A stretch of DNA of 64,000 bases from a virus. This document shows, one piece after another, positions 1-64,000 of this stretch; positions within the stretch are counted from its first letter, which is position 1, and each line of letters opens with the position of its first letter. The notes below the pieces were generated by a model. It did no database searches and was not told the DNA's origin. It saw nothing but the letters and a program-made list of their open reading frames with translations. The stretch is from positions 1,970 to 65,969 of the IMG/VR virus record IMGVR_UViG_2695420938_000010, one strand, 5' to 3'. A program made the translations under genes and the position numbers.

Positions 1-468
1 TGGGGCGAGGAACTGGCCATTCAGCGCTGCACGGTTCACAAGCACCGCAACCTGCTTGGCCACGCGCCCAAGCGCCTGCATGACGAGCTGAGCGAAGATT
101 ACCGCGACATGATCTACGCCGACAGCGCCGCCGAGATCGAGACGCGCCGCAAGGCCTTCCTCCGCAAATGGAAGCTGAAGTGCCGGGCCGTGGCCGACAG
201 CCTTGAAGAAGCGGGCGACCGGCTCTTCAGCTTCACCCGCCTCGACCCGTCGCAATGGAAGTCGGCAAGGACCACCAATGCCATCGAGCGTCTGAACGAG
301 GAGTTCCGCCGCCGCATCAAGACCCAGACCGTGCTGCCCTGCGCCGAAACCGTGCCGATGCTGCTCTGGGCGCTGCTGGCTTCCGGTCAGATCCAGATGC
401 GAAAGGTCGATGGCTGGGAAACTCTGTCCCAGCCTCTCGAGCCAATGTCCCTTGACCTCGCGGCCTGA
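1..468 (+). CDS. IS256-family transposase, 3' part (5' end outside window)
   Basis: Frame +1 is open from base 1: WGEELAIQRCTVHKHRNLL...SLEEAGDRLFSF...RTTNAIERLNEEFRRR. QRCxxH and TTNxIERLNxE are IS256/mutator motifs. Confidence 0.93.
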   Translation, partial: WGEELAIQRCTVHKHRNLLGHAPKRLHDELSEDYRDMIYADSAAEIETRRKAFLRKWKLKCRAVADSLEEAGDRLFSFTRLDPSQWKSARTTNAIERLNEEFRRRIKTQTVLPCAETVPMLLWALLASGQIQMRKVDGWETLSQPLEPMSLDLAA

Positions 469-534
469 CTGGAGCCATCGTTACATGCCCGGAGCCCGCT
501 GCTCGGCAATTTCCACCACATTCGCGACACGACC
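1..534 (+). mobile_element. IS256-family insertion sequence, right end (putative terminal inverted repeat ~508-534)
   Basis: The transposase stop at 468 is followed by ...aatttccaccacattcgcgacacgacc, which ends in CC as expected for an IS256 right end. The left IR is outside the window, so the exact end is inferred. Confidence 0.7.
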
Positions 535-663
535 CCCGATCCACTACCTTTGAAACTCAATGAGTCCAGACCCTAGGGTACGAGCGGCAGGATGGCGGAT
601 CGGGTCTCGGCTAAGGCGAACCCCTGGTCGGATCGGGGGGGCTTCGACATCTCCCACCGCCGC

Positions 664-1740
664 TCACCCCACCTTCACGCCCCAGAAGGACGTATGGTCG
701 GCGGCGAAATATCCATCTGCCGCCCGAAAGGTGCCCTGCAGCTCAACAGTGTCGCCTTGGGCGAGTGACGCCATGGTCTGCAGCCAGAGCGCCGTCGCCT
801 CGGAGGTGTGCGCCCCGGATATCTCGCCGAACGATCCTCGGATCTCGGTCGAGCCGTTCAGCACGAGTCGTCCGCGCATCCGCGCCGTGGTGCTGGAATT
901 GACCTTGTAGAGCAGCGTGGCGCCGAAGAGGTAGGTGCCGGCAACCGGTGCGACGAAGCGATTGTTGCCGGCATCGAATGCGCCCTGATCGTTATAGTCG
1001 GTGTTGTTGATGCCGATCTTCGTCCAGGTGTCGACAGCGACATAATTGTCGTAGTTCGTATACGCCTTGAAGCGCGGCAGCCGAGGCTGATCGACGATCC
1101 CGCTCGTGTTGTCGACAATGAAACCGTCGAAGAAGGTGCTGCCATCGGTCGAGACAGCGAGGCGAAAGCCGTCTGAGCCAAAAAGACCGAGTAGCGCCTT
1201 GGTCGTGAAACCTGTCTGCAGCGAGAGGCCGAGGTCGTCACCGGCCGCCTCCTTGTTCATCGTGTAGAACAGATTGCCGGTGCCGCCCTCGGCCTTGGGT
1301 CTAGCCGTCCAAAGCGCGGCGTTCAGCTTGGCCGAGAACGGGTTCGACGCATCCGCGGTCGTGCCGAGCCCCAGCAGCGCCATGTTCTGCAGCGCGTCCG
1401 GGGTCGTGCCGACCCAACCGGCGCCATCGTGGACAAGCAACAAACCTTCGTCCTCGACCCAAGCCCGCCAGCCGATCCGCGGCGGAAGCCGCAGCCACGC
1501 GCCGTCCGTCCAGAGCGCGACGTTCAGGTCCCAGCCGGCCCAGTCGCCACTCGCACCCGAGGCGACGATGTAGCGGTCGCCGTCGGCGGGGCTTGCGGGC
1601 GGCGTGGCCAGGTCGCGGTCGAGGACGGAGAGCTGCACGAGCCCGTCGAGGATCCGCAGCGCCTCGTTGTGGGTGACGTGCTTCTGGGCCTGCGCCGCCA
1701 GGATGTAGGGCAGCAGGAGATGGGTCGTGGCGTCGGACAT
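664..1740 (-). CDS. DUF2793-family tail fibre / receptor-binding protein with C-terminal C1q-like domain
   Basis: N-terminus LLLPYILAAQAQKHVTHNEAL...GDRYIV...W is the DUF2793 signature. C-terminus FKAY...NDQGAFDAGNNRFVAPVAGTYLFGA follows the C1q pattern. Last gene of the tail operon. Confidence 0.85.
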   Translation of the reverse strand: MSDATTHLLLPYILAAQAQKHVTHNEALRILDGLVQLSVLDRDLATPPASPADGDRYIVASGASGDWAGWDLNVALWTDGAWLRLPPRIGWRAWVEDEGLLLVHDGAGWVGTTPDALQNMALLGLGTTADASNPFSAKLNAALWTARPKAEGGTGNLFYTMNKEAAGDDLGLSLQTGFTTKALLGLFGSDGFRLAVSTDGSTFFDGFIVDNTSGIVDQPRLPRFKAYTNYDNYVAVDTWTKIGINNTDYNDQGAFDAGNNRFVAPVAGTYLFGATLLYKVNSSTTARMRGRLVLNGSTEIRGSFGEISGAHTSEATALWLQTMASLAQGDTVELQGTFRAADGYFAADHTSFWGVKVG

Positions 1741-1747
1741 GGGGTCC

Positions 1748-4700
1748 TCACAAGGTCAGTGTGACGGTCTTGGGCGCGCCCCGCCCGACGAGGGCGGAGA
1801 GCTGGTAGATGCGGATGTCGAGGCTATCGCCGGGGCCGAGCGGCGCGCCCCAGTCGGCGGTCTGCTGTGCGGCGGTGTAGACCACGCTGGTGGTTGCGGT
1901 GCTCAGCACCCGCTTTACGGTCGTGCCGTCGAGGATCTCGACCTCGTAGGCTTCCATTTCCTCGGCCAGCGGCACCTCGAGCCCGCCCCAGCTGTCGGCC
2001 GCGAGTGCGCGGGATCGGCGCGTCCAGCGAATGGTGAGGTCGCCGGGACTGCGCGCCTTGCGCCACGGCTGCTCGACATGGACGACCGAAAACGGCCGCA
2101 GCCCGACGCCCTCGGGCGTAAAGGCCTGCGCGACATAGGTCTCGTCGCTGACGGGGCGGCTCGCCGGGCCGATGCGCCAGTTCCACGGGATGCCGAGATC
2201 AGCCTCGGCGATGGGCAGCGATGCGAGGCTGTCGTCGAGCACCATGACCCGCGCGCCGGCGGGCGCCGGATTGCCCATTGCACCCTCGGTGCCGCGCTGG
2301 CCGCGGAGGAGCCGGGTGAGACGATACCGGCCGGGAGCGATCAGTTCGGCCGCGCCTGCCTGCACGATCTCCCAGACTCCGGGCGCGCTCTCGATGGCCA
2401 GCGCGTTGGCGCCGCCGAACAGGGTCAAGTCGGTGACACTTTCGAGCGTGCCGGTCAGCAAGTCGACCACCAGCGCATTGCCGAGATCGAAGCGCGACGT
2501 CGGCCCGGCGTAGAAGTCCGAGATCAGCGTGCCGATCCGGGCGCGCGCGCCGAACGTGGTCAGCAGCTCGAAGCCATCGGTCGAGGGGCTGCGGAACACC
2601 GCCATCTCACCCGGCCAGGGAACCGCGTGCGCGGCGACCAGCGGTCGATGCGCGGGCTGGTCCTCAGTCAGCTGCGGCAGGTCCATCAGCACCGCATCCG
2701 GCGCGCCGAACACCACGGCGCGCGTCAGCGACGCCGCGCGGGGATCGCCGGGCGGCAGATCGTAGGTCGCCCGGTCCTGGCGCACCGCTTCGACGCCACG
2801 CGCCTCGGCGTCGGCGATGGAGACGAGCCGCAGATCGATCAGCCTCCCGTCATGCGCGAGCCGGATCGCATCGGCCGGGTCAAGCGCGAGGCGCGAGGGC
2901 GGCAGACGAAACGCCGCGGTCTCGCGCCCCACCCACGCCTCCATCAGGGCGCGGCGGCAGCGGCGTTCGGCCTCCTCGGGCGGCACGGCCATCGGGAAGG
3001 ACTCGGACGCGATGCGCGTCGTGTCCACCGTGATGCGCCGGGCCTCGACGAGGGCCGCGTCGTAATCCTCATCGGCCCGCGCGATCTGCCACTTCAGCGC
3101 CTGCGGCAGTTCGGTTTCCTGGCCGCGCGTCAGCTCCAGCACGTCGCCTTCGCGAGCGGCCACGAGATCGTCGGGCGCGAGGGTCGCGACGGAGGCCCGG
3201 CCGCGCATGACGAAACGGATCACCCCCTCGGTCTCGACCGCGTCGAAGCCGAAATGCCGCGACAGCGTGGTGATCGAGGCGCGCGGGCTTTCCAGCGCCG
3301 TGATGGCGTAGCCCTCGACCGCTCCCCAGAGGCCCGTGACGTCGATGCGACCCTCGGGCAACCCGGCGCGCAGGCAGAGGTGCCGGACTAGCGCGACCAG
3401 CGACACCGACCCGAGGCGGCCGGTCAGCCAATGGCCGAGGCGCCAGTTGGGGCCATCGGTCCAGACATCGGTCAGTTCGGGGAAAAACGGATACGGCCGC
3501 GCGTCCCAGGTCCAGGCGGCGCATTCAGGGACGTGCACCATCCGACCGCCGTAGACCGACGAAACCGGGTTGTTCGCCGCATCGCCCCAGAACAGGTAGG
3601 TCGCCTCGAGATAGGCGCGCTGGATGGCGTCGTCCCGCCAGCCCCGCGAGAAATACGGCGTGAAGCTTTCGGAGGACTTCGGATCGAAGAACACGTTCGG
3701 CTGGTTGGTGCCCCGGTCGATGGCGGGGCAGCCGAGTTCGGTGAACCGGATCGGCTTCGACTGCGGGACCCATGCCGTCGGCGTCGCGCTCTCCACCCCG
3801 CCCGGGCGGTCGTAATGCTGGTTCGACCACCAGGCGCGCAGATCCTTGTAGCGGAAGACCCACGGCTTTCCCGCTGCACCATCGGTGATCGGCGTTCGCA
3901 CCTGAGCCGACCGATCGGCGGCGCTGGCGTAGAACCAGTCGAAGCCTTCGCCACCCGCGATGTTCGCCTGCAGATACGCCCGATCGTAGATCGCGGGCCA
4001 GCTATCGGCGGCGTCGAGATGGTCGAACCCGTCCCGCCAGTCCGACAGCGGCATGTAGTTGTCGATCCCGACAAAATCGATCTCCGGATCGGCCCAGAGC
4101 GGATCGAGGTGAAAGAACACGTCGCCGCTGCCATCGCTCGGCTGGTGCCCGAAATATTCCGACCAGTCGGCAGCGTAGCCAATCTTCGTTCCAGTGCCCA
4201 GAATGGACCGGACATCAGCTGCCAGATCCCGATAGGCCTGCACGGCCGGATAGGTGGATACGCCCGAGCGGATGGTGGTGAGCCCCGGCATTTCCGAGCC
4301 GATCAGGAAGGCGTCCACACCGCCTGCGGCGGCGCAGAGATGGGCATAGTGCAGCACCATCCGCCGCAGGCCCCAATCGCCCGATGGGCCGGTCCAGACG
4401 ACCGATTGGCCCGAGACGCTGAAATTCGCTGGCGTCGCCGTACCGAAAAGCGCCGAAACCTGTGCCGCGCCGGCGGCGGTCTTGTCGACCGATCCCACAT
4501 AACCCGCTGCGGGGGAACAGGTGATCCGCCCCCGCCAGGGGAATGCGGGCTGGCCGGTCTCGGCAGCATTGTCGGAATACGGGTTCGGCAGCGCGTTGCC
4601 GGGCGGCACGTCCATCAGGATGAACGGATAGAAAGTCACGCGAAGCCCGCGCGCCTTCATCTCCTGGATCGCCTGCACCACCGCGAAGTCGGACGGCGTC

Positions 4701-5713
4701 CCACCATAGACCGGGCGGTCCTCGTCGTCGCGGCTGACGAGGAAGGCATTGGCGCGGCTGACGCCATTGACCGACCAGCTGGTGGGCGTGGTCGACTTGG
4801 CGGACACCTCGACGCCGGGCCGCACCTTGCAGGATCCCGCACGCAGATCGTCGCCGAACCAGGCCACGACGAGGCTGACGCTTGTCACAGCCGGGGCCAT
4901 CGCCTGCAGCCGGTCCAGCGCCTCGACCATGTCGGTGGAGTCGGCCAGCGCATTCAGGTTCTCGGGCACCGTCGCGCCGCCATCGGTCTTGCGGATCGCC
5001 TGCGTCGCATAGGTGAACTCGCCCGAGGCCGGGATCATGGTGACAGCGCGGGTCAGCCCCTCGGCGGTGTCGGGGTCAGCCAGCGGCCGGAACACCTCGA
5101 AGGACAGCTGCGGCAGGCGGTTGCCATAGGTCGAGAGCGCCAGTTCCTCGAAGACCACATAGGCGGTGCCGCGATATGCGGGCGTGCTGGCCGCGCCCAT
5201 CCTGGCCGCGATGAACGGGTCCGCCGTCTGCGCCTCGTCGCCGGGATACCAGCGCCAGGTGACCCCGGAGAGGTCCATCGGCTTGCCGTCGGCCCAGATG
5301 CGGCCGATGCCGGTGATCGGGCCCTCGCACAAGGCCACGGCGAAACTGGCGTAGTAGAGATACTCGGTGGTCTTGACCTTGCCGCCCCCGCCACCCTTGC
5401 CGCCGCCCTGCGTGGTGGTCATCGTCTCCTCGCGGAAATCGGTCGCCCAGATGATGTTGCCGCCCATCCGCATGCGCCCATAGAGCCGCGGGATGACCGC
5501 GCCCTCGGTGGCCGACGTGATGCGCAGCGTGTCGAGCCGCGCGCCCTCGATGCGCTGCGTCGGCGCCAGCGACGAGATGATCCAGCTGTCGACGACAGAG
5601 CCGATGGTGGAGCCGATGAAGCCGCCGATGGTCGCGGCGCTGACGCCGAGGATCGCACCGCCAATCGAACCGCCGATGGCGGCACCGGCAGCGCCGAGAA
5701 TGAGGGTGGCCAT
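1748..5713 (-). CDS. Baseplate / host-specificity protein, RcGTA g15-like (GTA TIM-barrel + phage tail domain)
   Basis: 1321 aa with MATLILGAAG start, RLYGRMRMGGNIIWA, IPASGEF, YAADWSEY, GIDNYMPLSDWRDG and KPIRFTELGCPAIDRGTNQPN. Confidence 0.93.
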   Translation of the reverse strand: MATLILGAAGAAIGGSIGGAILGVSAATIGGFIGSTIGSVVDSWIISSLAPTQRIEGARLDTLRITSATEGAVIPRLYGRMRMGGNIIWATDFREETMTTTQGGGKGGGGGKVKTTEYLYYASFAVALCEGPITGIGRIWADGKPMDLSGVTWRWYPGDEAQTADPFIAARMGAASTPAYRGTAYVVFEELALSTYGNRLPQLSFEVFRPLADPDTAEGLTRAVTMIPASGEFTYATQAIRKTDGGATVPENLNALADSTDMVEALDRLQAMAPAVTSVSLVVAWFGDDLRAGSCKVRPGVEVSAKSTTPTSWSVNGVSRANAFLVSRDDEDRPVYGGTPSDFAVVQAIQEMKARGLRVTFYPFILMDVPPGNALPNPYSDNAAETGQPAFPWRGRITCSPAAGYVGSVDKTAAGAAQVSALFGTATPANFSVSGQSVVWTGPSGDWGLRRMVLHYAHLCAAAGGVDAFLIGSEMPGLTTIRSGVSTYPAVQAYRDLAADVRSILGTGTKIGYAADWSEYFGHQPSDGSGDVFFHLDPLWADPEIDFVGIDNYMPLSDWRDGFDHLDAADSWPAIYDRAYLQANIAGGEGFDWFYASAADRSAQVRTPITDGAAGKPWVFRYKDLRAWWSNQHYDRPGGVESATPTAWVPQSKPIRFTELGCPAIDRGTNQPNVFFDPKSSESFTPYFSRGWRDDAIQRAYLEATYLFWGDAANNPVSSVYGGRMVHVPECAAWTWDARPYPFFPELTDVWTDGPNWRLGHWLTGRLGSVSLVALVRHLCLRAGLPEGRIDVTGLWGAVEGYAITALESPRASITTLSRHFGFDAVETEGVIRFVMRGRASVATLAPDDLVAAREGDVLELTRGQETELPQALKWQIARADEDYDAALVEARRITVDTTRIASESFPMAVPPEEAERRCRRALMEAWVGRETAAFRLPPSRLALDPADAIRLAHDGRLIDLRLVSIADAEARGVEAVRQDRATYDLPPGDPRAASLTRAVVFGAPDAVLMDLPQLTEDQPAHRPLVAAHAVPWPGEMAVFRSPSTDGFELLTTFGARARIGTLISDFYAGPTSRFDLGNALVVDLLTGTLESVTDLTLFGGANALAIESAPGVWEIVQAGAAELIAPGRYRLTRLLRGQRGTEGAMGNPAPAGARVMVLDDSLASLPIAEADLGIPWNWRIGPASRPVSDETYVAQAFTPEGVGLRPFSVVHVEQPWRKARSPGDLTIRWTRRSRALAADSWGGLEVPLAEEMEAYEVEILDGTTVKRVLSTATTSVVYTAAQQTADWGAPLGPGDSLDIRIYQLSALVGRGAPKTVTLTL

Positions 5714-5722
5714 GTCGGGGTC

Positions 5723-6157
5723 TCAGCGTTGCGGGAACAGGAAGGCGAAGGCGATGCGCCGCCGCCAGGCTTGGGTGAGCGGTTCCTCGATCACGCCGAG
5801 CCGCTCATAGGCGTGGAGGAAGCTGTCGGGGCCGGTCAGGATCCCGACATGCTTTGCGATGGCGCGCGGCTTCATCCGGAAGAGGACGAGCGCGCCGGGC
5901 CCGGCCTTGGCAGGCGGCACCTCGATCATCATCCGGCGTGCGCCCTCGGCCAGCACCTCGCGCGGGCCGGTCTCGCCCCAGTCGCGACTGTAGGCCGGGA
6001 TCGGGAACGGCTCGGGGCCGACGACCTCGCGCCAGACGCCGCGGGCGAGCCCGAGGCAATCGCAGCCCACCCCCTTGAGGCTCGCCTGATCGTGGTAGGG
6101 CGTTCCCAGCCACGCGCGCGCCGCCACGATCACCCTGCCATTATCGGCCGGCGTCAC
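5723..6157 (-). CDS. NlpC/P60 phage cell-wall peptidase (RcGTA g14-like)
   Basis: WLGTPYHDQASLKGVGCDCLGLARGVW with catalytic Cys, and KHVGI His motif. Confidence 0.93.
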   Translation of the reverse strand: MTPADNGRVIVAARAWLGTPYHDQASLKGVGCDCLGLARGVWREVVGPEPFPIPAYSRDWGETGPREVLAEGARRMMIEVPPAKAGPGALVLFRMKPRAIAKHVGILTGPDSFLHAYERLGVIEEPLTQAWRRRIAFAFLFPQR

Positions 6158-7038
6158 AGCACGCCCCCATCATGCCCGCCATCCTTGGTGGCGTAGCGCA
6201 GGATCGTGTCCTGGCCCGGGATGTGCGGGAAGCCGCGGAAGTTGGCCGTGTTGGCGAACTTCGCCCCGCAGGTCTCCATGCGCTTGTCGCAGCCCGCGCG
6301 GATGATGAAGGCGTCGCTTTCGGCGATAGACCGCACCGGCGCTTCGAGCAGGGTCAGCACGGCGATGCCGTCCGTGACGTCATGGCCCAACACCTCGGCT
6401 TTGCGCCCCGCATTCGCGCCGCTGGTCCATTCGACCGTCCCGAAGGTGAACCAGCCGGAGGCGAACCCGCCAAGCCCGGAGGCGGTGAAGGCCCGGTCGC
6501 GCAGGAGATCGATGACGGCGCCCGTGCCCTTGAAGGCCGGGTCCTCGAGATCGACGCCGCAGCGCGCATCCCCAAGCGCGGCGTCGCAGGTCGCCTGAAA
6601 CGTCCGCCCGACCGTCTGGCCGAGGATATGAGCGAGCGAGCGGACCTCGGCGACGAAGGCAAGCCGCCCGCGCCGGATCTGTCCGATGGCGCCGCGCCGC
6701 ATCAGCACGCGATGGCTGGTGTCCGCCCAGTTCACGCGCCAGACCTCCACCTCCGCGTTGTCCCAGCGGCCATCGAGGATGTCGGTCTCGGTAATCCGGT
6801 CGGAGGTCAGCACGCCCTCGGCATCCTGAGCATCGACCGAGAGGTCCGAGCCGGAACGGACCTCGGACGCCGTGAGCCCGCTCTCGGGCTCGAACTCCGT
6901 GCCGTCGAAGCTCAGCGTCCTGTCGTGGTCGGTGAAGCCGAGGGTGACGCCGTCGGCGCGACTGATCCGCCAGCACCAGGCGAGCGTGGTCGTGCCCTCG
7001 TCGAGATGGGCCTGCAGGGCGGGAGCGAGGGTCTTCAT
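6154..7038 (-). CDS. DUF2163 / BR0599-family baseplate hub protein (RcGTA g13-like)
   Basis: LGFTDHDRTLSFDG, CDAALGDARCGVD and GCDKRMETCGAKFANTANFRGFPHIPG. Confidence 0.93.
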   Translation of the reverse strand: MKTLAPALQAHLDEGTTTLAWCWRISRADGVTLGFTDHDRTLSFDGTEFEPESGLTASEVRSGSDLSVDAQDAEGVLTSDRITETDILDGRWDNAEVEVWRVNWADTSHRVLMRRGAIGQIRRGRLAFVAEVRSLAHILGQTVGRTFQATCDAALGDARCGVDLEDPAFKGTGAVIDLLRDRAFTASGLGGFASGWFTFGTVEWTSGANAGRKAEVLGHDVTDGIAVLTLLEAPVRSIAESDAFIIRAGCDKRMETCGAKFANTANFRGFPHIPGQDTILRYATKDGGHDGGVL

Positions 7039-7235
7039 CGGCAGGTTCCCGTCATGCGGTCGTCAAGATCGGCGATCCAGTCCGCCCAGTGCGGCGGCAC
7101 GGCTGCGACAGTCTCGGCGGGCGGCCGGGCGAGCCGCGCCTCGGCATAGGAGGCGCAGCCGGCGTCACCAGCGCCCATCGTTGCGGCGCAGCCGGTCAGC
7201 AGGATTCCCGGCACCGCGGCCATCGCGAACCGCAT
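7035..7235 (-). CDS. Putative o-spanin (Rz1-like lipoprotein), 66 aa
   Basis: MRFAMAAVPGILLTG-C lipobox, Pro-rich mature part, overlaps the 3' end of the upstream TM protein, and lies downstream of the endolysin. Confidence 0.7.
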   Translation of the reverse strand: MRFAMAAVPGILLTGCAATMGAGDAGCASYAEARLARPPAETVAAVPPHWADWIADLDDRMTGTCR

Positions 7236-7398
7236 CCCGCCCGCGCTCGATACGCTTGTTCTTGTCTTCCATCGCATCGCGTTCCGCCTCCCGTTTGCCC
7301 ATGCGTTCACCTTCCGCACGCCCCCAGACCCGTCCGAGGACGACGCCGCCGACCGCGCCCAGAGCTGCGACCAGCCAGATCAGGAGATCAGCCATCAT
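7165..7398 (-). CDS. Putative i-spanin (Rz-like), 77 aa
   Basis: N-terminal TM segment LLIWLVAALGAVGGVVLG followed by a charged helical region; overlapped by the lipoprotein gene. Confidence 0.65.
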   Translation of the reverse strand: MMADLLIWLVAALGAVGGVVLGRVWGRAEGERMGKREAERDAMEDKNKRIERGRDAVRDGRGAGNPADRLRRNDGRW

Positions 7399-7489
7399 CC
7401 CGCTCCCCGCGCGCGGCGGCGACGCAGAGGGCTGCGACGAAGACGCCGAGGCAGCCGCCCACGACCAGACCTGCGAGGAACTCAAGCAT
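7388..7489 (-). CDS. 33-aa single-TM protein (below the ORF-track cut-off)
   Basis: Translated by hand: MLEFLAGLVVGGCLGVFVAALCVAAARGERDDG*. Its start and stop overlap both neighbours. Confidence 0.65.
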   Translation of the reverse strand: MLEFLAGLVVGGCLGVFVAALCVAAARGERDDG

Positions 7490-7712
7490 CGCCGCGGAAC
7501 CCGCGCTCGATCCGGTCGCGCAGGCCAATGAGGCCGAGACCGAGGAACATCAGCCCGGCCGGCGAGGCATCGCCCGAGCCGGCGAGCAGCGCGACGAGCC
7601 GGGACACTTCCCCGAGCGGCCCGGTGGCGGGCAGCGCGAGGGAGGCGATGCCGGTGAGCATGGCGAGCAGGCCCGCCCACCACGTCATGGAGTTGGGTCG
7701 AACGTAGCGCAT
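7482..7712 (-). CDS. Holin-like two-TM membrane protein
   Basis: Two hydrophobic segments and a basic C-terminus; directly downstream of the lysozyme. Confidence 0.6.
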   Translation of the reverse strand: MRYVRPNSMTWWAGLLAMLTGIASLALPATGPLGEVSRLVALLAGSGDASPAGLMFLGLGLIGLRDRIERGFRGDA

Positions 7713-7717
7713 GGGGA

Positions 7718-8374
7718 TCAGGCCCTCCGGATCAGGGTGGAGAAGACGGCGGCCAGCCGGGCGAGCCAGCCGGTCGGCGCATTTGGTGCAGGCTCGAGGA
7801 CCGGCGGCGACGGCGACGGCCCGCGAGCCAAGGCCAGAGCCTCATCCTCGGTCAGGCGACGGATCGGCCGCGAGAACTCCACCCGGCCCATGCGATCCAC
7901 GGACCAGACCGGGATGGTTCCGCCGGGATAGCGGCCATGGCGGAACAGGTCGCGCTCGGCCTCCCGGCGCGGAATGATCGAGGCCGGTCGCCGCCAGTTC
8001 AGAAACGCGTCGGCGGCTGCATCGCGATTGCCGGCGTTGAGGTGCCGGGTCAGCGCAGCCTTGGCGATGCCGCCGGTGTTGTAGTGAAAGCTGACCAGCG
8101 CATCGAACTCGTGCGGTGCAAGCGGCACCTTCACGGCGCGCAGGACGGCGGCCTCGTAACGCGCGAGGTCGGCCCGGAAGACCCGGAACGCCTCCCGGAT
8201 CCCGGCGTCGAGATCGGCGGGCATGCCGCGCGGCATGGTGGCGGGATCGGGCGGCCCGGCCGCGGCCGTGTGGCCGATGCCGAAGGTCCAGACCTGTTTC
8301 ACATCGAGATAGGGCCCGGGCACGAGTCCTTCGTGCCGGACGAGGGCCAGCAGGCCCCGGTCGGTCATGTGCAT
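7718..8374 (-). CDS. Endolysin, GH24 (phage lysozyme) family
   Basis: RHEGLVPGPYLDVKQVWTFGIGHT carries the E-x8-D-x5-T triad; also QHEFDALVSF-like HEFDALVSFHYNTG and RREAERDLF. Confidence 0.92.
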   Translation of the reverse strand: MHMTDRGLLALVRHEGLVPGPYLDVKQVWTFGIGHTAAAGPPDPATMPRGMPADLDAGIREAFRVFRADLARYEAAVLRAVKVPLAPHEFDALVSFHYNTGGIAKAALTRHLNAGNRDAAADAFLNWRRPASIIPRREAERDLFRHGRYPGGTIPVWSVDRMGRVEFSRPIRRLTEDEALALARGPSPSPPVLEPAPNAPTGWLARLAAVFSTLIRRA

Positions 8375-8378
8375 GGGA

Positions 8379-8510
8379 TTACCGGAGAAGAGAGAGGACG
8401 AGGATCAGCGCCGCGACGGCGAGGCCGATGCGCAGGCGGTGGGTGAAGGCGTCGCGCGGGTCGTCGGTCAGCCGGCGAAGGCCACGCAGAACACGGACGA
8501 GCTCAGTCAT
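8379..8510 (-). CDS. 43-aa protein with C-terminal TM helix
   Basis: Translated by hand: MTELVRVLRGLRRLTDDPRDAFTHRLRIGLAVAALILVLSLLR*. It fills the gap between neighbours with overlap. Confidence 0.6.
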   Translation of the reverse strand: MTELVRVLRGLRRLTDDPRDAFTHRLRIGLAVAALILVLSLLR

Positions 8511-8850
8511 CGCCGCCCTCCCGCGCATCGCGCAGACGGGCGAGCACCAGCTCGATCACCGCCGGGCCGAAGACGCCGACCAGGTAGGCGGCCGACCCCG
8601 CGGCACCGCCCGCCGGGATCGCTTGCGGCGGCAGGCCGAGCCACGAGGTGATGACAGCCATCGAGAGGCTGCCCATCCCGGCCGCGATCAGCCCGCCCAA
8701 AAGGATGTGACGCAGCGCATCGCGCAGGCGCATCTTCGTGGTCAGCGCGTTCGTCGCCCCGCCAAGCGCGCCCCAGGCCGCGAGGATCACGGCCGTCGAG
8801 GTGGCAAGCTCGCGCAGCACGGCATCGAGGAAGCTGCCAGTGTCGTTCAT
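8503..8850 (-). CDS. Holin-like multi-TM membrane protein (115 aa)
   Basis: MNDTGSFL start overlaps the DUF2460 stop; about three hydrophobic segments; first gene of the lysis cassette. Confidence 0.6.
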   Translation of the reverse strand: MNDTGSFLDAVLRELATSTAVILAAWGALGGATNALTTKMRLRDALRHILLGGLIAAGMGSLSMAVITSWLGLPPQAIPAGGAAGSAAYLVGVFGPAVIELVLARLRDAREGGDD

Positions 8851-9473
8851 CGCCGGATCTCCAGGAGCGGGATGGAGGTGATCGAGCCGAGCCGCTCGAG
8901 ATCGAGCGTCACGTCGAGCGCGTCGGTGTCGAAGCGGACGGCCACGTCGAACTCGAAGCCCGCGGTGACGGCGACGCCCGTGGCGGGAGCCGTGTCGAAG
9001 GTCACGACGCCGGTGGTCGTGTCGATGGACCACCCATCCAGTTGCTCCGCGCCGTCAAGCGCGACACGCACCGTGCCGGCGACCGGCTTGGTGATCGTCC
9101 GCACCCATGTCTGGCTGCCCGAGGCATAGCGCTTGACCAGCTGAAACGCCGTTGTCACCCCATCGCCGGTGCCGATCGCCTGGTCGGTCGGTGCAGGCGT
9201 GCCCGACGGCAGGCAGGACTTGTAATCGGCCCAATCCTTGAAGCGGAAGCCGTAGAGCCGCCCGTTGCGCGCCTCGAAGAAGGCGATGACGGCGGCGAGT
9301 TCGTCGGCGCGGCGAATGCCATAGGCCACATCGTAGCGCCGTCGCGAGTTGGCCCAGCTGGCATTCCTCTCCTCGTCGCCGGAGGCGAGCTCGACGATCT
9401 GCGTGCGCCGCTCCGGCCCGCCGCGCGCACCCCGGCTGATGTTGTCGGGAAACCGGACCTCGTGAAACGCCAT
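8847..9473 (-). CDS. DUF2460 / TIGR02217 distal tail protein (RcGTA g12-like)
   Basis: MAFHEVRFPDNISRGARGGPERRT...GFRFKDWADY...AGFEFDVAVRFDTD. Confidence 0.93.
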   Translation of the reverse strand: MAFHEVRFPDNISRGARGGPERRTQIVELASGDEERNASWANSRRRYDVAYGIRRADELAAVIAFFEARNGRLYGFRFKDWADYKSCLPSGTPAPTDQAIGTGDGVTTAFQLVKRYASGSQTWVRTITKPVAGTVRVALDGAEQLDGWSIDTTTGVVTFDTAPATGVAVTAGFEFDVAVRFDTDALDVTLDLERLGSITSIPLLEIRR

Positions 9474-9534
9474 CAAGTTTCTCCATGGATCGTGCTCTGG
9501 CCCCCGCAACCGGTTCCCACTTGCGGGGTCGCAC

Positions 9535-11952
9535 TCATAGGCCCCTCCGCCCGAGCGAGACCGCGCGGGCAATGTCGGCCGCGATCTGCGTGCGCGACCG
9601 GCGGAAGCTTTCGGCATCGCGGGAATTGATGTTGATCGTGACGCCCCCGCCCGCGCCATAAGCCTGCGCCTCGCGGCGCGAGAGCACGCGCTCACCGCGT
9701 TGCAGGATGGCCGGCACCTCGTCAGGACGCAGCCCGGCCCAGCCGCCGGAATGCATCCTTGGCGCGGCGGCGAAGGCCATGGCCGGAACCATGCGCGAGG
9801 GCCCGGCAGAGCCGACCATCCCGCCCGCATGCAGGACGTTGGCAAAAATACCGCCCGCGCCGGAGAACACGCCGGAGAGCGCATTGGCGATCGGCCCGAG
9901 GATGAAGCGCCGCGCCGCCAGCTGGGCGAGATCAGCCAGCAGCGAGGTGACGAGGTCGCGGAAGTTCAGCTTGCCTGTCTTCACGAACTGGCCCACCGCG
10001 TTCTCCGCCGACTGGAAGGCGCCGACGAGGCTCTGGCCGATATCGCCGCCGATGTCGCGGGCCTTGCTGGCATAGTCGGAGAGCGCAGACGTGACCGCCT
10101 GCCAGCCGGTGACGGCAGCCTCAGTCGCGGGCTCCGCTGCCGCAGCTGCAGCCCCTGCAGCCGCACCGGCTCCCGCGGCGGCACGTCTGGCATCGCCGAG
10201 CGCCGTTTCCAGCCGCTCGGCCGCACCGGTGGCCTCGGTCAGCGCATCCGCGCTCGCCCCGTCGGTGCTGCGCACGGCATCGCGCAGGGCCTGCCAGCTT
10301 TCGAGGGGCGCGCGGGCCCCTTCGGCCAGATCGCGCGCCGCGCCGCGATAAAGGTTCGCGGACTCGAGCGCCCTGCTCGCCGCCTCGGTCAGACCGAGAT
10401 CGGGCGCAGTGAGCGGGTTGTCCTCGAAGGCCCGGTCGAACGCCGCCTGCGCAGCTGTCGTGGCGGCATTGGCCGCGCCCTCGAAGCGGTTCTCGATCTC
10501 GCCGAGGTCGAGGTCGGGCACCAGCGAGATGCGGCGCTCCGACCCGAGCGCTTCGAGCCCTTGATTGATGCCGCCGATGAAGCCGTTGATGCGCGAGACC
10601 ACGCCGTTCAGCATCGCCTCGACGCCGTCGACCAGGCTGTTGGCCGCCTGGAACGCCAGATCGCCGATGGCGGCGGGCAGCAGGCCCCAGATCGCCTTGA
10701 TCGCCTCATAGGCGCCCTCGAACGTGTTCGCGGCCGTGTTGCCGAAACCCACCATGCTCTCGATGGCGCTCTGCATGCCCGAGGCGGCGTCGGCCTTCAG
10801 GTCGAAGAACATCGCCGTGGCCGCAGCGCCCGCCGCCGCCGCGCCCATGCGGATCCGCTCCCAGACCTCGACCGCGAGGTCCTTCAGGAGCGACATCGCC
10901 TCGCCGAAACCGCCTGCGCCGGAGACGAGACGGGTGAACTGGTAGACGAGTTCGCCCGCGCCCACGATCAGCGCCCCGATGCCGGTCCGGATCAGCGCCC
11001 CGCGCAGCACGACGAGCGCGGTTGCGAACCCACGGACCGAGAACGCGGCAGCTGCCAGCCCGGCGACCCAGCGACCGGCGAGGAAAGCTGCAAAGGTCGC
11101 GGCATAGGTGGTCAGGCGGCCGATGTTGTCGAAGAGCCCGCGGATCGCGATGCCCAGCGGCCCGGTGCGGCTTGCAACAGACGCCATCGCATCTGCGACC
11201 GCTTCCAGTGCGGGTGCCGCAGCGACGGCCAGCTGGTTCGAGAGACCGCGCCAGATGAGGCCGAGGCGCGAGATCGCGTCGTTGGTCCGCTCGATCTGGT
11301 CGGCGTCCTGCTCCGACACGACGACGCCGAAGGCAAGAACGTCCTCCGTCGCCTGGCGCAGCGTCGCGGTGTCGATCCGCGACATGGCGATGGAGCCTTC
11401 CTCGCCGAAAAGCTGGCCTGCGACAGCCGCGCGTTCGGCGGCAGGCACGAAGCTCTCGATGGCGGCGTTGATCGCGCCGACGCGCTGGTCCAGCGGCAGG
11501 GCGATCAGGTCGGTGGCGGAAAGCCCCAGCCGGTCGAGCGCGTCGGCGGCCGGTCCGGTCCCGGCGGCCGCCTGGCTGAGACGGCGGGTCAGATCCTTGG
11601 TGGCCTGTTCGATCCCGGACATGGAAACACCCGCCAGTTCGCCCGCGCGCTCGAGCGTCTGGATCGAGGCGACCGTAGTGCCGAGCGACTGCGCGAGCTT
11701 CGCCTGCGCATCGACGGTCTGGAGTCCGGAGCGCACCATGGCCACCCCGGCGGCGGTGGCAGCGGCGACGGCGGCCGCGGCGGCCACGCGAACCCGGCGC
11801 GAGAAGGCCGCGAGCCGGGCATTAGCCGCCTCCATCTCGCGGCTGAGCCGTCCGAAGCCGCGCGACCCGGCCTCGCCCACGCCTTCCAACTCGGCGCGCA
11901 CCTGCCGTCCGCCCACGGCCGCGAGGCGGACGCTAACCCGTTTTTCCGCCAT
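9535..11952 (-). CDS. Tail tape measure protein
   Basis: 805 aa, Ala/Gly-rich; MAEKRVSVRL start; C-terminal HSGGWAGLRPDEVPAILQRGERVL; follows the tail chaperones. Confidence 0.92.
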   Translation of the reverse strand: MAEKRVSVRLAAVGGRQVRAELEGVGEAGSRGFGRLSREMEAANARLAAFSRRVRVAAAAAVAAATAAGVAMVRSGLQTVDAQAKLAQSLGTTVASIQTLERAGELAGVSMSGIEQATKDLTRRLSQAAAGTGPAADALDRLGLSATDLIALPLDQRVGAINAAIESFVPAAERAAVAGQLFGEEGSIAMSRIDTATLRQATEDVLAFGVVVSEQDADQIERTNDAISRLGLIWRGLSNQLAVAAAPALEAVADAMASVASRTGPLGIAIRGLFDNIGRLTTYAATFAAFLAGRWVAGLAAAAFSVRGFATALVVLRGALIRTGIGALIVGAGELVYQFTRLVSGAGGFGEAMSLLKDLAVEVWERIRMGAAAAGAAATAMFFDLKADAASGMQSAIESMVGFGNTAANTFEGAYEAIKAIWGLLPAAIGDLAFQAANSLVDGVEAMLNGVVSRINGFIGGINQGLEALGSERRISLVPDLDLGEIENRFEGAANAATTAAQAAFDRAFEDNPLTAPDLGLTEAASRALESANLYRGAARDLAEGARAPLESWQALRDAVRSTDGASADALTEATGAAERLETALGDARRAAAGAGAAAGAAAAAAEPATEAAVTGWQAVTSALSDYASKARDIGGDIGQSLVGAFQSAENAVGQFVKTGKLNFRDLVTSLLADLAQLAARRFILGPIANALSGVFSGAGGIFANVLHAGGMVGSAGPSRMVPAMAFAAAPRMHSGGWAGLRPDEVPAILQRGERVLSRREAQAYGAGGGVTININSRDAESFRRSRTQIAADIARAVSLGRRGL

Positions 11953-12265
11953 GAGAGTGATCCATCTGTTCGTTGAGTTTGGCGACCATCACCGCTTCGA
12001 TGACGGGCAGCAGTTCGGCCATGGCGAGCGGCGGCACGCCGAGGGCGTCACCGAGCGCTAGTGCCGCCGACATGTCCCAGCCGATCACCGCACCGGGCAG
12101 GACGCGCAGTTGGCCGCCGAGACGGCCGACCAGGTCCCAGACCTGCCAACCCTCCGGTGTTTCCGGACGGTTCAGCCGCGCCGGGCAGTCCGGGCAGGCT
12201 TTCGCGCAGGCTTCGCAGTATCGGTCGCCCCCGCCGAAGGACCATTCGGCGAGGGCGCGGAGGCG
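11933..12265 (-). CDS. Tail assembly chaperone gpT-like segment (reached by -1 frameshift from gpG)
   Basis: The -1 frame after A-AAA-AAC reads KRLRALAEW...CEACAKACPDCP...WQVWDLVGRLGGQLR; it has no good start codon of its own and sits directly before the tape measure. Confidence 0.8.
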   Translation of the reverse strand, partial: RLRALAEWSFGGGDRYCEACAKACPDCPARLNRPETPEGWQVWDLVGRLGGQLRVLPGAVIGWDMSAALALGDALGVPPLAMAELLPVIEAVMVAKLNEQMDHSHGGKTG

Positions 12266-12609
12266 TTTTTTTCCTGTTCCAGCAGCAGGCCCTTCGAGAC
12301 ATAGGTCAGCTGGAACGCCTCGAAGATCGGCCAGACATCGAGAAGCGCGTCGATGGCCTCGGGGCTTGGCTCGATAGGTTTGCCGTCCGCGTCGCCGATG
12401 CCGTCCCAGGCGAGCACCGCCCGGCGCGCCAGCGCCTTGGCGAAGGCAACGGCGCGTTCCTCGTCGGAGGCGTCCTCGGGCACGGCTTCCACGGCCGGAT
12501 CGCTGCGCGTCGCCACCATCAGCGCGGTGGTCAGCGGGCGCATCTGCACCCTCACGCCGGGCGAAAGCTCGTGCCAGCGCGGCGCGTTCGTCAGATCGAG
12601 CGTCAGCAT
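12172..12609 (-). CDS. Tail assembly chaperone gpG-like
   Basis: MLTLDLTNAPRW start overlaps the tail-tube stop (TGATG); lies between tail tube and tape measure; has a slippery heptamer near its 3' end. Confidence 0.85.
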   Translation of the reverse strand: MLTLDLTNAPRWHELSPGVRVQMRPLTTALMVATRSDPAVEAVPEDASDEERAVAFAKALARRAVLAWDGIGDADGKPIEPSPEAIDALLDVWPIFEAFQLTYVSKGLLLEQEKNASAPSPNGPSAGATDTAKPARKPARTARRG

Positions 12610-13553
12610 CAATAAGTCTCCACATCGTTCACGAGGGTGGCGGTGCACATCCGGCCGACCACGCTGTCGCGCGCGGCCTGCCAGTCGAAGGTGGCCTGCA
12701 CGCCCTGCGGCCCGGAAATCTCGATGCGCGGGCGCGGCAGGTAGACGGCGTGCACGGTGAAGGTGAAGCTCTCGCCCGAGGGCAGCACGTAGGCGAACTC
12801 CATCTCGCAGGCCTCGCCGTTGATGGCCTGCGTGACCAGCGTCTGGTCGGCGAAGCGGACCTCGATCCGGCCGGTCAGCGCGGCGATGGAGGGGTCCGCA
12901 CCGTCGATCCTGCCATCACTCCGGATCGTCTCGATCCGGTCGAGGTTGTTGGCATAGGTGATCTCGGCCGAGACCACGTTGCCGAGGGCGGAGCCATTCC
13001 GCGTGATCGACCCGTTGAAATGGCCGAAGCGCTTCAGTTCCAGCGCGGCGGGTGTCCCGGCGCTGGTGGTCGTGCCCACCGTCTCGCCCTGCGCGACCAG
13101 TCGCGCAGTTGCCGTCAGCAGGCCGGAGCGCTGCATCTGCCAGGTGATCTGGTCGAGCACGCAGCCGGAATACATCGCATAGCGCGGCACCTCCGGCATG
13201 CCGGTTTCGATCGACATGCTGGGCAGCGTCCACGACCCCGACTGGAACTCGTGCGTGAACGGCCCCGGAGCCGTGCCTGTCGTTGCAGGTGGCCCGAACG
13301 CGGCTTTCAGCCAGAATCCGAAGGCCCCGGCGTCGAGCGGCACGACGACGTCGCCATCGGCGGTCACCGCGTCCCTCACCGGGGCCAGCGGATCGCGGCC
13401 ATAGCCGAGAAGCTCCGAGTTGAGCAGCGGCTGCTCCGCGCCGAGCGAGGTGCTGGCGAAGGGCATGCGGGTGAAGCCGCTCACGGGCGGCGTTCCATAG
13501 GTCGTCTCGAACGCAAGCGCCATCTGCGCCCGCGCCCCCTGGGCTCGTGCCAT
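12609..13553 (-). CDS. Major tail tube protein
   Basis: MARAQGARAQMALAFETTYG...LPSMSIETGMPEVP...PRPRIEISGPQGVQATFDWQA; position in the tail operon. Confidence 0.88.
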   Translation of the reverse strand: MARAQGARAQMALAFETTYGTPPVSGFTRMPFASTSLGAEQPLLNSELLGYGRDPLAPVRDAVTADGDVVVPLDAGAFGFWLKAAFGPPATTGTAPGPFTHEFQSGSWTLPSMSIETGMPEVPRYAMYSGCVLDQITWQMQRSGLLTATARLVAQGETVGTTTSAGTPAALELKRFGHFNGSITRNGSALGNVVSAEITYANNLDRIETIRSDGRIDGADPSIAALTGRIEVRFADQTLVTQAINGEACEMEFAYVLPSGESFTFTVHAVYLPRPRIEISGPQGVQATFDWQAARDSVVGRMCTATLVNDVETY

Positions 13554-13577
13554 GGTGTTCTCCTGGGGTTGTCGGGG

Positions 13578-13997
13578 TCAGGCCAGCGGATCGGCCGTGG
13601 AATAATGCAGGACCACCGGGATCACGGCGGCTTTCAGGCTCGCCGCGCCCTCGATGGGCAAATCGACTGGCCTCGGCGCTTCCGCCTCCACCCAGTCGCA
13701 GAGCCCGCCAAGAGTGCGATCGGTGGCGAGCGCCGCGCCGATGCTGGCGGTCAACGTGTCGAAGGCGGCGTCACGGTCGGCACCCTGCACGACCGCCTCG
13801 ATCTCGGCGCGGTGCTGGTAGTGGTAGGCGAGCGGCGACAGCGTCACCTCCGGCTCCCCCGGAACCCCATCGCGCAGGATCAGCAGCCCCTCGGCCGGAA
13901 CGCGCTCGGGCAGCACCTCGCCGCGGAGCGCAGTGGCGGGCAGCGCCGAGAGCCGCGCATGCAGCGCGGTGAGGATGGTTTCGCGAGGGGTTGGCAT
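13578..13997 (-). CDS. Tail terminator / completion protein
   Basis: 139 aa; MPTPRETILTAL...DRTLGGLCDW...VVLHY; located between neck and tail tube genes. Confidence 0.75.
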   Translation of the reverse strand: MPTPRETILTALHARLSALPATALRGEVLPERVPAEGLLILRDGVPGEPEVTLSPLAYHYQHRAEIEAVVQGADRDAAFDTLTASIGAALATDRTLGGLCDWVEAEAPRPVDLPIEGAASLKAAVIPVVLHYSTADPLA

Positions 13998-14071
13998 GGC
14001 ATATTTCTCGAGGCAGAGCGCTCAGCGCCAGTTCCGCAGATAGGCGACCGGAAACCAGAGCGAGCGCAGGA

Positions 14072-14680
14072 TCAATCGCTTTCGACAGCCTCGGGAAAAT
14101 CCGTGGCGGAGCATCGGATGCCGTCAGCTCGCGTATAGAGCATGCTTCCCTCCACGCCCGCGAGGATGTCGCCATCCACCTCGAACTCGGGGAACTGACG
14201 CAGGAACGGCGTTGCACCGCAGCCCGGTACGGCGCATTCCGGCCGGGACTTCGGGCAACGATTGAAGTTACAGAGCCTGCCGAGATAGGCGTCGCTGCCC
14301 GGCTCGAACAGAAACACGTCGACCTGATGGTCTGCCACGCCGAAATCCTGTTGACGTTCGTGCTCGGCCCTCAGCGCCGCCGCCTTCGCGCGCCTCAACT
14401 CGCCGAGGACGGTCAGGTCGTCGAGCCACAGAGCGAGGTCGAGATCCTTGCACTCGTGCCAGAGTGGAATGCCACGGCGACGATACGGGGCGAAACGCGG
14501 CACCTCCTTCCACAGGGGCTTGGCAACCGATCCGATGACCGCGATCGCGACAACCTGCGGGAAGCTGCACCAGGCATTCGTGATCGCGTCCGCCGCACGC
14601 CGGAAGTGCCGTTGCGTCCGTAACAGATGGGCGTTGTCCTGTTTCAGTCGGTCGGTTGATGGCATTGCATAGCTCGGCAT
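14072..14680 (-). CDS. Moron gene: putative Pol-beta-superfamily nucleotidyltransferase with Cys-rich C-terminus
   Basis: hGS motif (AVIGSVA), DxD (KDLDLALW), a third acidic strand (HQVDVFLF), and four Cys in CNFNRC...ECAVPGC. Start codon uncertain (14725/14680/14665). Confidence 0.6.
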   Translation of the reverse strand: MPSYAMPSTDRLKQDNAHLLRTQRHFRRAADAITNAWCSFPQVVAIAVIGSVAKPLWKEVPRFAPYRRRGIPLWHECKDLDLALWLDDLTVLGELRRAKAAALRAEHERQQDFGVADHQVDVFLFEPGSDAYLGRLCNFNRCPKSRPECAVPGCGATPFLRQFPEFEVDGDILAGVEGSMLYTRADGIRCSATDFPEAVESD

Positions 14681-14741
14681 GGTTCGGCGCCCAGTCTGAC
14701 CTTGTCCGGCTGCCGGCGCCAGCACGTTTGCTTTCAGGATC

Positions 14742-15374
14742 TCATCGAAGACGCCCCGCTATCCAGTTGGCCACGATCAACCCCGGCACGCTTTCCAACG
14801 CCCGGTCTGCATCCCGCGCGAGGTCCAGCCGCTTCGGCAACTTGACCTGCGGCACCAGCATGAAGATCGGCACCGTTGTGCGCCCACGGCCCGTCTTGGA
14901 GCGCGAAGCAACCCCGAGACCCCGACTGTTCAGTCGTCCCTCCGCGACAAGCAGGCTCGGGCCGCGGCGTCGGTAGACGAAGCGGAGGCGCAACCCACGG
15001 CGCCGCTCCCATTCGCCCGGGGTGATCCTGCCGCCGCGCATGCCCCGCCCGGCGGCTTCGGTCGGGATCGCCAGCCAGAACCCGTCCTTCGAGCGGATCA
15101 GCGGGCCGGTGTCGTGGGCGCCGACGATGACCGGGGCCTTCGACCAGACCAGAGCCGCGGCGTTCAGGCTCTCGCCGGCCTTCGGGTAGGTCTGGCTGCG
15201 GATCGAGTTCGCCAGCCGCCGTCCGAGCCCTGCGCCGGTGATCTGACCCCGCCAGGCGGTCTTGAGCCCGGTGCCGGCCTCGCGCATGGCGGCAGTCACG
15301 GCCTTTTCGCCGGCCTTCACCTCGGCGGCCATGGCGGCGACGAGATCGGGGGTGATGTCGAGCTTCAGCTTCAT
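14742..15374 (-). CDS. Neck / tail-completion protein (DUF6441, HK97 gp10-like position)
   Basis: Basic 210-aa protein with LKTAWRGQITGAGLGRRLANSIR...SKDGFWLAIPT...LVPQVKLPKRLDL. Confidence 0.75.
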   Translation of the reverse strand: MKLKLDITPDLVAAMAAEVKAGEKAVTAAMREAGTGLKTAWRGQITGAGLGRRLANSIRSQTYPKAGESLNAAALVWSKAPVIVGAHDTGPLIRSKDGFWLAIPTEAAGRGMRGGRITPGEWERRRGLRLRFVYRRRGPSLLVAEGRLNSRGLGVASRSKTGRGRTTVPIFMLVPQVKLPKRLDLARDADRALESVPGLIVANWIAGRLR

Positions 15375-15379
15375 CGCGA

Positions 15380-15691
15380 TCAGGCGGGGCGCAGGTCCAC
15401 GGTCCAGACCAGCCGCTCGCGGTCACGGACAGGCTCGCCCTGGATGAGGAAGGCCTCGCCGTCGATCTCGATGCGATCGCCGGGGCGCGGGTTTGCGACC
15501 TCGGACACGCGCAAATCCAGTCGGGTGGTTTCCGACCAGATCCGCCCGTCGCCGAAGCCGGTGACATCGTCCGGCCGGCGCAGGATTGCGCGCACGAGCG
15601 ACGGCGCCCCGCCCTCGGCGGTGTAGACCACGTCGCGCGCAAGATGCGCGTCGGCGAAGAGCGCGTCGAGAGCGGCAGCGAAGGCGGTCAT
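15380..15691 (-). CDS. Head-tail joining (stopper) protein
   Basis: MTAFAAALDALF...PRPGDRIEIDGEAFLIQGEPVRDRERLVW; start overlaps the upstream stop. Confidence 0.8.
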   Translation of the reverse strand: MTAFAAALDALFADAHLARDVVYTAEGGAPSLVRAILRRPDDVTGFGDGRIWSETTRLDLRVSEVANPRPGDRIEIDGEAFLIQGEPVRDRERLVWTVDLRPA

Positions 15692-16026
15692 CAGAACGCG
15701 CCGTTCAGCCGCACCCGGCCGATTGTGTCGCCTGCCCCGCCGGCGACCGCCTCGACCGCCACACCGATGAGCGTGTTGTCGGTGGCAACCGTGGTGCAGC
15801 GCTTGTTGGTGTCGTCCCAGTAGACCTTGTCGCCGACGGCCCATGCCTGGCTGCCGACCTTGGTGATGTCGAAGACGCCGACGAGCGCGGTCTCGATGGG
15901 ATCGCCGAGGGCGGCGTCCCCGGCGGCGATGCCGAAGATGGAGCCGACGAGCAGGCCATCGCCGGAGGCGACGGCATAGGGCGCGGTCAGGGTGATGGTG
16001 TTGCCGGGCTGGACGTAGGTTTTCAT
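15691..16026 (-). CDS. DUF2190 capsid decoration/cement protein
   Basis: MKTYVQPGNTITLTAP...VASGDGLLVGSIFGIA...GVF...GDKVYWD...NTLIGVA; follows the capsid gene. Confidence 0.88.
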   Translation of the reverse strand: MKTYVQPGNTITLTAPYAVASGDGLLVGSIFGIAAGDAALGDPIETALVGVFDITKVGSQAWAVGDKVYWDDTNKRCTTVATDNTLIGVAVEAVAGGAGDTIGRVRLNGAF

Positions 16027-16102
16027 GACGGGGTTCCTTTGGAAAGACGAAGGGCGGCCCGTCTGGACCGCCCGCGTGTCAGGGTTCAGCATTGGGTGCA
16101 GG

Positions 16103-18166
16103 TTACGCCCCAGGATTTTTGTAGAGGCCGCGCCAGTCGATGGCCTTGGCGCCGAAGTCGAGGCGGCACTTGATCTCGACGCCGTCGACGTCGAAACCGT
16201 TGCGGGTCTCGATATAGGCGCCCTGCTGGCCCTCGAGATAGGCGTATTCGATGGTGTCGATCTGGTTCGGCGAGGCCGCCAGGTACCAGGCCTTGTCGCT
16301 CGCCGCATCCAGCCGCGGCTCGGCAATCGGCGTGAGCGTGCGGATCGATTGCGGCACCACGTTGCCGCTCTGGGCGGGCACGAGGTTCTGGGCCACCAGC
16401 TGCTCGGCCTTCAGTTCCAGCGCCGCCGGGACGATCAGGAAGGCGGGCCGGATGTTCAGCACCGTCTTCTTGTCGAGCCCGGTCTGCTTGCGCATTGCCG
16501 CGCGCGCCGCGCCCACGCTGTCGACCCCGAGCGCCGTGCCGCTGCCGGCGAGGTTCTTGTGGGTCGAATGGAACAGCGCCGTGCCATCCGCCATGGCAGG
16601 GTTCGACGTCACGATGTCCCAGACCACGTCCGACTCCAGCTGGGCGATGGAGTTGCCGTACATCGCCGGGATCCGGGTGAAGGCGTCGAGGTCGTCGTTG
16701 ATCAGCACCTGCCGGGTGATCGCGACGACGCGGCCGTAGGTCTCGATGCGGTAGCTCTCCTTGCTCTCGCCGAGCGTGCCGCGCTTGAACTCGCCGCTCT
16801 CGCCGACCTTGAGGAGCTGCGGCGCTTCGCCCAGCTGGACGCGGTGCATCGCCTTGAAGTCGGTGGCCAGCACCTGCCGGCAGAAGAGCGGGAAGGTCCG
16901 CGGATAGGCCTCGTAGGCCTGGCGCAGCGTCTTGTTGGTGACGGCTGCGAGGATCTCGGGGAAGTCCGAGGTCGAATGCAGCGCCCGCGTCGCCACCTCG
17001 TCGCGGGAGAGGCCGCGGGTGCTGACGCCCGCCGTCTCGAGGCTTTCGCGGGCGAGTTCCATCAGTGTCATGCCGCGATACTCGCGAGCCGCGTCCTCCA
17101 GCGGGAACAGCGTCGGGCTGTAGCGGTGCAGCAGCGCGTTCGAGATCGCCTCGCGCCGCGTGACCGTGGCGTCGCGCCCGCCGAGCGGGATCGAGACATG
17201 GGGAAAGGTCCGCGTCTCGTCGGCCTTGGCCGCAACCTGGTCGAGGATCAGCCGGCGCGCTTCGTCGATGGAGACGCCGCGCTTGATCAGGTCGTCGGCA
17301 AAGCCGCGCTCGAGCTGGAGCTTGTCGGCGAGGCCATGGATCGTGGAGACGCGCTCGCGCTCCTGCGCGCGGGCCTCGCTGACCAGAGCGTCGGTGTCAG
17401 CGCTGCGGCTGCGGTCCGCCGGCGCCGGGTCGGCCGCGGGCTTCGTCGCCTTGGGCCTGGTGTCGGCGGCGCGGGTCTGCGTGTCGGCAGCGCCGGTCTT
17501 GTCGTCGGTCATGCTCGTCTCCTCGGGCACTGCGGTGTCACTCGTCTGTTCGGCCGTCTCGGCCGTGGTCGCGGTCCTGTCGGTCATCGGGGATGCTCCT
17601 TCGCTGGTGGGGGCGTCCCGGCGGTGGAGGACGCATGTCTGGTGTTCGCGGTGCGCACGGAAGCCGGCGGCGGGATCGGCGCCGACCGGCACGGCGGAGA
17701 TCTCGAAGGGCGTCCAGTCCACCGCCCGCCAGAGTTCGCGCTGGCCGTCAGGCTTCGAGATCTCGAAGCGGTGGACCTGGTAGCCGATGGAGACCGCGCG
17801 GATGTGCCCGGCCTCGATGTCGCGCCAGATGTCGCCGACGGCGTCGCGCTCCGAGAGGCGGATGCGGGCGATGCCTTGTCCGTTCTCGATCCGGGCCGAG
17901 CCTGGGACGACCGAGCCGATCACCGCGTCGAGATCGTGCGCCTCGTGCACCTTCAGGAATGGCGCGCCCGCGTTCAGCCGCTCGAGCCGCACATGCTCGG
18001 GCGCCATGCTGAGTTCCTCGTCATGCGGCTCGCCGAAGAGCGCGGCGCGCCGCACGCGGGCGCCGGTCGACCAGATCACCTCGACGCTGCGGGTCTCCGG
18101 GTCGATGCTGGCAGGCCGCAGCTCCGCCGACCGGCGGAACGCCGGCAGTTCGATCGTCTGCTCCAT
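16103..18166 (-). CDS. Prohead protease-major capsid protein fusion
   Basis: Protease part: RSVEVIWSTGA...AVSIGYQV...WTPFEISAVPVGAD. Capsid part: STSDFPEIL...ETYGRVVAITRQVLINDDL...DFGAKAIDWRGLYKN. Confidence 0.92.
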   Translation of the reverse strand: MEQTIELPAFRRSAELRPASIDPETRSVEVIWSTGARVRRAALFGEPHDEELSMAPEHVRLERLNAGAPFLKVHEAHDLDAVIGSVVPGSARIENGQGIARIRLSERDAVGDIWRDIEAGHIRAVSIGYQVHRFEISKPDGQRELWRAVDWTPFEISAVPVGADPAAGFRAHREHQTCVLHRRDAPTSEGASPMTDRTATTAETAEQTSDTAVPEETSMTDDKTGAADTQTRAADTRPKATKPAADPAPADRSRSADTDALVSEARAQERERVSTIHGLADKLQLERGFADDLIKRGVSIDEARRLILDQVAAKADETRTFPHVSIPLGGRDATVTRREAISNALLHRYSPTLFPLEDAAREYRGMTLMELARESLETAGVSTRGLSRDEVATRALHSTSDFPEILAAVTNKTLRQAYEAYPRTFPLFCRQVLATDFKAMHRVQLGEAPQLLKVGESGEFKRGTLGESKESYRIETYGRVVAITRQVLINDDLDAFTRIPAMYGNSIAQLESDVVWDIVTSNPAMADGTALFHSTHKNLAGSGTALGVDSVGAARAAMRKQTGLDKKTVLNIRPAFLIVPAALELKAEQLVAQNLVPAQSGNVVPQSIRTLTPIAEPRLDAASDKAWYLAASPNQIDTIEYAYLEGQQGAYIETRNGFDVDGVEIKCRLDFGAKAIDWRGLYKNPGA

Positions 18167-18179
18167 GAATGAATCCTCG

Positions 18180-19691
18180 TCAGGCCGCGTCAGTTTCCGG
18201 ATCGTCCGGATCGGTCGCGGGGTCGGCCGGCACATTCGACTGCGCGCTGCCAGTCTTGGTGACGCGGCGCGGGTCGCTGTCGAGCACGAGACCCAGCTCG
18301 TCGAGCTTGGCGTTCGTGGCCGCGATCTCGGCCAGCACCGCGTCGGGGTTGCGGCCCTGCCGGGCGATGGCCTCGGCAAGCGTCTTGGTGCCAGAACGGA
18401 TGGCGAGCAGGTCGGCCATCGCGTCCTTCTGCGGATCGACCGCCTCGAACTTCGGCGGCGACCACTCGACCGGCACCTCGGGCGTGGGAATGCGCCCCGC
18501 CGCCCATGCGGCCTCGGTGAACCAGCGCCAGACCGGCGCACAGAACATCGGGATGAAGAGCTGCCACTGCACCGCGTCGATCATCCGGCGGAACTCCACG
18601 AGGCCCGCCCGGATCGAGGAATAGTTCACCTGGCTGAGATCCCCGGTCAGCAGCTCGTAGGGCACGCGGAACCCGGCGGCGATGGTGTGCAGGCTGGCCC
18701 GCTTGTATTCGCCATAGCCGCCGGTGGCAGCCGGCTGGTTGAAGCGGATGTCCTTTCCGCCGCGTGCATAGGCGATGAGGCCGGGCTCAAACTGCTCGAC
18801 CCGATTGCCGTCGGCATCGACCACCGCGGGCGCGATGCCCTGCTGCGCCTCCTCGTCGCCGAAGACGATGGCCGTGACGCAGGCTTCGGTCTTCTTGCGC
18901 ACGATCTCCGCCACCTCGTAGTCGTCAAGGTCGCGCAGGGCCCGGATCACCGGCGCGCCCCAGGGCACGCCGCGCGCCTGCGTGCGCTGCTTCTCGTAGA
19001 CATGGGCGATCTCGCTGGCCGGCACCGCGCGGCTGGTAAGCCCGCCCGTCAGGCTGAGCGTGGCATCGCCTGGATGGGCGCCGAAGAGCCAGTAGGCCCG
19101 GCGCCGGCCGAGTGCGTCGAACTCGATCCCTTGCACCGCCTGTCCAGACCCGAGCGCGCCGTTGCAGGTGGCGTCGAGGAAGTCGGCCTCGAGCAGTTGC
19201 AGCTGCACGGGTGGCATGACGCCGTCCCCCGGGCGCCGCGGGCGGCGGCGCACCAGCACCTCGCCGGCCTCGACCATCTCGCGGCAGGCGAGCGTCTGCA
19301 GCCCGTAGAAGTCGAGCTGGCCGTCCGCGTCGCAGTCCGCTGTCCAGCGGGTGAACAGGGCGTCGGCCTTCCCGTCCAGCTTGTCGTCTCCGCTCGCGGC
19401 GCGCGGCATGATCCCCGCGCCGACGATGTTGTTGACCAGCACCGACACCGCCTTGGCGGCGTGCGGGTTGTTGCGCACCAGATCCCGCATCCGGTCCCGC
19501 AGAAGCGCTCCGGCCCGGCCGATCTCGGCATCCGCCGAGGATCCCGGCGCGTGCCAGCCGTCGGTGCGCCGGCCGCGGGCCGCACCCTCGTAGGAGCGGG
19601 CGAGCCCCTCGAAGGCCTGCCGCGCAAGCACGCGCCGCGTGGCCGTGCGCGGGGCGACCGAGGCGATGGCCCTGTCGAGCCAGGAGACCAT
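18180..19691 (-). CDS. Portal protein, lambda family
   Basis: RDLVRNNPHA, QTQARGVPW-like EKQRTQARGVPW, ELLTGDLSQVNYSSIRAGLVEFRR. Confidence 0.93.
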   Translation of the reverse strand: MVSWLDRAIASVAPRTATRRVLARQAFEGLARSYEGAARGRRTDGWHAPGSSADAEIGRAGALLRDRMRDLVRNNPHAAKAVSVLVNNIVGAGIMPRAASGDDKLDGKADALFTRWTADCDADGQLDFYGLQTLACREMVEAGEVLVRRRPRRPGDGVMPPVQLQLLEADFLDATCNGALGSGQAVQGIEFDALGRRRAYWLFGAHPGDATLSLTGGLTSRAVPASEIAHVYEKQRTQARGVPWGAPVIRALRDLDDYEVAEIVRKKTEACVTAIVFGDEEAQQGIAPAVVDADGNRVEQFEPGLIAYARGGKDIRFNQPAATGGYGEYKRASLHTIAAGFRVPYELLTGDLSQVNYSSIRAGLVEFRRMIDAVQWQLFIPMFCAPVWRWFTEAAWAAGRIPTPEVPVEWSPPKFEAVDPQKDAMADLLAIRSGTKTLAEAIARQGRNPDAVLAEIAATNAKLDELGLVLDSDPRRVTKTGSAQSNVPADPATDPDDPETDAA

Positions 19692-19894
19692 CAGCGGTCC
19701 CCGCGCGAGAAGCCGGCGAAGCCCGCGATGGGCCGCGCCGTGGCGCCGGCGATCTGTCGTTCGATGGTGCGGATGCGCCCGAGCAGGTCCTCGGCCGAGC
19801 CGTAGTCCACGGTCTTGCCGTCATAGCTCACCCGTGTCGTCCCGCTCGCATAAGCGCGCCGCAGCGCCGCCAGTTCCGCTTCCGTCCAGGTCAT
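19691..19894 (-). CDS. gpW-like head-completion protein
   Basis: 67 aa; ALRRAYASGTTRVSYDGKTVDY; located between terL and portal as lambda W is. Confidence 0.8.
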   Translation of the reverse strand: MTWTEAELAALRRAYASGTTRVSYDGKTVDYGSAEDLLGRIRTIERQIAGATARPIAGFAGFSRGDR

Positions 19895-19977
19895 GCCCTT
19901 CGCTCCCGCTCAGTGCGTTCGTCCCTCGCGACGCTCCACTGGAGCCTCGCGTCCGCTGCGCGGACCGGTCCTCACCA

Positions 19978-21972
19978 TCAAAACCATCCTTCCCGCCGCC
20001 CGAGCCAATCGGAGCGGCGCTTGCCTTGCATGCACTGATCGGGCCGCCCGATCCGACCGGCCGGGCTGTCCATTCCACTCGGCACGCCGAGCTGCGCTTC
20101 CAGATCGGCCCATGTCGCCTCGGGCCAGCGGTCCGCCCCCGCGATCCAGGCCGCGGCACGAGCATAGACCCGGCAGTCCAGCGCCTCGTTACGCTCGCGG
20201 ATCTTCTGCCATTCGAGCTTCGCGAAGCCGCGGCGATTGCGCACCGTCACCAGCTGCTCGGCCGTCAGCTGCCGGATCCACTCGGTGTCGGCCCAGCCGG
20301 GCAGATGCAACGTGCCCGGCGGGAACGCAGCACCTTCCTCCAGCTCTTCCGCGGTCGGCCGCGCCAGCCGCAGGAAGCGATAGGTCTCGGCCTTGAAGGT
20401 CGAGGTGGCCACGGTCCAGAGCCGGGCCCCACGGCGCAGGCGCTTCCCGCCGGCGGTCGCGTCCACGAAAGTCGGCCCCGAAACCGGGCTGGCCCGGTTG
20501 AAGCCCTCGAGCCCCTTCACGGGCGCCACCTGCGCGAAACCAACCGAGCGCGACCAGGCGTAAACGGCGGCCGTCTCATAGCCGGTGTCGATGGCCAGCT
20601 TTGCCAGGCCCAGTTCCGCGCCGCCGGCATGTCGCCAGTTGCGGCCCAGCAGATCGGTCAGCGCCTCCCAAGCCTCGGGCTGGGCCGGCCCGCCCTCGAT
20701 CACGACATGATCGACGAGCCAGCTTTCCAGCCCACGACCCCAGGCCCAGACATCGACCTCGATCCGATCCTTCTGCACGTCGGCGCCGGCGGTCAGGAAC
20801 AACCCACCAGCGGGAACTGTGCCCGCCGGCCAGTCCTCGCGCCGTTCGGCGATCCGCTGCCAGTCCGGCGCGTCGCCGGTCTCGATCCAGGTCTCGCCGA
20901 GCACGGTGTTGCGGAACACGCGCTCGGCCTCGTCGGACCCCGTCGCCGCCTCCTTGTCGCGCGCGATGTCGGCCCAGCTCTTCCACCCCGGCGGCGAATA
21001 GAGCGCCGAGAGATGAAACCCCACCGTCCGCGCATCACGAGCCTCGGCAGTCGCGCGCCATTCGCCTGCCGCCAGCATCGCCGGCTTGTGGTGTTCCTCG
21101 ATCGCGGTCTCGCAGGCATCGCAATGATAGGCCGCCGTCTCCGGTTTGCCCTTCTGCCAGCGCAGCCGCTCGAACCGCAGCCACTGCATCGCGCCGCAAT
21201 GCGGGCACGGCACGAAGAAGCGGCGCTGGTCGCTCGCCTCGTACTCCCGCTCGATCCGGCTGACGCCGCGGATCGTCGGCGTCGAGACCAGGAACACCTT
21301 CCGGCGGTGCGCGAAGGTCAGCGAGCGCGCCTCGGCGAGCCCGACCGGGTCGCCTTCCTCGTCGGCCGAGGCCGGATAGGCGTCGACCTCGTCGAGGAAG
21401 ACGTAGCGCGCCGGCATCGAGCGCAGGCCCACGGCCGAGTTCGCGCCGGTCATCACCAGCACGCCGCCGGGGAAATCCTTCGACAGCTGCGTGTTGCCGC
21501 TGTCGCGCGCCCGCGCCGGGCGGACACGCTCCTTCAGCGCCGGGCTCTCCTCGATCAGCGGGTCGATCCGCTGGCGCGAGTTGCGCTTGGCCAGTTCCAC
21601 CGTCGGCTGGACCGCGAGCATCGGCCCGGGCGCATGGTGAATCACGAAGCCGATCCAGTTGTTGCCGGCCTCCGTCGCGCCGACCTGCGCGGCCTTCATG
21701 AACACGACCCGCTGCGCAGGATGGCCGGGCGAGAGCGCATCCATGATCGCCCGCATGTAGGGCGTGCGCTCGGTGCGATAGCGGCCGGGCTCGGCGCTCG
21801 CGCGCGAACTCAGCCAGCGGTGCCTGTCCGACCATTCCGAGACGGTCAGCCAGGGATCGGGCGTGAGCCCGTGGCCCCAGGCCCGGAGCAGCGCCTCCGC
21901 CCCGTCAAAGGTCGCGATATCCTCAGAGGGCGATCCGGGGCTGGGCGAGTTCCTCGAGATGGGCGCGGACAT
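19978..21972 (-). CDS. terL: Terminase large subunit, lambda gpA family
   Basis: VVFMKAAQVGATE, RYVFLDEVDAYP, VSTPT...SDQRRFFVPCPHCG, RNEALDCRVYA. True start uncertain. Confidence 0.95.
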   Translation of the reverse strand: MSAPISRNSPSPGSPSEDIATFDGAEALLRAWGHGLTPDPWLTVSEWSDRHRWLSSRASAEPGRYRTERTPYMRAIMDALSPGHPAQRVVFMKAAQVGATEAGNNWIGFVIHHAPGPMLAVQPTVELAKRNSRQRIDPLIEESPALKERVRPARARDSGNTQLSKDFPGGVLVMTGANSAVGLRSMPARYVFLDEVDAYPASADEEGDPVGLAEARSLTFAHRRKVFLVSTPTIRGVSRIEREYEASDQRRFFVPCPHCGAMQWLRFERLRWQKGKPETAAYHCDACETAIEEHHKPAMLAAGEWRATAEARDARTVGFHLSALYSPPGWKSWADIARDKEAATGSDEAERVFRNTVLGETWIETGDAPDWQRIAERREDWPAGTVPAGGLFLTAGADVQKDRIEVDVWAWGRGLESWLVDHVVIEGGPAQPEAWEALTDLLGRNWRHAGGAELGLAKLAIDTGYETAAVYAWSRSVGFAQVAPVKGLEGFNRASPVSGPTFVDATAGGKRLRRGARLWTVATSTFKAETYRFLRLARPTAEELEEGAAFPPGTLHLPGWADTEWIRQLTAEQLVTVRNRRGFAKLEWQKIRERNEALDCRVYARAAAWIAGADRWPEATWADLEAQLGVPSGMDSPAGRIGRPDQCMQGKRRSDWLGRREGWF

Positions 21973-22480
21973 GGGCCTCCAGAACCTTCTGCATGGCCGC
22001 CGTCTCCGTTCCCAACTCCGCCGCCATCAGCGCAGCCACCCGCGCCGGCCAGTTGACCCACGCATCGCGTTCCTCGCGCGCGAGCCGGAAGACCAGCGCC
22101 GTGGCGCGGTCGCGGTCGACGAGCTCGCCCTTCAGCTTCGCGAGCCGGATGCGCCGCTCCTGCGCCTTCAGCACCTCATGCGCCGTCTTCGCCTGCAGGA
22201 AGGTCGTGCCACCGCCGGTGACCGGCGCGGCCATGCCCTGTTCCCGCAGCGTGTCGCCAACCGCCGAGACCGCCGCCTCGGGCACGGGTTTCATCTTGGG
22301 CGCCGGCGCCTTCCTGGTCTTCGACGGGTCGGTTGCGTCCGCCCGCCGCTTGTCGGAGGCCGCGGCGTCGATGCTGCCGTCCTCGTGCAGGACGAGCCGG
22401 CCGGCGGCCTTCGCCTTCTGGATCGCGCCCCGCGACAGCCCGACATGGGCGGCATACTGGCGCTCGCTCATGCCCTGCAT
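21923..22480 (-). CDS. terS: Terminase small subunit (Nu1-like, N-terminal wHTH)
   Basis: MSERQYAAHVGLSRGAIQKA HTH plus a coiled coil; immediately upstream of terL. Confidence 0.8.
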   Translation of the reverse strand: MQGMSERQYAAHVGLSRGAIQKAKAAGRLVLHEDGSIDAAASDKRRADATDPSKTRKAPAPKMKPVPEAAVSAVGDTLREQGMAAPVTGGGTTFLQAKTAHEVLKAQERRIRLAKLKGELVDRDRATALVFRLAREERDAWVNWPARVAALMAAELGTETAAMQKVLEAHVRAHLEELAQPRIAL

Positions 22481-22511
22481 CGCCAGCCCCGATTATCATT
22501 CAAAGTCAGTC

Positions 22512-22530
22512 GCTTATCGAGTTGATAAGC
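22512..22530. promoter_or_regulatory. Perfect palindrome GCTTATC-N5-GATAAGC in the divergent terS / 22591 intergenic region
   Basis: Seen directly; operator role is inferred. Confidence 0.45.
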
Positions 22531-22590
22531 TGGACGCGTGGAGCGAACGTCCGATCACAAGGACGATGTAACTCACCCGGAGCCACCACG

Positions 22591-22863
22591 ATGACCACCC
22601 GCCTGAACCCGATCACCACCCCGCGCTTTGAGGCCCGCGCCGAGAAGGCGCGCCGGAACAAGGAAGCGGCACTCGCCGCCTTCATCGGCAAGAAGGCCGA
22701 GATCGACGAGATGCTCGCCCGCCTGCAGGCGCTCAGCGACAATCATTTCAACTGCCACCCTGACGAGGTGGGCTGGGCCATGGTCGGCACCCTCGAACAC
22801 TACGCCAGCCTCCTCAAGCGCATCACCGACAGCGCCTTCGGCGAGGGCGAACACGCCCGCTGA
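22591..22863 (+). CDS. Conserved phage hypothetical protein (90 aa), opposite strand to the late operon
   Basis: MTTRLNPITTP...EIDEMLARLQALSDNHF...VGWAMVGTLEHYASLLKRITD; RBS-like ggag upstream. Confidence 0.75.
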   Translation: MTTRLNPITTPRFEARAEKARRNKEAALAAFIGKKAEIDEMLARLQALSDNHFNCHPDEVGWAMVGTLEHYASLLKRITDSAFGEGEHAR

Positions 22864-22958
22864 TCTCCGGCCCAGCCGGAACTCCTGCCGCGCGCCCTGC
22901 GCGGCTCGGGGTCGTAGAAGGCGCCGCATGACGCGGGCCCGAATACGGAGACGACCCC

Positions 22959-23477
22959 ATGACACAGATCCAGCTTTCCGACGCCCAAGCCGTCATCCTG
23001 TCCACTGCCTGCGCGCGCGAGGACGGAGCGGTGTTTCCCGTCACCGCCAGCCTCAAGGGCGGCGCGGTCGGCAACGTCTGCAAGAGCCTCCTCAAGCAGG
23101 GCCTGATCGAGGAAATCGCCGCCACGGACCTCAACACGGTCTGGCGGCACGACGAGGAGCGCGGCCCGATCACGCTGCGCGCCACCCCGCTCGCCTACAG
23201 CACCCTCGGGATCACGGACGAGCAGGATGAGACGCCGCCGGTGGAAACGCCGACCGCCCCGATCCAGCGCCGGAAGGGCACCAAGCAGGAAACCCTGATC
23301 GAGATGCTCCGCGCCGAGGGCGGCGCGACCATCGATGAGATCGCCACGGCCCTCGACTGGAGGCCGCACACCATTCGCGGGGCCATGTCCGGCGCGCTCA
23401 AGAAGAAGCTCGGCCTGACCATCACCTCGGAGAAGGTCGAGGGGCGGGGAAGGGCCTACATGATCGCCGACGACTGA
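22959..23477 (+). CDS. DUF3489 domain (HTH) protein
   Basis: GTKQETLIEMLRAEGGATIDEIATALDWRPHTIRGAMSGALKKKLGL; RBS ggag. Confidence 0.85.
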   Translation: MTQIQLSDAQAVILSTACAREDGAVFPVTASLKGGAVGNVCKSLLKQGLIEEIAATDLNTVWRHDEERGPITLRATPLAYSTLGITDEQDETPPVETPTAPIQRRKGTKQETLIEMLRAEGGATIDEIATALDWRPHTIRGAMSGALKKKLGLTITSEKVEGRGRAYMIADD

Positions 23478-23500
23478 CGCCGCACACCAGCACGGACCCG

Positions 23501-23530
23501 ATGTCGCCGTCCCACATGGGGCGGCGGCAT
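23501..23530. terminator. Hairpin between convergent DUF3489 and 23532-23756 genes
   Basis: tgtcgccgtccc-acat-ggggcggcggca, a stem with G-U pairs. Confidence 0.55.
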
Positions 23531-23531
23531 G

Positions 23532-23756
23532 TCATCGTGCCCCGCGCACCCGGATCGCCTCGAAAAGCCGCCGCAGGGCGAAGGAGCGTGCGATCGACAC
23601 GATGGTGAAGATGCCGCCCATCTTCAGGTTCTGCGCCAGCGTCGTGTGCAGCCCGAAGACCGGGAATATCAGTATCTGCGTCATGACGGCGACGCTGTAG
23701 CCCACAGCGACGTTGGCGATGGCCTCGACCAGCGACATGAAGCGGGATTGCTTCAT
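23532..23756 (-). CDS. Small two-TM phage membrane protein
   Basis: MKQSRFMSLVEAIANVAVGY...NLKMGGIFTIVSIARSFALRRLFEAI; start overlaps the upstream stop. Confidence 0.7.
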   Translation of the reverse strand: MKQSRFMSLVEAIANVAVGYSVAVMTQILIFPVFGLHTTLAQNLKMGGIFTIVSIARSFALRRLFEAIRVRGAR

Positions 23757-24763
23757 CTCGCCACCTCATCCATCGGCCAGCAATTCAGCTGCCAGAGTTC
23801 GCAGCGCATGCGCCGCGACCAGCGGGACCACTCCGTTGCCACATAGCCGAAGCCGGTCCACCCGGTGGGCCAGCCCATCAGCGCCTCGACGAATAGCGGG
23901 TTCAAGGTCCGGGGCGTGTCGCAGGAACGCCCGCCAGCCATCGGCGTCGCGAGGACCTGGCGGCCAAGCAGGCCGTTCACCGGCGTGTTCGCAAGGCTCG
24001 TCGCCCCGTCCTTGTGATCCCGCGCTGTTGGCGTCATCCACATCCGGCTCACCCCGGTCAGATCGGCCGCCTTGCGCTTGCCCGCACTCGGCTTGTGGCC
24101 ATCGCCCGCCAGCGGCGTCGGCCAGAGGCGCAGCATCTCGGTCCGGTTCCCGCCGCTCGACCGCGTCCCGGAGCAGGCGCGCGGGGTCGGCCAGTTCGCA
24201 GCCTTCTCGGTGGGCGAGGATGAACAGCCGCTCACGCTTGTGGGGCGCACCGACTTCCGCCGCCGTGAAGAGGCCCGCCGCAAGGCGGTAGCCCATGTTG
24301 ACCAGTCCTCCGGCGACTTCGGGAAAGCCGAGGCGGAGATGATGGGCGACATTCTCGAGGAACACGAAGGGCGGCTCGACCTCGCCGACGATGCGGGCGA
24401 CATGCGGCCAGAGGTGGCGCGGGTCGTCCGCCCCACGCCGCTTGCCTGCAACGGAAAACGGCTGGCACGGATAGCCCGCTGTGACGATGTCCACCGCGCC
24501 GCGCCACGGGCGGCCGTCAAAGGTGGCAACGTCGTCCCAGACAGGCGCCGGATCCAGGGCCGTGTCTTCCATCCGCGCCACGAGGATGGCCGCGGCGTAG
24601 GCGTCCCGCTCGACGTGACCCACAGTGCGATATCCGGGGCATGCGAGGTGCAGCCCGAGGTCGAGCCCGCCGGCGCCGGAGCAGAGCGAGAGGCCGAACA
24701 GGCACGCGTCGCCGGCTCCGGCAGGCAGGCCGGAGGAAGGTAGAGCCACGCCATCCACGACAT
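23753..24763 (-). CDS. Overprinted second-frame polypeptide of the C5 methyltransferase (M.EcoHK31I beta-like)
   Basis: Open across the whole MTase gene in another frame. Contains WPTP/WMTP repeats and LNPLFVEALMGWPTGWT. Its ATG overlaps the upstream TGA (TGATG) and its stop overlaps the next ATG (ATGA). Confidence 0.72.
   Translation of the reverse strand: MSWMAWLYLPPACLPEPATRACSASRSAPAPAGSTSGCTSHAPDIALWVTSSGTPTPRPSSWRGWKTRPWIRRLSGTTLPPLTAARGAARWTSSQRAIRASRFPLQASGVGRTTRATSGRMSPASSARSSRPSCSSRMSPIISASAFPKSPEDWSTWATALRRASSRRRKSVRPTSVSGCSSSPTEKAANWPTPRACSGTRSSGGNRTEMLRLWPTPLAGDGHKPSAGKRKAADLTGVSRMWMTPTARDHKDGATSLANTPVNGLLGRQVLATPMAGGRSCDTPRTLNPLFVEALMGWPTGWTGFGYVATEWSRWSRRMRCELWQLNCWPMDEVAR
23766..24758 (-). 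CDS. DNA (cytosine-5) methyltransferase (alpha chain, lacking a clear motif IX)
   Basis: LCSGAGG (I), AGYPCQPFS (IV), FLENV (VI), GAPHKRERLF (VIII), CGNGVV (X); GTG start. Confidence 0.92.
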   Translation of the reverse strand: MDGVALPSSGLPAGAGDACLFGLSLCSGAGGLDLGLHLACPGYRTVGHVERDAYAAAILVARMEDTALDPAPVWDDVATFDGRPWRGAVDIVTAGYPCQPFSVAGKRRGADDPRHLWPHVARIVGEVEPPFVFLENVAHHLRLGFPEVAGGLVNMGYRLAAGLFTAAEVGAPHKRERLFILAHREGCELADPARLLRDAVERREPDRDAAPLADAAGGRWPQAECGQAQGGRSDRGEPDVDDANSAGSQGRGDEPCEHAGERPAWPPGPRDADGWRAFLRHAPDLEPAIRRGADGLAHRVDRLRLCGNGVVPLVAAHALRTLAAELLADG

Positions 24764-26097
24764 CAGGCCGCGTGGGCCCCCTCGGCCGCCGCCGGGGGCT
24801 CGCCCAGCCGCTCGGCCTTCACTTTGGCGAAGGTCCGGCCGTCGCCGTCGAGTATCGCCTCCTTGCCGGTCTCCGCCTGCCAGCGTTCGACGGCGACATC
24901 GACATAGGCGGGGCTGATTTCCATCGCAAAGACGCGGCGGCCGTTTGCCTCGCCCGCCATGATCTGCGAGCCCGAGCCCGAGAACGGCTCGTAGCAGAGT
25001 CCGCCGCGCGCGACGTGCTGGCGCATCGGGATGCCGAAGGCGTCCAGCGGTTTCGGCGTCGGATGGTCGGGCCGCTCGTCCTTGGCGAAGCTCGGCATCT
25101 CCCAGGTCGAGGGCAGCGTTTCCTCGGCCACCTTTGGCGGGCGGTGCGGCCGGCGCCAGCCCATGAAGCAGGGCTCGTGCTTCCACAGGTAGTGCGAGCG
25201 GGTCAGAACACCTCGGTCCTTCACCCAGATGATCTGCTGGTGCACGAAGGCGCCCGCCCTTTCCCAGCACTCTTCCAGCATCGCCTGGCGGCGCGAGGCG
25301 TGCCAGCAATACCAGGCGGCATCCTCGGTGATCGCCTCGGCCACGGCAGCGGCGATGAAGCCGTCATAGAGCTCGGCCCCCTGAGAACTGTCGTCCCAGG
25401 TGGTGCCGTAGGACGCGGACCAATCCTTGTTGCGGGTCGGATGGTTCGAGCCGTCGTAGTCGACGAGATACGGCGGATCGGTGGCGAAGAGGATCGCGCG
25501 CTCACCGTTCATCAGGCGGCGGACATCCTTGTGGTTGGTGGCGTCGCCGCAGAGCAGCCGGTGATCCCCAAGAAGCCACAGATCGCCCGTGCGCGACGCT
25601 GGATTGCGCGGCGGCTCGGGGATGGTCACCGGCGGCACGGAGCCCCCGGCGCCGCCCTCTTCTTCACCGCCCTCGTCCGCGTCGAAGGCCAGCAGCTTGT
25701 CGAGTTCGCCATCGGAGAAGCCGACCAGCGACAGGTCGTAGTCGTCGGCGAGCAGATCCTTCAACTCGGCCGACAGCAGCGCGTCGTCCCACGGCGCCTC
25801 GGTCAGCTTGTTGTCCGCGATCCGGTACGCCCGCCGCTGCGCCTCGCTCAGGTGCCCGAGCACGATCACCGGTGCCTCGGTCAGTCCGAGCTGCGTTGCC
25901 GCCAGCACGCGCCCATGGCCTGCGATCAGTTCGCCGTCCTCGCCGACGAGGCAGGGCACGGTCCAGCCGAACTCGGCCATGCTGGCGGCGATCTTCGCGA
26001 CCTGGTCGGCCCCGTGCACCTTCGCGTTCTTCGCGTAGGGCTGGAGCTTGGCCAGCGGCCAGGTTTCGATCCGCTCGGGGGCGAAGCTCAACGTCAT
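24763..26097 (-). CDS. ParB-like domain fused to an N6A/N4C DNA methyltransferase
   Basis: N-terminal PYAKNAKVH...EFGWTVP...IAGHGR...ADNKL (ParB-like); FATDPPY; HPTPKP; EPFSGSGS. Confidence 0.92.
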   Translation of the reverse strand: MTLSFAPERIETWPLAKLQPYAKNAKVHGADQVAKIAASMAEFGWTVPCLVGEDGELIAGHGRVLAATQLGLTEAPVIVLGHLSEAQRRAYRIADNKLTEAPWDDALLSAELKDLLADDYDLSLVGFSDGELDKLLAFDADEGGEEEGGAGGSVPPVTIPEPPRNPASRTGDLWLLGDHRLLCGDATNHKDVRRLMNGERAILFATDPPYLVDYDGSNHPTRNKDWSASYGTTWDDSSQGAELYDGFIAAAVAEAITEDAAWYCWHASRRQAMLEECWERAGAFVHQQIIWVKDRGVLTRSHYLWKHEPCFMGWRRPHRPPKVAEETLPSTWEMPSFAKDERPDHPTPKPLDAFGIPMRQHVARGGLCYEPFSGSGSQIMAGEANGRRVFAMEISPAYVDVAVERWQAETGKEAILDGDGRTFAKVKAERLGEPPAAAEGAHAA

Positions 26098-26276
26098 GGG
26101 CGTGCGGTTTCCGGTGTTCAGATGGATGCTGGCCGGACTCCGGACACTGGATGCCGCGCTGGACTCCACGCAGGGTCCACCGGCATCCGGGGTATCCGGC
26201 TCGAGGGCCAGCGTTCATTGGGGTTTGCGCGGGTGGCGGGTGGCTCCGGCTTCCGGGTGGCTTCTCAAAAATCCGG

Positions 26277-26342
26277 CCCTGACGCTGGCGAAATGCCGAG
26301 CCAAGCCCGCCAGCATACGCAGGTCGCGGAGAAGGAACCGCG
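26277..26342 (-). other. Putative cos / packaging signal of prophage 1
   Basis: Minus strand reads CGCGGTTCCT-N16-ATGC..GCAT..TCGCCAGCGTCAGGG. The 10-bp and 15-bp blocks are identical to 53316-53380. Confidence 0.55.
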
Positions 26343-26558
26343 AACTCGGCCGGGGAGCTTGCAAGCGGCGGACAGCGACCCTCAAGGAAAGGATCAGCGC
26401 CTTTCCTTTTGTAACGGCCCTCGCCAACGAAAGGATGGTTTCGTTCGGGGCTGCGCCGCGCGCGCCTCTCCCGAGCTTATCCCGAACCTAGCCCCTGAAC
26501 CGGTTTTCTGTCCCGTCGAAAACTGTCCGCCGCACACCTTCCCCTCTGGCGCGCAGGG

Positions 26559-26987
26559 TTACGCGCCACCGGCCAGCTCGATCACCTTCCGCTTCGACAG
26601 GTTACGGTTGAACCGCCGCCGGTTGAGCCTCAGCGAGATGACGCAGAGCCCGTAGAGCCAGTGCTGGTGCGCGGCCGAGCGCTGGAGACCGACCGTCCAG
26701 CAGATGGTCTTCCACCGCTCGCCATGGGCGCGCATCCAGACGATCTTGCCGTCGACGGGGTCGAGGCACGCGGTCCAGGTCAGCGTCTCCTCCATCCGGC
26801 TGATTGCCTGCGGCGAGGGCAGCACCCGCATGGGCTTGGGCTCCTGGCCCACCTTGTCGGCGAAGCTGTGGATGATCTCGGGCCACGTGCTGAAATAGCC
26901 CTGCCGTCGCGGCTCGGGCAGCCGCTTGAGCACGAAGGCCGCTTCCGCGAGACGGGCCTCGACGAGGGACGGGGTCCACTTATCCAT
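26559..26987 (-). CDS. DUF6362-like protein (probable late-gene regulator)
   Basis: MDKWTPSLVEARLAEAA...STWPEI...PSPQAISRMEETLTW...WKTIC; RBS aaggag. Function inferred from position. Confidence 0.7.
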   Translation of the reverse strand: MDKWTPSLVEARLAEAAFVLKRLPEPRRQGYFSTWPEIIHSFADKVGQEPKPMRVLPSPQAISRMEETLTWTACLDPVDGKIVWMRAHGERWKTICWTVGLQRSAAHQHWLYGLCVISLRLNRRRFNRNLSKRKVIELAGGA

Positions 26988-27180
26988 GGCGCCCTCCTTC
27001 CTCGGAGGGGCGTGGGCCATAGAGCTTTTCGCCGAGCTGGCGGACGAGTTCGCGTTCCGGCCAGGTCAGCCGCGTGTCCTCGAGCGAGACGGCAAGCAGA
27101 CCCTGCTCGCGCCAGCCGTCGCGCTTCACCTGGTCCGGATCCCGGCGCTGGCCGCCGTAGCCCTTGGGATGCCACCTCAT
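26980..27180 (-). CDS. Hypothetical phage protein (66 aa)
   Basis: MRWHPKGYGG...KRDGWREQGLLAV; ATGA overlap with the RuvC-like stop. Confidence 0.7.
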   Translation of the reverse strand: MRWHPKGYGGQRRDPDQVKRDGWREQGLLAVSLEDTRLTWPERELVRQLGEKLYGPRPSEEGGRHG

Positions 27181-27698
27181 GCGACACCCCCATTCGTCTC
27201 GATCGCCCAGAGCAGGATGGCGATGGCGTCGGCCTCGTTGTCGTCGACGGGGCTGAAGCCCCGCGCCCGCGCGGCTGCGATCATCGCCTCCTTCGGCGCG
27301 TTGCCCTTGCCCGTGGCGTGGCGCTTGATCGTGCCGACAGGAACACCGGCATAGGGCACGCCCCGCAGTTCCGCCCATGCGGTCAGCGTGGCCATGAGCC
27401 CGCCATAGACATGGGCAGCATCGGTTCCGGCGTGGCGGCGCACCTCCTCGAACCAGATCGCCGCGATCGGCCCCGAAAGCCTGTCGATCTCGGTAAGCCA
27501 GTTGGTGAAGCGCAGGTAGCGCATGCCGCCACCGTCATAGCGGCCGGGGCGGAAGCTCGCGGTCCCGCTGGTGATCAGCCCGTCCGGGGCGCGCAACGCC
27601 CAGCCGGTGCTGGTGCCGAGATCCAGCGCGAGAATGCAGCGGTCGAGAGTGCCGGCAGCCGTGAGGGACGCCGGGGCGATGTGTGGGGAACGGTCCAT
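27177..27698 (-). CDS. RuvC-like Holliday junction resolvase
   Basis: ILALDLGTSTGWA, WFEEVRRH, KRHATGKGNA, DDNEADA; RBS GAGGAGG before the ATG at 27698. Confidence 0.85.
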   Translation of the reverse strand: MDRSPHIAPASLTAAGTLDRCILALDLGTSTGWALRAPDGLITSGTASFRPGRYDGGGMRYLRFTNWLTEIDRLSGPIAAIWFEEVRRHAGTDAAHVYGGLMATLTAWAELRGVPYAGVPVGTIKRHATGKGNAPKEAMIAAARARGFSPVDDNEADAIAILLWAIETNGGVA

Positions 27699-27823
27699 GA
27701 CGACCTCCTCTTCGATTGAGAGGCCGGGGCGGCACGGTTGCCTGGTGAGGGCAGGACGCGCGCCCGGGCCGGGATCGCGAGGTCTGGTCAGGGTCACGTT
27801 GTCATTGCCGGGAGCGCCCGGCG

Positions 27824-28076
27824 CTTCCTTCAATGGCTTCATCCCTTCCGCTTGAAGGAAGTGGGGCCGCAAGCCATTGGCAGAATGAGGATAAATCTCT
27901 TCTTTCAATATTTCAGTTACTTCATGGGGTATGTGTCTGGCTTCCATCCCCACCCACGCGCGCGAGGGTCTCTGCGTGAAATATTGAAAGAAGCCCCGCG
28001 CGCCGGATTTCCGTTGCGGGACGGAGGCTTGGGCGCGAACTTCCTTCAAATGAAGGATTGGGGCCTTTGAAGGAAG
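27824..28076. repeat. Six CTTC(C/T)TTCAA motifs in three inverted pairs: putative replication origin
   Basis: Copies at 27824(+), 27852(-), 27899(+), 27984(-), 28040(+), 28067(-); perfect 17-bp IR at 27899-27915 / 27977-27993; AT-richer than flanks; directly downstream of the primase. Confidence 0.7.
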
Positions 28077-28090
28077 CATCGTCCCGGCCC

Positions 28091-30376
28091 TCACCGCATC
28101 GCCCGGAAGCGCATGGCCTTCCGCCCCCCGGTCTCCTGCTCGACCGTGGCGATGTCGCCGCTCTCGACGAGCGTGAGCAGGATGTCGTCGCGGTCGCGCG
28201 CCCGGAGCCATTGCGAGGCGCGGGTCAGCTCGGACTTGGTGACGCCGGTCGCCCCTGCCTTGCGGATGATTTCGCGCACGCGTTTCAGATGCGCCTCGGT
28301 CTCGGTGTCGGCGACGTGGCGCTCGACGGCGTCGATGGTGCGTCGGGCAAAGTGGCGCACGAAGTCGATGGCCCATGCGGCCTCTTCAAGCCCGATGACG
28401 GGCTGAACCGGATCCCTCCCCACGGACAGGACAAGCGCGACCTTGGCCGCGTTCTCCGCGATCCGGGCGAGGATCGGCGTCTGAAACGTGCCCGCCGCAG
28501 CCCTGAGCTCCGCGGTGGTCTCCTCGCCGAGTGCATCGAAGCGCGCCTGCGCCGCATCGTCCATCGGCACGGTCATCGGGTCCACGGCAGTCTCGGGTCC
28601 GGAGGTCCGACCGGCCAGGTTGCCGCTGGCCCGGCCACCCCCTTCTGCGAGCCGCTGCAGCCCCGCGATCAGCCCGGGCGGAGACCGGCGCAATCCGACG
28701 GACCGGTTCTCGTCCGGGTAGTCGTCGTCCGTCACGAGGATGATGAACCGGGCGAGCGAGCCGTCCACCACGTTGGCGCCCTGCAGCGACCCCCAGAAAT
28801 GCAGCGGCGTCGTGGTTCCATAAACGCACAGACAGGGCTGGACGATGTCGCGCCGCTCATTCGAGCCATCACGGTTGGCGTATTCCGCGCCGAGAAACAC
28901 CCCGCTCGCCGCGCTGTAAAGCTCGGTCATGTTGTCGAGAATCTCGGTCACATGGCGCGGGCTGCGCTTGCGGTCGGCCGCCGCCGAGAGGAACATCCCG
29001 AACTCGTCGATCTGGAACAGGATCGCGGGCTGACGGTGGAGCGCGGTCAGGAGCCCCGCGCCGGAGGCGATCTTGTTGCCGCCCAGGTGGTGCGCCAGCC
29101 CCGCCGCGAAGAACAGCTCGTTGACGACCTCGCGGGCGTGGTTCTTGCCCGATCCGCTGTCCGCGATGCCGACGATGTAGAGGTTCGTGCGCAGGTCGGT
29201 CGTCGTGCGGTAGCGCCGCCCCATCAGCGCGCCGAGCGCGCAGAGGCTGGCGCCCACCGCCAGAAGCGGCTGCGGCCTGCGCGCGGTGTCGATCATGTAG
29301 CGCGCGAGATCGCCCACGAGCCCACCCGGGATCGTCATCGTGAACGACGGTGAAGGCGCGAGGATCGGGATCGGGGCTTCGGGCTGGGCGAGCCGCGCCA
29401 GGAGGCCCGCCGCGGGATGCTCGTCGGCCGCACAAGCCTTCTGGCTGCCGTCGAGCAGGAGGTCGGGATCGGGGCGCCAGCCCTTCTCCATGGCGAGGTG
29501 ATAGATCGTGCCGGCGCCGATCCGCGCGGGCTTGAAGCTCTTCCACGCCTTCTCCGTCGCTGCCGGGTCGTTCTTGGCCGCCTGCGCCGACCAGTCGGCA
29601 AAGAGCGTCGCGCCCTCCTCGCCAAGCGCGCCCTTCAGCGCCATGCCGATGCGCATCCAGCTGTCGTAGTCGAGCTCGGCGTTCGGCAGCCACGCTAGCG
29701 CGCTCCGGATCGCGGCCAGCGTGCCAGCCTGTGCATGGGCCGGCAGACACGGATGTCCGGACCCGTTCGCCCCCTTTCCGCCGAGGCTCTTTGGGCGCAG
29801 CTCGGGCGGGATCAGCGCCAACGCCTCGTCGAGGAAGGCCGCTGCCTGTTCGGCGTCGATAGCCGGCAGGCTCTCGATGTCGAGGTCCGCGAGCCCCTCG
29901 TCCGGCCAGGCATAGGGCTGGCCGGTGTCGGGATGCTCGGCATAGGCCACGAACTGCTGTCCGAGGCAGAGCACTTCCAGCGGCGCGCGCCGGATCCCGG
30001 CGAAGGGCTCTTGCGTGCGATAGACCAGCACCCGCTTCGGTGCCTTGCCGATCCTGAGCGCGGGCGTGTCGCCCAGCCGTTCGCGGGCGAGCCGCTCGAT
30101 GCGCAGCGCCAACTCGCCGTCCTCGGCGATGTCGATGTCGAGCGCGGCGACCGCGCCGCCGACGATCCCGACCCCGCAGTCGGGCCAGCTGGACCAGGTC
30201 GCGACCTCGAGTTCGGTCGTGGCGCGGCTCGCATGCCGGTTCCACTGCGGGTAGTCGTGCCAGGCCGCGCGGGCGAACTGGCCGGGCTTCTTGGTGCCGG
30301 GCGCGATCGGCAGGATCGCGTAGCCGTTGGTCACGAGACGCGCGCCCACGCGCGCCATCCACGAGGTGTCCGCCAT
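28091..30376 (-). CDS. Primase-polymerase (AEP) + PriCT-2 + DUF3987 helicase-like replication protein
   Basis: ALDIDI (AEP motif), YDSWMRIGMALK...WSAQAAKND (PriCT-2), IADSGSGKNH Walker A, FQIDEFG. Confidence 0.87.
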   Translation of the reverse strand: MADTSWMARVGARLVTNGYAILPIAPGTKKPGQFARAAWHDYPQWNRHASRATTELEVATWSSWPDCGVGIVGGAVAALDIDIAEDGELALRIERLARERLGDTPALRIGKAPKRVLVYRTQEPFAGIRRAPLEVLCLGQQFVAYAEHPDTGQPYAWPDEGLADLDIESLPAIDAEQAAAFLDEALALIPPELRPKSLGGKGANGSGHPCLPAHAQAGTLAAIRSALAWLPNAELDYDSWMRIGMALKGALGEEGATLFADWSAQAAKNDPAATEKAWKSFKPARIGAGTIYHLAMEKGWRPDPDLLLDGSQKACAADEHPAAGLLARLAQPEAPIPILAPSPSFTMTIPGGLVGDLARYMIDTARRPQPLLAVGASLCALGALMGRRYRTTTDLRTNLYIVGIADSGSGKNHAREVVNELFFAAGLAHHLGGNKIASGAGLLTALHRQPAILFQIDEFGMFLSAAADRKRSPRHVTEILDNMTELYSAASGVFLGAEYANRDGSNERRDIVQPCLCVYGTTTPLHFWGSLQGANVVDGSLARFIILVTDDDYPDENRSVGLRRSPPGLIAGLQRLAEGGGRASGNLAGRTSGPETAVDPMTVPMDDAAQARFDALGEETTAELRAAAGTFQTPILARIAENAAKVALVLSVGRDPVQPVIGLEEAAWAIDFVRHFARRTIDAVERHVADTETEAHLKRVREIIRKAGATGVTKSELTRASQWLRARDRDDILLTLVESGDIATVEQETGGRKAMRFRAMR

Positions 30377-30762
30377 CAGAAGGGCACCTCCGGGATCATG
30401 CCGTCGAGCCGCGCGCGGTCCTTCGCCGCCAGGTCACGCAAGGCATCGCAGTAGCCGGTGACGATCACCTCGACGAAGGTGTCCCACTCGTGCTCGGTCA
30501 GCTGGGCGAGATCGGTCCGGCCGAGGCTGTCGAGATAGGCGCCGCCGGCCTTGCCGCCCTCGACCATGGCCGCCGTCTCATTGGGGGTCGGATCGATCAT
30601 GCCCGACCTCCGGTGGCAGATGTCCTGGCAAACCCGGCTGCAGAGGTCTCGGCGGCTCGTGTCGCGCCGCGGGTCGGAGACGCGGAAGCGCGCGTCGAAC
30701 CAGCCCCAGCCGCGGGGTTCTCGGTGGCAGACGGCGCAGAGCCCGGCACGGCTGTAAGGCAT
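30376..30762 (-). CDS. DUF6511-like hypothetical protein with a Cys pair motif
   Basis: CAVC...CSRVCQ...MIDPTPNE...GGAYLDSLGRTDLA...EVPF; coupled to the primase start. Confidence 0.7.
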   Translation of the reverse strand: MPYSRAGLCAVCHREPRGWGWFDARFRVSDPRRDTSRRDLCSRVCQDICHRRSGMIDPTPNETAAMVEGGKAGGAYLDSLGRTDLAQLTEHEWDTFVEVIVTGYCDALRDLAAKDRARLDGMIPEVPF

Positions 30763-32336
30763 GGGGCGAACCTGTAGGCGGTGATTTCGGTGAAGCGGCC
30801 CGCGGGGCGGACGGCGATCTCGGTGGGGCGGCGCAGCCGGTCCGCCAGCAGGAGCGCCTCGTCGATGGAGTCGGGCACGTCCATCTCGGGCGCCCGTTCG
30901 CGCCACCAGCTCGCGGCCTTGCGGCGCGGATAGCCCTCGTGCTCGAAGCAGACCCATTCCGTGTGGAAGGCGAGACCGCAGCGGTAGGTGACCTTCAGCG
31001 AGACCCGCCCGCCGCGCTTCTCGTGGCGGCTGTAGGTGACGTCCGTGACGCCGACCCATTGCGGCTTGCCGGTGGACAGCACCTCCAGCGTCGAGGCGGT
31101 CGGCTCGAGCTTCACCTCGCGGCCGGGGAACTCGAAGCCGCAGCCAGGGCATTCGAGCGCCGCGATGGCCACGATGGTCCCGCATTCGGGGCAGATCTTG
31201 GTGGGTGGCGGGCCGTCGCCGGGACCGCCTGGCCGCTTCGGCCGCACGAGATCGATGGGGCCGTGCCGACGGACGTTGCCCGCGAAATCGAGAACGAGGC
31301 AGTTCTCCTTGCCCTCGGCGAGCCGCGTGCCCCGACCGGCCATCTGGACATAGAGCCCGGCCGACTTGGTGGGCCGCAGCATCGCGATCAGGTCCACGGC
31401 CGGCGCGTTGAAGCCCGTCGTCAGTACGCCCATCGAGGCCAGCGCCCTGATCTCGCCGCGCTTGAAGGCGGCGATGATCGCGTCGCGCTCGTCCTTCGGC
31501 GTCTTGCCGAAGATGGTGGCGCAGCTCACCCCGCGGCGGCGGAACTCCTCGGCGACATGGGTGGCGTGGCGAACGCCGGAACAGAAGGCGAGCCAGGACC
31601 GGCGCCTCTCGCCATGGGCGATCACCTCGGCCACGGCCGCACGCGTGATGGCGTCCTGGTCGACCGCGTCCTCGAGGTCACGCGCGATGAACTCGCCGCC
31701 GCGCGATCCCACGCCGGTCACGTCGAGGCGGGTCTTCGTCTGCTTCGAGATCAGCGGGGAGAGATAGCCCTGATCGATCAGGTCGCGGACCGACACCTCG
31801 TAGGCGATGTCGGTGAAGAGCGCGTTCTCGCCCTCGTGCAGCATGCCGCTGTCGAGCCGGAAGGGCGTCGCCGTCAGACCGATCACCTTCAGCGTCGGGT
31901 TGATCGCCTGCAGATCGTTGAGGAAGCGGCGATACATGGTGTTCGACCGGCCGGGGATCAGATGGGCCTCGTCGATCAGCACCAGATCGGCATGGCCGAT
32001 GCGCGTCGCCTTGTCGTGGATCGACTGGATGCCGGCGAAGAGGATCCGGGCCCGCGCGTCGCGGCGGCCGAGCCCGGCCGAGTAGATGCCGGCCGGCGCC
32101 TCGGGCCAGAGCCCCAGCATCTCGGCATGGTTTTGCGCGATCAGTTCGCGGACATGGGTGACGACCAGCACGCGCTGGTCCGGCCAGGCCTTGAGCACGG
32201 CGTCGATGAAGGCGGCCATGACGAGGCTCTTGCCGCCGGCCGTGGGGATCACGACGAGCGGGTTGCCGCTCTCCTTCTCGAAATAGCCGTAGATCGAGGT
32301 GATCGCGGCCCGCTGGTAGGGGCGCAGGGTCAGCAT
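30597..32336 (-). CDS. SF2 DEAD/DEAH-box helicase with Zn ribbon
   Basis: LRPYQ, PTAGGKS, DEAH, GLTATP, LTTGFNAP, QMAGRGTR, CPEC..CPGC. Confidence 0.93.
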   Translation of the reverse strand: MLTLRPYQRAAITSIYGYFEKESGNPLVVIPTAGGKSLVMAAFIDAVLKAWPDQRVLVVTHVRELIAQNHAEMLGLWPEAPAGIYSAGLGRRDARARILFAGIQSIHDKATRIGHADLVLIDEAHLIPGRSNTMYRRFLNDLQAINPTLKVIGLTATPFRLDSGMLHEGENALFTDIAYEVSVRDLIDQGYLSPLISKQTKTRLDVTGVGSRGGEFIARDLEDAVDQDAITRAAVAEVIAHGERRRSWLAFCSGVRHATHVAEEFRRRGVSCATIFGKTPKDERDAIIAAFKRGEIRALASMGVLTTGFNAPAVDLIAMLRPTKSAGLYVQMAGRGTRLAEGKENCLVLDFAGNVRRHGPIDLVRPKRPGGPGDGPPPTKICPECGTIVAIAALECPGCGFEFPGREVKLEPTASTLEVLSTGKPQWVGVTDVTYSRHEKRGGRVSLKVTYRCGLAFHTEWVCFEHEGYPRRKAASWWRERAPEMDVPDSIDEALLLADRLRRPTEIAVRPAGRFTEITAYRFAPCLTAVPGSAPSATENPAAGAGSTRASASPTRGATRAAETSAAGFARTSATGGRA

Positions 32337-33274
32337 GCGGCGGCCTCCTCTTGGCGGGCTTCGTTGGTCCAGACCGAGCCGTCGCGCATGCGGTAGGAGA
32401 CGAAGTCCTCGCCTGCGTCGGTCACCTCGCCGGGGACGAGATCGGGGATGAACAGGTGCCGGGGGCAGGCTCGGCGCTGGTCGGCAGGGTCGAGCAACCG
32501 GTCGTGGCGCGCGCAGTGCCAGCCGCCTTCGATGGGCGTGGAATGCAGGCAGGACCGACAGGTGACAGCCGCGGCGTCCTCGCCGTGGCAGAGCCCGTGG
32601 TGGTCGCAGAACCGGCACTCGAACCAGGCGGGATCCGCGCTGATCCGCTCGGGCGGGTGCTGGGCGAAGATGATCCGCCGCGCCTTTTCCATCAGGCGCT
32701 CGCCCATCTCGGGGTCGGCCGGGACGCGCTCGATGTGCAGCGCGTCGGTGTCCTTGCAGACCGCGACGTACAGCGCCCGCGTGATGCCGGTCAGGTGCAT
32801 GTACACCTGCATCTGCGCGGCGTGCTGGGGCTTGGCGAGCGCGACGCCCTTGGCGATCAGCTCGGCGAAGCTCTTCGCCGAATGCGTCTTGAACTCGACG
32901 ACGTGCCAGGTCTTCGGCGCCTCGAGCAGACCGAGGGCGACGGCGTCGAGCGAGCCGCCGAAATGCCCGCCATGGGCCTCGACGCGGAACTGCCGCCCGG
33001 TCTCGGGATCGACCTCCAGCACCGTCGCGCCGGTGGCGCGCAGGTCGCGGACGAGCCGGGCCTCCTCCAGCTGGCCGGTCTCGAACAGCCGCAGGATGCG
33101 GCCGGTGTGCCGCGCGGGCGTCGCCCAGCGGAAGTCATACCAGAGCGCACGGGCACAGGACTTGCCGATCAGCGAGGCGCCAAGATGGTCGCGGAAGCCA
33201 TCGCCCTGCCGGGCCTCGTAGGAGGCGTAGATCGCGGAGAGGGTCGGCGTCGGGGGTTCGGGGAGCTCGGCCAT
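32330..33274 (-). CDS. PD-(D/E)XK (Cas4/YqaJ-like) exonuclease
   Basis: HLGAS..GKSCARALWY, GSLDA, VEFKT, QMQVYM, CRFCDH..C Fe-S/Zn cysteines; TGATG coupling. Confidence 0.85.
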   Translation of the reverse strand: MAELPEPPTPTLSAIYASYEARQGDGFRDHLGASLIGKSCARALWYDFRWATPARHTGRILRLFETGQLEEARLVRDLRATGATVLEVDPETGRQFRVEAHGGHFGGSLDAVALGLLEAPKTWHVVEFKTHSAKSFAELIAKGVALAKPQHAAQMQVYMHLTGITRALYVAVCKDTDALHIERVPADPEMGERLMEKARRIIFAQHPPERISADPAWFECRFCDHHGLCHGEDAAAVTCRSCLHSTPIEGGWHCARHDRLLDPADQRRACPRHLFIPDLVPGEVTDAGEDFVSYRMRDGSVWTNEARQEEAAAC

Positions 33275-33639
33275 CAGCATGCCTCCTCCCGCTCGAGCCG
33301 CGCCCGCGCCTCAGCCAGCACCGCAGCCCAGGCGGCGACGTCATGGCGCTCGCGCAAGACGGCGATGATCATGTCCTTGAGCCGTTCGCGCCGGCGGCGG
33401 CCTCCCTGACGGGCGACGATCTCTGCGCGCTCGCGATTGAGGTGGCGCAACGCAGTGCGCGCGCGGTGAAACCAGTCGGGGTCGATCGGCTTCGCCGTCC
33501 GCTGCCGCGTCAGATCGGCGGTCGCGATCTGCGTGCGGATCTTCGCAATGGCGTCCTCGATCTCGATCAGGCGCCGGGTGTCGTCGGGCAAGCCGGGTGC
33601 GTTCACGGCCGCGCAGGCCGCGTCGGTGGTATTGGTCAT
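33274..33639 (-). CDS. Hypothetical helical phage protein
   Basis: 121 aa; IAKIRTQIA..D...DPDWFHRARTALRH; located in the replication operon. Confidence 0.7.
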   Translation of the reverse strand: MTNTTDAACAAVNAPGLPDDTRRLIEIEDAIAKIRTQIATADLTRQRTAKPIDPDWFHRARTALRHLNRERAEIVARQGGRRRRERLKDMIIAVLRERHDVAAWAAVLAEARARLEREEAC

Positions 33640-33705
33640 GGTCTGTCTCTCGGGTCTGCCGATGTCCGGGCCGCCGCAGGTTTCAGCCCGCGGCGGCCGA
33701 GGGCG

Positions 33706-34212
33706 TCAGCTCTTGCGGTTCCAGGGCGCAGTGGCCGGGCGGGCGGGCGCCGACTGAGCGGGCGCGCTGGCCAACTGCGTCGCGGCGGGCTTGGGCGGGG
33801 TCGCCTGCGCCGGGGCCTCCGGCACCAGGTAGCGGATCGTGTTGCGCTCGCCGTAGCCGTCCTTCGGGGGCTTCACGCCGACCTGGATCGTCATCGGGAT
33901 CAGGTGCAATTCCTCGCTGTCGTTGACCTGCAACTTGCCCGTGGCGTGGCAGATCGCCGACAGCGTGCGCTGCGCGATCTCGACCGTGGTCGGGTGGGCG
34001 TTCACCAGGTTCAGCTGGTCGAAGACCTTGCGCCCCTGCTGCGGCCCCTCGAGGATGTCGAGCATCAGCCAGAGATACTTCCCCATCCCGTTCTTGGTGA
34101 CGCGCATCTCGCTCTCGACGATCTGGGCGCGGTACTTGCCCGCAGGCAGGATCTCGTAAGCGGTGGTGGGCTCGATGCCGGCGGCGTCAAAGGCGGTGTC
34201 GAAACGTGCCAT
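33706..34212 (-). CDS. DUF669 ssDNA-binding protein
   Basis: LPAGKYRAQIVESE...GRKVFDQLNL...RTLSAICHATG; Pro/Ala tail ending PW. Confidence 0.85.
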   Translation of the reverse strand: MARFDTAFDAAGIEPTTAYEILPAGKYRAQIVESEMRVTKNGMGKYLWLMLDILEGPQQGRKVFDQLNLVNAHPTTVEIAQRTLSAICHATGKLQVNDSEELHLIPMTIQVGVKPPKDGYGERNTIRYLVPEAPAQATPPKPAATQLASAPAQSAPARPATAPWNRKS

Positions 34213-34234
34213 CGTGCTGTCCTTTCAGTCGTAA

Positions 34235-34981
34235 TCAGGCGGATTGGGGCATGGCGGCCAGGAACTCGGACCACTCGAGCGGGAGGGTTTCCGGAAGGCC
34301 GTAGCGGTTCTTCGCGAGGAAGGCGGGGCGCTCCTCGGTGTGCATGACGCGCGCACCGGACCCGAGCGCCCGGGTCACCTTCTTGTTGAAGCCGACGTCG
34401 GACTTGCTGACCGAGATCCGGTAGTTGGCGAACAGCACCACATCGGAGTGCTCCTGAAGCAGCGCGGACGCGCGGGCCTGCAGCTTGATCACGTACCGGT
34501 CGTAGGGTTCGTGCTCGGGGCTGTCGAAGCGCTTGATGTCGGTGTGGGCGATCTGGATGACCGCCATTCCTTTCTGGTCGCGGAGCGCGTTCAGCCTGTC
34601 GATGTATTCGCGCCAGATGGTCAGCGCCTCGGCATAGCCCTTGCCGAAACCGGGGCTTTCGATCGACTGCCAGCCGTTGCGCCGGCAGGCCTCGGCCCAG
34701 ATCAGCGGCTCCAGCCAGTCCACGCTGTCGACCACCACCGTGGAATAGGGATGGTCCTCGTCAAGCAGGGCGTCGAGCGCCTCGGCGACCTCCGCGTAGC
34801 TCGTCGCCAGCGGGAAATGCGGCACCTGGAGCTTGCCGAGACCGTCCTCGGTGAGGACGAACACCGGCGCGTCGGCGGACGCGGCGAAGGTGGATTTGCC
34901 GATGCCGGCGACGCCGTGGATCAGCACGCGCGGCGGCCGCAGTGACGTCGAGGTTTGCAGGGATGCGAGCGAGATGGCCAT
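34235..34981 (-). CDS. AAA_24 / Sak4-like ssDNA-annealing ATPase
   Basis: HGVAGIGKST Walker A; VVVDSVDWLE; GFGKGY; AKNRYGLP. Confidence 0.88.
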   Translation of the reverse strand: MAISLASLQTSTSLRPPRVLIHGVAGIGKSTFAASADAPVFVLTEDGLGKLQVPHFPLATSYAEVAEALDALLDEDHPYSTVVVDSVDWLEPLIWAEACRRNGWQSIESPGFGKGYAEALTIWREYIDRLNALRDQKGMAVIQIAHTDIKRFDSPEHEPYDRYVIKLQARASALLQEHSDVVLFANYRISVSKSDVGFNKKVTRALGSGARVMHTEERPAFLAKNRYGLPETLPLEWSEFLAAMPQSA

Positions 34982-35466
34982 CAGCGCGCCTCCTCGCCGA
35001 GCAGCAGCCGGAACTTCGGCTTGGCCGTCCGAACCGTGCGCGCGGGCTCAAACTCCTGGCGGATGTCCGTGGGCCAGGCGGTGTACTTCCGCTCGGGGAC
35101 GCTGAGCGCGATGTCCACGTACTCGGCGGGATCGGCGCCATCCGCCCGGATGCGCTCGACCAGACCGGCGAGCAACGCCTGATCCCAATCAACGCGCTTC
35201 GGCAGCTCGGCGACCACGGTGACCGGACCATCCTGCAGCCGGACGGTGCCGGTGTCCTTGCCCTCCACGCGGCGGGCGTCCTGCGCTTGGTCGCCGTACT
35301 TCAGCGCGATGGCGCCATCGAGCCAGTCGCAGAGGGTCTTCGCAGCGCGCAGCCGCTCGTCGGCGTCCTGCTTCAGGAGCGCCAGCTGGTCGCCCGGCAG
35401 AGCGGCGATCTCGCCGACCGGCATGGTGGGCAGATCGTCGAGGGTGATGTGGTTGGGGATCGTCAT
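34981..35466 (-). CDS. Hypothetical phage early protein
   Basis: 161 aa; KDTGTVRLQDG...PKRVDWDQ..L...VPERKYTAWP; coupled to the ATPase. Confidence 0.75.
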   Translation of the reverse strand: MTIPNHITLDDLPTMPVGEIAALPGDQLALLKQDADERLRAAKTLCDWLDGAIALKYGDQAQDARRVEGKDTGTVRLQDGPVTVVAELPKRVDWDQALLAGLVERIRADGADPAEYVDIALSVPERKYTAWPTDIRQEFEPARTVRTAKPKFRLLLGEEAR

Positions 35467-35476
35467 GGCCGCCCCC

Positions 35477-35686
35477 TCACGCCAGCTTCACTGCGGGCTT
35501 GTCGGCCGTGCTCGAGCAGTGCCGGTTGGCCTCGTAGGCCTCGACATCCTCGAGCCGGTACACGACCCGGCCGCCGATCTTGATGAAGGCGGGGCCCTCA
35601 CCGGTCCAACGCCAGCGCTCCAAAGTGCGCGGGCTGATTTTCCATCGAGCCGCCAGCTCGACCTGGTTGAGATGTGTGACTGACAT
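35477..35686 (-). CDS. AlpA/MerR-like HTH (excisionase / Cro-like)
   Basis: LNQVELAARWKISPRTLERWRWTGEGPAFIKIGGRVVYRLEDV; RBS aaggag. Confidence 0.88.
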   Translation of the reverse strand: MSVTHLNQVELAARWKISPRTLERWRWTGEGPAFIKIGGRVVYRLEDVEAYEANRHCSSTADKPAVKLA

Positions 35687-35801
35687 CGTCGTCTCCTTCG
35701 CGATTGGCCGAATGCCTGCGAAGGACGATGGGGGAGCGCCTAGGAGGGCAGCGGGAGGAGCCAAGGAGGAGAGACGGGAGGAATGCAAATCAAGGTGCCC
35801 G

Positions 35802-35835
35802 AAAACGAAAAAGGCCGCCCCGAAGGACGGCCTTT
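35802..35835 (-). terminator. Rho-independent terminator
   Basis: Minus strand reads aaaggccg-loop-cggccttt followed by TTTCGTTTTC, downstream of 35854-36798. Confidence 0.75.
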
Positions 35836-35853
35836 CGCGTCACCCATTTGCGG

Positions 35854-36798
35854 TCAGCCTTCGATCCAGCAACTCGCGCCGCTTTCGAAGATGACCCGCT
35901 TCCAAGCGGGGTGTCCCTTGAAGAGCTCGGACAGTCTCCGAACGGTTCGACCGCAAGCGGCCGCCTCTAGAACTGCATCCGTCGAGAGCCGGTGTTCCCC
36001 CGCGATGAAGGCCTCGGCCATCATAAGCACTGCAGCCTTCTGCTTCGTGCCTTTGAACTCAAAGCGTTCACCGTGGACGATCAGGATCGCTCCGTCACCG
36101 GAGACCCAAACCGGCCCCTGATCAGAAGGACCCGTCAGCAGCCGCGCCGAAAGGATTCCGGGGTTCGCGGCGATCCCGTCTTCATGATCGACCACATCTT
36201 CAAGCGGCACGATCTCGTGGCCTTTCAGGGTCGAGCGGCAAGTCCGCTTGGCCGGATCAAGGGATATAATTAGCCGCAAGCCTTCGGACGGACGGCGCGC
36301 GGCGAGCTGGCGGAACTGGTCGAAGGCCCCTGGAACGCTCAAGCCGCGTACCACCCAGATCCCGACGCGCGCTGTACGGTTCGGTAGCCGCGCAGCTCCG
36401 AAATCCAACACCACGCCATCGAGATACGGCACCGGGTCCTTGCCGAGTGAGCAATCGAGCCGGGCGACCACTCGCCGAGCTGCTGCCGCCATGTCCAGCG
36501 CATAGACTTGGCGGCGGGCGCTCGCCCGTTCGTCGTGCCAGACTGCGTTGCCGAGATGACCATGATGGCCAGTGATCGGGTGGGCGATGACTGACGTCGG
36601 GGTGTCGTCCAAGTCGTCATCGGCAACGACGGACATCAAGCTGCCCCGCTGCACGATCAGTCCGGCGTCCATCAGCGTCTTGCCGGCGCCGCGCATGTGC
36701 GCCAGCGCCATGGCCGAAACCCGCGCGTCGCGGGTTCCGGCGATCGAAGAGAGCAGTCTGCGGGCGGCGGGATCAATCCTCGAAGAGCTGCAGGTCAT
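35854..36798 (-). CDS. Hypothetical protein with probable C-terminal winged helix
   Basis: 314-aa ORF overlapping the upstream stop; C-terminus KQKAAVLMMAEA...STDAVLEAA...RLSELFKGHPAW. Confidence 0.7.
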   Translation of the reverse strand: MTCSSSRIDPAARRLLSSIAGTRDARVSAMALAHMRGAGKTLMDAGLIVQRGSLMSVVADDDLDDTPTSVIAHPITGHHGHLGNAVWHDERASARRQVYALDMAAAARRVVARLDCSLGKDPVPYLDGVVLDFGAARLPNRTARVGIWVVRGLSVPGAFDQFRQLAARRPSEGLRLIISLDPAKRTCRSTLKGHEIVPLEDVVDHEDGIAANPGILSARLLTGPSDQGPVWVSGDGAILIVHGERFEFKGTKQKAAVLMMAEAFIAGEHRLSTDAVLEAAACGRTVRRLSELFKGHPAWKRVIFESGASCWIEG

Positions 36799-37960
36799 CG
36801 ACCAGGGTCCCCCAGCGCCGCAGGTACTTCTCGCCGATCATCTGCTCGGTCGCAGTGCGATCCTTCAGATCGCAACCATGCGGCCAGGTGATCGTCAGGG
36901 TCAGCGTGCGCCGCCTGTCGCCTCCCGGCCGGCGGGCGAGCTTCACGGCGATCTTGGCCCGCGTGACCACATACCCCTCGCTCAGGGGCGTGCGATCCCC
37001 GAACCTTTCCTCCGCCTTCGTCCAGATCGTCTCGTCGGCGCGCGCGGGCTTCTCCAGCGTCACCCTGAAATCGCTGTCGTCGATCGGCATCAGGCGCAGC
37101 TCGCGCACCTCGACGCCCTCGATCCCGTCTTCCGGATCAACCGGGAAATCGTAGGGCGCCAGCAGCACGGACAGGTCGTAGCACCGCAGCGGCAGGCGGT
37201 TCTCCTTGAACTCGATGCCGAGGATGTGCGTGACCGTCGCCCTCACGATCTCGTTCCGCGTCGCCTTGTCGTTGGCGATCACCTCGATGCCGCCGGTCGC
37301 GGGCTCATAGGTAACGGCGGCCTCGAACACGGGACGATAGGCCTGCCGGACAAGCAACCCCTTGTCGTCGAAGCGGAGCAGATCGTCGGGCCGTCCCTCT
37401 CGGTAGATCGTCACCTGCACTAGGTCGCATTCGTCGCCCTCATGGGTCGTCCTCACCCGGTCGAAGATGTCGACATGGGCATGGGCAGCGCCCGAGAACT
37501 CCTTGATCGCGGAAACGAAGGCGTGGCGGGCCGACGCGTCGCGCTGCACGACGCAACCGGGGTCGGTCATGTACCCCGCCCACATCCGACCGCGCCGGCG
37601 GTCCTCCGTAAACCGGACTTCCTCGGCATGACGAAAACGGTCCTGCGCGTTGAGGAACATCCAGAGCGACCGCGCGTGCGGGTTCGCGAGCCCGTCGAGG
37701 AGGGCGGGATCCTCGGCCACGCTGTAGATCGCGGCCTGCCCCGGCTCGTCGGACAGGGCATGGACGCGCTCGGCGTCGTTCGAGATCCGGTCGCGCTGGA
37801 CGCGGGACATCTTCTCGATGGCCCCGAGAAGCGGCCCGGACAGATCGGCGTCCGATGCGGGCCAGTCGAACTCGGTGGGCAGGCCGATCTCCGGCCGGTC
37901 GAAGTATTCGCGCAGCGCCTCGCCGGGCGTCTTGCGAAGGAAGGCGGACAGTGCAGTCAC
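36773..37960 (-). CDS. Hypothetical protein (395 aa), unknown function
   Basis: Long ORF with normal composition and RBS AGGAG; no motif recognised. Confidence 0.8.
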   Translation of the reverse strand: MTALSAFLRKTPGEALREYFDRPEIGLPTEFDWPASDADLSGPLLGAIEKMSRVQRDRISNDAERVHALSDEPGQAAIYSVAEDPALLDGLANPHARSLWMFLNAQDRFRHAEEVRFTEDRRRGRMWAGYMTDPGCVVQRDASARHAFVSAIKEFSGAAHAHVDIFDRVRTTHEGDECDLVQVTIYREGRPDDLLRFDDKGLLVRQAYRPVFEAAVTYEPATGGIEVIANDKATRNEIVRATVTHILGIEFKENRLPLRCYDLSVLLAPYDFPVDPEDGIEGVEVRELRLMPIDDSDFRVTLEKPARADETIWTKAEERFGDRTPLSEGYVVTRAKIAVKLARRPGGDRRRTLTLTITWPHGCDLKDRTATEQMIGEKYLRRWGTLVDDLQLFED

Positions 37961-38067
37961 AGCGATCTCCTTTCTGGCGATTCCATGTATCGGCTGATCT
38001 GCTAATCAGCGTATATCGCGCCTAAAGGGAGTCAATCGAAAAAATACGCACTTCCGCGGATTCGCGA

Positions 38068-38796
38068 TCAGCGCCCGAAGAGCGAGGGCTGCCCGTGCGT
38101 CGAAGTGATCAGGTTCAGCTTCAACAGTCTGATGCGGGCGGCCTCTTCGGAAACCGCGAACCGCTCCATGACCATCTGGATCAGCCGCACGGCATGTTCC
38201 GTCGAAACATGGATATCGCCATGCAGCTCGCGCGGTCTGCAATAGTCGGAAACGAGGCGACGGACCGGCGTGGCCGGCATCAGCAGTGCGCCGCTGATAT
38301 AACCGGCTTGCCATTCCATCCAGTCGGACTGCGGGGCGTCCAGGATGTTGTCGCGCTTGGAGATCGCCTTGTTGGCGTTCACGCCGCGCTCGAGCAGGTC
38401 CCCGTTGGCGAACTTCTGCGCCCAGAGAGGCCCGTGGAACTTCACGTGCCCGAACTCATGGGTGAGCGTGGTCCGGAAGCGATTCTCGCGCCGATCGTCG
38501 CCGGCGATTCTTTCCGAGATGGAGACCTTGGGCCCCCGGTCGGGAAAGAACTCCGTCACCCCTTCGACATCGGCGCCATACGCTGACAAGTCGGCGTAAG
38601 GGTCGAGGTCCGCATCGTGCATCTCGATCAGCACGGTCAGGTCGTCGGTCGCGACGGGATAGTCGACCTTTCCGTGGCGCTTCATCAAAAGCTCACGGAT
38701 CAGCCGCTCGCATTCATCGTCGAGATCCCGCTCGCGGTAGAAGGGTCGCTCGGCAAAGCGGCCCGTGTTGTCACGGATCATCTTCACCATGCGCAA
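38068..38796 (-). CDS. ImmA/IrrE-family Zn metallopeptidase
   Basis: RFRTTLTHEFGH (HExxH), EWQAGYISGALLMP, RFAVSEEAARIRL. Confidence 0.92.
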   Translation of the reverse strand: MRMVKMIRDNTGRFAERPFYRERDLDDECERLIRELLMKRHGKVDYPVATDDLTVLIEMHDADLDPYADLSAYGADVEGVTEFFPDRGPKVSISERIAGDDRRENRFRTTLTHEFGHVKFHGPLWAQKFANGDLLERGVNANKAISKRDNILDAPQSDWMEWQAGYISGALLMPATPVRRLVSDYCRPRELHGDIHVSTEHAVRLIQMVMERFAVSEEAARIRLLKLNLITSTHGQPSLFGR

Positions 38797-38800
38797 CTCC

Positions 38801-39127
38801 TTACTCTTTCAACGTCTTCCTGAAATTGGCGAAGGCCTCGACGACCTTGTCCGGGGTGGACGCATCCGGCCGCAGATCATCCGGAAGCCGGCCTGCAAGT
38901 GCGTACAGGTAGTCCTCCGGAATGTTTAGGATGCCGGAGAACTGGCGGATCAAGTGCCCCGAGCTGGGGCTGCGTCGGTCGTGCTCGATGTCGTTGAGGT
39001 ACTGCGGGGATATCGACCCGCCGCCCTCTTCCTTCATCACGCGCGCTGCGAGCTCCTTTTGGCTGAGACCGAGTGCCTTGCGGGCCTTCGAAATCGCCTG
39101 GCCGAAGGTCACACCGTCCGCGGACAT
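38801..39127 (-). CDS. XRE-family HTH repressor (ImmR-like)
   Basis: ARKALGLSQKELAA...ISPQYLNDIEHDRRSP; co-transcribed with the ImmA-like peptidase. Confidence 0.9.
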   Translation of the reverse strand: MSADGVTFGQAISKARKALGLSQKELAARVMKEEGGGSISPQYLNDIEHDRRSPSSGHLIRQFSGILNIPEDYLYALAGRLPDDLRPDASTPDKVVEAFANFRKTLKE

Positions 39128-39251
39128 GGCCGGTTCATCGCTTCATCTCCCTGTCAATCCGCTTGTTCGCGGATTTGCGAGTTGTTACTCCTTATCCACA
39201 AGGGGATCAACCGTGAAGCGGGATGTTACGTTCGGAGCCGGGAGCAACTAA

Positions 39252-40478
39252 ATGATCAGGATCCTTCACACGGCCGACGTTCACCTCGACTCCCCGTTGA
39301 GGTCCCTAGCGCTGCGCGACCCCGAGCTGAGGGATCGGGTCCGGACATCGAGCCGAACCGCGCTAACCAGGATCGTCGACACCGCGCTTGCCGAGGAAGT
39401 AGCCGCCCTGCTGATTGCAGGCGATCTGTTCGACGGGGCAGAGCGTAGCGCGCGGACTGCCGCCTTCCTGACGCTGCAACTGGAGCGCCTGCGTGAACGC
39501 GGGATCCGCGCATTTTATATCAAGGGCAACCACGACGCCGAGAACCCTCTCACCGGCGAGTTGACCTTGCCTGATAACGTTCATGTCTTTGACGGGCGCG
39601 GCGGCAAGGTGCAGCTCGCGGAGAACGTCTGGATCCACGGCGTTAGCTTCGCCAACCGTCATGCCCCGGAAAGTCTGCTGCCAAGGTTCCCGGCGCCGGT
39701 CGCAGGCGCGGTCAACATCGCGATGCTGCATACCTCCCTCGCGGGCGCAGAGGGCCACGATCCCTACGCACCCTGCACGGTCGGTGAACTGACTGCTGCT
39801 GGCTTCGATTACTGGGCGCTCGGGCATGTTCACCGCCGGCAAGTCCACTCCAAGGCGCCATGGATCGTGATGCCCGGAACGCCACAGGGACGCGATATGG
39901 GCGAGCCCGGTCCGAAATCCGCCACGCTGTTGACCATCGACAAGGCAATCGAGATCGAAGAAGTGCCGACCTCGGCCGTCGAGTTCCTGCACCTCCGGAT
40001 CGACGCCACGGATACCGACAGCGACGACGCGCTGCGCGATATGGTAAAGCGGACCCTGCGAGACACGGCGCGAAACCTGGTGTCGGAAAGCGCCGTGGTT
40101 CGCTTGGAGCTTACCGGTCGCACGCGCCGTCGTTGGCAGATCCTGCGTGATCAGGACGTCTGGAAAGAGACCGCGGCACAATATGCGCGGGAGACGGGCA
40201 CGCTTTGGCTGGACAAGGTCGTGTTTGACATGACCGACACTGCGGAGCGCGGGCACACCGCCACGGACGAGTTGGCCGGGATCATGAAGACCATCCGCGA
40301 GGAACCCGGGTTTTCCAAGACCTGCCGTGCTGAAATCGAAGGCATTCTGCAGGAGTTGGCGCCGCAGCGGCGTGCCGAGCTGTTGCCTGATGAACCGGCA
40401 ATGGAGCAACTTGCGCGGCGTCTCGCAGAAGCCGGCGCGGAGCGGATCCTTGCGCGAATGAAGGGAGCCACGCCCTGA
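39252..40478 (+). CDS. Mre11/SbcD-like metallophosphoesterase nuclease (YhaO-like)
   Basis: HTADVHLD, AGDLFD, GNHD, LHTSL, ALGHVH, GTPQGR. Confidence 0.92.
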   Translation: MIRILHTADVHLDSPLRSLALRDPELRDRVRTSSRTALTRIVDTALAEEVAALLIAGDLFDGAERSARTAAFLTLQLERLRERGIRAFYIKGNHDAENPLTGELTLPDNVHVFDGRGGKVQLAENVWIHGVSFANRHAPESLLPRFPAPVAGAVNIAMLHTSLAGAEGHDPYAPCTVGELTAAGFDYWALGHVHRRQVHSKAPWIVMPGTPQGRDMGEPGPKSATLLTIDKAIEIEEVPTSAVEFLHLRIDATDTDSDDALRDMVKRTLRDTARNLVSESAVVRLELTGRTRRRWQILRDQDVWKETAAQYARETGTLWLDKVVFDMTDTAERGHTATDELAGIMKTIREEPGFSKTCRAEIEGILQELAPQRRAELLPDEPAMEQLARRLAEAGAERILARMKGATP

Positions 40479-43400
40479 TGCGGATCGAGCGGCTCTCTCT
40501 CGACTTTTTTGGTCACTTCACGGGCAAGGTCCTCGATTTCGGAAAAGCCGGTCAGGCTTCGGATTTCCATGTGATCTACGGCTCGAACGAAGCCGGCAAA
40601 ACCACAACAATGGAAGCCTACCTGCGTCTTCTCTACGGCTTTCCCCATCGGGAGCCCTACGGGTTCCAGCACCAGCGACAGAATCTTCGGGTCTCCGGTC
40701 TGCTCGACATCGGAGGCGAAACCCGTATGTTCACGCGACTGCCTTCCCGCAGCGGCAACCTCAGGGGAGAGGCCGACGCGGCCCTGCCCGAGACCGCGAT
40801 CGCCTCGCACCTCGGCGGACTTTCGCTCGACGACTACCGCAGTCTGCTTTGCCTCGACGACGACACCATCGAAAAAGGCGGTGAGGACATTGCCAGCGCG
40901 CGAGGCGATATCGGCCGATTACTATTCTCCGCGGCGGCTGGTGTCGCGGACCTCAATGCCGTTCTCGAACAGGCGCGGGCCGAGGCAAGCGACCTCTACA
41001 AGAAGCGCGCCAGCACCACTCGGGTCGCGGAACTGAAGCGCGACCTAAGTGAGGTGGAGACCAACATCCGTAACCTCGATGTCAGCGCCCACGCATGGCG
41101 AAAGCTGAAGGATGCGCTTCAGGCCGCCAGGGATGAAGAGGGGCAAGCTCGGCGCGCAAGGGACGAGCTTCGCGCCGAACAGGCCCGCATCGCTGCGCTG
41201 CGCCGGGCTCTGCCCAATCTGGGCGAGCTTGACCGCGTTGCGGACGAGATCGCCGACTGCGCCGACTATCCCGAGCGGATCGACATCAATCCCGAAGATC
41301 TGGTCACGATGAGGACCGACCGGGGGCAGGCGGATGCCGAGTTGCGGCGGCTGCTGGACGAACTTGACGGGGCTGAAAAGGCGCGCGTGGCGCTGGTGAT
41401 CGACGCAGACCGCCTCGCCCTAGCCGAGCAGCTGGACGATCTCGACGAACTGCGCAGCCGGATGCAAACGGCGGTCTTGGACCTTCCCAGACGCGAACGG
41501 GCCCATGAGGAGGCTCTTTCGGACATGGCACGCATCGCCCGGGATCTGGGGGCACCCGAAGATTGCGATGTCACCGCACTTGTCGCGTCTCCGGGAGAAA
41601 TTGCCATACTTGAAGACCTGCGTGACAAGATGCGAGACGCCGCCGCGGCTTGGGAGACCGAGCAACGCGAGATCGCAGGCTTGCAGACCCGAATCGAGCA
41701 GGCCCGGAAGGCACATCAATCATTGCAGGAAGCTCCGCCGCAGATGGGTTTGGTGGATCTGCTCAAGCGGTTCGACGCCGATGCCCTGGCACCAGAAGTC
41801 GCCACGGCGAAACAAGCCATCGGGTCCGCCGACACGGCGCTGGAGCAGGCGCTCGACTCGCTTTCCATCGGTGCATGCACCTTCAGCGCCCTCCCGGTCT
41901 GCCCGGTCGATCCATCGACAGCAGCAGACACTGCCCAACGCCACGCCGATCTGGCGGAGAAGCTCGGACGCTTTGACGACAGGTTGGAGCGTTTGGACGA
42001 GGACATCGCCGCCGTGAAGGCGAAAACCACCCGGCTCTCGGAAGACGCCAGGATTGCGAGCGACGAAGAGGAACAGGCGGCGCGGGCCCGACGTGACGCC
42101 CTTTGGCAAGCACATCGTGAAACCCTGACATCAGAGAGCGCGGACAGCTTTGCACCGTCGATGAAAACGGTGGACGACATCAACGCCGCGCGTCTCGCCC
42201 ACGCGAGCGAGCTCGGCGAACTGCGAAAGCTCCTGCAGGATCTGGCGGACGCGGAAGCACGCGCGACGACGGCTCGGGAACAGCACGATGGGCTCGCCGA
42301 ACTGGCACGAGAGCTCGAGAGCCAAGTCCACGGTCTATGTTCGCAGATCGGACTTCCGGCGCTTTCCCCTTCAGCTTTTTCGGACTGGGTTGCGCTACAC
42401 AGCAAAGCCATAGCCGCTGAGCGGCAACGGAACAGGCTTGTCGAACACCACCGGGAGACGCTGGATCGGGCAGAGCAGCTTCGTCAGGCGCTCACGCCCC
42501 TCGTCGCTTTGGAGACCCCGACATTGGATGCAGCGTTGCTTGCCGCGCGGCGTCTTGCCGAAAACGAACGGCGCCACCAGGAAGAGGTGCGGGCGGCCTC
42601 AGACAAGACCACCGCCCTCGAGGAGGATCTCGAACGCCGGCAAGGCGAACAGGGAGTCCTTGAGGACACCGCCGAGAGGACTGCTGCAGCCTGGAGCGCA
42701 AAAATACACGAACTTTTCGGCGAGATGCTTTCACCCGACCAACTTGCCGCCGGTCTCGGGCAGCTGCGCGAACTACGCGAACACAACGAGAAGCGGCGAC
42801 AAGCCGAACGTCAGGTTAACACGATGAAGGACGATCAACGCCGGTTCACGGAAGCCTCTGGCGCCCTTGGTGCACGTTTCGGCATCGGGGAGAGCGACCC
42901 TCTCGAGACATTCCGGCGCCTGCGGGAGCTCGCAGAGCAAGCGCAGGCTGACAAGTCACAGCACGAGAAGCTCGGCACTAAGCTTGAAGATGGTGAAAAA
43001 CGGCGAACTGAACTCGAGGCGAAGCTCGAAGACATCGACAGGAAAGTCGCGGAACTTGGTGCGGTGTTCCCGGAGACGGTGGACACCAGCACAATCGACG
43101 CCCTTCGGGTCGCTGTGGGCAAAGGCCTTGACGTCATCGCAAAAAGAGAACGGGTCGCCGAGCTCGAACGGCAGATCCTCGACGACCTATCTCTGAGGAA
43201 ATTGGAGGAAGCCCGCCAGCTACTTGCCGATGAAACCGCTACAACGCTCGAGGCGAAAGCGAAGTCCCTAGATACCGATCTCAACCTCGCAGAAGAGCGG
43301 ATGTCCACCGCCACCGTGGCCCGAGCCAATGCCGAGCGGGACCTCGGCAGTGTTACCGGCGGCGCAGAGATCGCCGACCTGGTCGAACGGCGCGCCACGT

Positions 43401-43903
43401 TGCAGATTCAGATCGAAGAGGCGGTTCTTGACTATCTGGAGTTGGACTTCGGTCTACGCCTCGCCGAAGAGGCCATCCGCCGCTATCGCGATAGGCATCG
43501 GAGCGACATGATGGCATCCACAGAGCGCGCCTTTGCGGAGCTCACGAATGGCGCCTACCAGAAGCTGCTGACGCAACCGGACGGTGCGGCTGAAGTCTTG
43601 TTGGCGGTCGATGCGAACGGCACCCCCAAGCAGATCGGTGACATGTCGAAGGGGACGAGGTTCCAACTCTATCTGGCGCTGCGCGCCGCGGCCTATGAAC
43701 AAATGGTAGCGCAGGGCGTTCAGCTCCCCTTCTTCTGCGACGATGTCTTTGAGACCTTCGATGAGGATCGAACGCGTGCCGCCTGCCGTCTCATGGAGCG
43801 GATCGGCCGGAGCGGTCAAGCGATCTATCTGACTCATCACCGGCATGTTGTCGAAATTGCGAGGGATGTGTGTGATGCGCAGCCAAAAATTCATCAACTT
43901 TAA
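40478..43903 (+). CDS. Rad50/SbcC-like SMC ATPase (YhaN/AAA_27-like)
   Basis: GSNEAGKTT Walker A, long coiled coil, MSKGTRFQLYLALR signature, FCDDVFETFD Walker B/D-loop, YLTHH; TGATG coupling. Confidence 0.92.
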   Translation: MRIERLSLDFFGHFTGKVLDFGKAGQASDFHVIYGSNEAGKTTTMEAYLRLLYGFPHREPYGFQHQRQNLRVSGLLDIGGETRMFTRLPSRSGNLRGEADAALPETAIASHLGGLSLDDYRSLLCLDDDTIEKGGEDIASARGDIGRLLFSAAAGVADLNAVLEQARAEASDLYKKRASTTRVAELKRDLSEVETNIRNLDVSAHAWRKLKDALQAARDEEGQARRARDELRAEQARIAALRRALPNLGELDRVADEIADCADYPERIDINPEDLVTMRTDRGQADAELRRLLDELDGAEKARVALVIDADRLALAEQLDDLDELRSRMQTAVLDLPRRERAHEEALSDMARIARDLGAPEDCDVTALVASPGEIAILEDLRDKMRDAAAAWETEQREIAGLQTRIEQARKAHQSLQEAPPQMGLVDLLKRFDADALAPEVATAKQAIGSADTALEQALDSLSIGACTFSALPVCPVDPSTAADTAQRHADLAEKLGRFDDRLERLDEDIAAVKAKTTRLSEDARIASDEEEQAARARRDALWQAHRETLTSESADSFAPSMKTVDDINAARLAHASELGELRKLLQDLADAEARATTAREQHDGLAELARELESQVHGLCSQIGLPALSPSAFSDWVALHSKAIAAERQRNRLVEHHRETLDRAEQLRQALTPLVALETPTLDAALLAARRLAENERRHQEEVRAASDKTTALEEDLERRQGEQGVLEDTAERTAAAWSAKIHELFGEMLSPDQLAAGLGQLRELREHNEKRRQAERQVNTMKDDQRRFTEASGALGARFGIGESDPLETFRRLRELAEQAQADKSQHEKLGTKLEDGEKRRTELEAKLEDIDRKVAELGAVFPETVDTSTIDALRVAVGKGLDVIAKRERVAELERQILDDLSLRKLEEARQLLADETATTLEAKAKSLDTDLNLAEERMSTATVARANAERDLGSVTGGAEIADLVERRATLQIQIEEAVLDYLELDFGLRLAEEAIRRYRDRHRSDMMASTERAFAELTNGAYQKLLTQPDGAAEVLLAVDANGTPKQIGDMSKGTRFQLYLALRAAAYEQMVAQGVQLPFFCDDVFETFDEDRTRAACRLMERIGRSGQAIYLTHHRHVVEIARDVCDAQPKIHQL

Positions 43904-43999
43904 TCGTGGAAGCAATTTATTGCTCGCACCAATTACACCACGACCTTGCAGCGCTCTTATCGTGCGGCAGGTCACAATTCGAGATAGGCGGACAGGGAG

Positions 44000-46717
44000 A
44001 TGAACATAAACAATAAGGAGTCAGTCCTTGCCGACATCGCGAGAGACTCGCTCACATGCATTGAAAAGGTGGCCGCTGACGCAGAGGCGGCGCGGACATC
44101 GCACCGGAGGAGCGATGCCAGTGCATTTGCAAGCATCAATACACTCAACAGTCCGCAGCAGGTGAGCCGTCTCGGGAAGGTCGCAGATGCTGAAATGGAT
44201 GCCCTTGCTGCGCTGATCGAGCAGCCTGTCATCGCCCGCATACACTTCATCGACGAGAACGATGAAGAAGACACCATCTTCATCACTCGCGGCACTCCCC
44301 GTTCAATACCCGGCTTCAAGATTGCGAGCTATAGGGCGCCACTGGGTCGCATCGCATCCCTGGCAGCTGGCGATGAAGGCACATTTCGCTTCGGCAGCAC
44401 CGAGCGAGACCTTCTGGTCGATAGCTCTGCGCGCCTCAAGCCACAACGCGAGCAAGGACAGTGGGACGCTAAGGACTCGGAGATCGACATACGGGGCCTC
44501 GGGCGGTTCACCGTTGGGTCGCTGCGTGAGCTACTGGAACCGAGCGCCGACATCGAAGTGGGCGACCTCGAGGCGCTTTGGGACGACGAAACTGACGCGA
44601 ACATCGTAGAGGGCGTGCGCCGCGCGATCCTCACGCAAATGGGCCTGCGTGATCAGCCGATCCTTGATCGGCACCAGGACGAGATCTTTCGGATGCCCAT
44701 CAACAGTCGCTGCTTCCTCTCCGGACCACCAGGAACAGGAAAAACCACAACACTCATCCGGCGCCTCGGCCAGAAGACGGATCGGCAGGCCCTTGAAGAG
44801 TCCGGGGAAGAGATGCGACTCATCCGACAAGTGGAGGAAGAAACAGGCAGGCCGCATGAGAGCAGCTGGATTCTGTTCTCTCCAACCGAGCTGCTTCGGC
44901 AGTACGTAAAAGAAGCGTTCAACAAGGAAGGTTTGGCCGCAAGTGACGGGCACATCCGGACTTGGGACGAGTTTCGCCGTGAGCTGGCGCGCGAAGAGCT
45001 TGGCTTGCTTCGAACGAGCGCGGGAACTGGTCCGTTCGTCGAACGACGTACGCAGGACTACCTCAAGCCAGAAGTGCTGGACGAGGCTCAATGGTACGAT
45101 GAATTTCGTGAGTACGTCGACGCCTCAGTTGCGGACGAACTGCGCGCAGATGCAGATCTCTTGGCGAAGAGTGACGCACCGGATCTGAGCGTAATTGGGG
45201 ATTTGTTGGGGGAAGCATTCAAGAGGCCTGGGCGTGATTTCTATGCGCATACGATGCGGAGCGTCGCTGGACTTATTCCCGAAATCCGGGAGGCAATTTC
45301 CTCGCGAACCGACGCAATCAACCGCATTCTCACACGAGCGCGCAACGCTCTCACTCATGCCGATCGCAACTTTCCCGACCTCCTTCGCCAAGAAATCTCC
45401 CGGCAGCTCGCCGCAGATCCGCAAGAAGCGGACGAGGATGACGAACTCGAAGCCGCGCTGGAGGACGAAGATGAACAGGCCAGTGCGCCGCAAGCCGGTC
45501 GCCCGGTAAGCCGGCAGCAAGCCTTGGTGCGTTTTGAACGTGCCTTGAAATCTTTGGCAAAGGCCCGGCGGGCGCGACGTCGCGTCTCGGAGAAATCTCA
45601 AGATGGCTTGCTTCTCGAGTGGCTGGGTCCGGAACGCATCCCAGCCGATAACGAGATTTCTGAGCTTGGGAAGCTGTTAGTCGAACAGTCACGACTGAGA
45701 AGGTTCGAGCGCCTTGAACGGCTTTTCCTTCGTGGGCTCCCGACAAGATACAAGCGCTTCCGCAGCGAAATGGCGAAGGCAGAGCGCTGGTACGAGGCGA
45801 CGCCCGCCAAGGCGTCGGATATCCACTGGCAAGAGCTCGACCTTGTGATCCTGGCAACGCTCCAGATCGCCAACGAGCTGTTGAGCAACTATCGGAGCCG
45901 AACCGGGCTGGAACTTCCAGCAGCAGGGCCACTCGCATCCATGCTATACATTCAAAGGGCACAGGTTCTCGTCGATGAGGCAACCGACTTTTCGCGGGTA
46001 CAGCTCGCTTGCATGAACGAGCTCGCGCATCCATTGACCGGCTCTCTCTTTCTTTGTGGGGACATAAATCAACGACTGACTTCTTGGGGCCTCAAATCGA
46101 ATGAAGCGCTGAACTGGATAGGCGAGAATATCGAACGCAGATCTATTACAGTTTCATACCGCCAAAGCCGACGCCTTGTTGATCTTGCAAAGCAAATTGC
46201 CACCATCGGCGGCTCTCAGGCAGATGACATTATCCTGCCCGACCGCCTCGATGCTGAGGGATTGCCCCCAGTGTGGCATGCAAGCCTCGGCGACAACTCT
46301 GCCGTCGCAGAATGGCTAACCAAGCGTATTCACGAGATCGATCGAATGGTTCAGAAGGCCACGACGATTGCCGTTTTGGTGAATGAGGAAGAGCAGGTGG
46401 AACCGCTGGCTCTGGAACTCAACGATCGGCTGGAAGAGATCAACCTTTCTGCTGTCGCCTGTAAGGATGGAAAGGTTGTCGGCAACGACCGGGATGTACG
46501 AGTATTCAACATTCGGCACATCAAAGGCTTGGAGTTTGAAGCCGTCTTTTTTGTCGACCTCGATCAAACGGTCTCCAAGCATCCAGACCTATTCTCAAAG
46601 TACCTCTATGTCGGGGCAACCCGCGCTGCAACCTATCTGGGGGTGACATTCAAGGGCAATGTGCCAAGGCAGATTGCGCCTCTGTCGCATCACTTCAGTG
46701 AGGATTGGTCGATATGA
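44000..46717 (+). CDS. SF1 (UvrD/HelD-like) helicase/ATPase
   Basis: GPPGTGKTT, LVDEATDFS, CGDINQR, SYRQS, IKGLEFEAV, LYVGATRA. N-terminus PVIARIHF..IFITRG..SYRAPLG resembles HelD. Confidence 0.88.
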   Translation: MNINNKESVLADIARDSLTCIEKVAADAEAARTSHRRSDASAFASINTLNSPQQVSRLGKVADAEMDALAALIEQPVIARIHFIDENDEEDTIFITRGTPRSIPGFKIASYRAPLGRIASLAAGDEGTFRFGSTERDLLVDSSARLKPQREQGQWDAKDSEIDIRGLGRFTVGSLRELLEPSADIEVGDLEALWDDETDANIVEGVRRAILTQMGLRDQPILDRHQDEIFRMPINSRCFLSGPPGTGKTTTLIRRLGQKTDRQALEESGEEMRLIRQVEEETGRPHESSWILFSPTELLRQYVKEAFNKEGLAASDGHIRTWDEFRRELAREELGLLRTSAGTGPFVERRTQDYLKPEVLDEAQWYDEFREYVDASVADELRADADLLAKSDAPDLSVIGDLLGEAFKRPGRDFYAHTMRSVAGLIPEIREAISSRTDAINRILTRARNALTHADRNFPDLLRQEISRQLAADPQEADEDDELEAALEDEDEQASAPQAGRPVSRQQALVRFERALKSLAKARRARRRVSEKSQDGLLLEWLGPERIPADNEISELGKLLVEQSRLRRFERLERLFLRGLPTRYKRFRSEMAKAERWYEATPAKASDIHWQELDLVILATLQIANELLSNYRSRTGLELPAAGPLASMLYIQRAQVLVDEATDFSRVQLACMNELAHPLTGSLFLCGDINQRLTSWGLKSNEALNWIGENIERRSITVSYRQSRRLVDLAKQIATIGGSQADDIILPDRLDAEGLPPVWHASLGDNSAVAEWLTKRIHEIDRMVQKATTIAVLVNEEEQVEPLALELNDRLEEINLSAVACKDGKVVGNDRDVRVFNIRHIKGLEFEAVFFVDLDQTVSKHPDLFSKYLYVGATRAATYLGVTFKGNVPRQIAPLSHHFSEDWSI

Positions 46718-47166
46718 GCCACCCAAATTCCATGGTCCAGTGGTGGGATACGACGCCGATCCAAGCATTACATGAGAAGGGACGTGACTTGCAGTTCGAA
46801 TTGTTGTGGAGCTTCAAGACCAAGGATTTCGAGGTTGTTTGTGAAGCGTACGAGCCTGGCTTCATCGATCCATGGGCACACGACAAGGTAGTGATCGACG
46901 CTGTCGATCGCGGCGATGCCATGCTCACACATTTAAGCGCACGAGTGTATCGACGCGGCGTCAAGGTCGGTGAGGCACGTCTGCCGGACTGCATTCATGT
47001 GAGCGAAGCACCGCCAGAAGATTCGGTACTACAGCGTGCATTTGAAAGCGTGATTGTTGTCGATCACAGTTATCGGCGAAAAGTGGCTAGATGGGCGATC
47101 AGCGACGCAAGGAAAAACCTCGGAGAACTCGATCTTCCCGGGTTATATCTCCGGAAGAAGGACTGA
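46714..47166 (+). CDS. Hypothetical protein (150 aa) coupled to the helicase
   Basis: ATGA start/stop overlap with the helicase; no motif recognised. Confidence 0.7.
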   Translation: MSHPNSMVQWWDTTPIQALHEKGRDLQFELLWSFKTKDFEVVCEAYEPGFIDPWAHDKVVIDAVDRGDAMLTHLSARVYRRGVKVGEARLPDCIHVSEAPPEDSVLQRAFESVIVVDHSYRRKVARWAISDARKNLGELDLPGLYLRKKD

Positions 47167-47286
47167 TCCTTCATCTGCCTCCCTCATCGAAGCGACGCCC
47201 TCCTAGGACGCCGCTTCACGCGGCGATATGAAGGACTTCGGCCCCTCCTGCTTCCACAGTGCTTCCACGTGGCGTGCGAACGCAAA

Positions 47287-47306
47287 CGCCGCCCCGGAGG
47301 GCGGCG
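47287..47306 (-). terminator. GC hairpin downstream of the tRNA 3' fragment
   Basis: cgccgccc-cgga-gggcggcg; the minus strand continues TTTG. Confidence 0.55.
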
Positions 47307-47334
47307 CGTAAGCGTTTGATAACGCGTTGTTATT

Positions 47335-47381
47335 TGGTTGCGGGGGTAGGATTTGAACCTACGACCTTCAGGTTATGAGCC
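47335..47381 (-). tRNA. 3' fragment (47 nt) of initiator-type tRNA-Met(CAT): att-site duplication, not an intact gene
   Basis: Minus strand GGCTCATAACCTGAAGGTCGTAGGTTCAAATCCTACCCCCGCAACCA contains the anticodon loop, T-arm and CCA. The D-arm and 5' acceptor strand are absent. Confidence 0.9.
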
Positions 47382-47518
47382 AGATTTCCAACAATATCTA
47401 GACCCTTGATTGTTGACGTATTTTCCGGCGTAGTCTCCTAGAGCACTGTTTTTTCGAAGCTATCCGGCGCGACCGCCTGTTACTCGCCGCCAGCGAACGA
47501 CAAAAACAGCCACAAGAT

Positions 47519-47538
47519 GTGTTGACACAGTGTTGACA
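47519..47538 (+). repeat. Direct repeat GTGTTGACA x2 (plus TGTTGAC at 47411): putative integrase arm-type sites / -35 box
   Basis: Seen between the att core and the integrase start; role inferred. Confidence 0.5.
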
Positions 47539-47553
47539 TGAGGGAGCGCCGAG

Positions 47554-48846
47554 ATGCCGGAGAAACTGACCGAAGCCGCCGCCCGAAAGGCCCTGCCGCC
47601 CGTGCGCGGGCAGACCATGCTTTGGGACTCGGAGGTGAAGGGGTTCGCGCTGCGGATAACGAAGGGTGGGGCCAAGTCCTTCATCCTGGACTACCGCGCG
47701 GAGGGGCGGCAGCGCCGGATCACCATCGGCGCTTGGCCGGACTGGACGGTGGCCGCCGCGCGCCAGACCGCGAAGGACATGAAACGCGAGGTCGATCTCG
47801 GTCGCGATCCGATGGGCGAGCGACAGGCGCAGCGCGAGGCACCGACGGTGCAGGAGATGTGGGAACGCTACGCTAGCGAGCATCTGCCCAAGAAGGCCGA
47901 GCGCAGTCAGGCCGACGAGCGCATGATGTGGGAAAAGATCATCCTGCCGCGCTTTGGCAAGATGAAGGTCGCGCAGATCACCCATGAGGATGTGGACGCG
48001 CTCCACCGTGACATCACCGAGATCCGAGGAACGCCGGTGCGCGCGAACCGCACCATCGAGGTGCTGCGCAAGGCGTTCAACCTCGCGATCCGCTGGAAGT
48101 GGCGCGACGACAATCCGGCCTCCGGCGTGCGCCGCAATCCAGAAGAAAAGCGGAACCGCTATCTGAACCGCACCGAGATCGCCGCGCTGGCGCAGGCGCT
48201 GAACGAGCATTCCGAGCCCATGTCCGCGAACGCGATCAAACTGCTTATGCTGACCGGCGCGCGGCGCGGCGAGGTGCTGGGCGCGACATGGGAGATGTTC
48301 GACCTCGAGAACGGCGTCTGGACCAAGCCCTCGGCGCATACCAAGCAGCGCAAGCTGCATCGCGTGCCGCTCTCGCGTCCGGCCTTGCAACTGCTGGTCG
48401 AGATGAAGGCCGCCGCCAAGGCGAAGGCCGAAGCCGAGGGCACGCCGCCCAGCCCCTACGTCTTCCCCGGCCCGACCGGCAAGCCGCTCACCGAGATCAA
48501 GCGCACATGGGTCTCGGTCTGCCGCAGGGCGGGGCTCGGCGCGGAGGTGCCGGTGCTGGATGCGAAGGGCAAGCCGGTCCTCGACCGGAACGGCAACCCG
48601 AAAACAAGATTCAAGCCGGATGTGCGGATCCACGACATCCGCCATTCCTTCGCCAGCATCCTCGTGTCGGCGGGCGCGTCGCTGCCCTTGATCGGCCAGA
48701 TGCTAGGCCATACGCAGGTCCAGACCACCCAGCGATACGCCCATCTGTTCGACGATCCGCTGCGCAAGGCTGCCGAGACGGTGGGCGCCTTCGTGTTGCA
48801 GCGGTCGCCAGAGGAGTTCAACGCGAAAGAGGCAGAGCAGAAATGA
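47554..48846 (+). CDS. int: Tyrosine integrase with arm-binding N-terminal domain (P4-like)
   Basis: LWDSEVKGFALR...ITIGAWP arm domain; LTGARRGE (R), HDIRH (HxxR), LGH, TQRY (Y); about 170 bp from the att core. Confidence 0.95.
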   Translation: MPEKLTEAAARKALPPVRGQTMLWDSEVKGFALRITKGGAKSFILDYRAEGRQRRITIGAWPDWTVAAARQTAKDMKREVDLGRDPMGERQAQREAPTVQEMWERYASEHLPKKAERSQADERMMWEKIILPRFGKMKVAQITHEDVDALHRDITEIRGTPVRANRTIEVLRKAFNLAIRWKWRDDNPASGVRRNPEEKRNRYLNRTEIAALAQALNEHSEPMSANAIKLLMLTGARRGEVLGATWEMFDLENGVWTKPSAHTKQRKLHRVPLSRPALQLLVEMKAAAKAKAEAEGTPPSPYVFPGPTGKPLTEIKRTWVSVCRRAGLGAEVPVLDAKGKPVLDRNGNPKTRFKPDVRIHDIRHSFASILVSAGASLPLIGQMLGHTQVQTTQRYAHLFDDPLRKAAETVGAFVLQRSPEEFNAKEAEQK

Positions 48847-49520
48847 CCGATCAGAAGCCCTATGGGCCCCCGCCCGAAGCAATCCCGCTGTCCGAAGCCA
48901 TGAAGGAATTCCTGCCCGCCGAAATGTGGGAGGAGCACGCCCGCGCGACGGAGGCGCGCAACAACGCGCCGAAGCGGCCGAGCTACCTCAGCATGTCGGT
49001 GCGGGAGTGGGAGGCCGTTCAGGCCTCTCGCCAAGCCGCCAACCGGACGCGATCCGCGCGGGCCGATCTGCACCGCGTCTGGAACCGCATGCTCGCGACG
49101 ATGAAGGCGAAGCTGGAGGCAGGGGAACTCACCGCCTTCGGCCAGGAGAACCCGCCCTTCGGCCCATGGCATGCGATCCCGGCGCCCGCGTGGCGGCAAC
49201 TGCGCATCACCAATGTCCGCAAGGGGCAGGCCAGCGTCGGCGCCAACATCGTGCACGACATCCATATCCTGCCGCCCGATGCCGACGACCACATGCCGAC
49301 CGGAACACCCGGGCGTCCGAAGAAGGGAATCGACATCATCCGGATCGAGTTTCAGCGGCGCGTAGATGCGGGCGAGATCGCCGAAAGTCTCGCAGCCGAA
49401 GCTCGCGCGCTGCAGGCGTGGTATCGCGAGACCTATCCGCGGCGGGATTGTCCCACGCCCAAGACCATCGAGAACAACCTTCGCGGGACGTGGCGCGCAG
49501 TTCGTCAAAGGACTGCGTGA
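48843..49520 (+). CDS. Hypothetical protein, possible C-terminal HTH regulator
   Basis: ATGA overlap with int; GRPKKG linker then helical ...CPTPKTIENNLR. Confidence 0.72.
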   Translation: MTDQKPYGPPPEAIPLSEAMKEFLPAEMWEEHARATEARNNAPKRPSYLSMSVREWEAVQASRQAANRTRSARADLHRVWNRMLATMKAKLEAGELTAFGQENPPFGPWHAIPAPAWRQLRITNVRKGQASVGANIVHDIHILPPDADDHMPTGTPGRPKKGIDIIRIEFQRRVDAGEIAESLAAEARALQAWYRETYPRRDCPTPKTIENNLRGTWRAVRQRTA

Positions 49521-49635
49521 TCCCCTGAAATTTTCGTCTCGGGGCCATTTTCGGGGCGGTTTTTCGGGGGCCTGAACGTCGGCATCTCTCGGGCATCGGC
49601 GGCGCGTTGCGTCGCCTGGCACGAAGGAGACGCCG

Positions 49636-49917
49636 ATGACCCGACCCCTTGCATCCGGAGGCGCCGAGAACGCCGCCTCCGTCGCCCCGCCCACCGATTT
49701 CCTCGACGGCTTCATCTCGGAGGAGGAATACGCCGCCCGACGCGGGGTCAGCCTGCGCACCTGCCAGCGCGACCGCCAGCTGCGCCAGTCCCCGCCCTAT
49801 GTCGTGATCGGCCGGCGCGTCTACTACCGCATCGAGGCCGTCCGAGAGTGGCTCCTCGCCCGCGAACAGGCCGCAGACCGCAAGCCGAGCGCCCCGCGCG
49901 CCGGGAGGGGCCGATGA
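49636..49917 (+). CDS. AlpA-like HTH / excisionase
   Basis: ISEEEYAARRGVSLRTCQRDR...PPYVVIGRRVYYRIEAVREWL; RBS aaggag. Confidence 0.85.
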   Translation: MTRPLASGGAENAASVAPPTDFLDGFISEEEYAARRGVSLRTCQRDRQLRQSPPYVVIGRRVYYRIEAVREWLLAREQAADRKPSAPRAGRGR

Positions 49918-50138
49918 CCGCGCCCACCACGCTTGCGGCCGACCTGATGGTGGGCGCCGCCGAGATCGCCCGCTTCATCTACGACTCCGACGAATTCCGG
50001 TTTCAGCGTCGCGTCTACTACCTCTGCACCCGCGCCAAGCGACCGCTGCCGCATTTCCGGCTGGGCCACCGCATCGCCACGCGCCGCTCCACGCTGATGG
50101 ACTGGATCGCCCTGCAGGAGGGCAACGCCCATGCCTGA
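49914..50138 (+). CDS. Second small DNA-binding (AlpA/Xis-like) protein
   Basis: DLMVGAAEIARFI...RRVYYL...LPHFRLG..IATRRSTLMDWI; ATGA overlap. Confidence 0.75.
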   Translation: MTAPTTLAADLMVGAAEIARFIYDSDEFRFQRRVYYLCTRAKRPLPHFRLGHRIATRRSTLMDWIALQEGNAHA

Positions 50139-50598
50139 CACGCCCATCCAGTTCACCGGCTCGATCCTCGAGCAGCTGGAAGCCAAGGTCGCCGCGGAGG
50201 CCGAACATCTGCTGCCCATCGTCCACGCGATCCGCGATCACGGTGTCGGCTTCCTGGTGATCCCCCAGCGCGCGACCGGGCTCCATCGCGGCATCAAGCT
50301 GCTGCAGCGGCCGTTCATCGTCATGGTGGGCGATGACACCGACTGCGCTCTTGGCCCCGATCAGTATGACGGAAAGGCGCTCGACCGGCTGATTGGCATG
50401 GCTGACGGCGTCGCCATCATTTCCTGCGCCCCGCCGCCCGAGGCCTATTCGAGCATCGCGATGATGGCGATGGCGCAGCGCAACGGGCTGATCATCGAGA
50501 CCCGGCCCGAGCAGGAGATCGCCTGGACCAATCGCGTGCAGGCGGTCTGCCCGGAAATGCCGATCCTTCTCTGCACCGTGAAAGGGCCACAGCAATGA
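50131..50598 (+). CDS. Hypothetical protein (155 aa)
   Basis: Overlaps both neighbours; normal composition; no motif recognised. Confidence 0.75.
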   Translation: MPDTPIQFTGSILEQLEAKVAAEAEHLLPIVHAIRDHGVGFLVIPQRATGLHRGIKLLQRPFIVMVGDDTDCALGPDQYDGKALDRLIGMADGVAIISCAPPPEAYSSIAMMAMAQRNGLIIETRPEQEIAWTNRVQAVCPEMPILLCTVKGPQQ

Positions 50599-53048
50599 CG
50601 GCGCAGGGCGATCCTCTCGACTTCAACGGCACGCAGCCCGGCTCGCGCGCACCGACCAACACGCGCATGTCCGTCGCCCAACTGGCCGACATGCTGAACG
50701 ACCGTATCGCGGATCTCGCGCGCGAGTTGCTGGGCGAGCCGAACCGGGAACTTTCCAGCGCGCAGACCCTGCGCTTCGGCGCCAAGGGCAGCGTCGCCGT
50801 GGAAATCGACGGCGCGAACAGGGGCCGCTGGTATGACCACGAGCACGGCGCCGGGGGCGCGGGGCTAGAGCTGATCGGCTATCGGCTGCGCCTGGACGAC
50901 AAGGCGGCGTGGGACTGGGCGCGGTGCTGGCTGGGCGAAGCCCACGCCGGTCCATCCTGGACGACGACACCGACCCCCGCGCCCGCCCGTTCCGCCTCGG
51001 GCGCGGCAAGGGCCAAGGCACCGACGCCTGAGGAACGCGCCGCGAAGGTAGCCGAAATCGTGCGCGGCGCCGAGCCGATTGTCTCGACGCCAGCGGAAGC
51101 CTACCTGCGCCATAGGGGCATCACCGCAACGCCGCCCGACTGCATCCGCTATCGCCGGAACGCCTACGGCCAGTTCGGCGCGATGGTCGCGCTCGCCACC
51201 GATGAGGCGGGCGAGGTGCTGGCGATCCAGCAGGTCTATCTGACGGCCGAGGGGCGAAAGGCCCCGCTCAGGGTGGTCAAGCGCACCAACAAGGCCGTGG
51301 ATGGCTGGGCGGAACGATCCGCCGTTCGGCTGCCGGGGCGCGAGCCGCTGATCCTCTGCGAGGGGGTCGAAACCGCGCTTTCGGCCTGGCAGGCGACGGG
51401 ACAGGAAACCTGGGCCTGCCTCGGCATCTCGAACATCGGCCGCGCGCCTGTGCCCGCGAACGCAGCGGTCATCATCGCCCGCGACGGCGACTTGCCCGGC
51501 AGCAAGGCCGAAGGCCAGATCGTGCGCGCCGCCAGCAACCTCGTGCATCGTGGCGCGACTGTGCTGATCGCCACCCCGCCCGAAGAACAGGACTTCAACG
51601 ATGTGCTGGTCCAGGAAGGCGAAGAGGCCGTGCGCGAGCGCATCGTGGCCGCCGAACGCTTCCGCCCGGAGGAGGCCGACATCGAACGCAAGCGCCTCTC
51701 CATCGGCTCGGATGTGGAGATCGCACGGCGCGTGCGGGAGGACCTGACCGAGCGTTTCGGGCGCATAGTTCATACCGAGGGCGCGTTCTGGCGCTACGGT
51801 GGCAGCCATTGGGAGGCGATCCCCGACCACGAACTGCGCCTGCCTGTCCACGCCTATGACGGCGCGGGGTTCCAGACGCCTGCCGGCGAGCCCTCGAACG
51901 TCAAGCTGACCAAGGGTCGTGTCGACTCGATCCTGAACGAATGTGCCGCGCTCTGCGCCGAGCCGGGATATTTCGACACGCCGCCCTCCGGCATCAACTG
52001 CGCCTCGGGTTTCATCCGCTTCGATGCGGAGGGGACGCCGCGCCTTGAGCCGCATCACCGTGAGCATCGCTGCCGCCACACGCTGCCGGGCCATTGGCAG
52101 CCGGGCGCTTGCGGCGCACCCCCGGTGGGCTCGCTGCTGGCCAGGCTGCTCACCGGCAGCTTCAAGGACGACCCGGACGCCGAGGCGAAATGCGCGCTGC
52201 TCGCGGAGGTCTGCGGCGCGGCGGCGCTGGGCTACGCCACCCGGCTGATGCAGCCGCGCGCGGTGGTTCTGCATGGCAAGACTGCCGAGAATGGCAAGAG
52301 CCAGGTGCTTGAACTCGCCCGCGGTCTCCTGCCCGAAAGCGCGATCTGCTCGGTCCCCGCCTCGAAGATGGGCGACGAGCGGCATGTCATCGGGCTGGTG
52401 GGCAAGCTGCTCAACGCCTCGGACGAGCTGTCACCCGAAGCCATCGCATCCGACACCTTCAAGGCGGTCGTCACCGGCGATCCCATCGAGGGGCGCGACG
52501 TCTACAAGAGCCGGGTCGAGTTCCGCTCCATGGCACAGAACCTGTTCGCCGCGAACCAGCTGCCCAGCTTCAAGGGCGGGGTGGACCGGGGCGTGCAGCG
52601 GCGTCTGCTGCTGATCACCTTCACGCGCTCGATCCCGCTCGAGGAGCGCATCGAGGATATCGGCAAGCGCATCGCGGCCGAGGAGGCAGACCTCCTGCTG
52701 GCGTGGGCGGTGGAGGGCGCATCGCGTTTGATCCGCCAACGCAATTTCGCCATTCCCGAATGCTGCAACAGGGAACTGCTGGAATGGGTGCTCAGCGAGG
52801 ATCCCGTCGCCGCGTGGATCGACGCCTGCGTGAACGTCGTTCCAATCGTCAATGGCGGGCCGCTCGTCACCACCCGCGATGCGCACCTGCACTTCCATAA
52901 CTGGGCGCTTGGGGAAGGCTACAAGCCCGAGAAGCTGCCCGCCATCAACGGCTTCGTGCAGCGCGTCCAGGCCCGCGTGGCCGGCATCCAGTACAAGCGT
53001 ACGAGCAAGGCGCGGTTCTTCGTCGGCCTCACGATGACGCACCGATGA
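50595..53048 (+). CDS. P4/D5-type primase-helicase (TOPRIM + D5_N + SF3 helicase)
   Basis: ILCEGVETALS and IIARDGD (TOPRIM); GINCASG (D5_N); LHGKTAENGKSQ Walker A; LNASDE Walker B; LFAANQLP motif C. Confidence 0.9.
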   Translation: MTAQGDPLDFNGTQPGSRAPTNTRMSVAQLADMLNDRIADLARELLGEPNRELSSAQTLRFGAKGSVAVEIDGANRGRWYDHEHGAGGAGLELIGYRLRLDDKAAWDWARCWLGEAHAGPSWTTTPTPAPARSASGAARAKAPTPEERAAKVAEIVRGAEPIVSTPAEAYLRHRGITATPPDCIRYRRNAYGQFGAMVALATDEAGEVLAIQQVYLTAEGRKAPLRVVKRTNKAVDGWAERSAVRLPGREPLILCEGVETALSAWQATGQETWACLGISNIGRAPVPANAAVIIARDGDLPGSKAEGQIVRAASNLVHRGATVLIATPPEEQDFNDVLVQEGEEAVRERIVAAERFRPEEADIERKRLSIGSDVEIARRVREDLTERFGRIVHTEGAFWRYGGSHWEAIPDHELRLPVHAYDGAGFQTPAGEPSNVKLTKGRVDSILNECAALCAEPGYFDTPPSGINCASGFIRFDAEGTPRLEPHHREHRCRHTLPGHWQPGACGAPPVGSLLARLLTGSFKDDPDAEAKCALLAEVCGAAALGYATRLMQPRAVVLHGKTAENGKSQVLELARGLLPESAICSVPASKMGDERHVIGLVGKLLNASDELSPEAIASDTFKAVVTGDPIEGRDVYKSRVEFRSMAQNLFAANQLPSFKGGVDRGVQRRLLLITFTRSIPLEERIEDIGKRIAAEEADLLLAWAVEGASRLIRQRNFAIPECCNRELLEWVLSEDPVAAWIDACVNVVPIVNGGPLVTTRDAHLHFHNWALGEGYKPEKLPAINGFVQRVQARVAGIQYKRTSKARFFVGLTMTHR

Positions 53049-53258
53049 CGCACCAAAGCGGCTTTTTGACCCCTAACCCATTGAGAGTGTTGAGATGACG
53101 CACTTGGCTTCAACCTTTTTGATAAGGGGGAAATCCCTCTCCCCAATCATCATCCCGTTCCCCCCTATAGAAAAGGATGGCGGGGGAGGTGCGTCATCTC
53201 AACACTTTCAAGGACTTGCGCGCGAAACCCCGTCATTCCTGCGTCACCGTCGCGTCAC
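53033..53258. repeat. GATGACGCAC iteron array, convergent: putative origin of element 2
   Basis: Direct copies at 53033, 53044 and 53094; inverted copy at 53189 (perfect 18-bp IR 53086-53103 / 53189-53206); further GCGTCAC copies near 53241 and 53252. Confidence 0.75.
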
Positions 53259-53315
53259 TCAGAGGGCCGAGCCCGCCCTCCCGAGGTGCGGTCAAGCCGG
53301 AAGGATCGGGAAATC

Positions 53316-53380
53316 CGCGGTTCCTCCTGCGCCGAATGTCATGCGGGGACGCGCAGCGCATTGCGTCGCCAGCGTCAGGG
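53316..53380 (+). other. Putative cos / packaging signal of element 2
   Basis: CGCGGTTCCT...ATGCG-N11-CGCAT...TCGCCAGCGTCAGGG immediately before terS; matches 26277-26342. Confidence 0.6.
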
Positions 53381-53387
53381 GGCAGAA

Positions 53388-53897
53388 ATGACTAAACTCG
53401 ACAGACATGAGACCAAGACCGCCTTCGCCGCCCGCGTCGGGCTGACCAAAGGGCGCATCTCGCAGCTGGTGGCCGAGGGGCTGCCGGTGCGCTCGGACGG
53501 ACGCATCGACGTGGCCGAGGGGCTCGCCTGGATCGAGACGAACCTCGATCCGGGCCGGCGCTACAAGGGCGGTGCGCCCACGGCGACGACCCGCACCGCC
53601 ACGCTGGCCGAGGCCAAGCGGCTGCACGAGATCGTCAAGGTCCAGCGCGCCCGGCTGGCCTTCGAGCGCGAGCAGGGCAAGCTGATCGACGCCGACGAGG
53701 CGCGGCGGACGGTATTCGCGCGCGCCCGTGCCGAACGCGACGCGCATCTGGCGTGGGTGCAACGGACGGCACCCCTGCTGGCAGCCGAACTCGGCGCCGA
53801 CCCCCGCGCCACCTTCGCCGCGCTCGACCGGATGATGCGGGAGCATCTCGAACACCTGGCCGACCTTCCGCTGGGGAGCTTTGGCGATGGTGCCTGA
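53388..53897 (+). CDS. terS: Terminase small subunit (Nu1-like)
   Basis: ETKTAFAARVGLTKGRISQLVAEGLP..DGRID HTH; coiled coil; the RAERDA..W segment parallels the terS of prophage 1. Confidence 0.82.
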   Translation: MTKLDRHETKTAFAARVGLTKGRISQLVAEGLPVRSDGRIDVAEGLAWIETNLDPGRRYKGGAPTATTRTATLAEAKRLHEIVKVQRARLAFEREQGKLIDADEARRTVFARARAERDAHLAWVQRTAPLLAAELGADPRATFAALDRMMREHLEHLADLPLGSFGDGA

Positions 53898-55698
53898 CAT
53901 CGACCTCGCCTGGCGGCGCGGCATCCGCCCCGAACCGCCGGTCCCTGTCTCGGACTGGGCCGACCGGCACCGCATCCTGCCTCCGACCTCGGCCGAGCCT
54001 GGCCGCTGGCGCACGGACCGCACGCCCTATCTGCGCGAGGTGATGGACGCACTCTCGACCGCCAGCCCCTACGAGCGCGTCGTGCTGATGAAGGGCGCGC
54101 AGACCGGCGGTTCGGAGGCCGGACTGAACTGGCTCGGCTACATCATCCAGAACGCGCCCGGCATCGCCATGCTGGTCATGCCGTCGCTCGACATGGTGCG
54201 CCGGAACACCACCGTCCGCATCGACCCGCTGATCGAGGCCACGCCCGCGCTGCGTGATCTGGTCGCCTCGCCCCGCTCCCGCGACGCCGGGAACAGCCTG
54301 TTCCGCAAGTCCTTCCCCGGCGGCCAGCTGGTGATGACCGGCGCCAACTCGGCCGTCGGCCTGCGCTCGACACCGGTGCGTTATCTCTTTCTCGATGAGG
54401 TGGACGGCTATCCCGGCGACGCCGACGGCGAGGGCGATCCCGTCGATCTAGCCATCCAGCGCACCGCGACCTTCCGCGGGCGGCGCAAGATCTACATGGT
54501 CTCCACGCCCACGCTGAAGGGCCACTCCCGCATCGAGGCGGCCTTCGAGCAGAGCGACCGGCGCTTGTACCACGTCCCCTGCCTGCATTGCGGCGACATG
54601 GCCCCGATCACCTGGGCGCGCATCCGCTGGCCCGAGGGGCGGCGCGACCAGGCGCATCTGGTCTGCGAGGCCTGCGGTGGCATCCATCACGAGCACGAGA
54701 AGCCCCGCCTGCTGGCTGCGGGTGAATGGCGCGCGACCGCCGAGGGCGACGGCCGCACTACAGGCTTCCACCTCTCCGCGCTCTATTCCCCGTGGGAGAC
54801 CTGGGCCGAGATCGCCGCCGAACACGGCCGCGTTCGCAAGGATCCCGCCCGCCTTCAGGTCTGGGTCAACACCAAGCTGGGCGAGTCTTGGGAGGACCAG
54901 GCGGGCGACACCGTTCCGGCCGACCCGCTGATGGCCCGCCGCGAGGACTGGGGCGAGGCTCTGCCCGCCTCCGTCGCCGTGCTGACTGCCGGCGTCGATG
55001 TGCAGGGCGACCGGATCGAGGTGCAGATCCTCGGCTGGGGCCGCGACGAGGAGGCTTGGGTGATCGACTACCGCGTGCTCTGGGGCGACCCGTCAGGCCC
55101 GCGCCTCTGGGCCGACCTCGACATGGTGCTGCAGGCGACGTTCCCGCATCCCGCGGGGCTCGACCTGCCGGTGCGCGCCGCCGCCATCGACACCGGCGGC
55201 CACCACACCAAGATGGCCTACGAGTTCTGCCGCACCCGCCTCGCGCGCCGCATCTGGGCGATCAAGGGCCGCGGCGGACCCGGGATCCCCGTCTGGCCGC
55301 GCCGCCCGACGCGCACGAACAAGGGCAAGATCCCGCTCTTTATCGTCGGCGTGGACGCGGTGAAGGACTCCGTCTACGCCCGCCTGCGCCTCACCGAGCC
55401 CGGCCCCGGCGCGATCCACTTCCCCCGTCGCCTCGACGCCGACTATTTCCGCCAGCTGACCGCCGAGCGCGTCGTCACCCGCTTCGAGCGCGGCCGCCCT
55501 ATCCGCTCCTGGCAACCCAAGCGCGACGGCGAGCGCAACGAGGCCCTCGACACCTTCGTCTACGCCCACGCCGCCCTGCACGGGCTCATCAGCATGGGCC
55601 TCAGGCTGAACGAGGAGGTGGAAGGGGTTGCGGTCACGCCGACGCCGACGGATGCGGCGGCTGCGGGGGTGATCCGGTCGGCGTGGCTACGGCGCTGA
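53881..55698 (+). CDS. terL: Terminase large subunit, lambda gpA family
   Basis: VVLMKGAQTGGSE, RYLFLDEVDGYP, VSTPT, YHVPCLHCG, RNEALDTFVYA. Confidence 0.95.
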   Translation: MAMVPDIDLAWRRGIRPEPPVPVSDWADRHRILPPTSAEPGRWRTDRTPYLREVMDALSTASPYERVVLMKGAQTGGSEAGLNWLGYIIQNAPGIAMLVMPSLDMVRRNTTVRIDPLIEATPALRDLVASPRSRDAGNSLFRKSFPGGQLVMTGANSAVGLRSTPVRYLFLDEVDGYPGDADGEGDPVDLAIQRTATFRGRRKIYMVSTPTLKGHSRIEAAFEQSDRRLYHVPCLHCGDMAPITWARIRWPEGRRDQAHLVCEACGGIHHEHEKPRLLAAGEWRATAEGDGRTTGFHLSALYSPWETWAEIAAEHGRVRKDPARLQVWVNTKLGESWEDQAGDTVPADPLMARREDWGEALPASVAVLTAGVDVQGDRIEVQILGWGRDEEAWVIDYRVLWGDPSGPRLWADLDMVLQATFPHPAGLDLPVRAAAIDTGGHHTKMAYEFCRTRLARRIWAIKGRGGPGIPVWPRRPTRTNKGKIPLFIVGVDAVKDSVYARLRLTEPGPGAIHFPRRLDADYFRQLTAERVVTRFERGRPIRSWQPKRDGERNEALDTFVYAHAALHGLISMGLRLNEEVEGVAVTPTPTDAAAAGVIRSAWLRR

Positions 55699-55734
55699 CC
55701 CACCTCTGCGTTAGCCAGCGAACTCCACCACCAA

Positions 55735-56982
55735 CTATCGCTTCGAGCCGAACCACCTGTAGTGGTAATTCACGCAAACATCGTCGAGCGAATGGGTCAG
55801 GGTGATTTTTTGCCCATTCAACGGATCACCCATCGCCTTTGATCGGATTACGTAGTCTCCCCCAACCTTTTTAATTCTCAGGATTCCACGGTCAAATTGC
55901 AGATGATGATTGGGGCACAGAACTAGCATATTACTTGCCTTATCGGGGCCACTATGCGGCTCACCCAGGCCCTTGATATGGGCGGCCTCCGAGTAATACC
56001 GATCCTCAGAAATTTGAAGTTTAGTTCCACAAAATTGGCATGTATTGTCATAATGCTGCTTTAGAGCCGCGGCCTTTTTTCGATTTCGCTTCTGCTCCTG
56101 CCGTTCGACGGTCCGCCGCTCGACGACCTCATCTGACTCCTCTTGCTCTAGCCACTCGAGGCCTTCCTCCTCCGGGATCTCAGGTGCTGGCTTCGGCGGC
56201 GGCGGGGTTGTCGGCGTAAGAGCAGTCTTTGCCTCACGGAAGCGTTCGATGCCGCCGACGGAGCCGTAGAGATCTGCCAGGTCACCCGCCTGAGCCAAGG
56301 CAAACCCTCGGGTTACCCCCAAGAGCTTGTAAAGCTCGTCCGAGTCTATGAGGTCAACGAGGCTCGCTCTGTCAGAAGGTCCACCGTCAAGGATGTGTCG
56401 ATCCCAGGCCAGAAACAGTGCAGAGGCTATCCACTGCTCGGCCTGAGCGTTAATCACTGGCAGTGACGTCGGCCAAAACTCGCATAATTCATAGAGATGG
56501 CGGTAGTTGTTGCGGCACTTCACTCGCACGTCCAACTGGGCGTCCATCCGGTCCGTGATGAAGGGGTCGAGAGAGGCGTCGGATAGCGCGGAGGAGCGCC
56601 AAACGCCAGACTGCCACAATCGCTCCCGGACGAACTCATTGGCCCACATGGCCGGACGACTCACAACCCTCTGACCGGTTCCTACCCGGTTGAGGTGCAG
56701 CGCAAAGAGGGCAAGTCTATCGAACCGAATTGAGTGGGGTCGCTCGATCGCTTGGAAGACCAACTCGTCGACTGACATGCGGCCCGCTTTGTTGTGCAGA
56801 AAAAAGTTGACCGGAATGAGGCTTAGTGAGGCGTCCAGCCCAGAGTCTTCACGAAACCGGTCGCGCGGAACAGTGGCCAGCGTGTCCTGAAACCCGGCAC
56901 GTATGACGATGTGAAGCTTGCGCAGCCCGGTTCCATGCCACGCAAAGTTCTTCGAGAAGCTGCCCGGAGCGTGCTTCACCAT
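55735..56982 (-). CDS. HNH endonuclease with a ~290-aa uncharacterised N-terminal region
   Basis: C-terminal CQFCG...EAAHIK...DKASNMLVLCPNHHLQFDRG, the HNH_2 / McrA-type Zn-HNH pattern. Confidence 0.88.
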   Translation of the reverse strand: MVKHAPGSFSKNFAWHGTGLRKLHIVIRAGFQDTLATVPRDRFREDSGLDASLSLIPVNFFLHNKAGRMSVDELVFQAIERPHSIRFDRLALFALHLNRVGTGQRVVSRPAMWANEFVRERLWQSGVWRSSALSDASLDPFITDRMDAQLDVRVKCRNNYRHLYELCEFWPTSLPVINAQAEQWIASALFLAWDRHILDGGPSDRASLVDLIDSDELYKLLGVTRGFALAQAGDLADLYGSVGGIERFREAKTALTPTTPPPPKPAPEIPEEEGLEWLEQEESDEVVERRTVERQEQKRNRKKAAALKQHYDNTCQFCGTKLQISEDRYYSEAAHIKGLGEPHSGPDKASNMLVLCPNHHLQFDRGILRIKKVGGDYVIRSKAMGDPLNGQKITLTHSLDDVCVNYHYRWFGSKR

Positions 56983-57033
56983 CTATATCTTGCCTCAGAG
57001 ATGCTTAACCTTTAGCACATATAGAAACGGAAA

Positions 57034-57684
57034 ATGAGCAGGGGCACAATGGTCAATCCTTCCCAAGAACTTCTCGCAACAGCGAACGGGCGCAAATTCC
57101 AGACCATCCTGGCTGACCCGCCGTGGCGGTTCACAAACCGGACTGGCAAGATGGCACCGGAGCATCGACGGCTGTCGAGGTACGGGACCATGAGTCTGCC
57201 AGAGATCAAGGCTCTGCCCGTTGCTGAGATAGTTCAGGAACCGGCTCACCTCTATCTCTGGGTGCCGAATGCGCTGCTTCCAGAAGGCATCGAAGTACTC
57301 CGCGCATGGGGCTTCGAATACAAGTCGAACATTGTCTGGCACAAGATTCGAAAGGACGGCGGATCAGATGGCCGAGGAGTGGGCTTCTACTTTCGAAATG
57401 TCACGGAGCTTGTGCTGTTTGGGGTGCGGGGAAAAAACGCGCGAACACTAGCCCCCGGACGGAGGCAGGTGAATCTCATTGCGTCCCAGAAGCGCGAGCA
57501 TAGCCGGAAGCCGGATGAACTCTACGACGTGATCGAGGCATGCAGTCGAGGACCTTTTCTTGAGATGTTCGCACGTGACACTCGAAAAGGTTGGACGGGC
57601 TGGGGCAATCAAGCCGAGAATTACGAGATCACTTGGGACACGTACGCACACCATAGCCGTGTGACTGCAAGTGCGGCTGAGTGA
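57034..57684 (+). CDS. MT-A70 family N6-adenine methyltransferase
   Basis: TILADPPW, HLYLWVPN, WGFEYKS, HSRKP, LEMFAR. Confidence 0.92.
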   Translation: MSRGTMVNPSQELLATANGRKFQTILADPPWRFTNRTGKMAPEHRRLSRYGTMSLPEIKALPVAEIVQEPAHLYLWVPNALLPEGIEVLRAWGFEYKSNIVWHKIRKDGGSDGRGVGFYFRNVTELVLFGVRGKNARTLAPGRRQVNLIASQKREHSRKPDELYDVIEACSRGPFLEMFARDTRKGWTGWGNQAENYEITWDTYAHHSRVTASAAE

Positions 57685-57753
57685 ACTTGCCGATAGGCGC
57701 CCTCGAAGGCGTCGCTTCAATTGGCCATCCGACATCGCGATGATCGAACAGGG

Positions 57754-57780
57754 GCAGCGACCCGACGTCCGGGTCGCTGC
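57754..57780. terminator. Hairpin between the convergent MT-A70 and AIPR genes
   Basis: gcagcgacccg-acgtc-cgggtcgctgc, a perfect 11-bp stem followed by a T-rich run. Confidence 0.7.
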
Positions 57781-57793
57781 GTAGCGGTTTTTC

Positions 57794-58990
57794 TTACGCT
57801 GACTGAGACTTCATGACCGAAGCAATGGTGTCGGTGTAGATGCTGAGCGCATCGTATGCAGCTTCGCTACGGCCCATGTAGGCGACCTGCCGGTCCAAGG
57901 CACGATACTGCTTCACTGCACGGTCGATCATCTGGTCAGCATCGAAAAGGCTGGGCTTCTCAATGGTCCACTTCCCGTCCTTCTGTACGACGAAAGCCGA
58001 CAGCGCAGACATGATCGGGAAGAGCAGACCAGGCGCGACCCAGATGATCTTGCCGTCAGGGCCACGCCGAACGGGGCGCCCACCCTTGGGTGCGCCGCCG
58101 TTGGGGCTCTTGCTCTTCTCGTGCAGATGATGACCGTTCCAGGCGGGATGCGTCTCCCAGTTGCGGTACTCCTTGATCGCCGCCACAGCGATCTGAACTG
58201 TGAAGTCATACCGCTTCTTCGCTTCGGGATCAGTCTTGCGCGACTGCGCCCATTCCCCGAATTCCTTCAAGCACTTACCCGCCTGCTTGTAGGGCATGTT
58301 GTGAGCTTTCGTGCCCGACGCCTCGAGCTCTGCCGGCATCAGTGTCCGGCACCACTGCAGAACCGCCTGCGCGGACAGTCCCTCTGTGTCGGTCTCGTTC
58401 ATCTGAAGAGTCTCACCTGGCAACCCGGCTTCGATTGCCGCGCGGAGATCGTCAAGATAACCGCGCGCACCGGCCTGAGAAACGCTCTTCACCGACGTGG
58501 CCGTGTTGCGGGCGATAGCAACTTCCACGATCTGCTCGTGCTGAGGCTCCATGATGATCTCGGCGCGGACCGGGAAGTCGGTGTTATCGTCGTCTTCGAG
58601 ACTGGCGAAATACCGCTTCAGTTCACCTTGGGTCTGCGCGCCATTGATGATGCTGGCGTTCGTCAGATGCGCCATCCGCTTCGAGTCGTCGATCTTGCAG
58701 TCGGTGCAGGTGATCGTCACACCGGAATTCCGGTTGATGAACCGATCCGGCTGCTCAAGGATCGTAGCCTCAATTTCCTTGTGGACGGCGTTGCGTTTCG
58801 AGTCCTTGTGCTCGGCGATGTAGGTCCGCAGGTTGTCCTGCGTACCAAGCTTGGTCACCTCGCGGGCGCTGACGTTCGCGAACCAAGTCTGAACGCCATT
58901 GGCCTTTTCCTCGGGGGAGGTCAGGTTCTTGATCGAATTGTAATGGAGGGTAAAAGTCGTCGACCCCGCCGACGGGTTGTCGTAAGCCAT
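57794..58990 (-). CDS. AIPR-family protein (abortive infection phage resistance)
   Basis: DNLRTYI, FINRNSGVTI, SIINGAQT, AIARNT. Confidence 0.85.
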   Translation of the reverse strand: MAYDNPSAGSTTFTLHYNSIKNLTSPEEKANGVQTWFANVSAREVTKLGTQDNLRTYIAEHKDSKRNAVHKEIEATILEQPDRFINRNSGVTITCTDCKIDDSKRMAHLTNASIINGAQTQGELKRYFASLEDDDNTDFPVRAEIIMEPQHEQIVEVAIARNTATSVKSVSQAGARGYLDDLRAAIEAGLPGETLQMNETDTEGLSAQAVLQWCRTLMPAELEASGTKAHNMPYKQAGKCLKEFGEWAQSRKTDPEAKKRYDFTVQIAVAAIKEYRNWETHPAWNGHHLHEKSKSPNGGAPKGGRPVRRGPDGKIIWVAPGLLFPIMSALSAFVVQKDGKWTIEKPSLFDADQMIDRAVKQYRALDRQVAYMGRSEAAYDALSIYTDTIASVMKSQSA

Positions 58991-59222
58991 GTTGGCTCTC
59001 CTTCAGTTTCATATGCCCCGCGGATCCCGTCGATGCACGACTGCGCATGACGCTCACGAAAGCAAGGGAAAGATAGGCTGAACCATTTCGCTGCACAAGC
59101 CCCACAAGCAACTTTCGTTCACCGCACACTATCTGCGAGGCTAGGCGTTCGCGAGAGAAGCCGCATTGATTCCCAAACATTCCCAATAGCTTGAGGGAGC
59201 GTTTCGGGCGATTCTGCCGCCC

Positions 59223-60635
59223 ATGCGGACCTTCCTCCATCGCCTTCTCGGCCTCGCGCGCGCTCGCGGCTTCGACGCTGCGGGTGGCGGGCGACGTTGG
59301 GAGGGGGCGCGGACGGTTGACGGGCTGAACGCGGCGATCCTGGCAGGCGCGACCACGGCGGCGCGGCGGGCCGGGTGGTATGCGCGGAACAACCCGTGGG
59401 TCGCGGCGGCGGTGGACAGCCTCGTCGGCAATGTCGTCGGCGCCGGGATCAAGCCGCAGTCCACCCATTCCGACCGGGCGGTGCGCGAGCGGCTGCAGGC
59501 GCTCTGGCTGCGCTGGACCGATCACGCCGCCCCGGACGGTCTGGCGGATTTCTACGGGCTGCAGGCCATGGCGGTGCGCGCGATGGTCGAGAGCGGCGAG
59601 AGCTTCGCCCGGCTGCGCGTGGCGAGCGACGCCGCCACCATTCCCCTCCACCTCGAGCTTCTGGATCGCGACCAGGTTCCCATGGACCTGCACCGCGAGA
59701 TCGGCGGCGGGGCGCGGATCAGGGCGGGCATCGAGTTCGATGCCGCCGGTCGCCGGGTCGCCTATCGGGTATTGTCCTCCCGCCCGGGCGACCCTCTCGG
59801 GGCTCTCCACACAGACCCGCTCCGCGTCCCCGCCGCCGATTGTCTGCACCTTTTCAAGCCCCTCGCCGCGGGCCAGTTGCGCGGGATCACCTGGCTCGCG
59901 CCGGTCCTGCTGCGGCTGCACGAGCTCGACCAGTTCGAGGACGCCGCGCTGGTGAAGGCCAAGGTCGCGGCGCTGTTCACCGGCTTCATCACCGATCCCG
60001 ACGGCACCGCGGGCGGGCTCTCGGGCACCAACACCGGCGGCGCGCTGACCGTGGGCATGGAGCCGGGCAGCCTGATCCCGCTGCCGCCCGGCACGGACAT
60101 CCGCTTTTCCAACCCGACCGAGCATGACGCCTACGCGCCCTTCGTGAAGAACCACCTGCGCGCCATCGCCTCCGGGCTGGGCCTGCCCTACGAGCTGGTA
60201 TCGGGTGACCTGGAGGGCGTCACCTATTCCTCGATCCGCGCCGGGCTGATCGAGTTCAGGCGCCGCGTCGAGCAGCTTCAGCACAACGTGGTCGTCCACC
60301 AGTTCTGCCGCCCGGTCTGGGAGCGGTTCGTGCGGCTGGCGGTGCTGACCGGCGAGCTGCCTGCGCGGGACTTCGACCGGAACCCGGACGCCTATCTCGG
60401 CTGCGAATGGCTGCCGCCGAAGTTCGACTACGTCGATCCGATGAAGGACGTGCAGGCCGAGATCATGGCGATCGGCGCGGGGCTCAAGAGCCGGTCCCAG
60501 GCGATCTCCGAGCGCGGCTATGACGCCGAGCAGGTGGATGCCGAGATCGCCGCGGACCGCGAGCGCGCGGAGGGGCTGGGGCTTGCCTTCGGTCAGACGG
60601 CGTCGCCACAGCAGAAGGAGGCCGCCGATGGCTGA
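59223..60635 (+). CDS. Portal protein, lambda family
   Basis: ARNNPW, DFYGLQA, GQLRGITW, ELVSGDLEGVTYSSIRAGLIEFRR, PKFDYVDPMKD. Confidence 0.93.
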   Translation: MRTFLHRLLGLARARGFDAAGGGRRWEGARTVDGLNAAILAGATTAARRAGWYARNNPWVAAAVDSLVGNVVGAGIKPQSTHSDRAVRERLQALWLRWTDHAAPDGLADFYGLQAMAVRAMVESGESFARLRVASDAATIPLHLELLDRDQVPMDLHREIGGGARIRAGIEFDAAGRRVAYRVLSSRPGDPLGALHTDPLRVPAADCLHLFKPLAAGQLRGITWLAPVLLRLHELDQFEDAALVKAKVAALFTGFITDPDGTAGGLSGTNTGGALTVGMEPGSLIPLPPGTDIRFSNPTEHDAYAPFVKNHLRAIASGLGLPYELVSGDLEGVTYSSIRAGLIEFRRRVEQLQHNVVVHQFCRPVWERFVRLAVLTGELPARDFDRNPDAYLGCEWLPPKFDYVDPMKDVQAEIMAIGAGLKSRSQAISERGYDAEQVDAEIAADRERAEGLGLAFGQTASPQQKEAADG

Positions 60636-62439
60636 CACGATGGAACTGCTCACCCGCCGCGCCACGCTGGCGCCCGCCACGGCCGATCCCGAGGCCCGCA
60701 CCGTCGAGGTGGTCTGGTCCACCGGCGCGCCCGTGCGCCGCCGCGACATGGCGGGTCCATACATCGAGCGGCTCAGCCTTGCACCCGATGCCGTGGACCT
60801 CTCACGCCTGGAAGGCGCCAGCGTGCTGGACGCACATCGCCAGACCGCCGTCCGCGACGTGCTGGGTTCCGTTCGTAGCGCCGCCGTGGACGGCAAGCGC
60901 GGCACGGCGCTCATCCAGTTCTCGGCCCGGCCCGAGGTGGAGCCGGTCTGGCAGGACGTGCTGGCGGGCATCCTGCGGCACGTCTCGGTCGGCTACTCGG
61001 TCGAGACGTGGACCGAGACCACCGAGAACGGCGCGCGCGTGCTGACGGCCGTGCGCTGGACGCCCCACGAGATTTCTCTAGTGCCGACGCCCGCCGACCC
61101 CGGCGCCCACATTCGCATGGAGACAGAGATGACCGACAAGACCACCCGAGAGGCTGCCGACACGGCGCCGATCACCGAGTCCCGCGCCGAGGCGAATGCC
61201 GAAATCCGCTCCATTGCCCGCATCGCCGGGCTGGACCAGTCGTGGATCGACGGCCAGATCGACGGCGGCGCCGATCCCGACACCGCCCGCCGCGCCGCCT
61301 TCGAGGCGCTGGCGAAGCGGTCCGCGCCCGCGATCCGCACAGAGCAGGTCCGCGTCGAGATGGGCGAGAGCCAGGACGATCCCGCCCTGCGCGCCCGGCA
61401 GATGGGCGAAGCCCTCTACGCCCGGATCAACCCGCGCCATGAGCTTTCCGAGCCTGCCCGGCGTTACGCCTATGCGACCCCGGTGGACATGGCGAAGGAA
61501 CTGCTGACGCTCCGCGGCGAGACCACCATGGCGCTGTCGCCCGCGAGCCTCGTGACCCGCGCGCTGCACACCACCTCCGATTTCCCGATCATCCTCGGGG
61601 ACACGGTGGGCCGGGTGCTCCGCGACGCCTACCAGGCCGCCCCGTCGGGTATCCGCCGCCTCGGCCGACAGACCACGGCGCGGGACTTCCGGGCGGTGAA
61701 CAAGATCATGCTGGGCGAGGCGCCGCTGCTGGAGAAGCTGAACGAGCACGGCGAGATCAAGGCCGGCACGATGGCCGAGGCGCGCGAGGCATACAAGGTC
61801 GAGACCTGGGCGCGGAAGATCGGCATCACCCGACAGTTACTGGTCAACGACGACCTCGGCGCCTTCGCGGATCTCGCCCGCCGCATGGGCCAGGCCGCGG
61901 CAGAGACCGAAGCGCGCATCCTCGTGACCCTCCTGGAAGCGGGGAGCGGCAACGGCCCGACCATGTCGGACGGCAAGACCCTGTTCCACGCCGATCACGG
62001 CAACAAGGCGGGCACCGGCGCGGCGATCTCCGACGCGACGCTGTCGGCCGCCCGGTTGGCGCTCCGCACCCAGAAGGGCATCGAGGACCGCACGATCCGC
62101 GTGACGCCGAAAAACCTGCTGGTGCCTCCCGCGCTCGAGACCACCGCCGAGAAATGGCTGGCGAGCATCGCACCCGCGACGGCGGCCGATGTGAACCCGT
62201 TCTCGGGTTCGCTGTCGCTGGTGGTGGAGCCGCGCCTGTCCTCAGCCACCCGCTGGTATGTCACCGCAGACCCCGGCGAGATCGACGGGCTGGAGTTCGC
62301 TTATCTCTCCGGCGCGGAGGGCCCGCAGGTGGAAAGCCGCTCGGGCTGGGACGTGGACGGGGTCGAGATCCGGGTGATCCTCGATTTCGGAGCCGGGTTC
62401 ATCGACCATCGGGGCTGGTTCATGAACGCAGGCGCGTGA
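60628..62439 (+). CDS. Prohead protease-major capsid fusion (603 aa)
   Basis: RTVEVVWSTGA, VLDAH, VSVGYSV, WTPHEISLVPTPAD; TTSDFP, ITRQLLVNDDL, DFGAGFIDHRG; RBS aaggag. Confidence 0.92.
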   Translation: MADTMELLTRRATLAPATADPEARTVEVVWSTGAPVRRRDMAGPYIERLSLAPDAVDLSRLEGASVLDAHRQTAVRDVLGSVRSAAVDGKRGTALIQFSARPEVEPVWQDVLAGILRHVSVGYSVETWTETTENGARVLTAVRWTPHEISLVPTPADPGAHIRMETEMTDKTTREAADTAPITESRAEANAEIRSIARIAGLDQSWIDGQIDGGADPDTARRAAFEALAKRSAPAIRTEQVRVEMGESQDDPALRARQMGEALYARINPRHELSEPARRYAYATPVDMAKELLTLRGETTMALSPASLVTRALHTTSDFPIILGDTVGRVLRDAYQAAPSGIRRLGRQTTARDFRAVNKIMLGEAPLLEKLNEHGEIKAGTMAEAREAYKVETWARKIGITRQLLVNDDLGAFADLARRMGQAAAETEARILVTLLEAGSGNGPTMSDGKTLFHADHGNKAGTGAAISDATLSAARLALRTQKGIEDRTIRVTPKNLLVPPALETTAEKWLASIAPATAADVNPFSGSLSLVVEPRLSSATRWYVTADPGEIDGLEFAYLSGAEGPQVESRSGWDVDGVEIRVILDFGAGFIDHRGWFMNAGA

Positions 62440-62648
62440 TGGCCGACCTCGCCCAGCTCACCGCCTGGCGCGACGCCCTGATGGCCGCGCGCTACCAGGG
62501 CGTCCGCACCGTCGAATACGACGGCAAGCGCATCACCTACGCAAGCGACGGCGAAATGGCCGCCGCGCTCGCGGATCTCAACCGGCAGATCGCCGGGGCG
62601 ACCGAGCGCATCTCGGTCGTCCGCATCCAATCCTCGAAAGGGCTCTGA
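62439..62648 (+). CDS. gpW-like head-completion protein
   Basis: ARYQGVRTVEYDGKRITY, similar to SGTTRVSYDGKTVDY at 19691-19894; TGATG coupling. Confidence 0.8.
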   Translation: MADLAQLTAWRDALMAARYQGVRTVEYDGKRITYASDGEMAAALADLNRQIAGATERISVVRIQSSKGL

Positions 62649-62649
62649 G

Positions 62650-62994
62650 ATGAAGAACTACCTCCAGAACGGCCACATCGTCCGCGTCACGACGCCAGCG
62701 GGCGGTATCGCCTCGGGCGACGCGCTGATCGTCGGCAGCATCTTCGGCGTCGCCGCCTGGTCCGCGGCCGAGGGCGACCCGGTCGAGCTCGCCACCACCG
62801 GAGTGTTCCAGCTGCCGAAAGCCAGCGCCGCAGTGCTGACCGTTGGCGCGCGTGTGGCGTGGGACAACACGGCCAAGGAGGTGGCCACTCCGGCGGCCGG
62901 ACGCTTCCCCATCGGCGTGGCTGTCGAGGCGGCTGGGAACGGCATCACCAGCGTCGCCGTACGGCTGGATGGGATCGCGACGGCGGCTGCATAA
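62650..62994 (+). CDS. DUF2190 capsid decoration protein
   Basis: MKNYLQNG...IASGDALIVGSIFGVA...TGVFQLPK...VAWDN...IGVAVEAA; paralog of 15691-16026. Confidence 0.88.
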   Translation: MKNYLQNGHIVRVTTPAGGIASGDALIVGSIFGVAAWSAAEGDPVELATTGVFQLPKASAAVLTVGARVAWDNTAKEVATPAAGRFPIGVAVEAAGNGITSVAVRLDGIATAAA

Positions 62995-63005
62995 GAATCG
63001 CTCAA

Positions 63006-64000
63006 TCAGCCGAGCTTGGTAATGCCGAGTGCGCGCGCGATCTGCTTCCGAAGATTCTTGAGCCCCCTGTTCTCGCTCGGGGTCTTCGGAAGCGTGATGG
63101 CATCCAAGCCATCAAAGCCCTTGTTCGCTTCAAGCCGAATGTGCTTGTTGTCGGACTTCTCCGAATAACCGTGTCGGGCGAGGAGCGCAGTCAGCTCACT
63201 GGCAACCCTCTTGCGGTCTTTCGTCGCTCGCTCAAGGTCCTTCGAGAGTTCGGCAAGCGCGGGCGATGCGGGTAGGCGTTCGACAATACGCAGAAGAATT
63301 GCCTTTGATCTGGCATCAAGCCCGATCTGTTCAGCGACTGACAAGGTCGTTTTCGCCGCAAATCGGAGTCTGTCCGATATCTCGCCGGGATAAATCTCCG
63401 GACCGACCCTCTTGACGAGATTGTCGGTGGAGAAATCGGCTTCATCCGTACCGACGCTCGCAGCCGGACTTGCGCTAAGCTGCTGCTCAAGCTCGCGGAT
63501 TTTTTCCTGCAGGTTGTCCACCTGCTCCTGATGCAGCCGGTTCCATTCGGCTTCGGTCAGGCTATCCTTCTCACGCTCGCGCTGAACACGGAGAGCCTGC
63601 TCCTGGAGCTCGGTCCAGTCCCACCCGAAGGCTGGCATCTGACTTCGCAAGTTCGACGTCGCTGCCACAATCGCGGCAGCCAGCTCTTTGCCGTCTTCGA
63701 TCTGCCACCCGAGATAGTATCGCCTGACGATACCCTGTCCGGGCACTGACAACCCAACCGTTCCCCCGTAGGCGTTGCGACCCTCCGTTTTGTCGCGGAG
63801 AAGAAATGAGAACGCTCGATCTGGTTCGACAACGACATGGGCGACCCCGCCGAGGTCGTAGGCCAGTTTCTCAATTTCCCGCTGGCTGAGCAGCCAAGAA
63901 GATACCCCGGTCGCAGACACATAGACGGATGGAAGCCATTTCGCGGCTTCGCCCAGGGTCACGGACTTCGCTAATGCGAGGCCTGCATCGTTGTTCTCAA
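63006..64000 (-). CDS. Large hypothetical protein (5' end outside window) with coiled coil and a C-terminal HicA-like segment
   Basis: The frame stays open to base 64000 (..ENNDAGLALAKSVTLGE..). C-terminus LLARHGY..KHIRL..TLPKTPSENRGLKNLRKQI. Confidence 0.75.
   Translation of the reverse strand, partial: ENNDAGLALAKSVTLGEAAKWLPSVYVSATGVSSWLLSQREIEKLAYDLGGVAHVVVEPDRAFSFLLRDKTEGRNAYGGTVGLSVPGQGIVRRYYLGWQIEDGKELAAAIVAATSNLRSQMPAFGWDWTELQEQALRVQREREKDSLTEAEWNRLHQEQVDNLQEKIRELEQQLSASPAASVGTDEADFSTDNLVKRVGPEIYPGEISDRLRFAAKTTLSVAEQIGLDARSKAILLRIVERLPASPALAELSKDLERATKDRKRVASELTALLARHGYSEKSDNKHIRLEANKGFDGLDAITLPKTPSENRGLKNLRKQIARALGITKLG

Follow-up and report, generated by a model that had tools for sequence, protein, structure and literature searches.

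The right-hand part of a 64,000-nucleotide stretch of DNA (the window; positions are counted from its first letter) carries an integrase, a primase and a set of phage head genes, with no tail genes among them. The locus raises the question of whether it is the remainder of a tailed prophage or a satellite that forms its own capsids and completes them with the tails of another phage. A preliminary description, made from this DNA alone, favoured a capsid-forming satellite of lambda-gpA ancestry and named the neighbouring prophage 1 as a plausible tail donor.

Limits and left arm of the element

The contig continues for 821 bp beyond the window, and an intact initiator tRNA-fMet gene (attR) was found there, 700 bp past the window end (C19:81772-81848, equivalent to window positions 64699-64775 and to L001:17773-17849). 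Extension of the contig to an intact tRNA-Met was the main check proposed in the preliminary description, and it leaves only one gene, which is not structural, between the head decoration gene and attR. At 47335-47381, on the minus strand, a displaced duplicate of the tRNA-fMet 3' end (47 nt) forms attL, in agreement with the att core claimed earlier; it differs from the tRNA end by two mismatches, both compensatory T-stem changes, and the wider direct repeat around att covers 101 nt at 78% identity. The intact tRNA-fMet gene and the repeated 47 nt together define an element of 17.4 kb. The target gene follows a 5S rRNA gene and closes an rRNA operon, and its 3' end is rebuilt by the element's own copy. 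An arm-type repeat, TGTTGACACAGTGTTGACA, was found just upstream of int (47520-47538, plus strand), with a second copy just inside attR (L001:17688-17706). These repeats are probably the arm-binding sites of the integrase, a function that we infer and that is consistent with its Arm-DNA-bind_3 domain.

The left arm, encoded on the plus strand, begins with a P4-type tyrosine integrase containing an arm-binding domain (47554-48846; Phage_integrase 1e-24, Arm-DNA-bind_3 3e-18). Two AlpA-like proteins had been reported to follow it. Both ORFs are present (49636-49917 and 49914-50138, plus strand), but their assignment as small AlpA/Xis-like DNA-binding proteins is weak: the first matches phrog_66 at E=7e-6 and RdfS only at E=0.18, the second shares its RBS/start context and a similar C-terminal motif, and neither has a Pfam match. 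The second ORF is kept in relatives, as is a backbone ORF of 155 aa (50131-50598, plus strand; 86-97% identity), for which profile searches gave no family match and fold prediction was uninformative. A P4-alpha-type primase-helicase follows (50595-53048, plus strand; DUF7146, Toprim_3, D5_N and DUF5906). Repeat analysis identified iterons and inverted repeats around an AT-rich core at 53031-53260; the repeat GATGACGCAC occurs in four copies within 53033-53198, with no other exact copy in the 64 kb, and the position of the TGACGCA-core repeats is kept in relatives. Judged from its sequence, this region is probably the replication origin, and it may hold cos too. The integrase, the P4/D5 primase and the iterons thus lie at or near the positions first assigned to them, and the element encodes functions for integration and probably for excision too.

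Packaging and head genes and their interruption by cargo

The packaging and head genes, all on the plus strand, start with terS, the small terminase subunit (53286-53897; phrog_57 6e-31), and terL of the lambda gpA type (53881-55698; GpA_ATPase and GpA_nuclease, 1e-93 and 1e-99). Beyond an insert lie a lambda-family portal gene (59223-60635; Phage_portal_2 3e-103) and a gene for a 603-aa fusion of prohead protease, scaffold-like region and major capsid protein (60628-62439; phrog_4523 9e-233), in which the protease-to-scaffold linker is short, as is typical of tail-less elements. The gpW-like head-tail adaptor gene, Ad1 (62451-62648; phrog_2545 2e-20), closes the series of structural genes conserved in the family, and the head decoration/cement gene (62650-62994; profile match to DUF2190, now Phage_cement_2) is absent in about 16 relatives. 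Profile matches confirmed all six identities given in the preliminary description. Also as described there, the operon ends at 62994 against an unrelated convergent gene, which begins at 63006. No head-tail attachment, neck, tail, lysis or holin gene was detected with Pfam and PHROG profiles within either att boundary, so that the absence of stopper, neck, tail and lysis genes holds up to attR; nor is there a second head-tail connector gene, as no ORF is left after Ad1 and the decoration gene. Without modules for tail, neck and lysis between its att sites, the element is not a complete temperate tailed phage.

The insert between terL and portal, overlooked in the preliminary description, is 3.5 kb of low-GC DNA (55687-59168); homology to relatives stops at 55686 and restarts at 59168. 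It encodes an HNH_2 nuclease (55735-56982, minus strand; profile match, low GC), which is absent from relatives, an MT-A70 type II DNA methyltransferase (57034-57684, plus strand; MT-A70 4e-32, MTase_II 3e-93), and an AIPR/AbiU-like abortive-infection protein (57794-58990, minus strand; AIPR 1e-17, AbiU 4e-12). The nuclease is the probable restriction partner of the methylase, although this pairing is inferred. Since opposite-strand cargo interrupts the head operon, the genes from portal to decoration need a promoter of their own or read-through; a promoter was looked for and none was identified. A second cargo slot adjoins attR and holds a gene of 484-538 aa with a HicA-like C-terminus and otherwise no assigned function, whose 3' part lies within the window (63006-64000, minus strand). 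This gene extends to window-equivalent 64460-64622 (L001:16080-17534/17696) and is found at the equivalent slot in about 10 relatives. Across the family the terL-portal slot is hypervariable, its 124 ORFs falling into 94 clusters, and restriction-modification (R-M) systems predominate in it. On the basis of these predicted functions, both the terL-portal and the attR-adjacent slot carry defence genes, here a probable type II R-M pair and an AIPR/Abi protein.

Tail-less relatives and the capsid tree

A search of alphaproteobacterial genomes for the same synteny without tails, as had been suggested, yielded more than 150 loci in Rhodobacterales, Hyphomicrobiales and Rhodospirillales, with 72-97% protein identity. 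Homologous elements that normally carry tails would have refuted a satellite. They do not: in all 153 loci the capsid gene is followed by Ad1, and a tRNA-Met lies 134-2822 bp downstream of the last head gene in 57 of them; no tail PHROGs were found in the flanks of the remaining loci, and no homologues of prophage 1 tail proteins in the flanks of family loci. Members of the clade inserted at tRNA-fMet occur in Rhodospirillales (e.g. Magnetospirillum and Zavarzinia), and two more tail-less clades are located at other tRNAs. About 4% of the genera sampled in the bacterial family carry the elements, often with several copies per genome, and cultivable strains of Paracoccus, Albimonas, Histidinibacterium and Pannonibacter are among the candidate hosts. 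Identity across genera and orders is about 90% for nucleotides and 93-97% for proteins, which points to recent horizontal spread.

The head genes were compared with those of Rhodobacterales siphophages that have a lambda-type head (prophage 1, Rhodobacter phage RcKemmy and relatives) and homologues of the terS, gpA-type terL, gpW, lambda-type portal, protease-capsid fusion and DUF2190 genes. Identity between the head modules of the element and prophage 1 is 35-49%, with only 35% for terS; the terminases of resident phages share only 35-47% identity with that of the element. In the siphophages gpW lies between terL and portal, whereas the gpW-like gene of the satellite follows the capsid gene. 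Both the divergence and this difference in gene order support the earlier statement that the element is not a simple duplication of prophage 1. The protease-to-scaffold linker measures 84-115 aa in the siphophages as compared with 26-53 aa in the satellites. In the siphophages the decoration gene is followed by genes for a head-tail attachment protein, DUF6441, terminator, tube, tape measure and distal tail, all of which the satellite lacks; the attachment protein, of 103 aa, comes after the decoration protein in all phage-type loci, whereas the fMet-clade satellites lack it. On the capsid tree, a branch with 97% SH-aLRT support parts tailed phages and three unclassified phage-like loci from all tail-less elements. 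The tail-less lineages are deep and unmixed with phages, and the closest capsid of an isolated phage is only 38% identical.

These comparisons bear on the possibility that the locus is an inert, decayed prophage, i.e. a lambda-like temperate phage whose tail and lysis genes were deleted. Its head module is indeed homologous to tailed prophages of the same genome, foreign low-GC DNA interrupts its head operon, and degraded family copies exist (the C12 remnant and the split genes in L067). However, the tail-less end against a tRNA recurs in dozens of genera with intact frames and 85-97% protein identity, which would require selection for, and recent transfer of, the tail-less form. The depth and separateness of the tail-less capsid lineages, together with a left arm of the P4/PICI-type int-alpA-primase layout rather than a phage replication/immunity region, likewise speak against decay. 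We consider this explanation largely refuted and give it extremely little weight.

An alternative is that the locus is mainly a defence island, which keeps its head and terminase genes for interfering with the packaging or assembly of phages and rarely or never transfers in particles of its own. Both variable slots hold defence genes, R-M systems dominate the family cargo, and known satellites are reported to interfere with their helpers. Interference alone, however, needs no full conserved set of terS, terL, portal, protease-capsid and adaptor genes with an integrase and an origin, and transferring satellites typically carry defence cargo too. Moreover, the nucleotide identity maintained across orders without conjugation genes shows frequent horizontal movement. 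A mainly defensive role seems improbable.

Taken together, the boundaries, the gene content and the tail-less relatives support the proposal of a capsid-forming satellite of lambda-gpA ancestry. We put the probability at roughly 0.77 that the element is an intact satellite of this kind, resembling the capsid-forming phage-inducible islands (cf-PICIs) in its working and having a separate lambda-like ancestry, with its helper dependence and packaging inferred. Neither its excision and replication nor its packaging or transfer has been shown, and the assembly itself is the only run to contain this exact DNA.

Candidate helper phages and comparison with known satellites

Prophage 1 is itself part of a composite island of 64 kb, and its tail type recurs in three other prophages of the genome. 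The prophage-1-type tube gene was found in 11 of 16 genera bearing fMet-clade satellites versus 73 of 384 others (odds ratio 9.4), a test that ignores phylogeny and prophage load and in which the satellite group was defined after the search. No such enrichment was seen for the other satellite clades (4/17). Tube homologues are present in five of five satellite carriers from other orders, with at least 84% identity in three; in Zavarzinia marina the satellite is 93-97% identical and the tube homologue only 39-42%. For the suggestion that prophage 1 donates the tails, the support is merely statistical and concerns its tail type, not prophage 1 in particular. The most likely helpers are prophage-1-type siphophages, with a lambda-type head, a Phage_tube_2 tube and a GTA-like distal tail, of which the genome contains about four.

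Tails and lysis might instead come from a host gene transfer agent (GTA) of the RcGTA type, or the particles might need no tail. The genome has four GTA_TIM distal-tail genes, one probably in a true GTA cluster; to our knowledge, nearly all Rhodobacterales have GTA clusters, a distribution that would fit a broad host range, and the prophage-1-type tube gene was not seen in five of the 16 satellite-bearing genera. The satellite also occurs in Rhodospirillales, however, where we know of no general presence of RcGTA-type clusters. The lambda/gpW-type portal and adaptor match the neck of prophage-1-type phages (gpW, then the 103-aa attachment protein) and not the RcGTA adaptor set, and the statistical association is specific to the prophage-1-type tube gene. 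The presence of portal and adaptor implies tail attachment, which argues against tail-free particles. We regard both variants as quite unlikely.

With a siphophage helper, the capsid-forming satellite would excise upon helper induction or infection and replicate from its own origin. It would build its own heads, filled with unit-length satellite DNA and probably small, as inferred from the element size and the shorter linker. The helper would supply lysis as well as the head-tail attachment protein of 103 aa and a pre-assembled siphovirus tail, both of which the gpW-type adaptor ring would then accept.

Gram-negative PICIs and P4-like satellites share the left arm of the element, namely a tyrosine integrase acting at a tRNA site, a small AlpA/Xis-like protein, a P4-alpha-type primase-helicase and an adjacent iteron origin, and they also carry defence cargo in hot spots. 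Classical PICIs and P4-like satellites, however, depend on helper capsids, which they use or remodel, and have none of the terL, portal and major capsid genes that the element has. A P4-like satellite is ruled out by these genes and because no element ORF matches psu, sid or delta. The cf-PICIs (prototype EcCIEDL933 of E. coli) are closer: they are likewise islands of 12-22 kb, with int, an AlpA-like regulator and a primase-replicase on the left and their own terS, terL, portal, protease, capsid and adaptor genes, they lack tail and lysis genes, and different genera share nearly identical copies. The cfPICI model of SatelliteFinder comprises 11 core components and forbids tail and holin genes. 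By Pfam and PHROG profiles, not those of SatelliteFinder, the element meets it in the left arm (integrase and primase clear, AlpA-like weak), in its own six packaging and head functions, and in the lack of tail and holin genes, both att boundaries being known. It fails on the packaging HNH, as none adjoins terS/terL and HNH_2 lies only in the variable cargo slot, and on the second connector, the 103-aa attachment protein having no homologue in fMet-clade loci. The gpA-type terminase carries a nuclease domain of its own (GpA_nuclease).

The element further differs from cf-PICIs in gene order (terS-terL-[cargo]-portal-capsid-adaptor), in its rrn-linked tRNA-fMet att site, and in that capsid formation and tail theft have not been demonstrated for it. 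Described cf-PICIs have an HNH-terS-terL packaging module, and packaging/head homology among EcCIEDL933-type elements was 50-90% in the original description. As the element instead has a gpA-type TerL, a lambda-family portal and a fused protease-capsid, common descent of the modules is unlikely, although no cf-PICI sequences were compared. Three origins are assumed for the capsid-forming satellites described so far, which come from enterobacteria, Pasteurellaceae and Firmicutes; Alphaproteobacteria are not among the taxa listed in those parts of the published accounts that were accessible. No published description of an alphaproteobacterial tail-less satellite family was found in the searchable literature. 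With only modest confidence, we favour the wider interpretation that the elements form a large superfamily of alphaproteobacterial capsid-forming satellites, undescribed as far as we found, which descends from phages with lambda-type heads, separately from the three known cf-PICI origins, and comprises at least three deep clades at a minimum of 10 tRNA/tmRNA genes. Its fMet clade would move between genera and orders via the universally conserved initiator tRNA linked to rrn and the highly conserved tails of a single prophage type, shuttling R-M systems in the head-operon slot.

In practical terms, these islands break assemblies at rRNA operons and are filed as viruses by IMG/VR. If the interpretation is correct, the family would be a further independent origin of capsid-forming satellites, in another bacterial class and from a different head and terminase lineage, and a concrete, abundant system with cultivable candidate hosts and a candidate helper type. 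The consistently short linker of the fused protease-capsid is new as a testable candidate for capsid-size control, and so is the hypervariable terL-portal slot as a feature that would make the elements major R-M carriers. The use of the initiator tRNA at rRNA operon ends as a target is also new; this site is almost invariant and present in several copies, which would explain the spread of the satellites across orders.

Boundaries and gene content of the element

The source genome is a 3.86-Mb, high-GC assembly of 86 contigs from a member of a large alphaproteobacterial family, in which the window corresponds to positions 17074-81073 of contig C19, and C19 extends 821 bp further. The preliminary description had proposed a tail-less satellite with its right att end in a tRNA-Met gene beyond the window. 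We found an intact minus-strand tRNA-Met(CAT) gene in this extension, at C19:81772-81848 (window-equivalent 64699-64775; ARAGORN, with Rfam in agreement), and the contig stops 46 bp past it. Read by eye, the tRNA begins CGCGGGG and finishes GCAACCA with a C1-A72 mismatch, which, on our own reading of the sequence, suggests that it is an initiator tRNA. The left att copy, at window 47335-47381, repeats the 3' 47 nt of this tRNA-fMet with two compensatory T-stem changes, and the att core sits within a direct repeat that spans 101 nt at 78% identity. Just inside each end of the element lies one of two copies of a 19-nt repeat, TGTTGACACAGTGTTGACA, and these copies resemble the arm-type sites that might be expected for an integrase with an Arm-DNA-bind domain. 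The repeated tRNA-fMet 3' end, together with TGTTGACACAGTGTTGACA inside both ends, indicates that the element is complete, with a size of 17.4 kb. No neck, tail or lysis genes were found anywhere between its boundaries, and the tail-less observation is thus confirmed with both att ends placed.

The left backbone comprises the integrase, two small ORFs whose likeness to AlpA/Xis is weak, a conserved 155-aa protein of unknown function and a P4-alpha-type primase-helicase, with a 230-bp region containing four exact GATGACGCAC iterons and an inverted repeat that flank an AT-rich core. The right backbone comprises terS, a gpA-type terL, a lambda-family portal, a 603-aa protease-scaffold-capsid fusion, a 65-aa gpW-like adaptor and a DUF2190 decoration protein. 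This gene list agrees with that of the preliminary description, which had, however, overlooked a 3.5-kb low-GC insert separating terL and portal. The insert encodes an HNH_2 nuclease and an MT-A70 type II methylase, inferred to be a probable restriction-modification pair, and an AIPR/AbiU-like protein. Between the decoration gene and attR there is only one convergent gene (484-538 aa, unknown function, HicA-like C-terminus). Single-sequence AlphaFold models of the 155-aa ORF and the right-hand cargo protein reached a pLDDT of only about 40, and neither protein drew a lead from the ESM Atlas. A promoter/terminator scan yielded nothing above shuffled sequence, and a search of sequencing runs for the exact element DNA returned only the assembly itself and small shares in metagenomes.

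A third att copy (C19:217-264) and a second integrase (C19:2042-3262) indicate that C19 as a whole is a tandem array, in the order chromosome, att, a 64-kb composite island, att, satellite, tRNA-fMet and rrn. The composite island carries metabolic genes, prophage 1 (the tailed prophage of the window) and a low-GC nuclease/ATPase/helicase operon; it also holds, upstream of the satellite, the second integrase, DUF6880, glutamine-synthetase/ABC/ornithine-cyclodeaminase genes and an IS21-like transposase. We considered whether the sequence to the left of the third att copy represents the terminus of yet another element. This was rejected, as the only match is 118 bp, identical between C19:147-264 (L203) and C38:79-196 (L204), which consists of the tRNA-fMet 3' part and its downstream flank; the C38 copy is a second tRNA-fMet gene locus, and the left sequence is therefore the native downstream flank of the rrn operon. 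At its right end, abutting the satellite attL, the neighbouring island carries a low-GC four-gene operon (window 39252-47166). Three of its products are a 408-aa Metallophos (SbcD-like) protein, a 1141-aa AAA_27 (SbcC-like) protein and a 905-aa UvrD-like helicase with weak GajB matches, and the fourth gene is a 153-aa ORF. The operon looks defence-like, and no PADLOC model matched it. Elsewhere in the genome, the start of contig C12 (C12:382-721, L002) holds a remnant of a second, related satellite, which is reduced to its adaptor gene (76% identical) and to the first half of its decoration gene (70% identical); another rRNA operon probably lies next to it.

Relatives at tRNA-fMet and their cargo

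A capsid-based scan turned up 142 relatives among species-representative genomes, with 198 in IMG/VR, and the tail-less synteny that the preliminary description proposed to look for in alphaproteobacterial genomes recurs. The adaptor gene lies 3' of the capsid gene in all 153 loci in which it could be placed. A minus-strand tRNA-Met follows 134-2822 bp downstream in 57 of these loci, the contig ends within less than 3 kb in 73, and 23 have no nearby tRNA-Met. We inspected 19 of the last group; several are tandem islands with another integrase, and no tail PHROG was detected in any of the 19. In Paracoccus rhizosphaerae the tRNA stands directly 3' of 16S-Ile-Ala-23S-5S, indicating that the target is the rrn-terminal tRNA-fMet, which accounts for the assembly breaks.

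Among the carriers are isolates of Rhodobacterales, Hyphomicrobiales (Pannonibacter, Pararhizobium, Rhabdaerophilum) and Rhodospirillales (Zavarzinia, Magnetospirillum), and nucleotide identity to the element is about 90% in several genera. Homology with the relatives stops exactly at window position 55686, restarts at 59168 and stops again at about 62995; conservation extends to the left arm and the att core, and a 17.1-kb IMG/VR contig covers one entire element. The gap between terL and portal ranges from 94 bp to 7.6 kb (median 3.5 kb) among the relatives, and its 124 ORFs fall into 94 clusters. This cargo is mostly restriction-modification of types I, II, IIG and III, including the EcoRI, EcoRII, PstI, MamI and MmeI families.

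Three loci deserve separate mention. A record labelled Oceanobacillus sp., a Firmicute (L067), contains this alphaproteobacterial element in a form whose terS is split and whose terL and capsid matches are truncated; it is probably contamination or a decaying copy. In L041 the decoration gene is followed by an 82%-identical integrase; a circular or permuted form was rejected because the downstream primase differs, which points to a tandem array. In the IMG/VR contig L198, a satellite-type int/AlpA module (integrase 80% identical, att core present) adjoins an inverted phage-type head module with gpW between terL and portal, and the integration module seems to be common to satellites and helper-type phages.

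Capsid phylogeny and the question of a helper

Prophage 1 is a full siphovirus-type prophage. Its head and neck genes encode terS, a gpA-type terL, gpW, portal, a protease-capsid fusion, a decoration protein and a 103-aa head-tail attachment protein 46% identical to RcKemmy gp11, and its later genes encode DUF6441, a terminator, a Phage_tube_2 tube (window 12609-13553), a chaperone, a tape measure, an endolysin and GTA-like distal tail proteins. The head proteins of the two are only 35-49% identical, which upholds the earlier view that the element is not a duplicate of prophage 1. About four prophage-1-like neck and tail modules are present in the genome, on C19, C5, C40 and C27.

Among 400 sampled genera of the host family, capsids of the tRNA-Met-associated (fMet) clade (at least 87% identity) occurred in 16. 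Capsids about 600 aa long, with 38-53% identity, marked further tail-less islands with unchanged gene order, adjoining tRNA-Cys, Gln/tmRNA, Glu, Arg, Tyr, Trp, Phe and Ser, and capsids of 700-760 aa belonged to full prophages with tails 83-95% identical to those of prophage 1. The closest capsid from an isolated phage was 38% identical. In a maximum-likelihood capsid tree, a branch with 97% SH-aLRT support parts ten tailed phages and three unclassified phage-like loci from all tail-less elements, which form three deep clades; the tree is unrooted and phage sampling was limited. Across window 60628-62439, window 16103-18541 and a further 33 loci, the protease-to-scaffold linker of the capsid fusion measured 26-53 aa in 25 of 25 satellites as against 84-115 aa in 10 of 10 phages, and the other segments were of equal length. 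This suggests, by inference only, that the short linker relates to a smaller capsid. With cargo added to a backbone of about 12.4 kb, the elements span 12.5-22 kb, which is no more than half the length of a phage genome of some 40 kb, the size class of the related RcKemmy (41.3 kb).

In every phage-type locus the gene for the head-tail attachment protein lies 3' of the decoration gene; the fMet-clade satellites lack it. We infer from this absence that the satellite head, which would end at the adaptor ring, would need both the attachment protein and a tail from a helper. In some clades this neck protein may be encoded at another place within the element, as a clade-B tail-less island (L089:16768-17052) encodes a homologue of the phage protein (36% identical) upstream of terL.

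The prophage-1-type tube gene was found in 84 of the 400 genera, with 90-97% identity in more than 40. It was present in 11 of 16 genera with fMet satellites versus 73 of 384 others (odds ratio 9.4, one-sided Fisher p=3e-5), and in 4 of 17 genera with other satellite clades. Tube homologues were present in all five carriers from other orders; identity was 84-95% in three of them, the Hyphomicrobiales isolates, and in Magnetospirillum both satellite and tube diverge more. Such conservation of a tail protein between hosts is unusual for a phage. Isolates in which the element coexists with a prophage-1-type prophage include, besides the source strain, Paracoccus aminovorans HPD-2, Rhabdaerophilum calidifontis and Pannonibacter indicus. 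The counts take no account of phylogeny and the grouping was set after the search, and we regard the co-occurrence as a lead and no proof of a helper.

Relation to capsid-forming PICIs

Published accounts describe capsid-forming PICIs (cf-PICIs) from Enterobacteriaceae, Pasteurellaceae, Morganellaceae and Firmicutes, with an HNH-terS-terL module and two head-tail genes, and assign them three origins independent of one another. Marine VEIMEs are without capsid genes. No report of capsid-forming satellites in Alphaproteobacteria was found in the searchable literature, and members counted in the SatelliteFinder survey are not excluded. Excision, packaging, capsid size and helper have not been shown; the satellite reading is supported by the complete att boundaries and the tail-less synteny of the relatives. 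Since the element does not meet strict cf-PICI membership (it lacks the packaging HNH and a second connector, and a homologous module is unlikely), it is best read as a functional analogue of a cf-PICI, probably of independent descent.

Follow-up and report, generated by a model that had tools for sequence, protein, structure and literature searches.

The stretch of viral DNA analysed here (the window, 64,000 nt in full) holds two elements, a prophage (element 1) and a putative satellite (element 2). Each carries one copy of a short block that begins with the same 10-mer and ends with the same 15-mer. With 30–60 nt between them, these two words match the window exactly twice, at 26277–26342 on the minus strand (element 1, 66 nt) and at 53316–53380 on the plus strand (element 2, 65 nt), as an earlier note made from the sequence alone had described. 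The composite pattern had 0 matches in 100 dinucleotide shuffles of the window, and a genome-wide pattern search found no third copy of the block in the whole 3.86-Mb genome. The ATGC...GCAT dyads reported in the same note are present at 53341–53361 in element 2 and at 26316–26293 in element 1, at distances of 15 nt and 16 nt, respectively, from the end of the heptamer GGTTCCT. The element 2 block adjoins terS, as had also been said, and ends 8 nt 5′ of the terS ATG at 53388. The element 1 block, on whose position the note was silent, does not lie beside terS: it precedes a ParB-methyltransferase gene, and terS follows 3.8 kb further on.

In element 1, all on the minus strand, the block is flanked by a DUF6362 gene (27020–26559), the last gene of the virion map, and by the ParB-methyltransferase gene (26169–24763), the first. 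A second methylase gene and two opposite-strand genes separate the latter from terS (22480–21923, identified by its phrog_57 match) and terL (21972–19978). In element 2, terS (53388–53897, plus strand; phrog_57 small terminase, 6e-31) and terL (53881–55698, plus strand; GpA_ATPase, 1e-93; GpA_nuclease, 1e-99) directly follow the block, and the head operon stops at 62994 with a cement protein gene, facing a convergent gene. With a terminase, a portal and a capsid of its own and no tail genes, element 2 has the gene content of a cf-PICI. The HNH–terS–terL set of the HK97 kind was not found: the terminase of element 2 is of the gpA/Nu1 type, its portal is of the lambda family, and its sole HNH protein is encoded by a reverse-strand cargo gene (55735–56982).

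This gene belongs to a lower-GC, reverse-strand cargo region (55735–58990) between terL and the portal gene of element 2, which encodes the HNH_2 protein (415 aa) and an AIPR abortive-infection protein; an MT-A70 methyltransferase gene (57034–57684) lies within the region on the plus strand. The distance from terL to the portal gene varies from 4.5 to 7.6 kb among loci of the element 2 type, which makes this a variable cargo slot.

The earlier note had called both terminases gpA-type, and GpA_ATPase and GpA_nuclease domains were indeed found in both TerL proteins. The TerS proteins of both elements match phrog_57 (Nu1-like), so that each element has a terminase of the lambda cos type, and both encode a lambda-family portal. 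Between the two elements, TerS is 35% and TerL 47% identical.

Aligning the block across related prophages, a check proposed in the earlier note, brought out a large family in two classes with fixed gene context. The family occurs in more than 200 viral and bacterial contigs, mostly from Rhodobacterales. Three pattern scans of viral contigs, each of which left one part of the motif free, returned 91, more than 119 and 79 loci, and among species genomes at least 36 sites were confirmed as true by the profile, with Paracoccus, Rhodovulum, Gemmobacter, Jannaschia, Ruegeria, Tabrizicola, Devosia and other alphaproteobacteria as hosts. Class B, the element 1 type, comprises prophages of ~40 kb with the order replication genes, DUF6362, block, ParB-methylase; the DUF6362/ParB-methylase pair flanks the block in most of 145 loci. 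Here terS lies 0.9–7.3 kb downstream of the block with opposite-strand genes in between, a layout that counts against a packaging site but is the same in the cultured phage RcKemmy (see below). Class A, the element 2 type, comprises tail-less elements of 14–18 kb with the order primase, block, terS in 45 loci, terS always standing at +70. Two further class A contigs match element 2 in content (portal, protease–capsid fusion, cement protein) and end 9–10 kb past the block, and no tail genes were present in the class A elements examined, namely element 2 and these two contigs. Because the contigs are short and carry head genes without tail genes, class A elements are, by gene content, probably tail-less capsid-forming satellites.

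Class A elements lose their homology to one another exactly at the heptamer. Beyond its left edge, we found at least three unrelated flanks (for example in L004, L009 and L048), which go with different primase types and replication modules. By these comparisons, the block is also a mosaic joint between replication and packaging modules in class A.

We assessed the conservation of each part of the motif among sites found without requiring that part. Of 56 unique sites, 55 have the heptamer (T or G at position 3), which starts at a fixed distance, 21–22 nt, upstream of a TATG. In the 15-mer block, most positions are at least 90% conserved (114 unique sites). TATG itself is conserved, as are positions 1, 2, 6, 7 and 11 of the next 11 nt and the base that follows them; within these 11 nt, the left half is conserved and positions 8–10 are variable. 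Element 2 departs from this pattern in that a C replaces the nearly invariant first T of TATG, which counts against its being a cos site. The earlier note had stressed that the centres of the two copies diverge. In the window they do look unrelated, but family-wide this did not hold, with the 41 nt from TATG to the 15-mer aligning gap-free between the classes; the two centres are variants of one site.

A search with the element 1 TerL by tblastn led to cultured phages of the Rhodobacter capsulatus RcC cluster, with 62–63% identity (RcKemmy, RcDormio), and the element 1 DUF6362 protein finds the last gene of RcC-cluster phages. The linear RcKemmy record opens with the ParB-like gene (gene 1), continues with three reverse genes and then terS and terL, and closes with the DUF6362 homologue. 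This is the class B gene order, with the same pair of genes flanking the physical ends. Both the RcKemmy and the RcDormio record start with a G-rich run and have ...TATGCG as their last bases. When their ends are joined, the whole motif is rebuilt: heptamer, TATG, centre, a block like the 15-mer, a T-run and three direct repeats. In RcOceanus and RcKai, whose records are rotated to the start of the ParB gene, the motif is intact and lies 169 nt before the record end. A class B profile built from 129 unique sites runs across the record junctions of RcKemmy (E 9e-7) and RcDormio (E 1.6e-6), and it also finds element 2 at E 3e-7; the score of the alignment between RcKemmy and the consensus was reached by 0 of 2000 shuffles. 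Searches of either block against GenBank phages by blastn gave no match, as is understandable in hindsight, the motif being split by the ends of the relatives' linear records.

The authors of the Rc-phage study reported defined ends with 11-base 5′ overhangs, from points at which all reads stop (PMC8601537). The mapped ends of RcKemmy and RcDormio fall inside the motif, and through them the sequence family has members with complementary overhangs at this site. We took the overhang to be the first 11 bases of the Rc records, as in the lambda record. The paper leaves start or end unstated; were it placed at the record end instead, both nicks would lie 11 nt further upstream, still inside the motif. 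The Rc phages thus share with the window the motif, the flanking genes, the T-run, the direct repeats and 11-base 5′ overhangs inside the motif. They differ in that TerL is only 62–63% identical, the heptamer is one C short and the repeat word is of the GGTTTCCA type. The Rc-phage paper gives the type of end without a description of the site (PMC8601537).

Taken with the shared TerL and gene order, the ends of RcKemmy and RcDormio inside the motif are the decisive support for reading both copies as lambda-type cos sites, and we consider it very probable that one serves the element 1 prophage and the other the element 2 satellite. The proposal of the earlier note that these are cosQ/cosN-like sites is thereby borne out, through read-mapped virion ends of cultured relatives. 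Since termini were mapped in the Rc relatives, the nick positions in the window and in class A rest on homology, and the positions below are predictions.

In element 1 (minus strand), the cosQ-like heptamer, read directly and conserved in the family, is at 26333–26339. Gap-free alignment to the RcKemmy and RcDormio ends places a predicted 11-nt 5′ cohesive end at 26301–26311, with nicks expected between 26312 and 26311 and between 26301 and 26300. The conserved 15-mer at 26277–26291 is, by its position, a putative counterpart of the lambda I2 segment. A candidate cosB follows at 26238–26272 (bp 40–74 from the nick), consisting of the T-run and then GGAAGCCA-type direct repeats with an 11-nt period; the direct repeats proper span 26266–26238, bp 46–74 from the nick.

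In element 2 (plus strand), the heptamer GGTTCCT, again read directly, is at 53319–53325, where lambda has GGGTCCT at the same position. A putative cosN follows at 53341–53361, with the dyad arms ATGCG (53341–53345) and CGCAT (53357–53361). Aligned to the same phage ends, the predicted 11-nt 5′ cohesive end is 53346–53356, with homology placing the nicks at 53345/53346 on the top strand and 53356/53357 on the bottom strand. The conserved 15-mer to the right of cosN (53366–53380) is likened to I2 by its position only (PMC4669245).

The symmetry of the site is consistent with this placement of the nicks. The dyad ATGYG-11-CGCAT occurs in every one of the 48 class A sites, and its arms bracket exactly the predicted 11-nt overhang, an arrangement that two symmetrically placed nuclease subunits would need and that gives independent support for the nick positions. 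Class B sites are only partly symmetric around the nicks.

The candidate cosB differs between the classes. In class B it would be the lineage-specific direct repeats at bp 46–66. Repeat pairs at +73/+84 from cosQ occur in 54–58 of 125 sites, so that about half have the 11-nt period; the word that is repeated differs from lineage to lineage, and its copies in a given element vary in concert. RcKemmy has three such repeats in the same place. A repeat search beside class A sites found no repeats of the cosB type, which counts against a cos function. What class A does have are invariant first codons of terS: the stretch at bp 46–57 from the nick (53391–53402, plus strand, in element 2) is identical at every nucleotide in 48 class A sequences, even at third codon positions and in rare codons. 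We infer that this stretch, which overlaps the start of terS and takes the position of lambda R3, is the candidate class A cosB and a candidate R3-like TerS site.

These observations suggest the following mechanism. Each gpA-type TerL, positioned by its own Nu1-like TerS, would make two nicks 11 nt apart after TATGYK, leaving 11-base G-rich 5′ cohesive ends, and packaging would proceed in the direction of the ParB or terS gene, with both copies presumably active. The heptamer, 27–28 nt upstream of the nick, would act like cosQ, as a termination signal, and the 15-mer to the right of the nicks like the I2 segment of lambda. Lineage-specific sequences at ~bp 45–70 would form cosB, at which the small terminase binds and through which initiation becomes specific to each element. 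The earlier note had further expected the divergent centres to give different cohesive ends. The predicted overhangs of the two elements in the window do differ, with 6 of 11 positions unlike. Such a difference is not universal, since in two isolate genomes with co-resident class A and class B elements (L061/L148 and L070/L147) the overhangs differ at only 1 of 11.

Two further kinds of putative terminus were considered and set aside. Contigs from four metagenomes stop near 26298–26305, where the centre variants diverge, so that these stops are best read as a branch in the assembly graph. In the viral collection, contigs that end near the motif do so at various positions and not at one base, so that their ends are uninformative.

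The earlier note had named a non-coding RNA or a late promoter as the outcomes that would speak against a packaging site; RNA and promoter scans gave no support to either. The shared block could be a late promoter, or a site for an activator or antiterminator, through which the late regulator of the phage switches on the packaging operon of the satellite, as P2 Ogr does for P4. Such a role would suit the position of the block, which opens a rightward gene block in both elements and in class B follows the DUF6362 gene, annotated as helix-turn-helix in the Rc records. However, promoter and terminator scans found no sigma-70-like promoter or intrinsic terminator in either region, and comparison by hand with the sigma-54 and ECF consensus sequences showed no fit to both classes. 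Class B moreover has opposite-strand genes and a separate conserved promoter-like region between the block and terS. The mapped virion ends inside the motif explain the block without a promoter role, although an overlapping promoter could still exist. We regard this explanation as very unlikely.

A structured RNA leader that controls expression of terS or of the ParB-methylase gene is less probable still. Hairpins can be drawn, some C-to-T changes would keep G–U pairs on the sense strand, and the class A block does lie in the 5′ leader of terS. Yet an Rfam scan of the whole window gave no match, the best helices fall in different registers in the two classes, and in folds of the alignments 0 of 12 and 0 of 19 pairs were changed on both sides. 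We also rejected a stem around the heptamer, as its two flanks vary independently, with no co-variation. Equally improbable is a conserved joint between gene modules, that is, a recombination boundary that has no packaging function of its own: the end of class A homology at the heptamer and the left flanks with different replication modules would fit it, but a dyad with a fixed 11-nt spacing and an overlap with mapped virion ends are not expected of joints, and the joint more simply follows from the block being a cos site.

Read as a cos site, the block resembles that of lambda in several respects. The order of sub-sites is the same (cosQ, cosN, I2 and, in class B, the candidate cosB repeats). 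The lambda heptamer GGGTCCT is one base from GGTTCCT, and the exact lambda heptamer occurs in some family members. Lambda and this family also have in common a G-rich 5′ overhang, repeats at about the R3 position, a gpA TerL, a Nu1-like TerS and a lambda-family portal; R3 of lambda is at bp 48–65 from the nick (PMC9026076). In the site itself, lambda has 30 nt from the heptamer start to the top-strand nick against 27–28 nt here, and an overhang of 12 nt against 11 nt. Class B differs further from lambda in the methylase and opposite-strand genes that separate the site from terS. In local alignment, lambda cos and the family consensus are not significantly alike: 89–123 of 2000 shuffles scored as well, and nhmmer gave E 3.7. 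What carries the comparison with lambda is therefore the heptamer, together with the geometry and the protein families, and the claim is one of shared architecture and protein families, not of proven sequence homology. In these terms, the block is a real, widespread and fairly ordinary lambda-like packaging signal.

In lambda-like phages, cosQ is highly conserved, cosB varies between phages and sets the specificity of initiation, and termination requires cosQ, cosN and the I2 segment, not a matching cosB (PMC4669245). The pattern of conservation in our family matches that described by Feiss and colleagues for lambda-like cos sites (PMC4669245). Satellites of the PICI type in E. coli have cosQ and cosN near-identical to those of lambda-like helpers, without a matching cosB (PMC9026076); EcCICFT073 cos1, used with Rpp, thus has helper-like cosQ and cosN at the same spacing and no matching cosB, similar to the arrangement here (PMC9026076, PMC6739421). 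However, E. coli PICIs borrow the helper terminase via Rpp or a private TerS, whereas element 2 has its own TerS, TerL and head genes. In this it resembles cf-PICIs, which are tail-less islands with an integrase, a primase and their own terminase, portal, protease and capsid (bioRxiv 10.1101/2022.09.08.507074). The cf-PICIs described so far package with an HK97-type HNH–terS–terL set, and those of proteobacteria put the head genes first (bioRxiv 10.1101/2022.09.08.507074); element 2 has a lambda-type set, with terS and terL first and no HNH gene beside terS.

For the cross-recognition between the two terminases that the earlier note had thought possible, lambda genetics would predict cosB-specific initiation and possibly a shared termination dependent on cosQ and cosN (PMC4669245). 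Prophage and satellite might then have a common cosQ–cosN–I2 core and differ in cosB, so that each terminase starts only on its own DNA and could finish at the site of the other. The block would in that case be both a shared end-point and a joint for the exchange of modules, in a separate lineage of lambda-type capsid-forming satellites in Rhodobacterales. We put this forward tentatively, as a possibility that is rather doubtful. If true, it would explain why satellite homology stops exactly at the heptamer, and the lambda-type capsid-forming lineage would be distinct from the described HK97-type cf-PICIs.

The two sites indicate that a principle described for lambda-like coliphages and E. coli islands, with shared cutting and termination signals and a private recognition signal, holds far outside the enterics as well, and for a satellite that owns its whole packaging motor. 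The family also yields base-precise, testable predictions of genome ends for widespread temperate phages of Rhodobacterales and related alphaproteobacteria, and likewise for tail-less satellites with their own lambda-type terminase. In these prophages, the block would mark the true left and right ends of the virion maps. Packaging tools for Rhodobacter and Paracoccus could also use it as a cos cassette.

Several features in the vicinity of the blocks and in the wider family were observed besides. A Rhodospirillaceae MAG (L352:3520–3870) has a tandem pair of cos-like cores spaced by ~270 nt. The first core resembles class A and retains a remnant of the terS start, the second resembles class B, and tblastn detected no terminase genes in the vicinity. 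The product of the ParB-methyltransferase gene (24763–26169, minus strand) is a ParB-like nuclease domain fused to an N6/N4 methyltransferase, and in class B its gene is always the first after cos. At the same position, the Rc phages encode a ParB-like protein without the methylase part. For the DUF6362 protein (26559–27020, minus strand), the Rc-phage homologue carries the annotation of a helix-turn-helix DNA-binding protein. The gene has a fixed place next to cos, so that its product may act at the DNA end or in late control.

Directly 5′ of element 1 terS, between it and the two opposite-strand genes, lies a conserved non-coding block (22481–22590) with a 6-nt inverted repeat (palindrome 22529–22513). 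Its conservation extends to 56 class B loci; it resembles a divergent promoter/operator and seems to be where the terminase operon is actually controlled. Upstream of the element 2 block, we observed a 69-nt imperfect inverted repeat (53035–53257, 71% complementary) and two copies of a CGGGAA-type word with 10–11-nt spacing (53297–53314). These repeats are shared by one class A sub-group and go with a Prim2-type replication module, of which they are possibly the replication origin.
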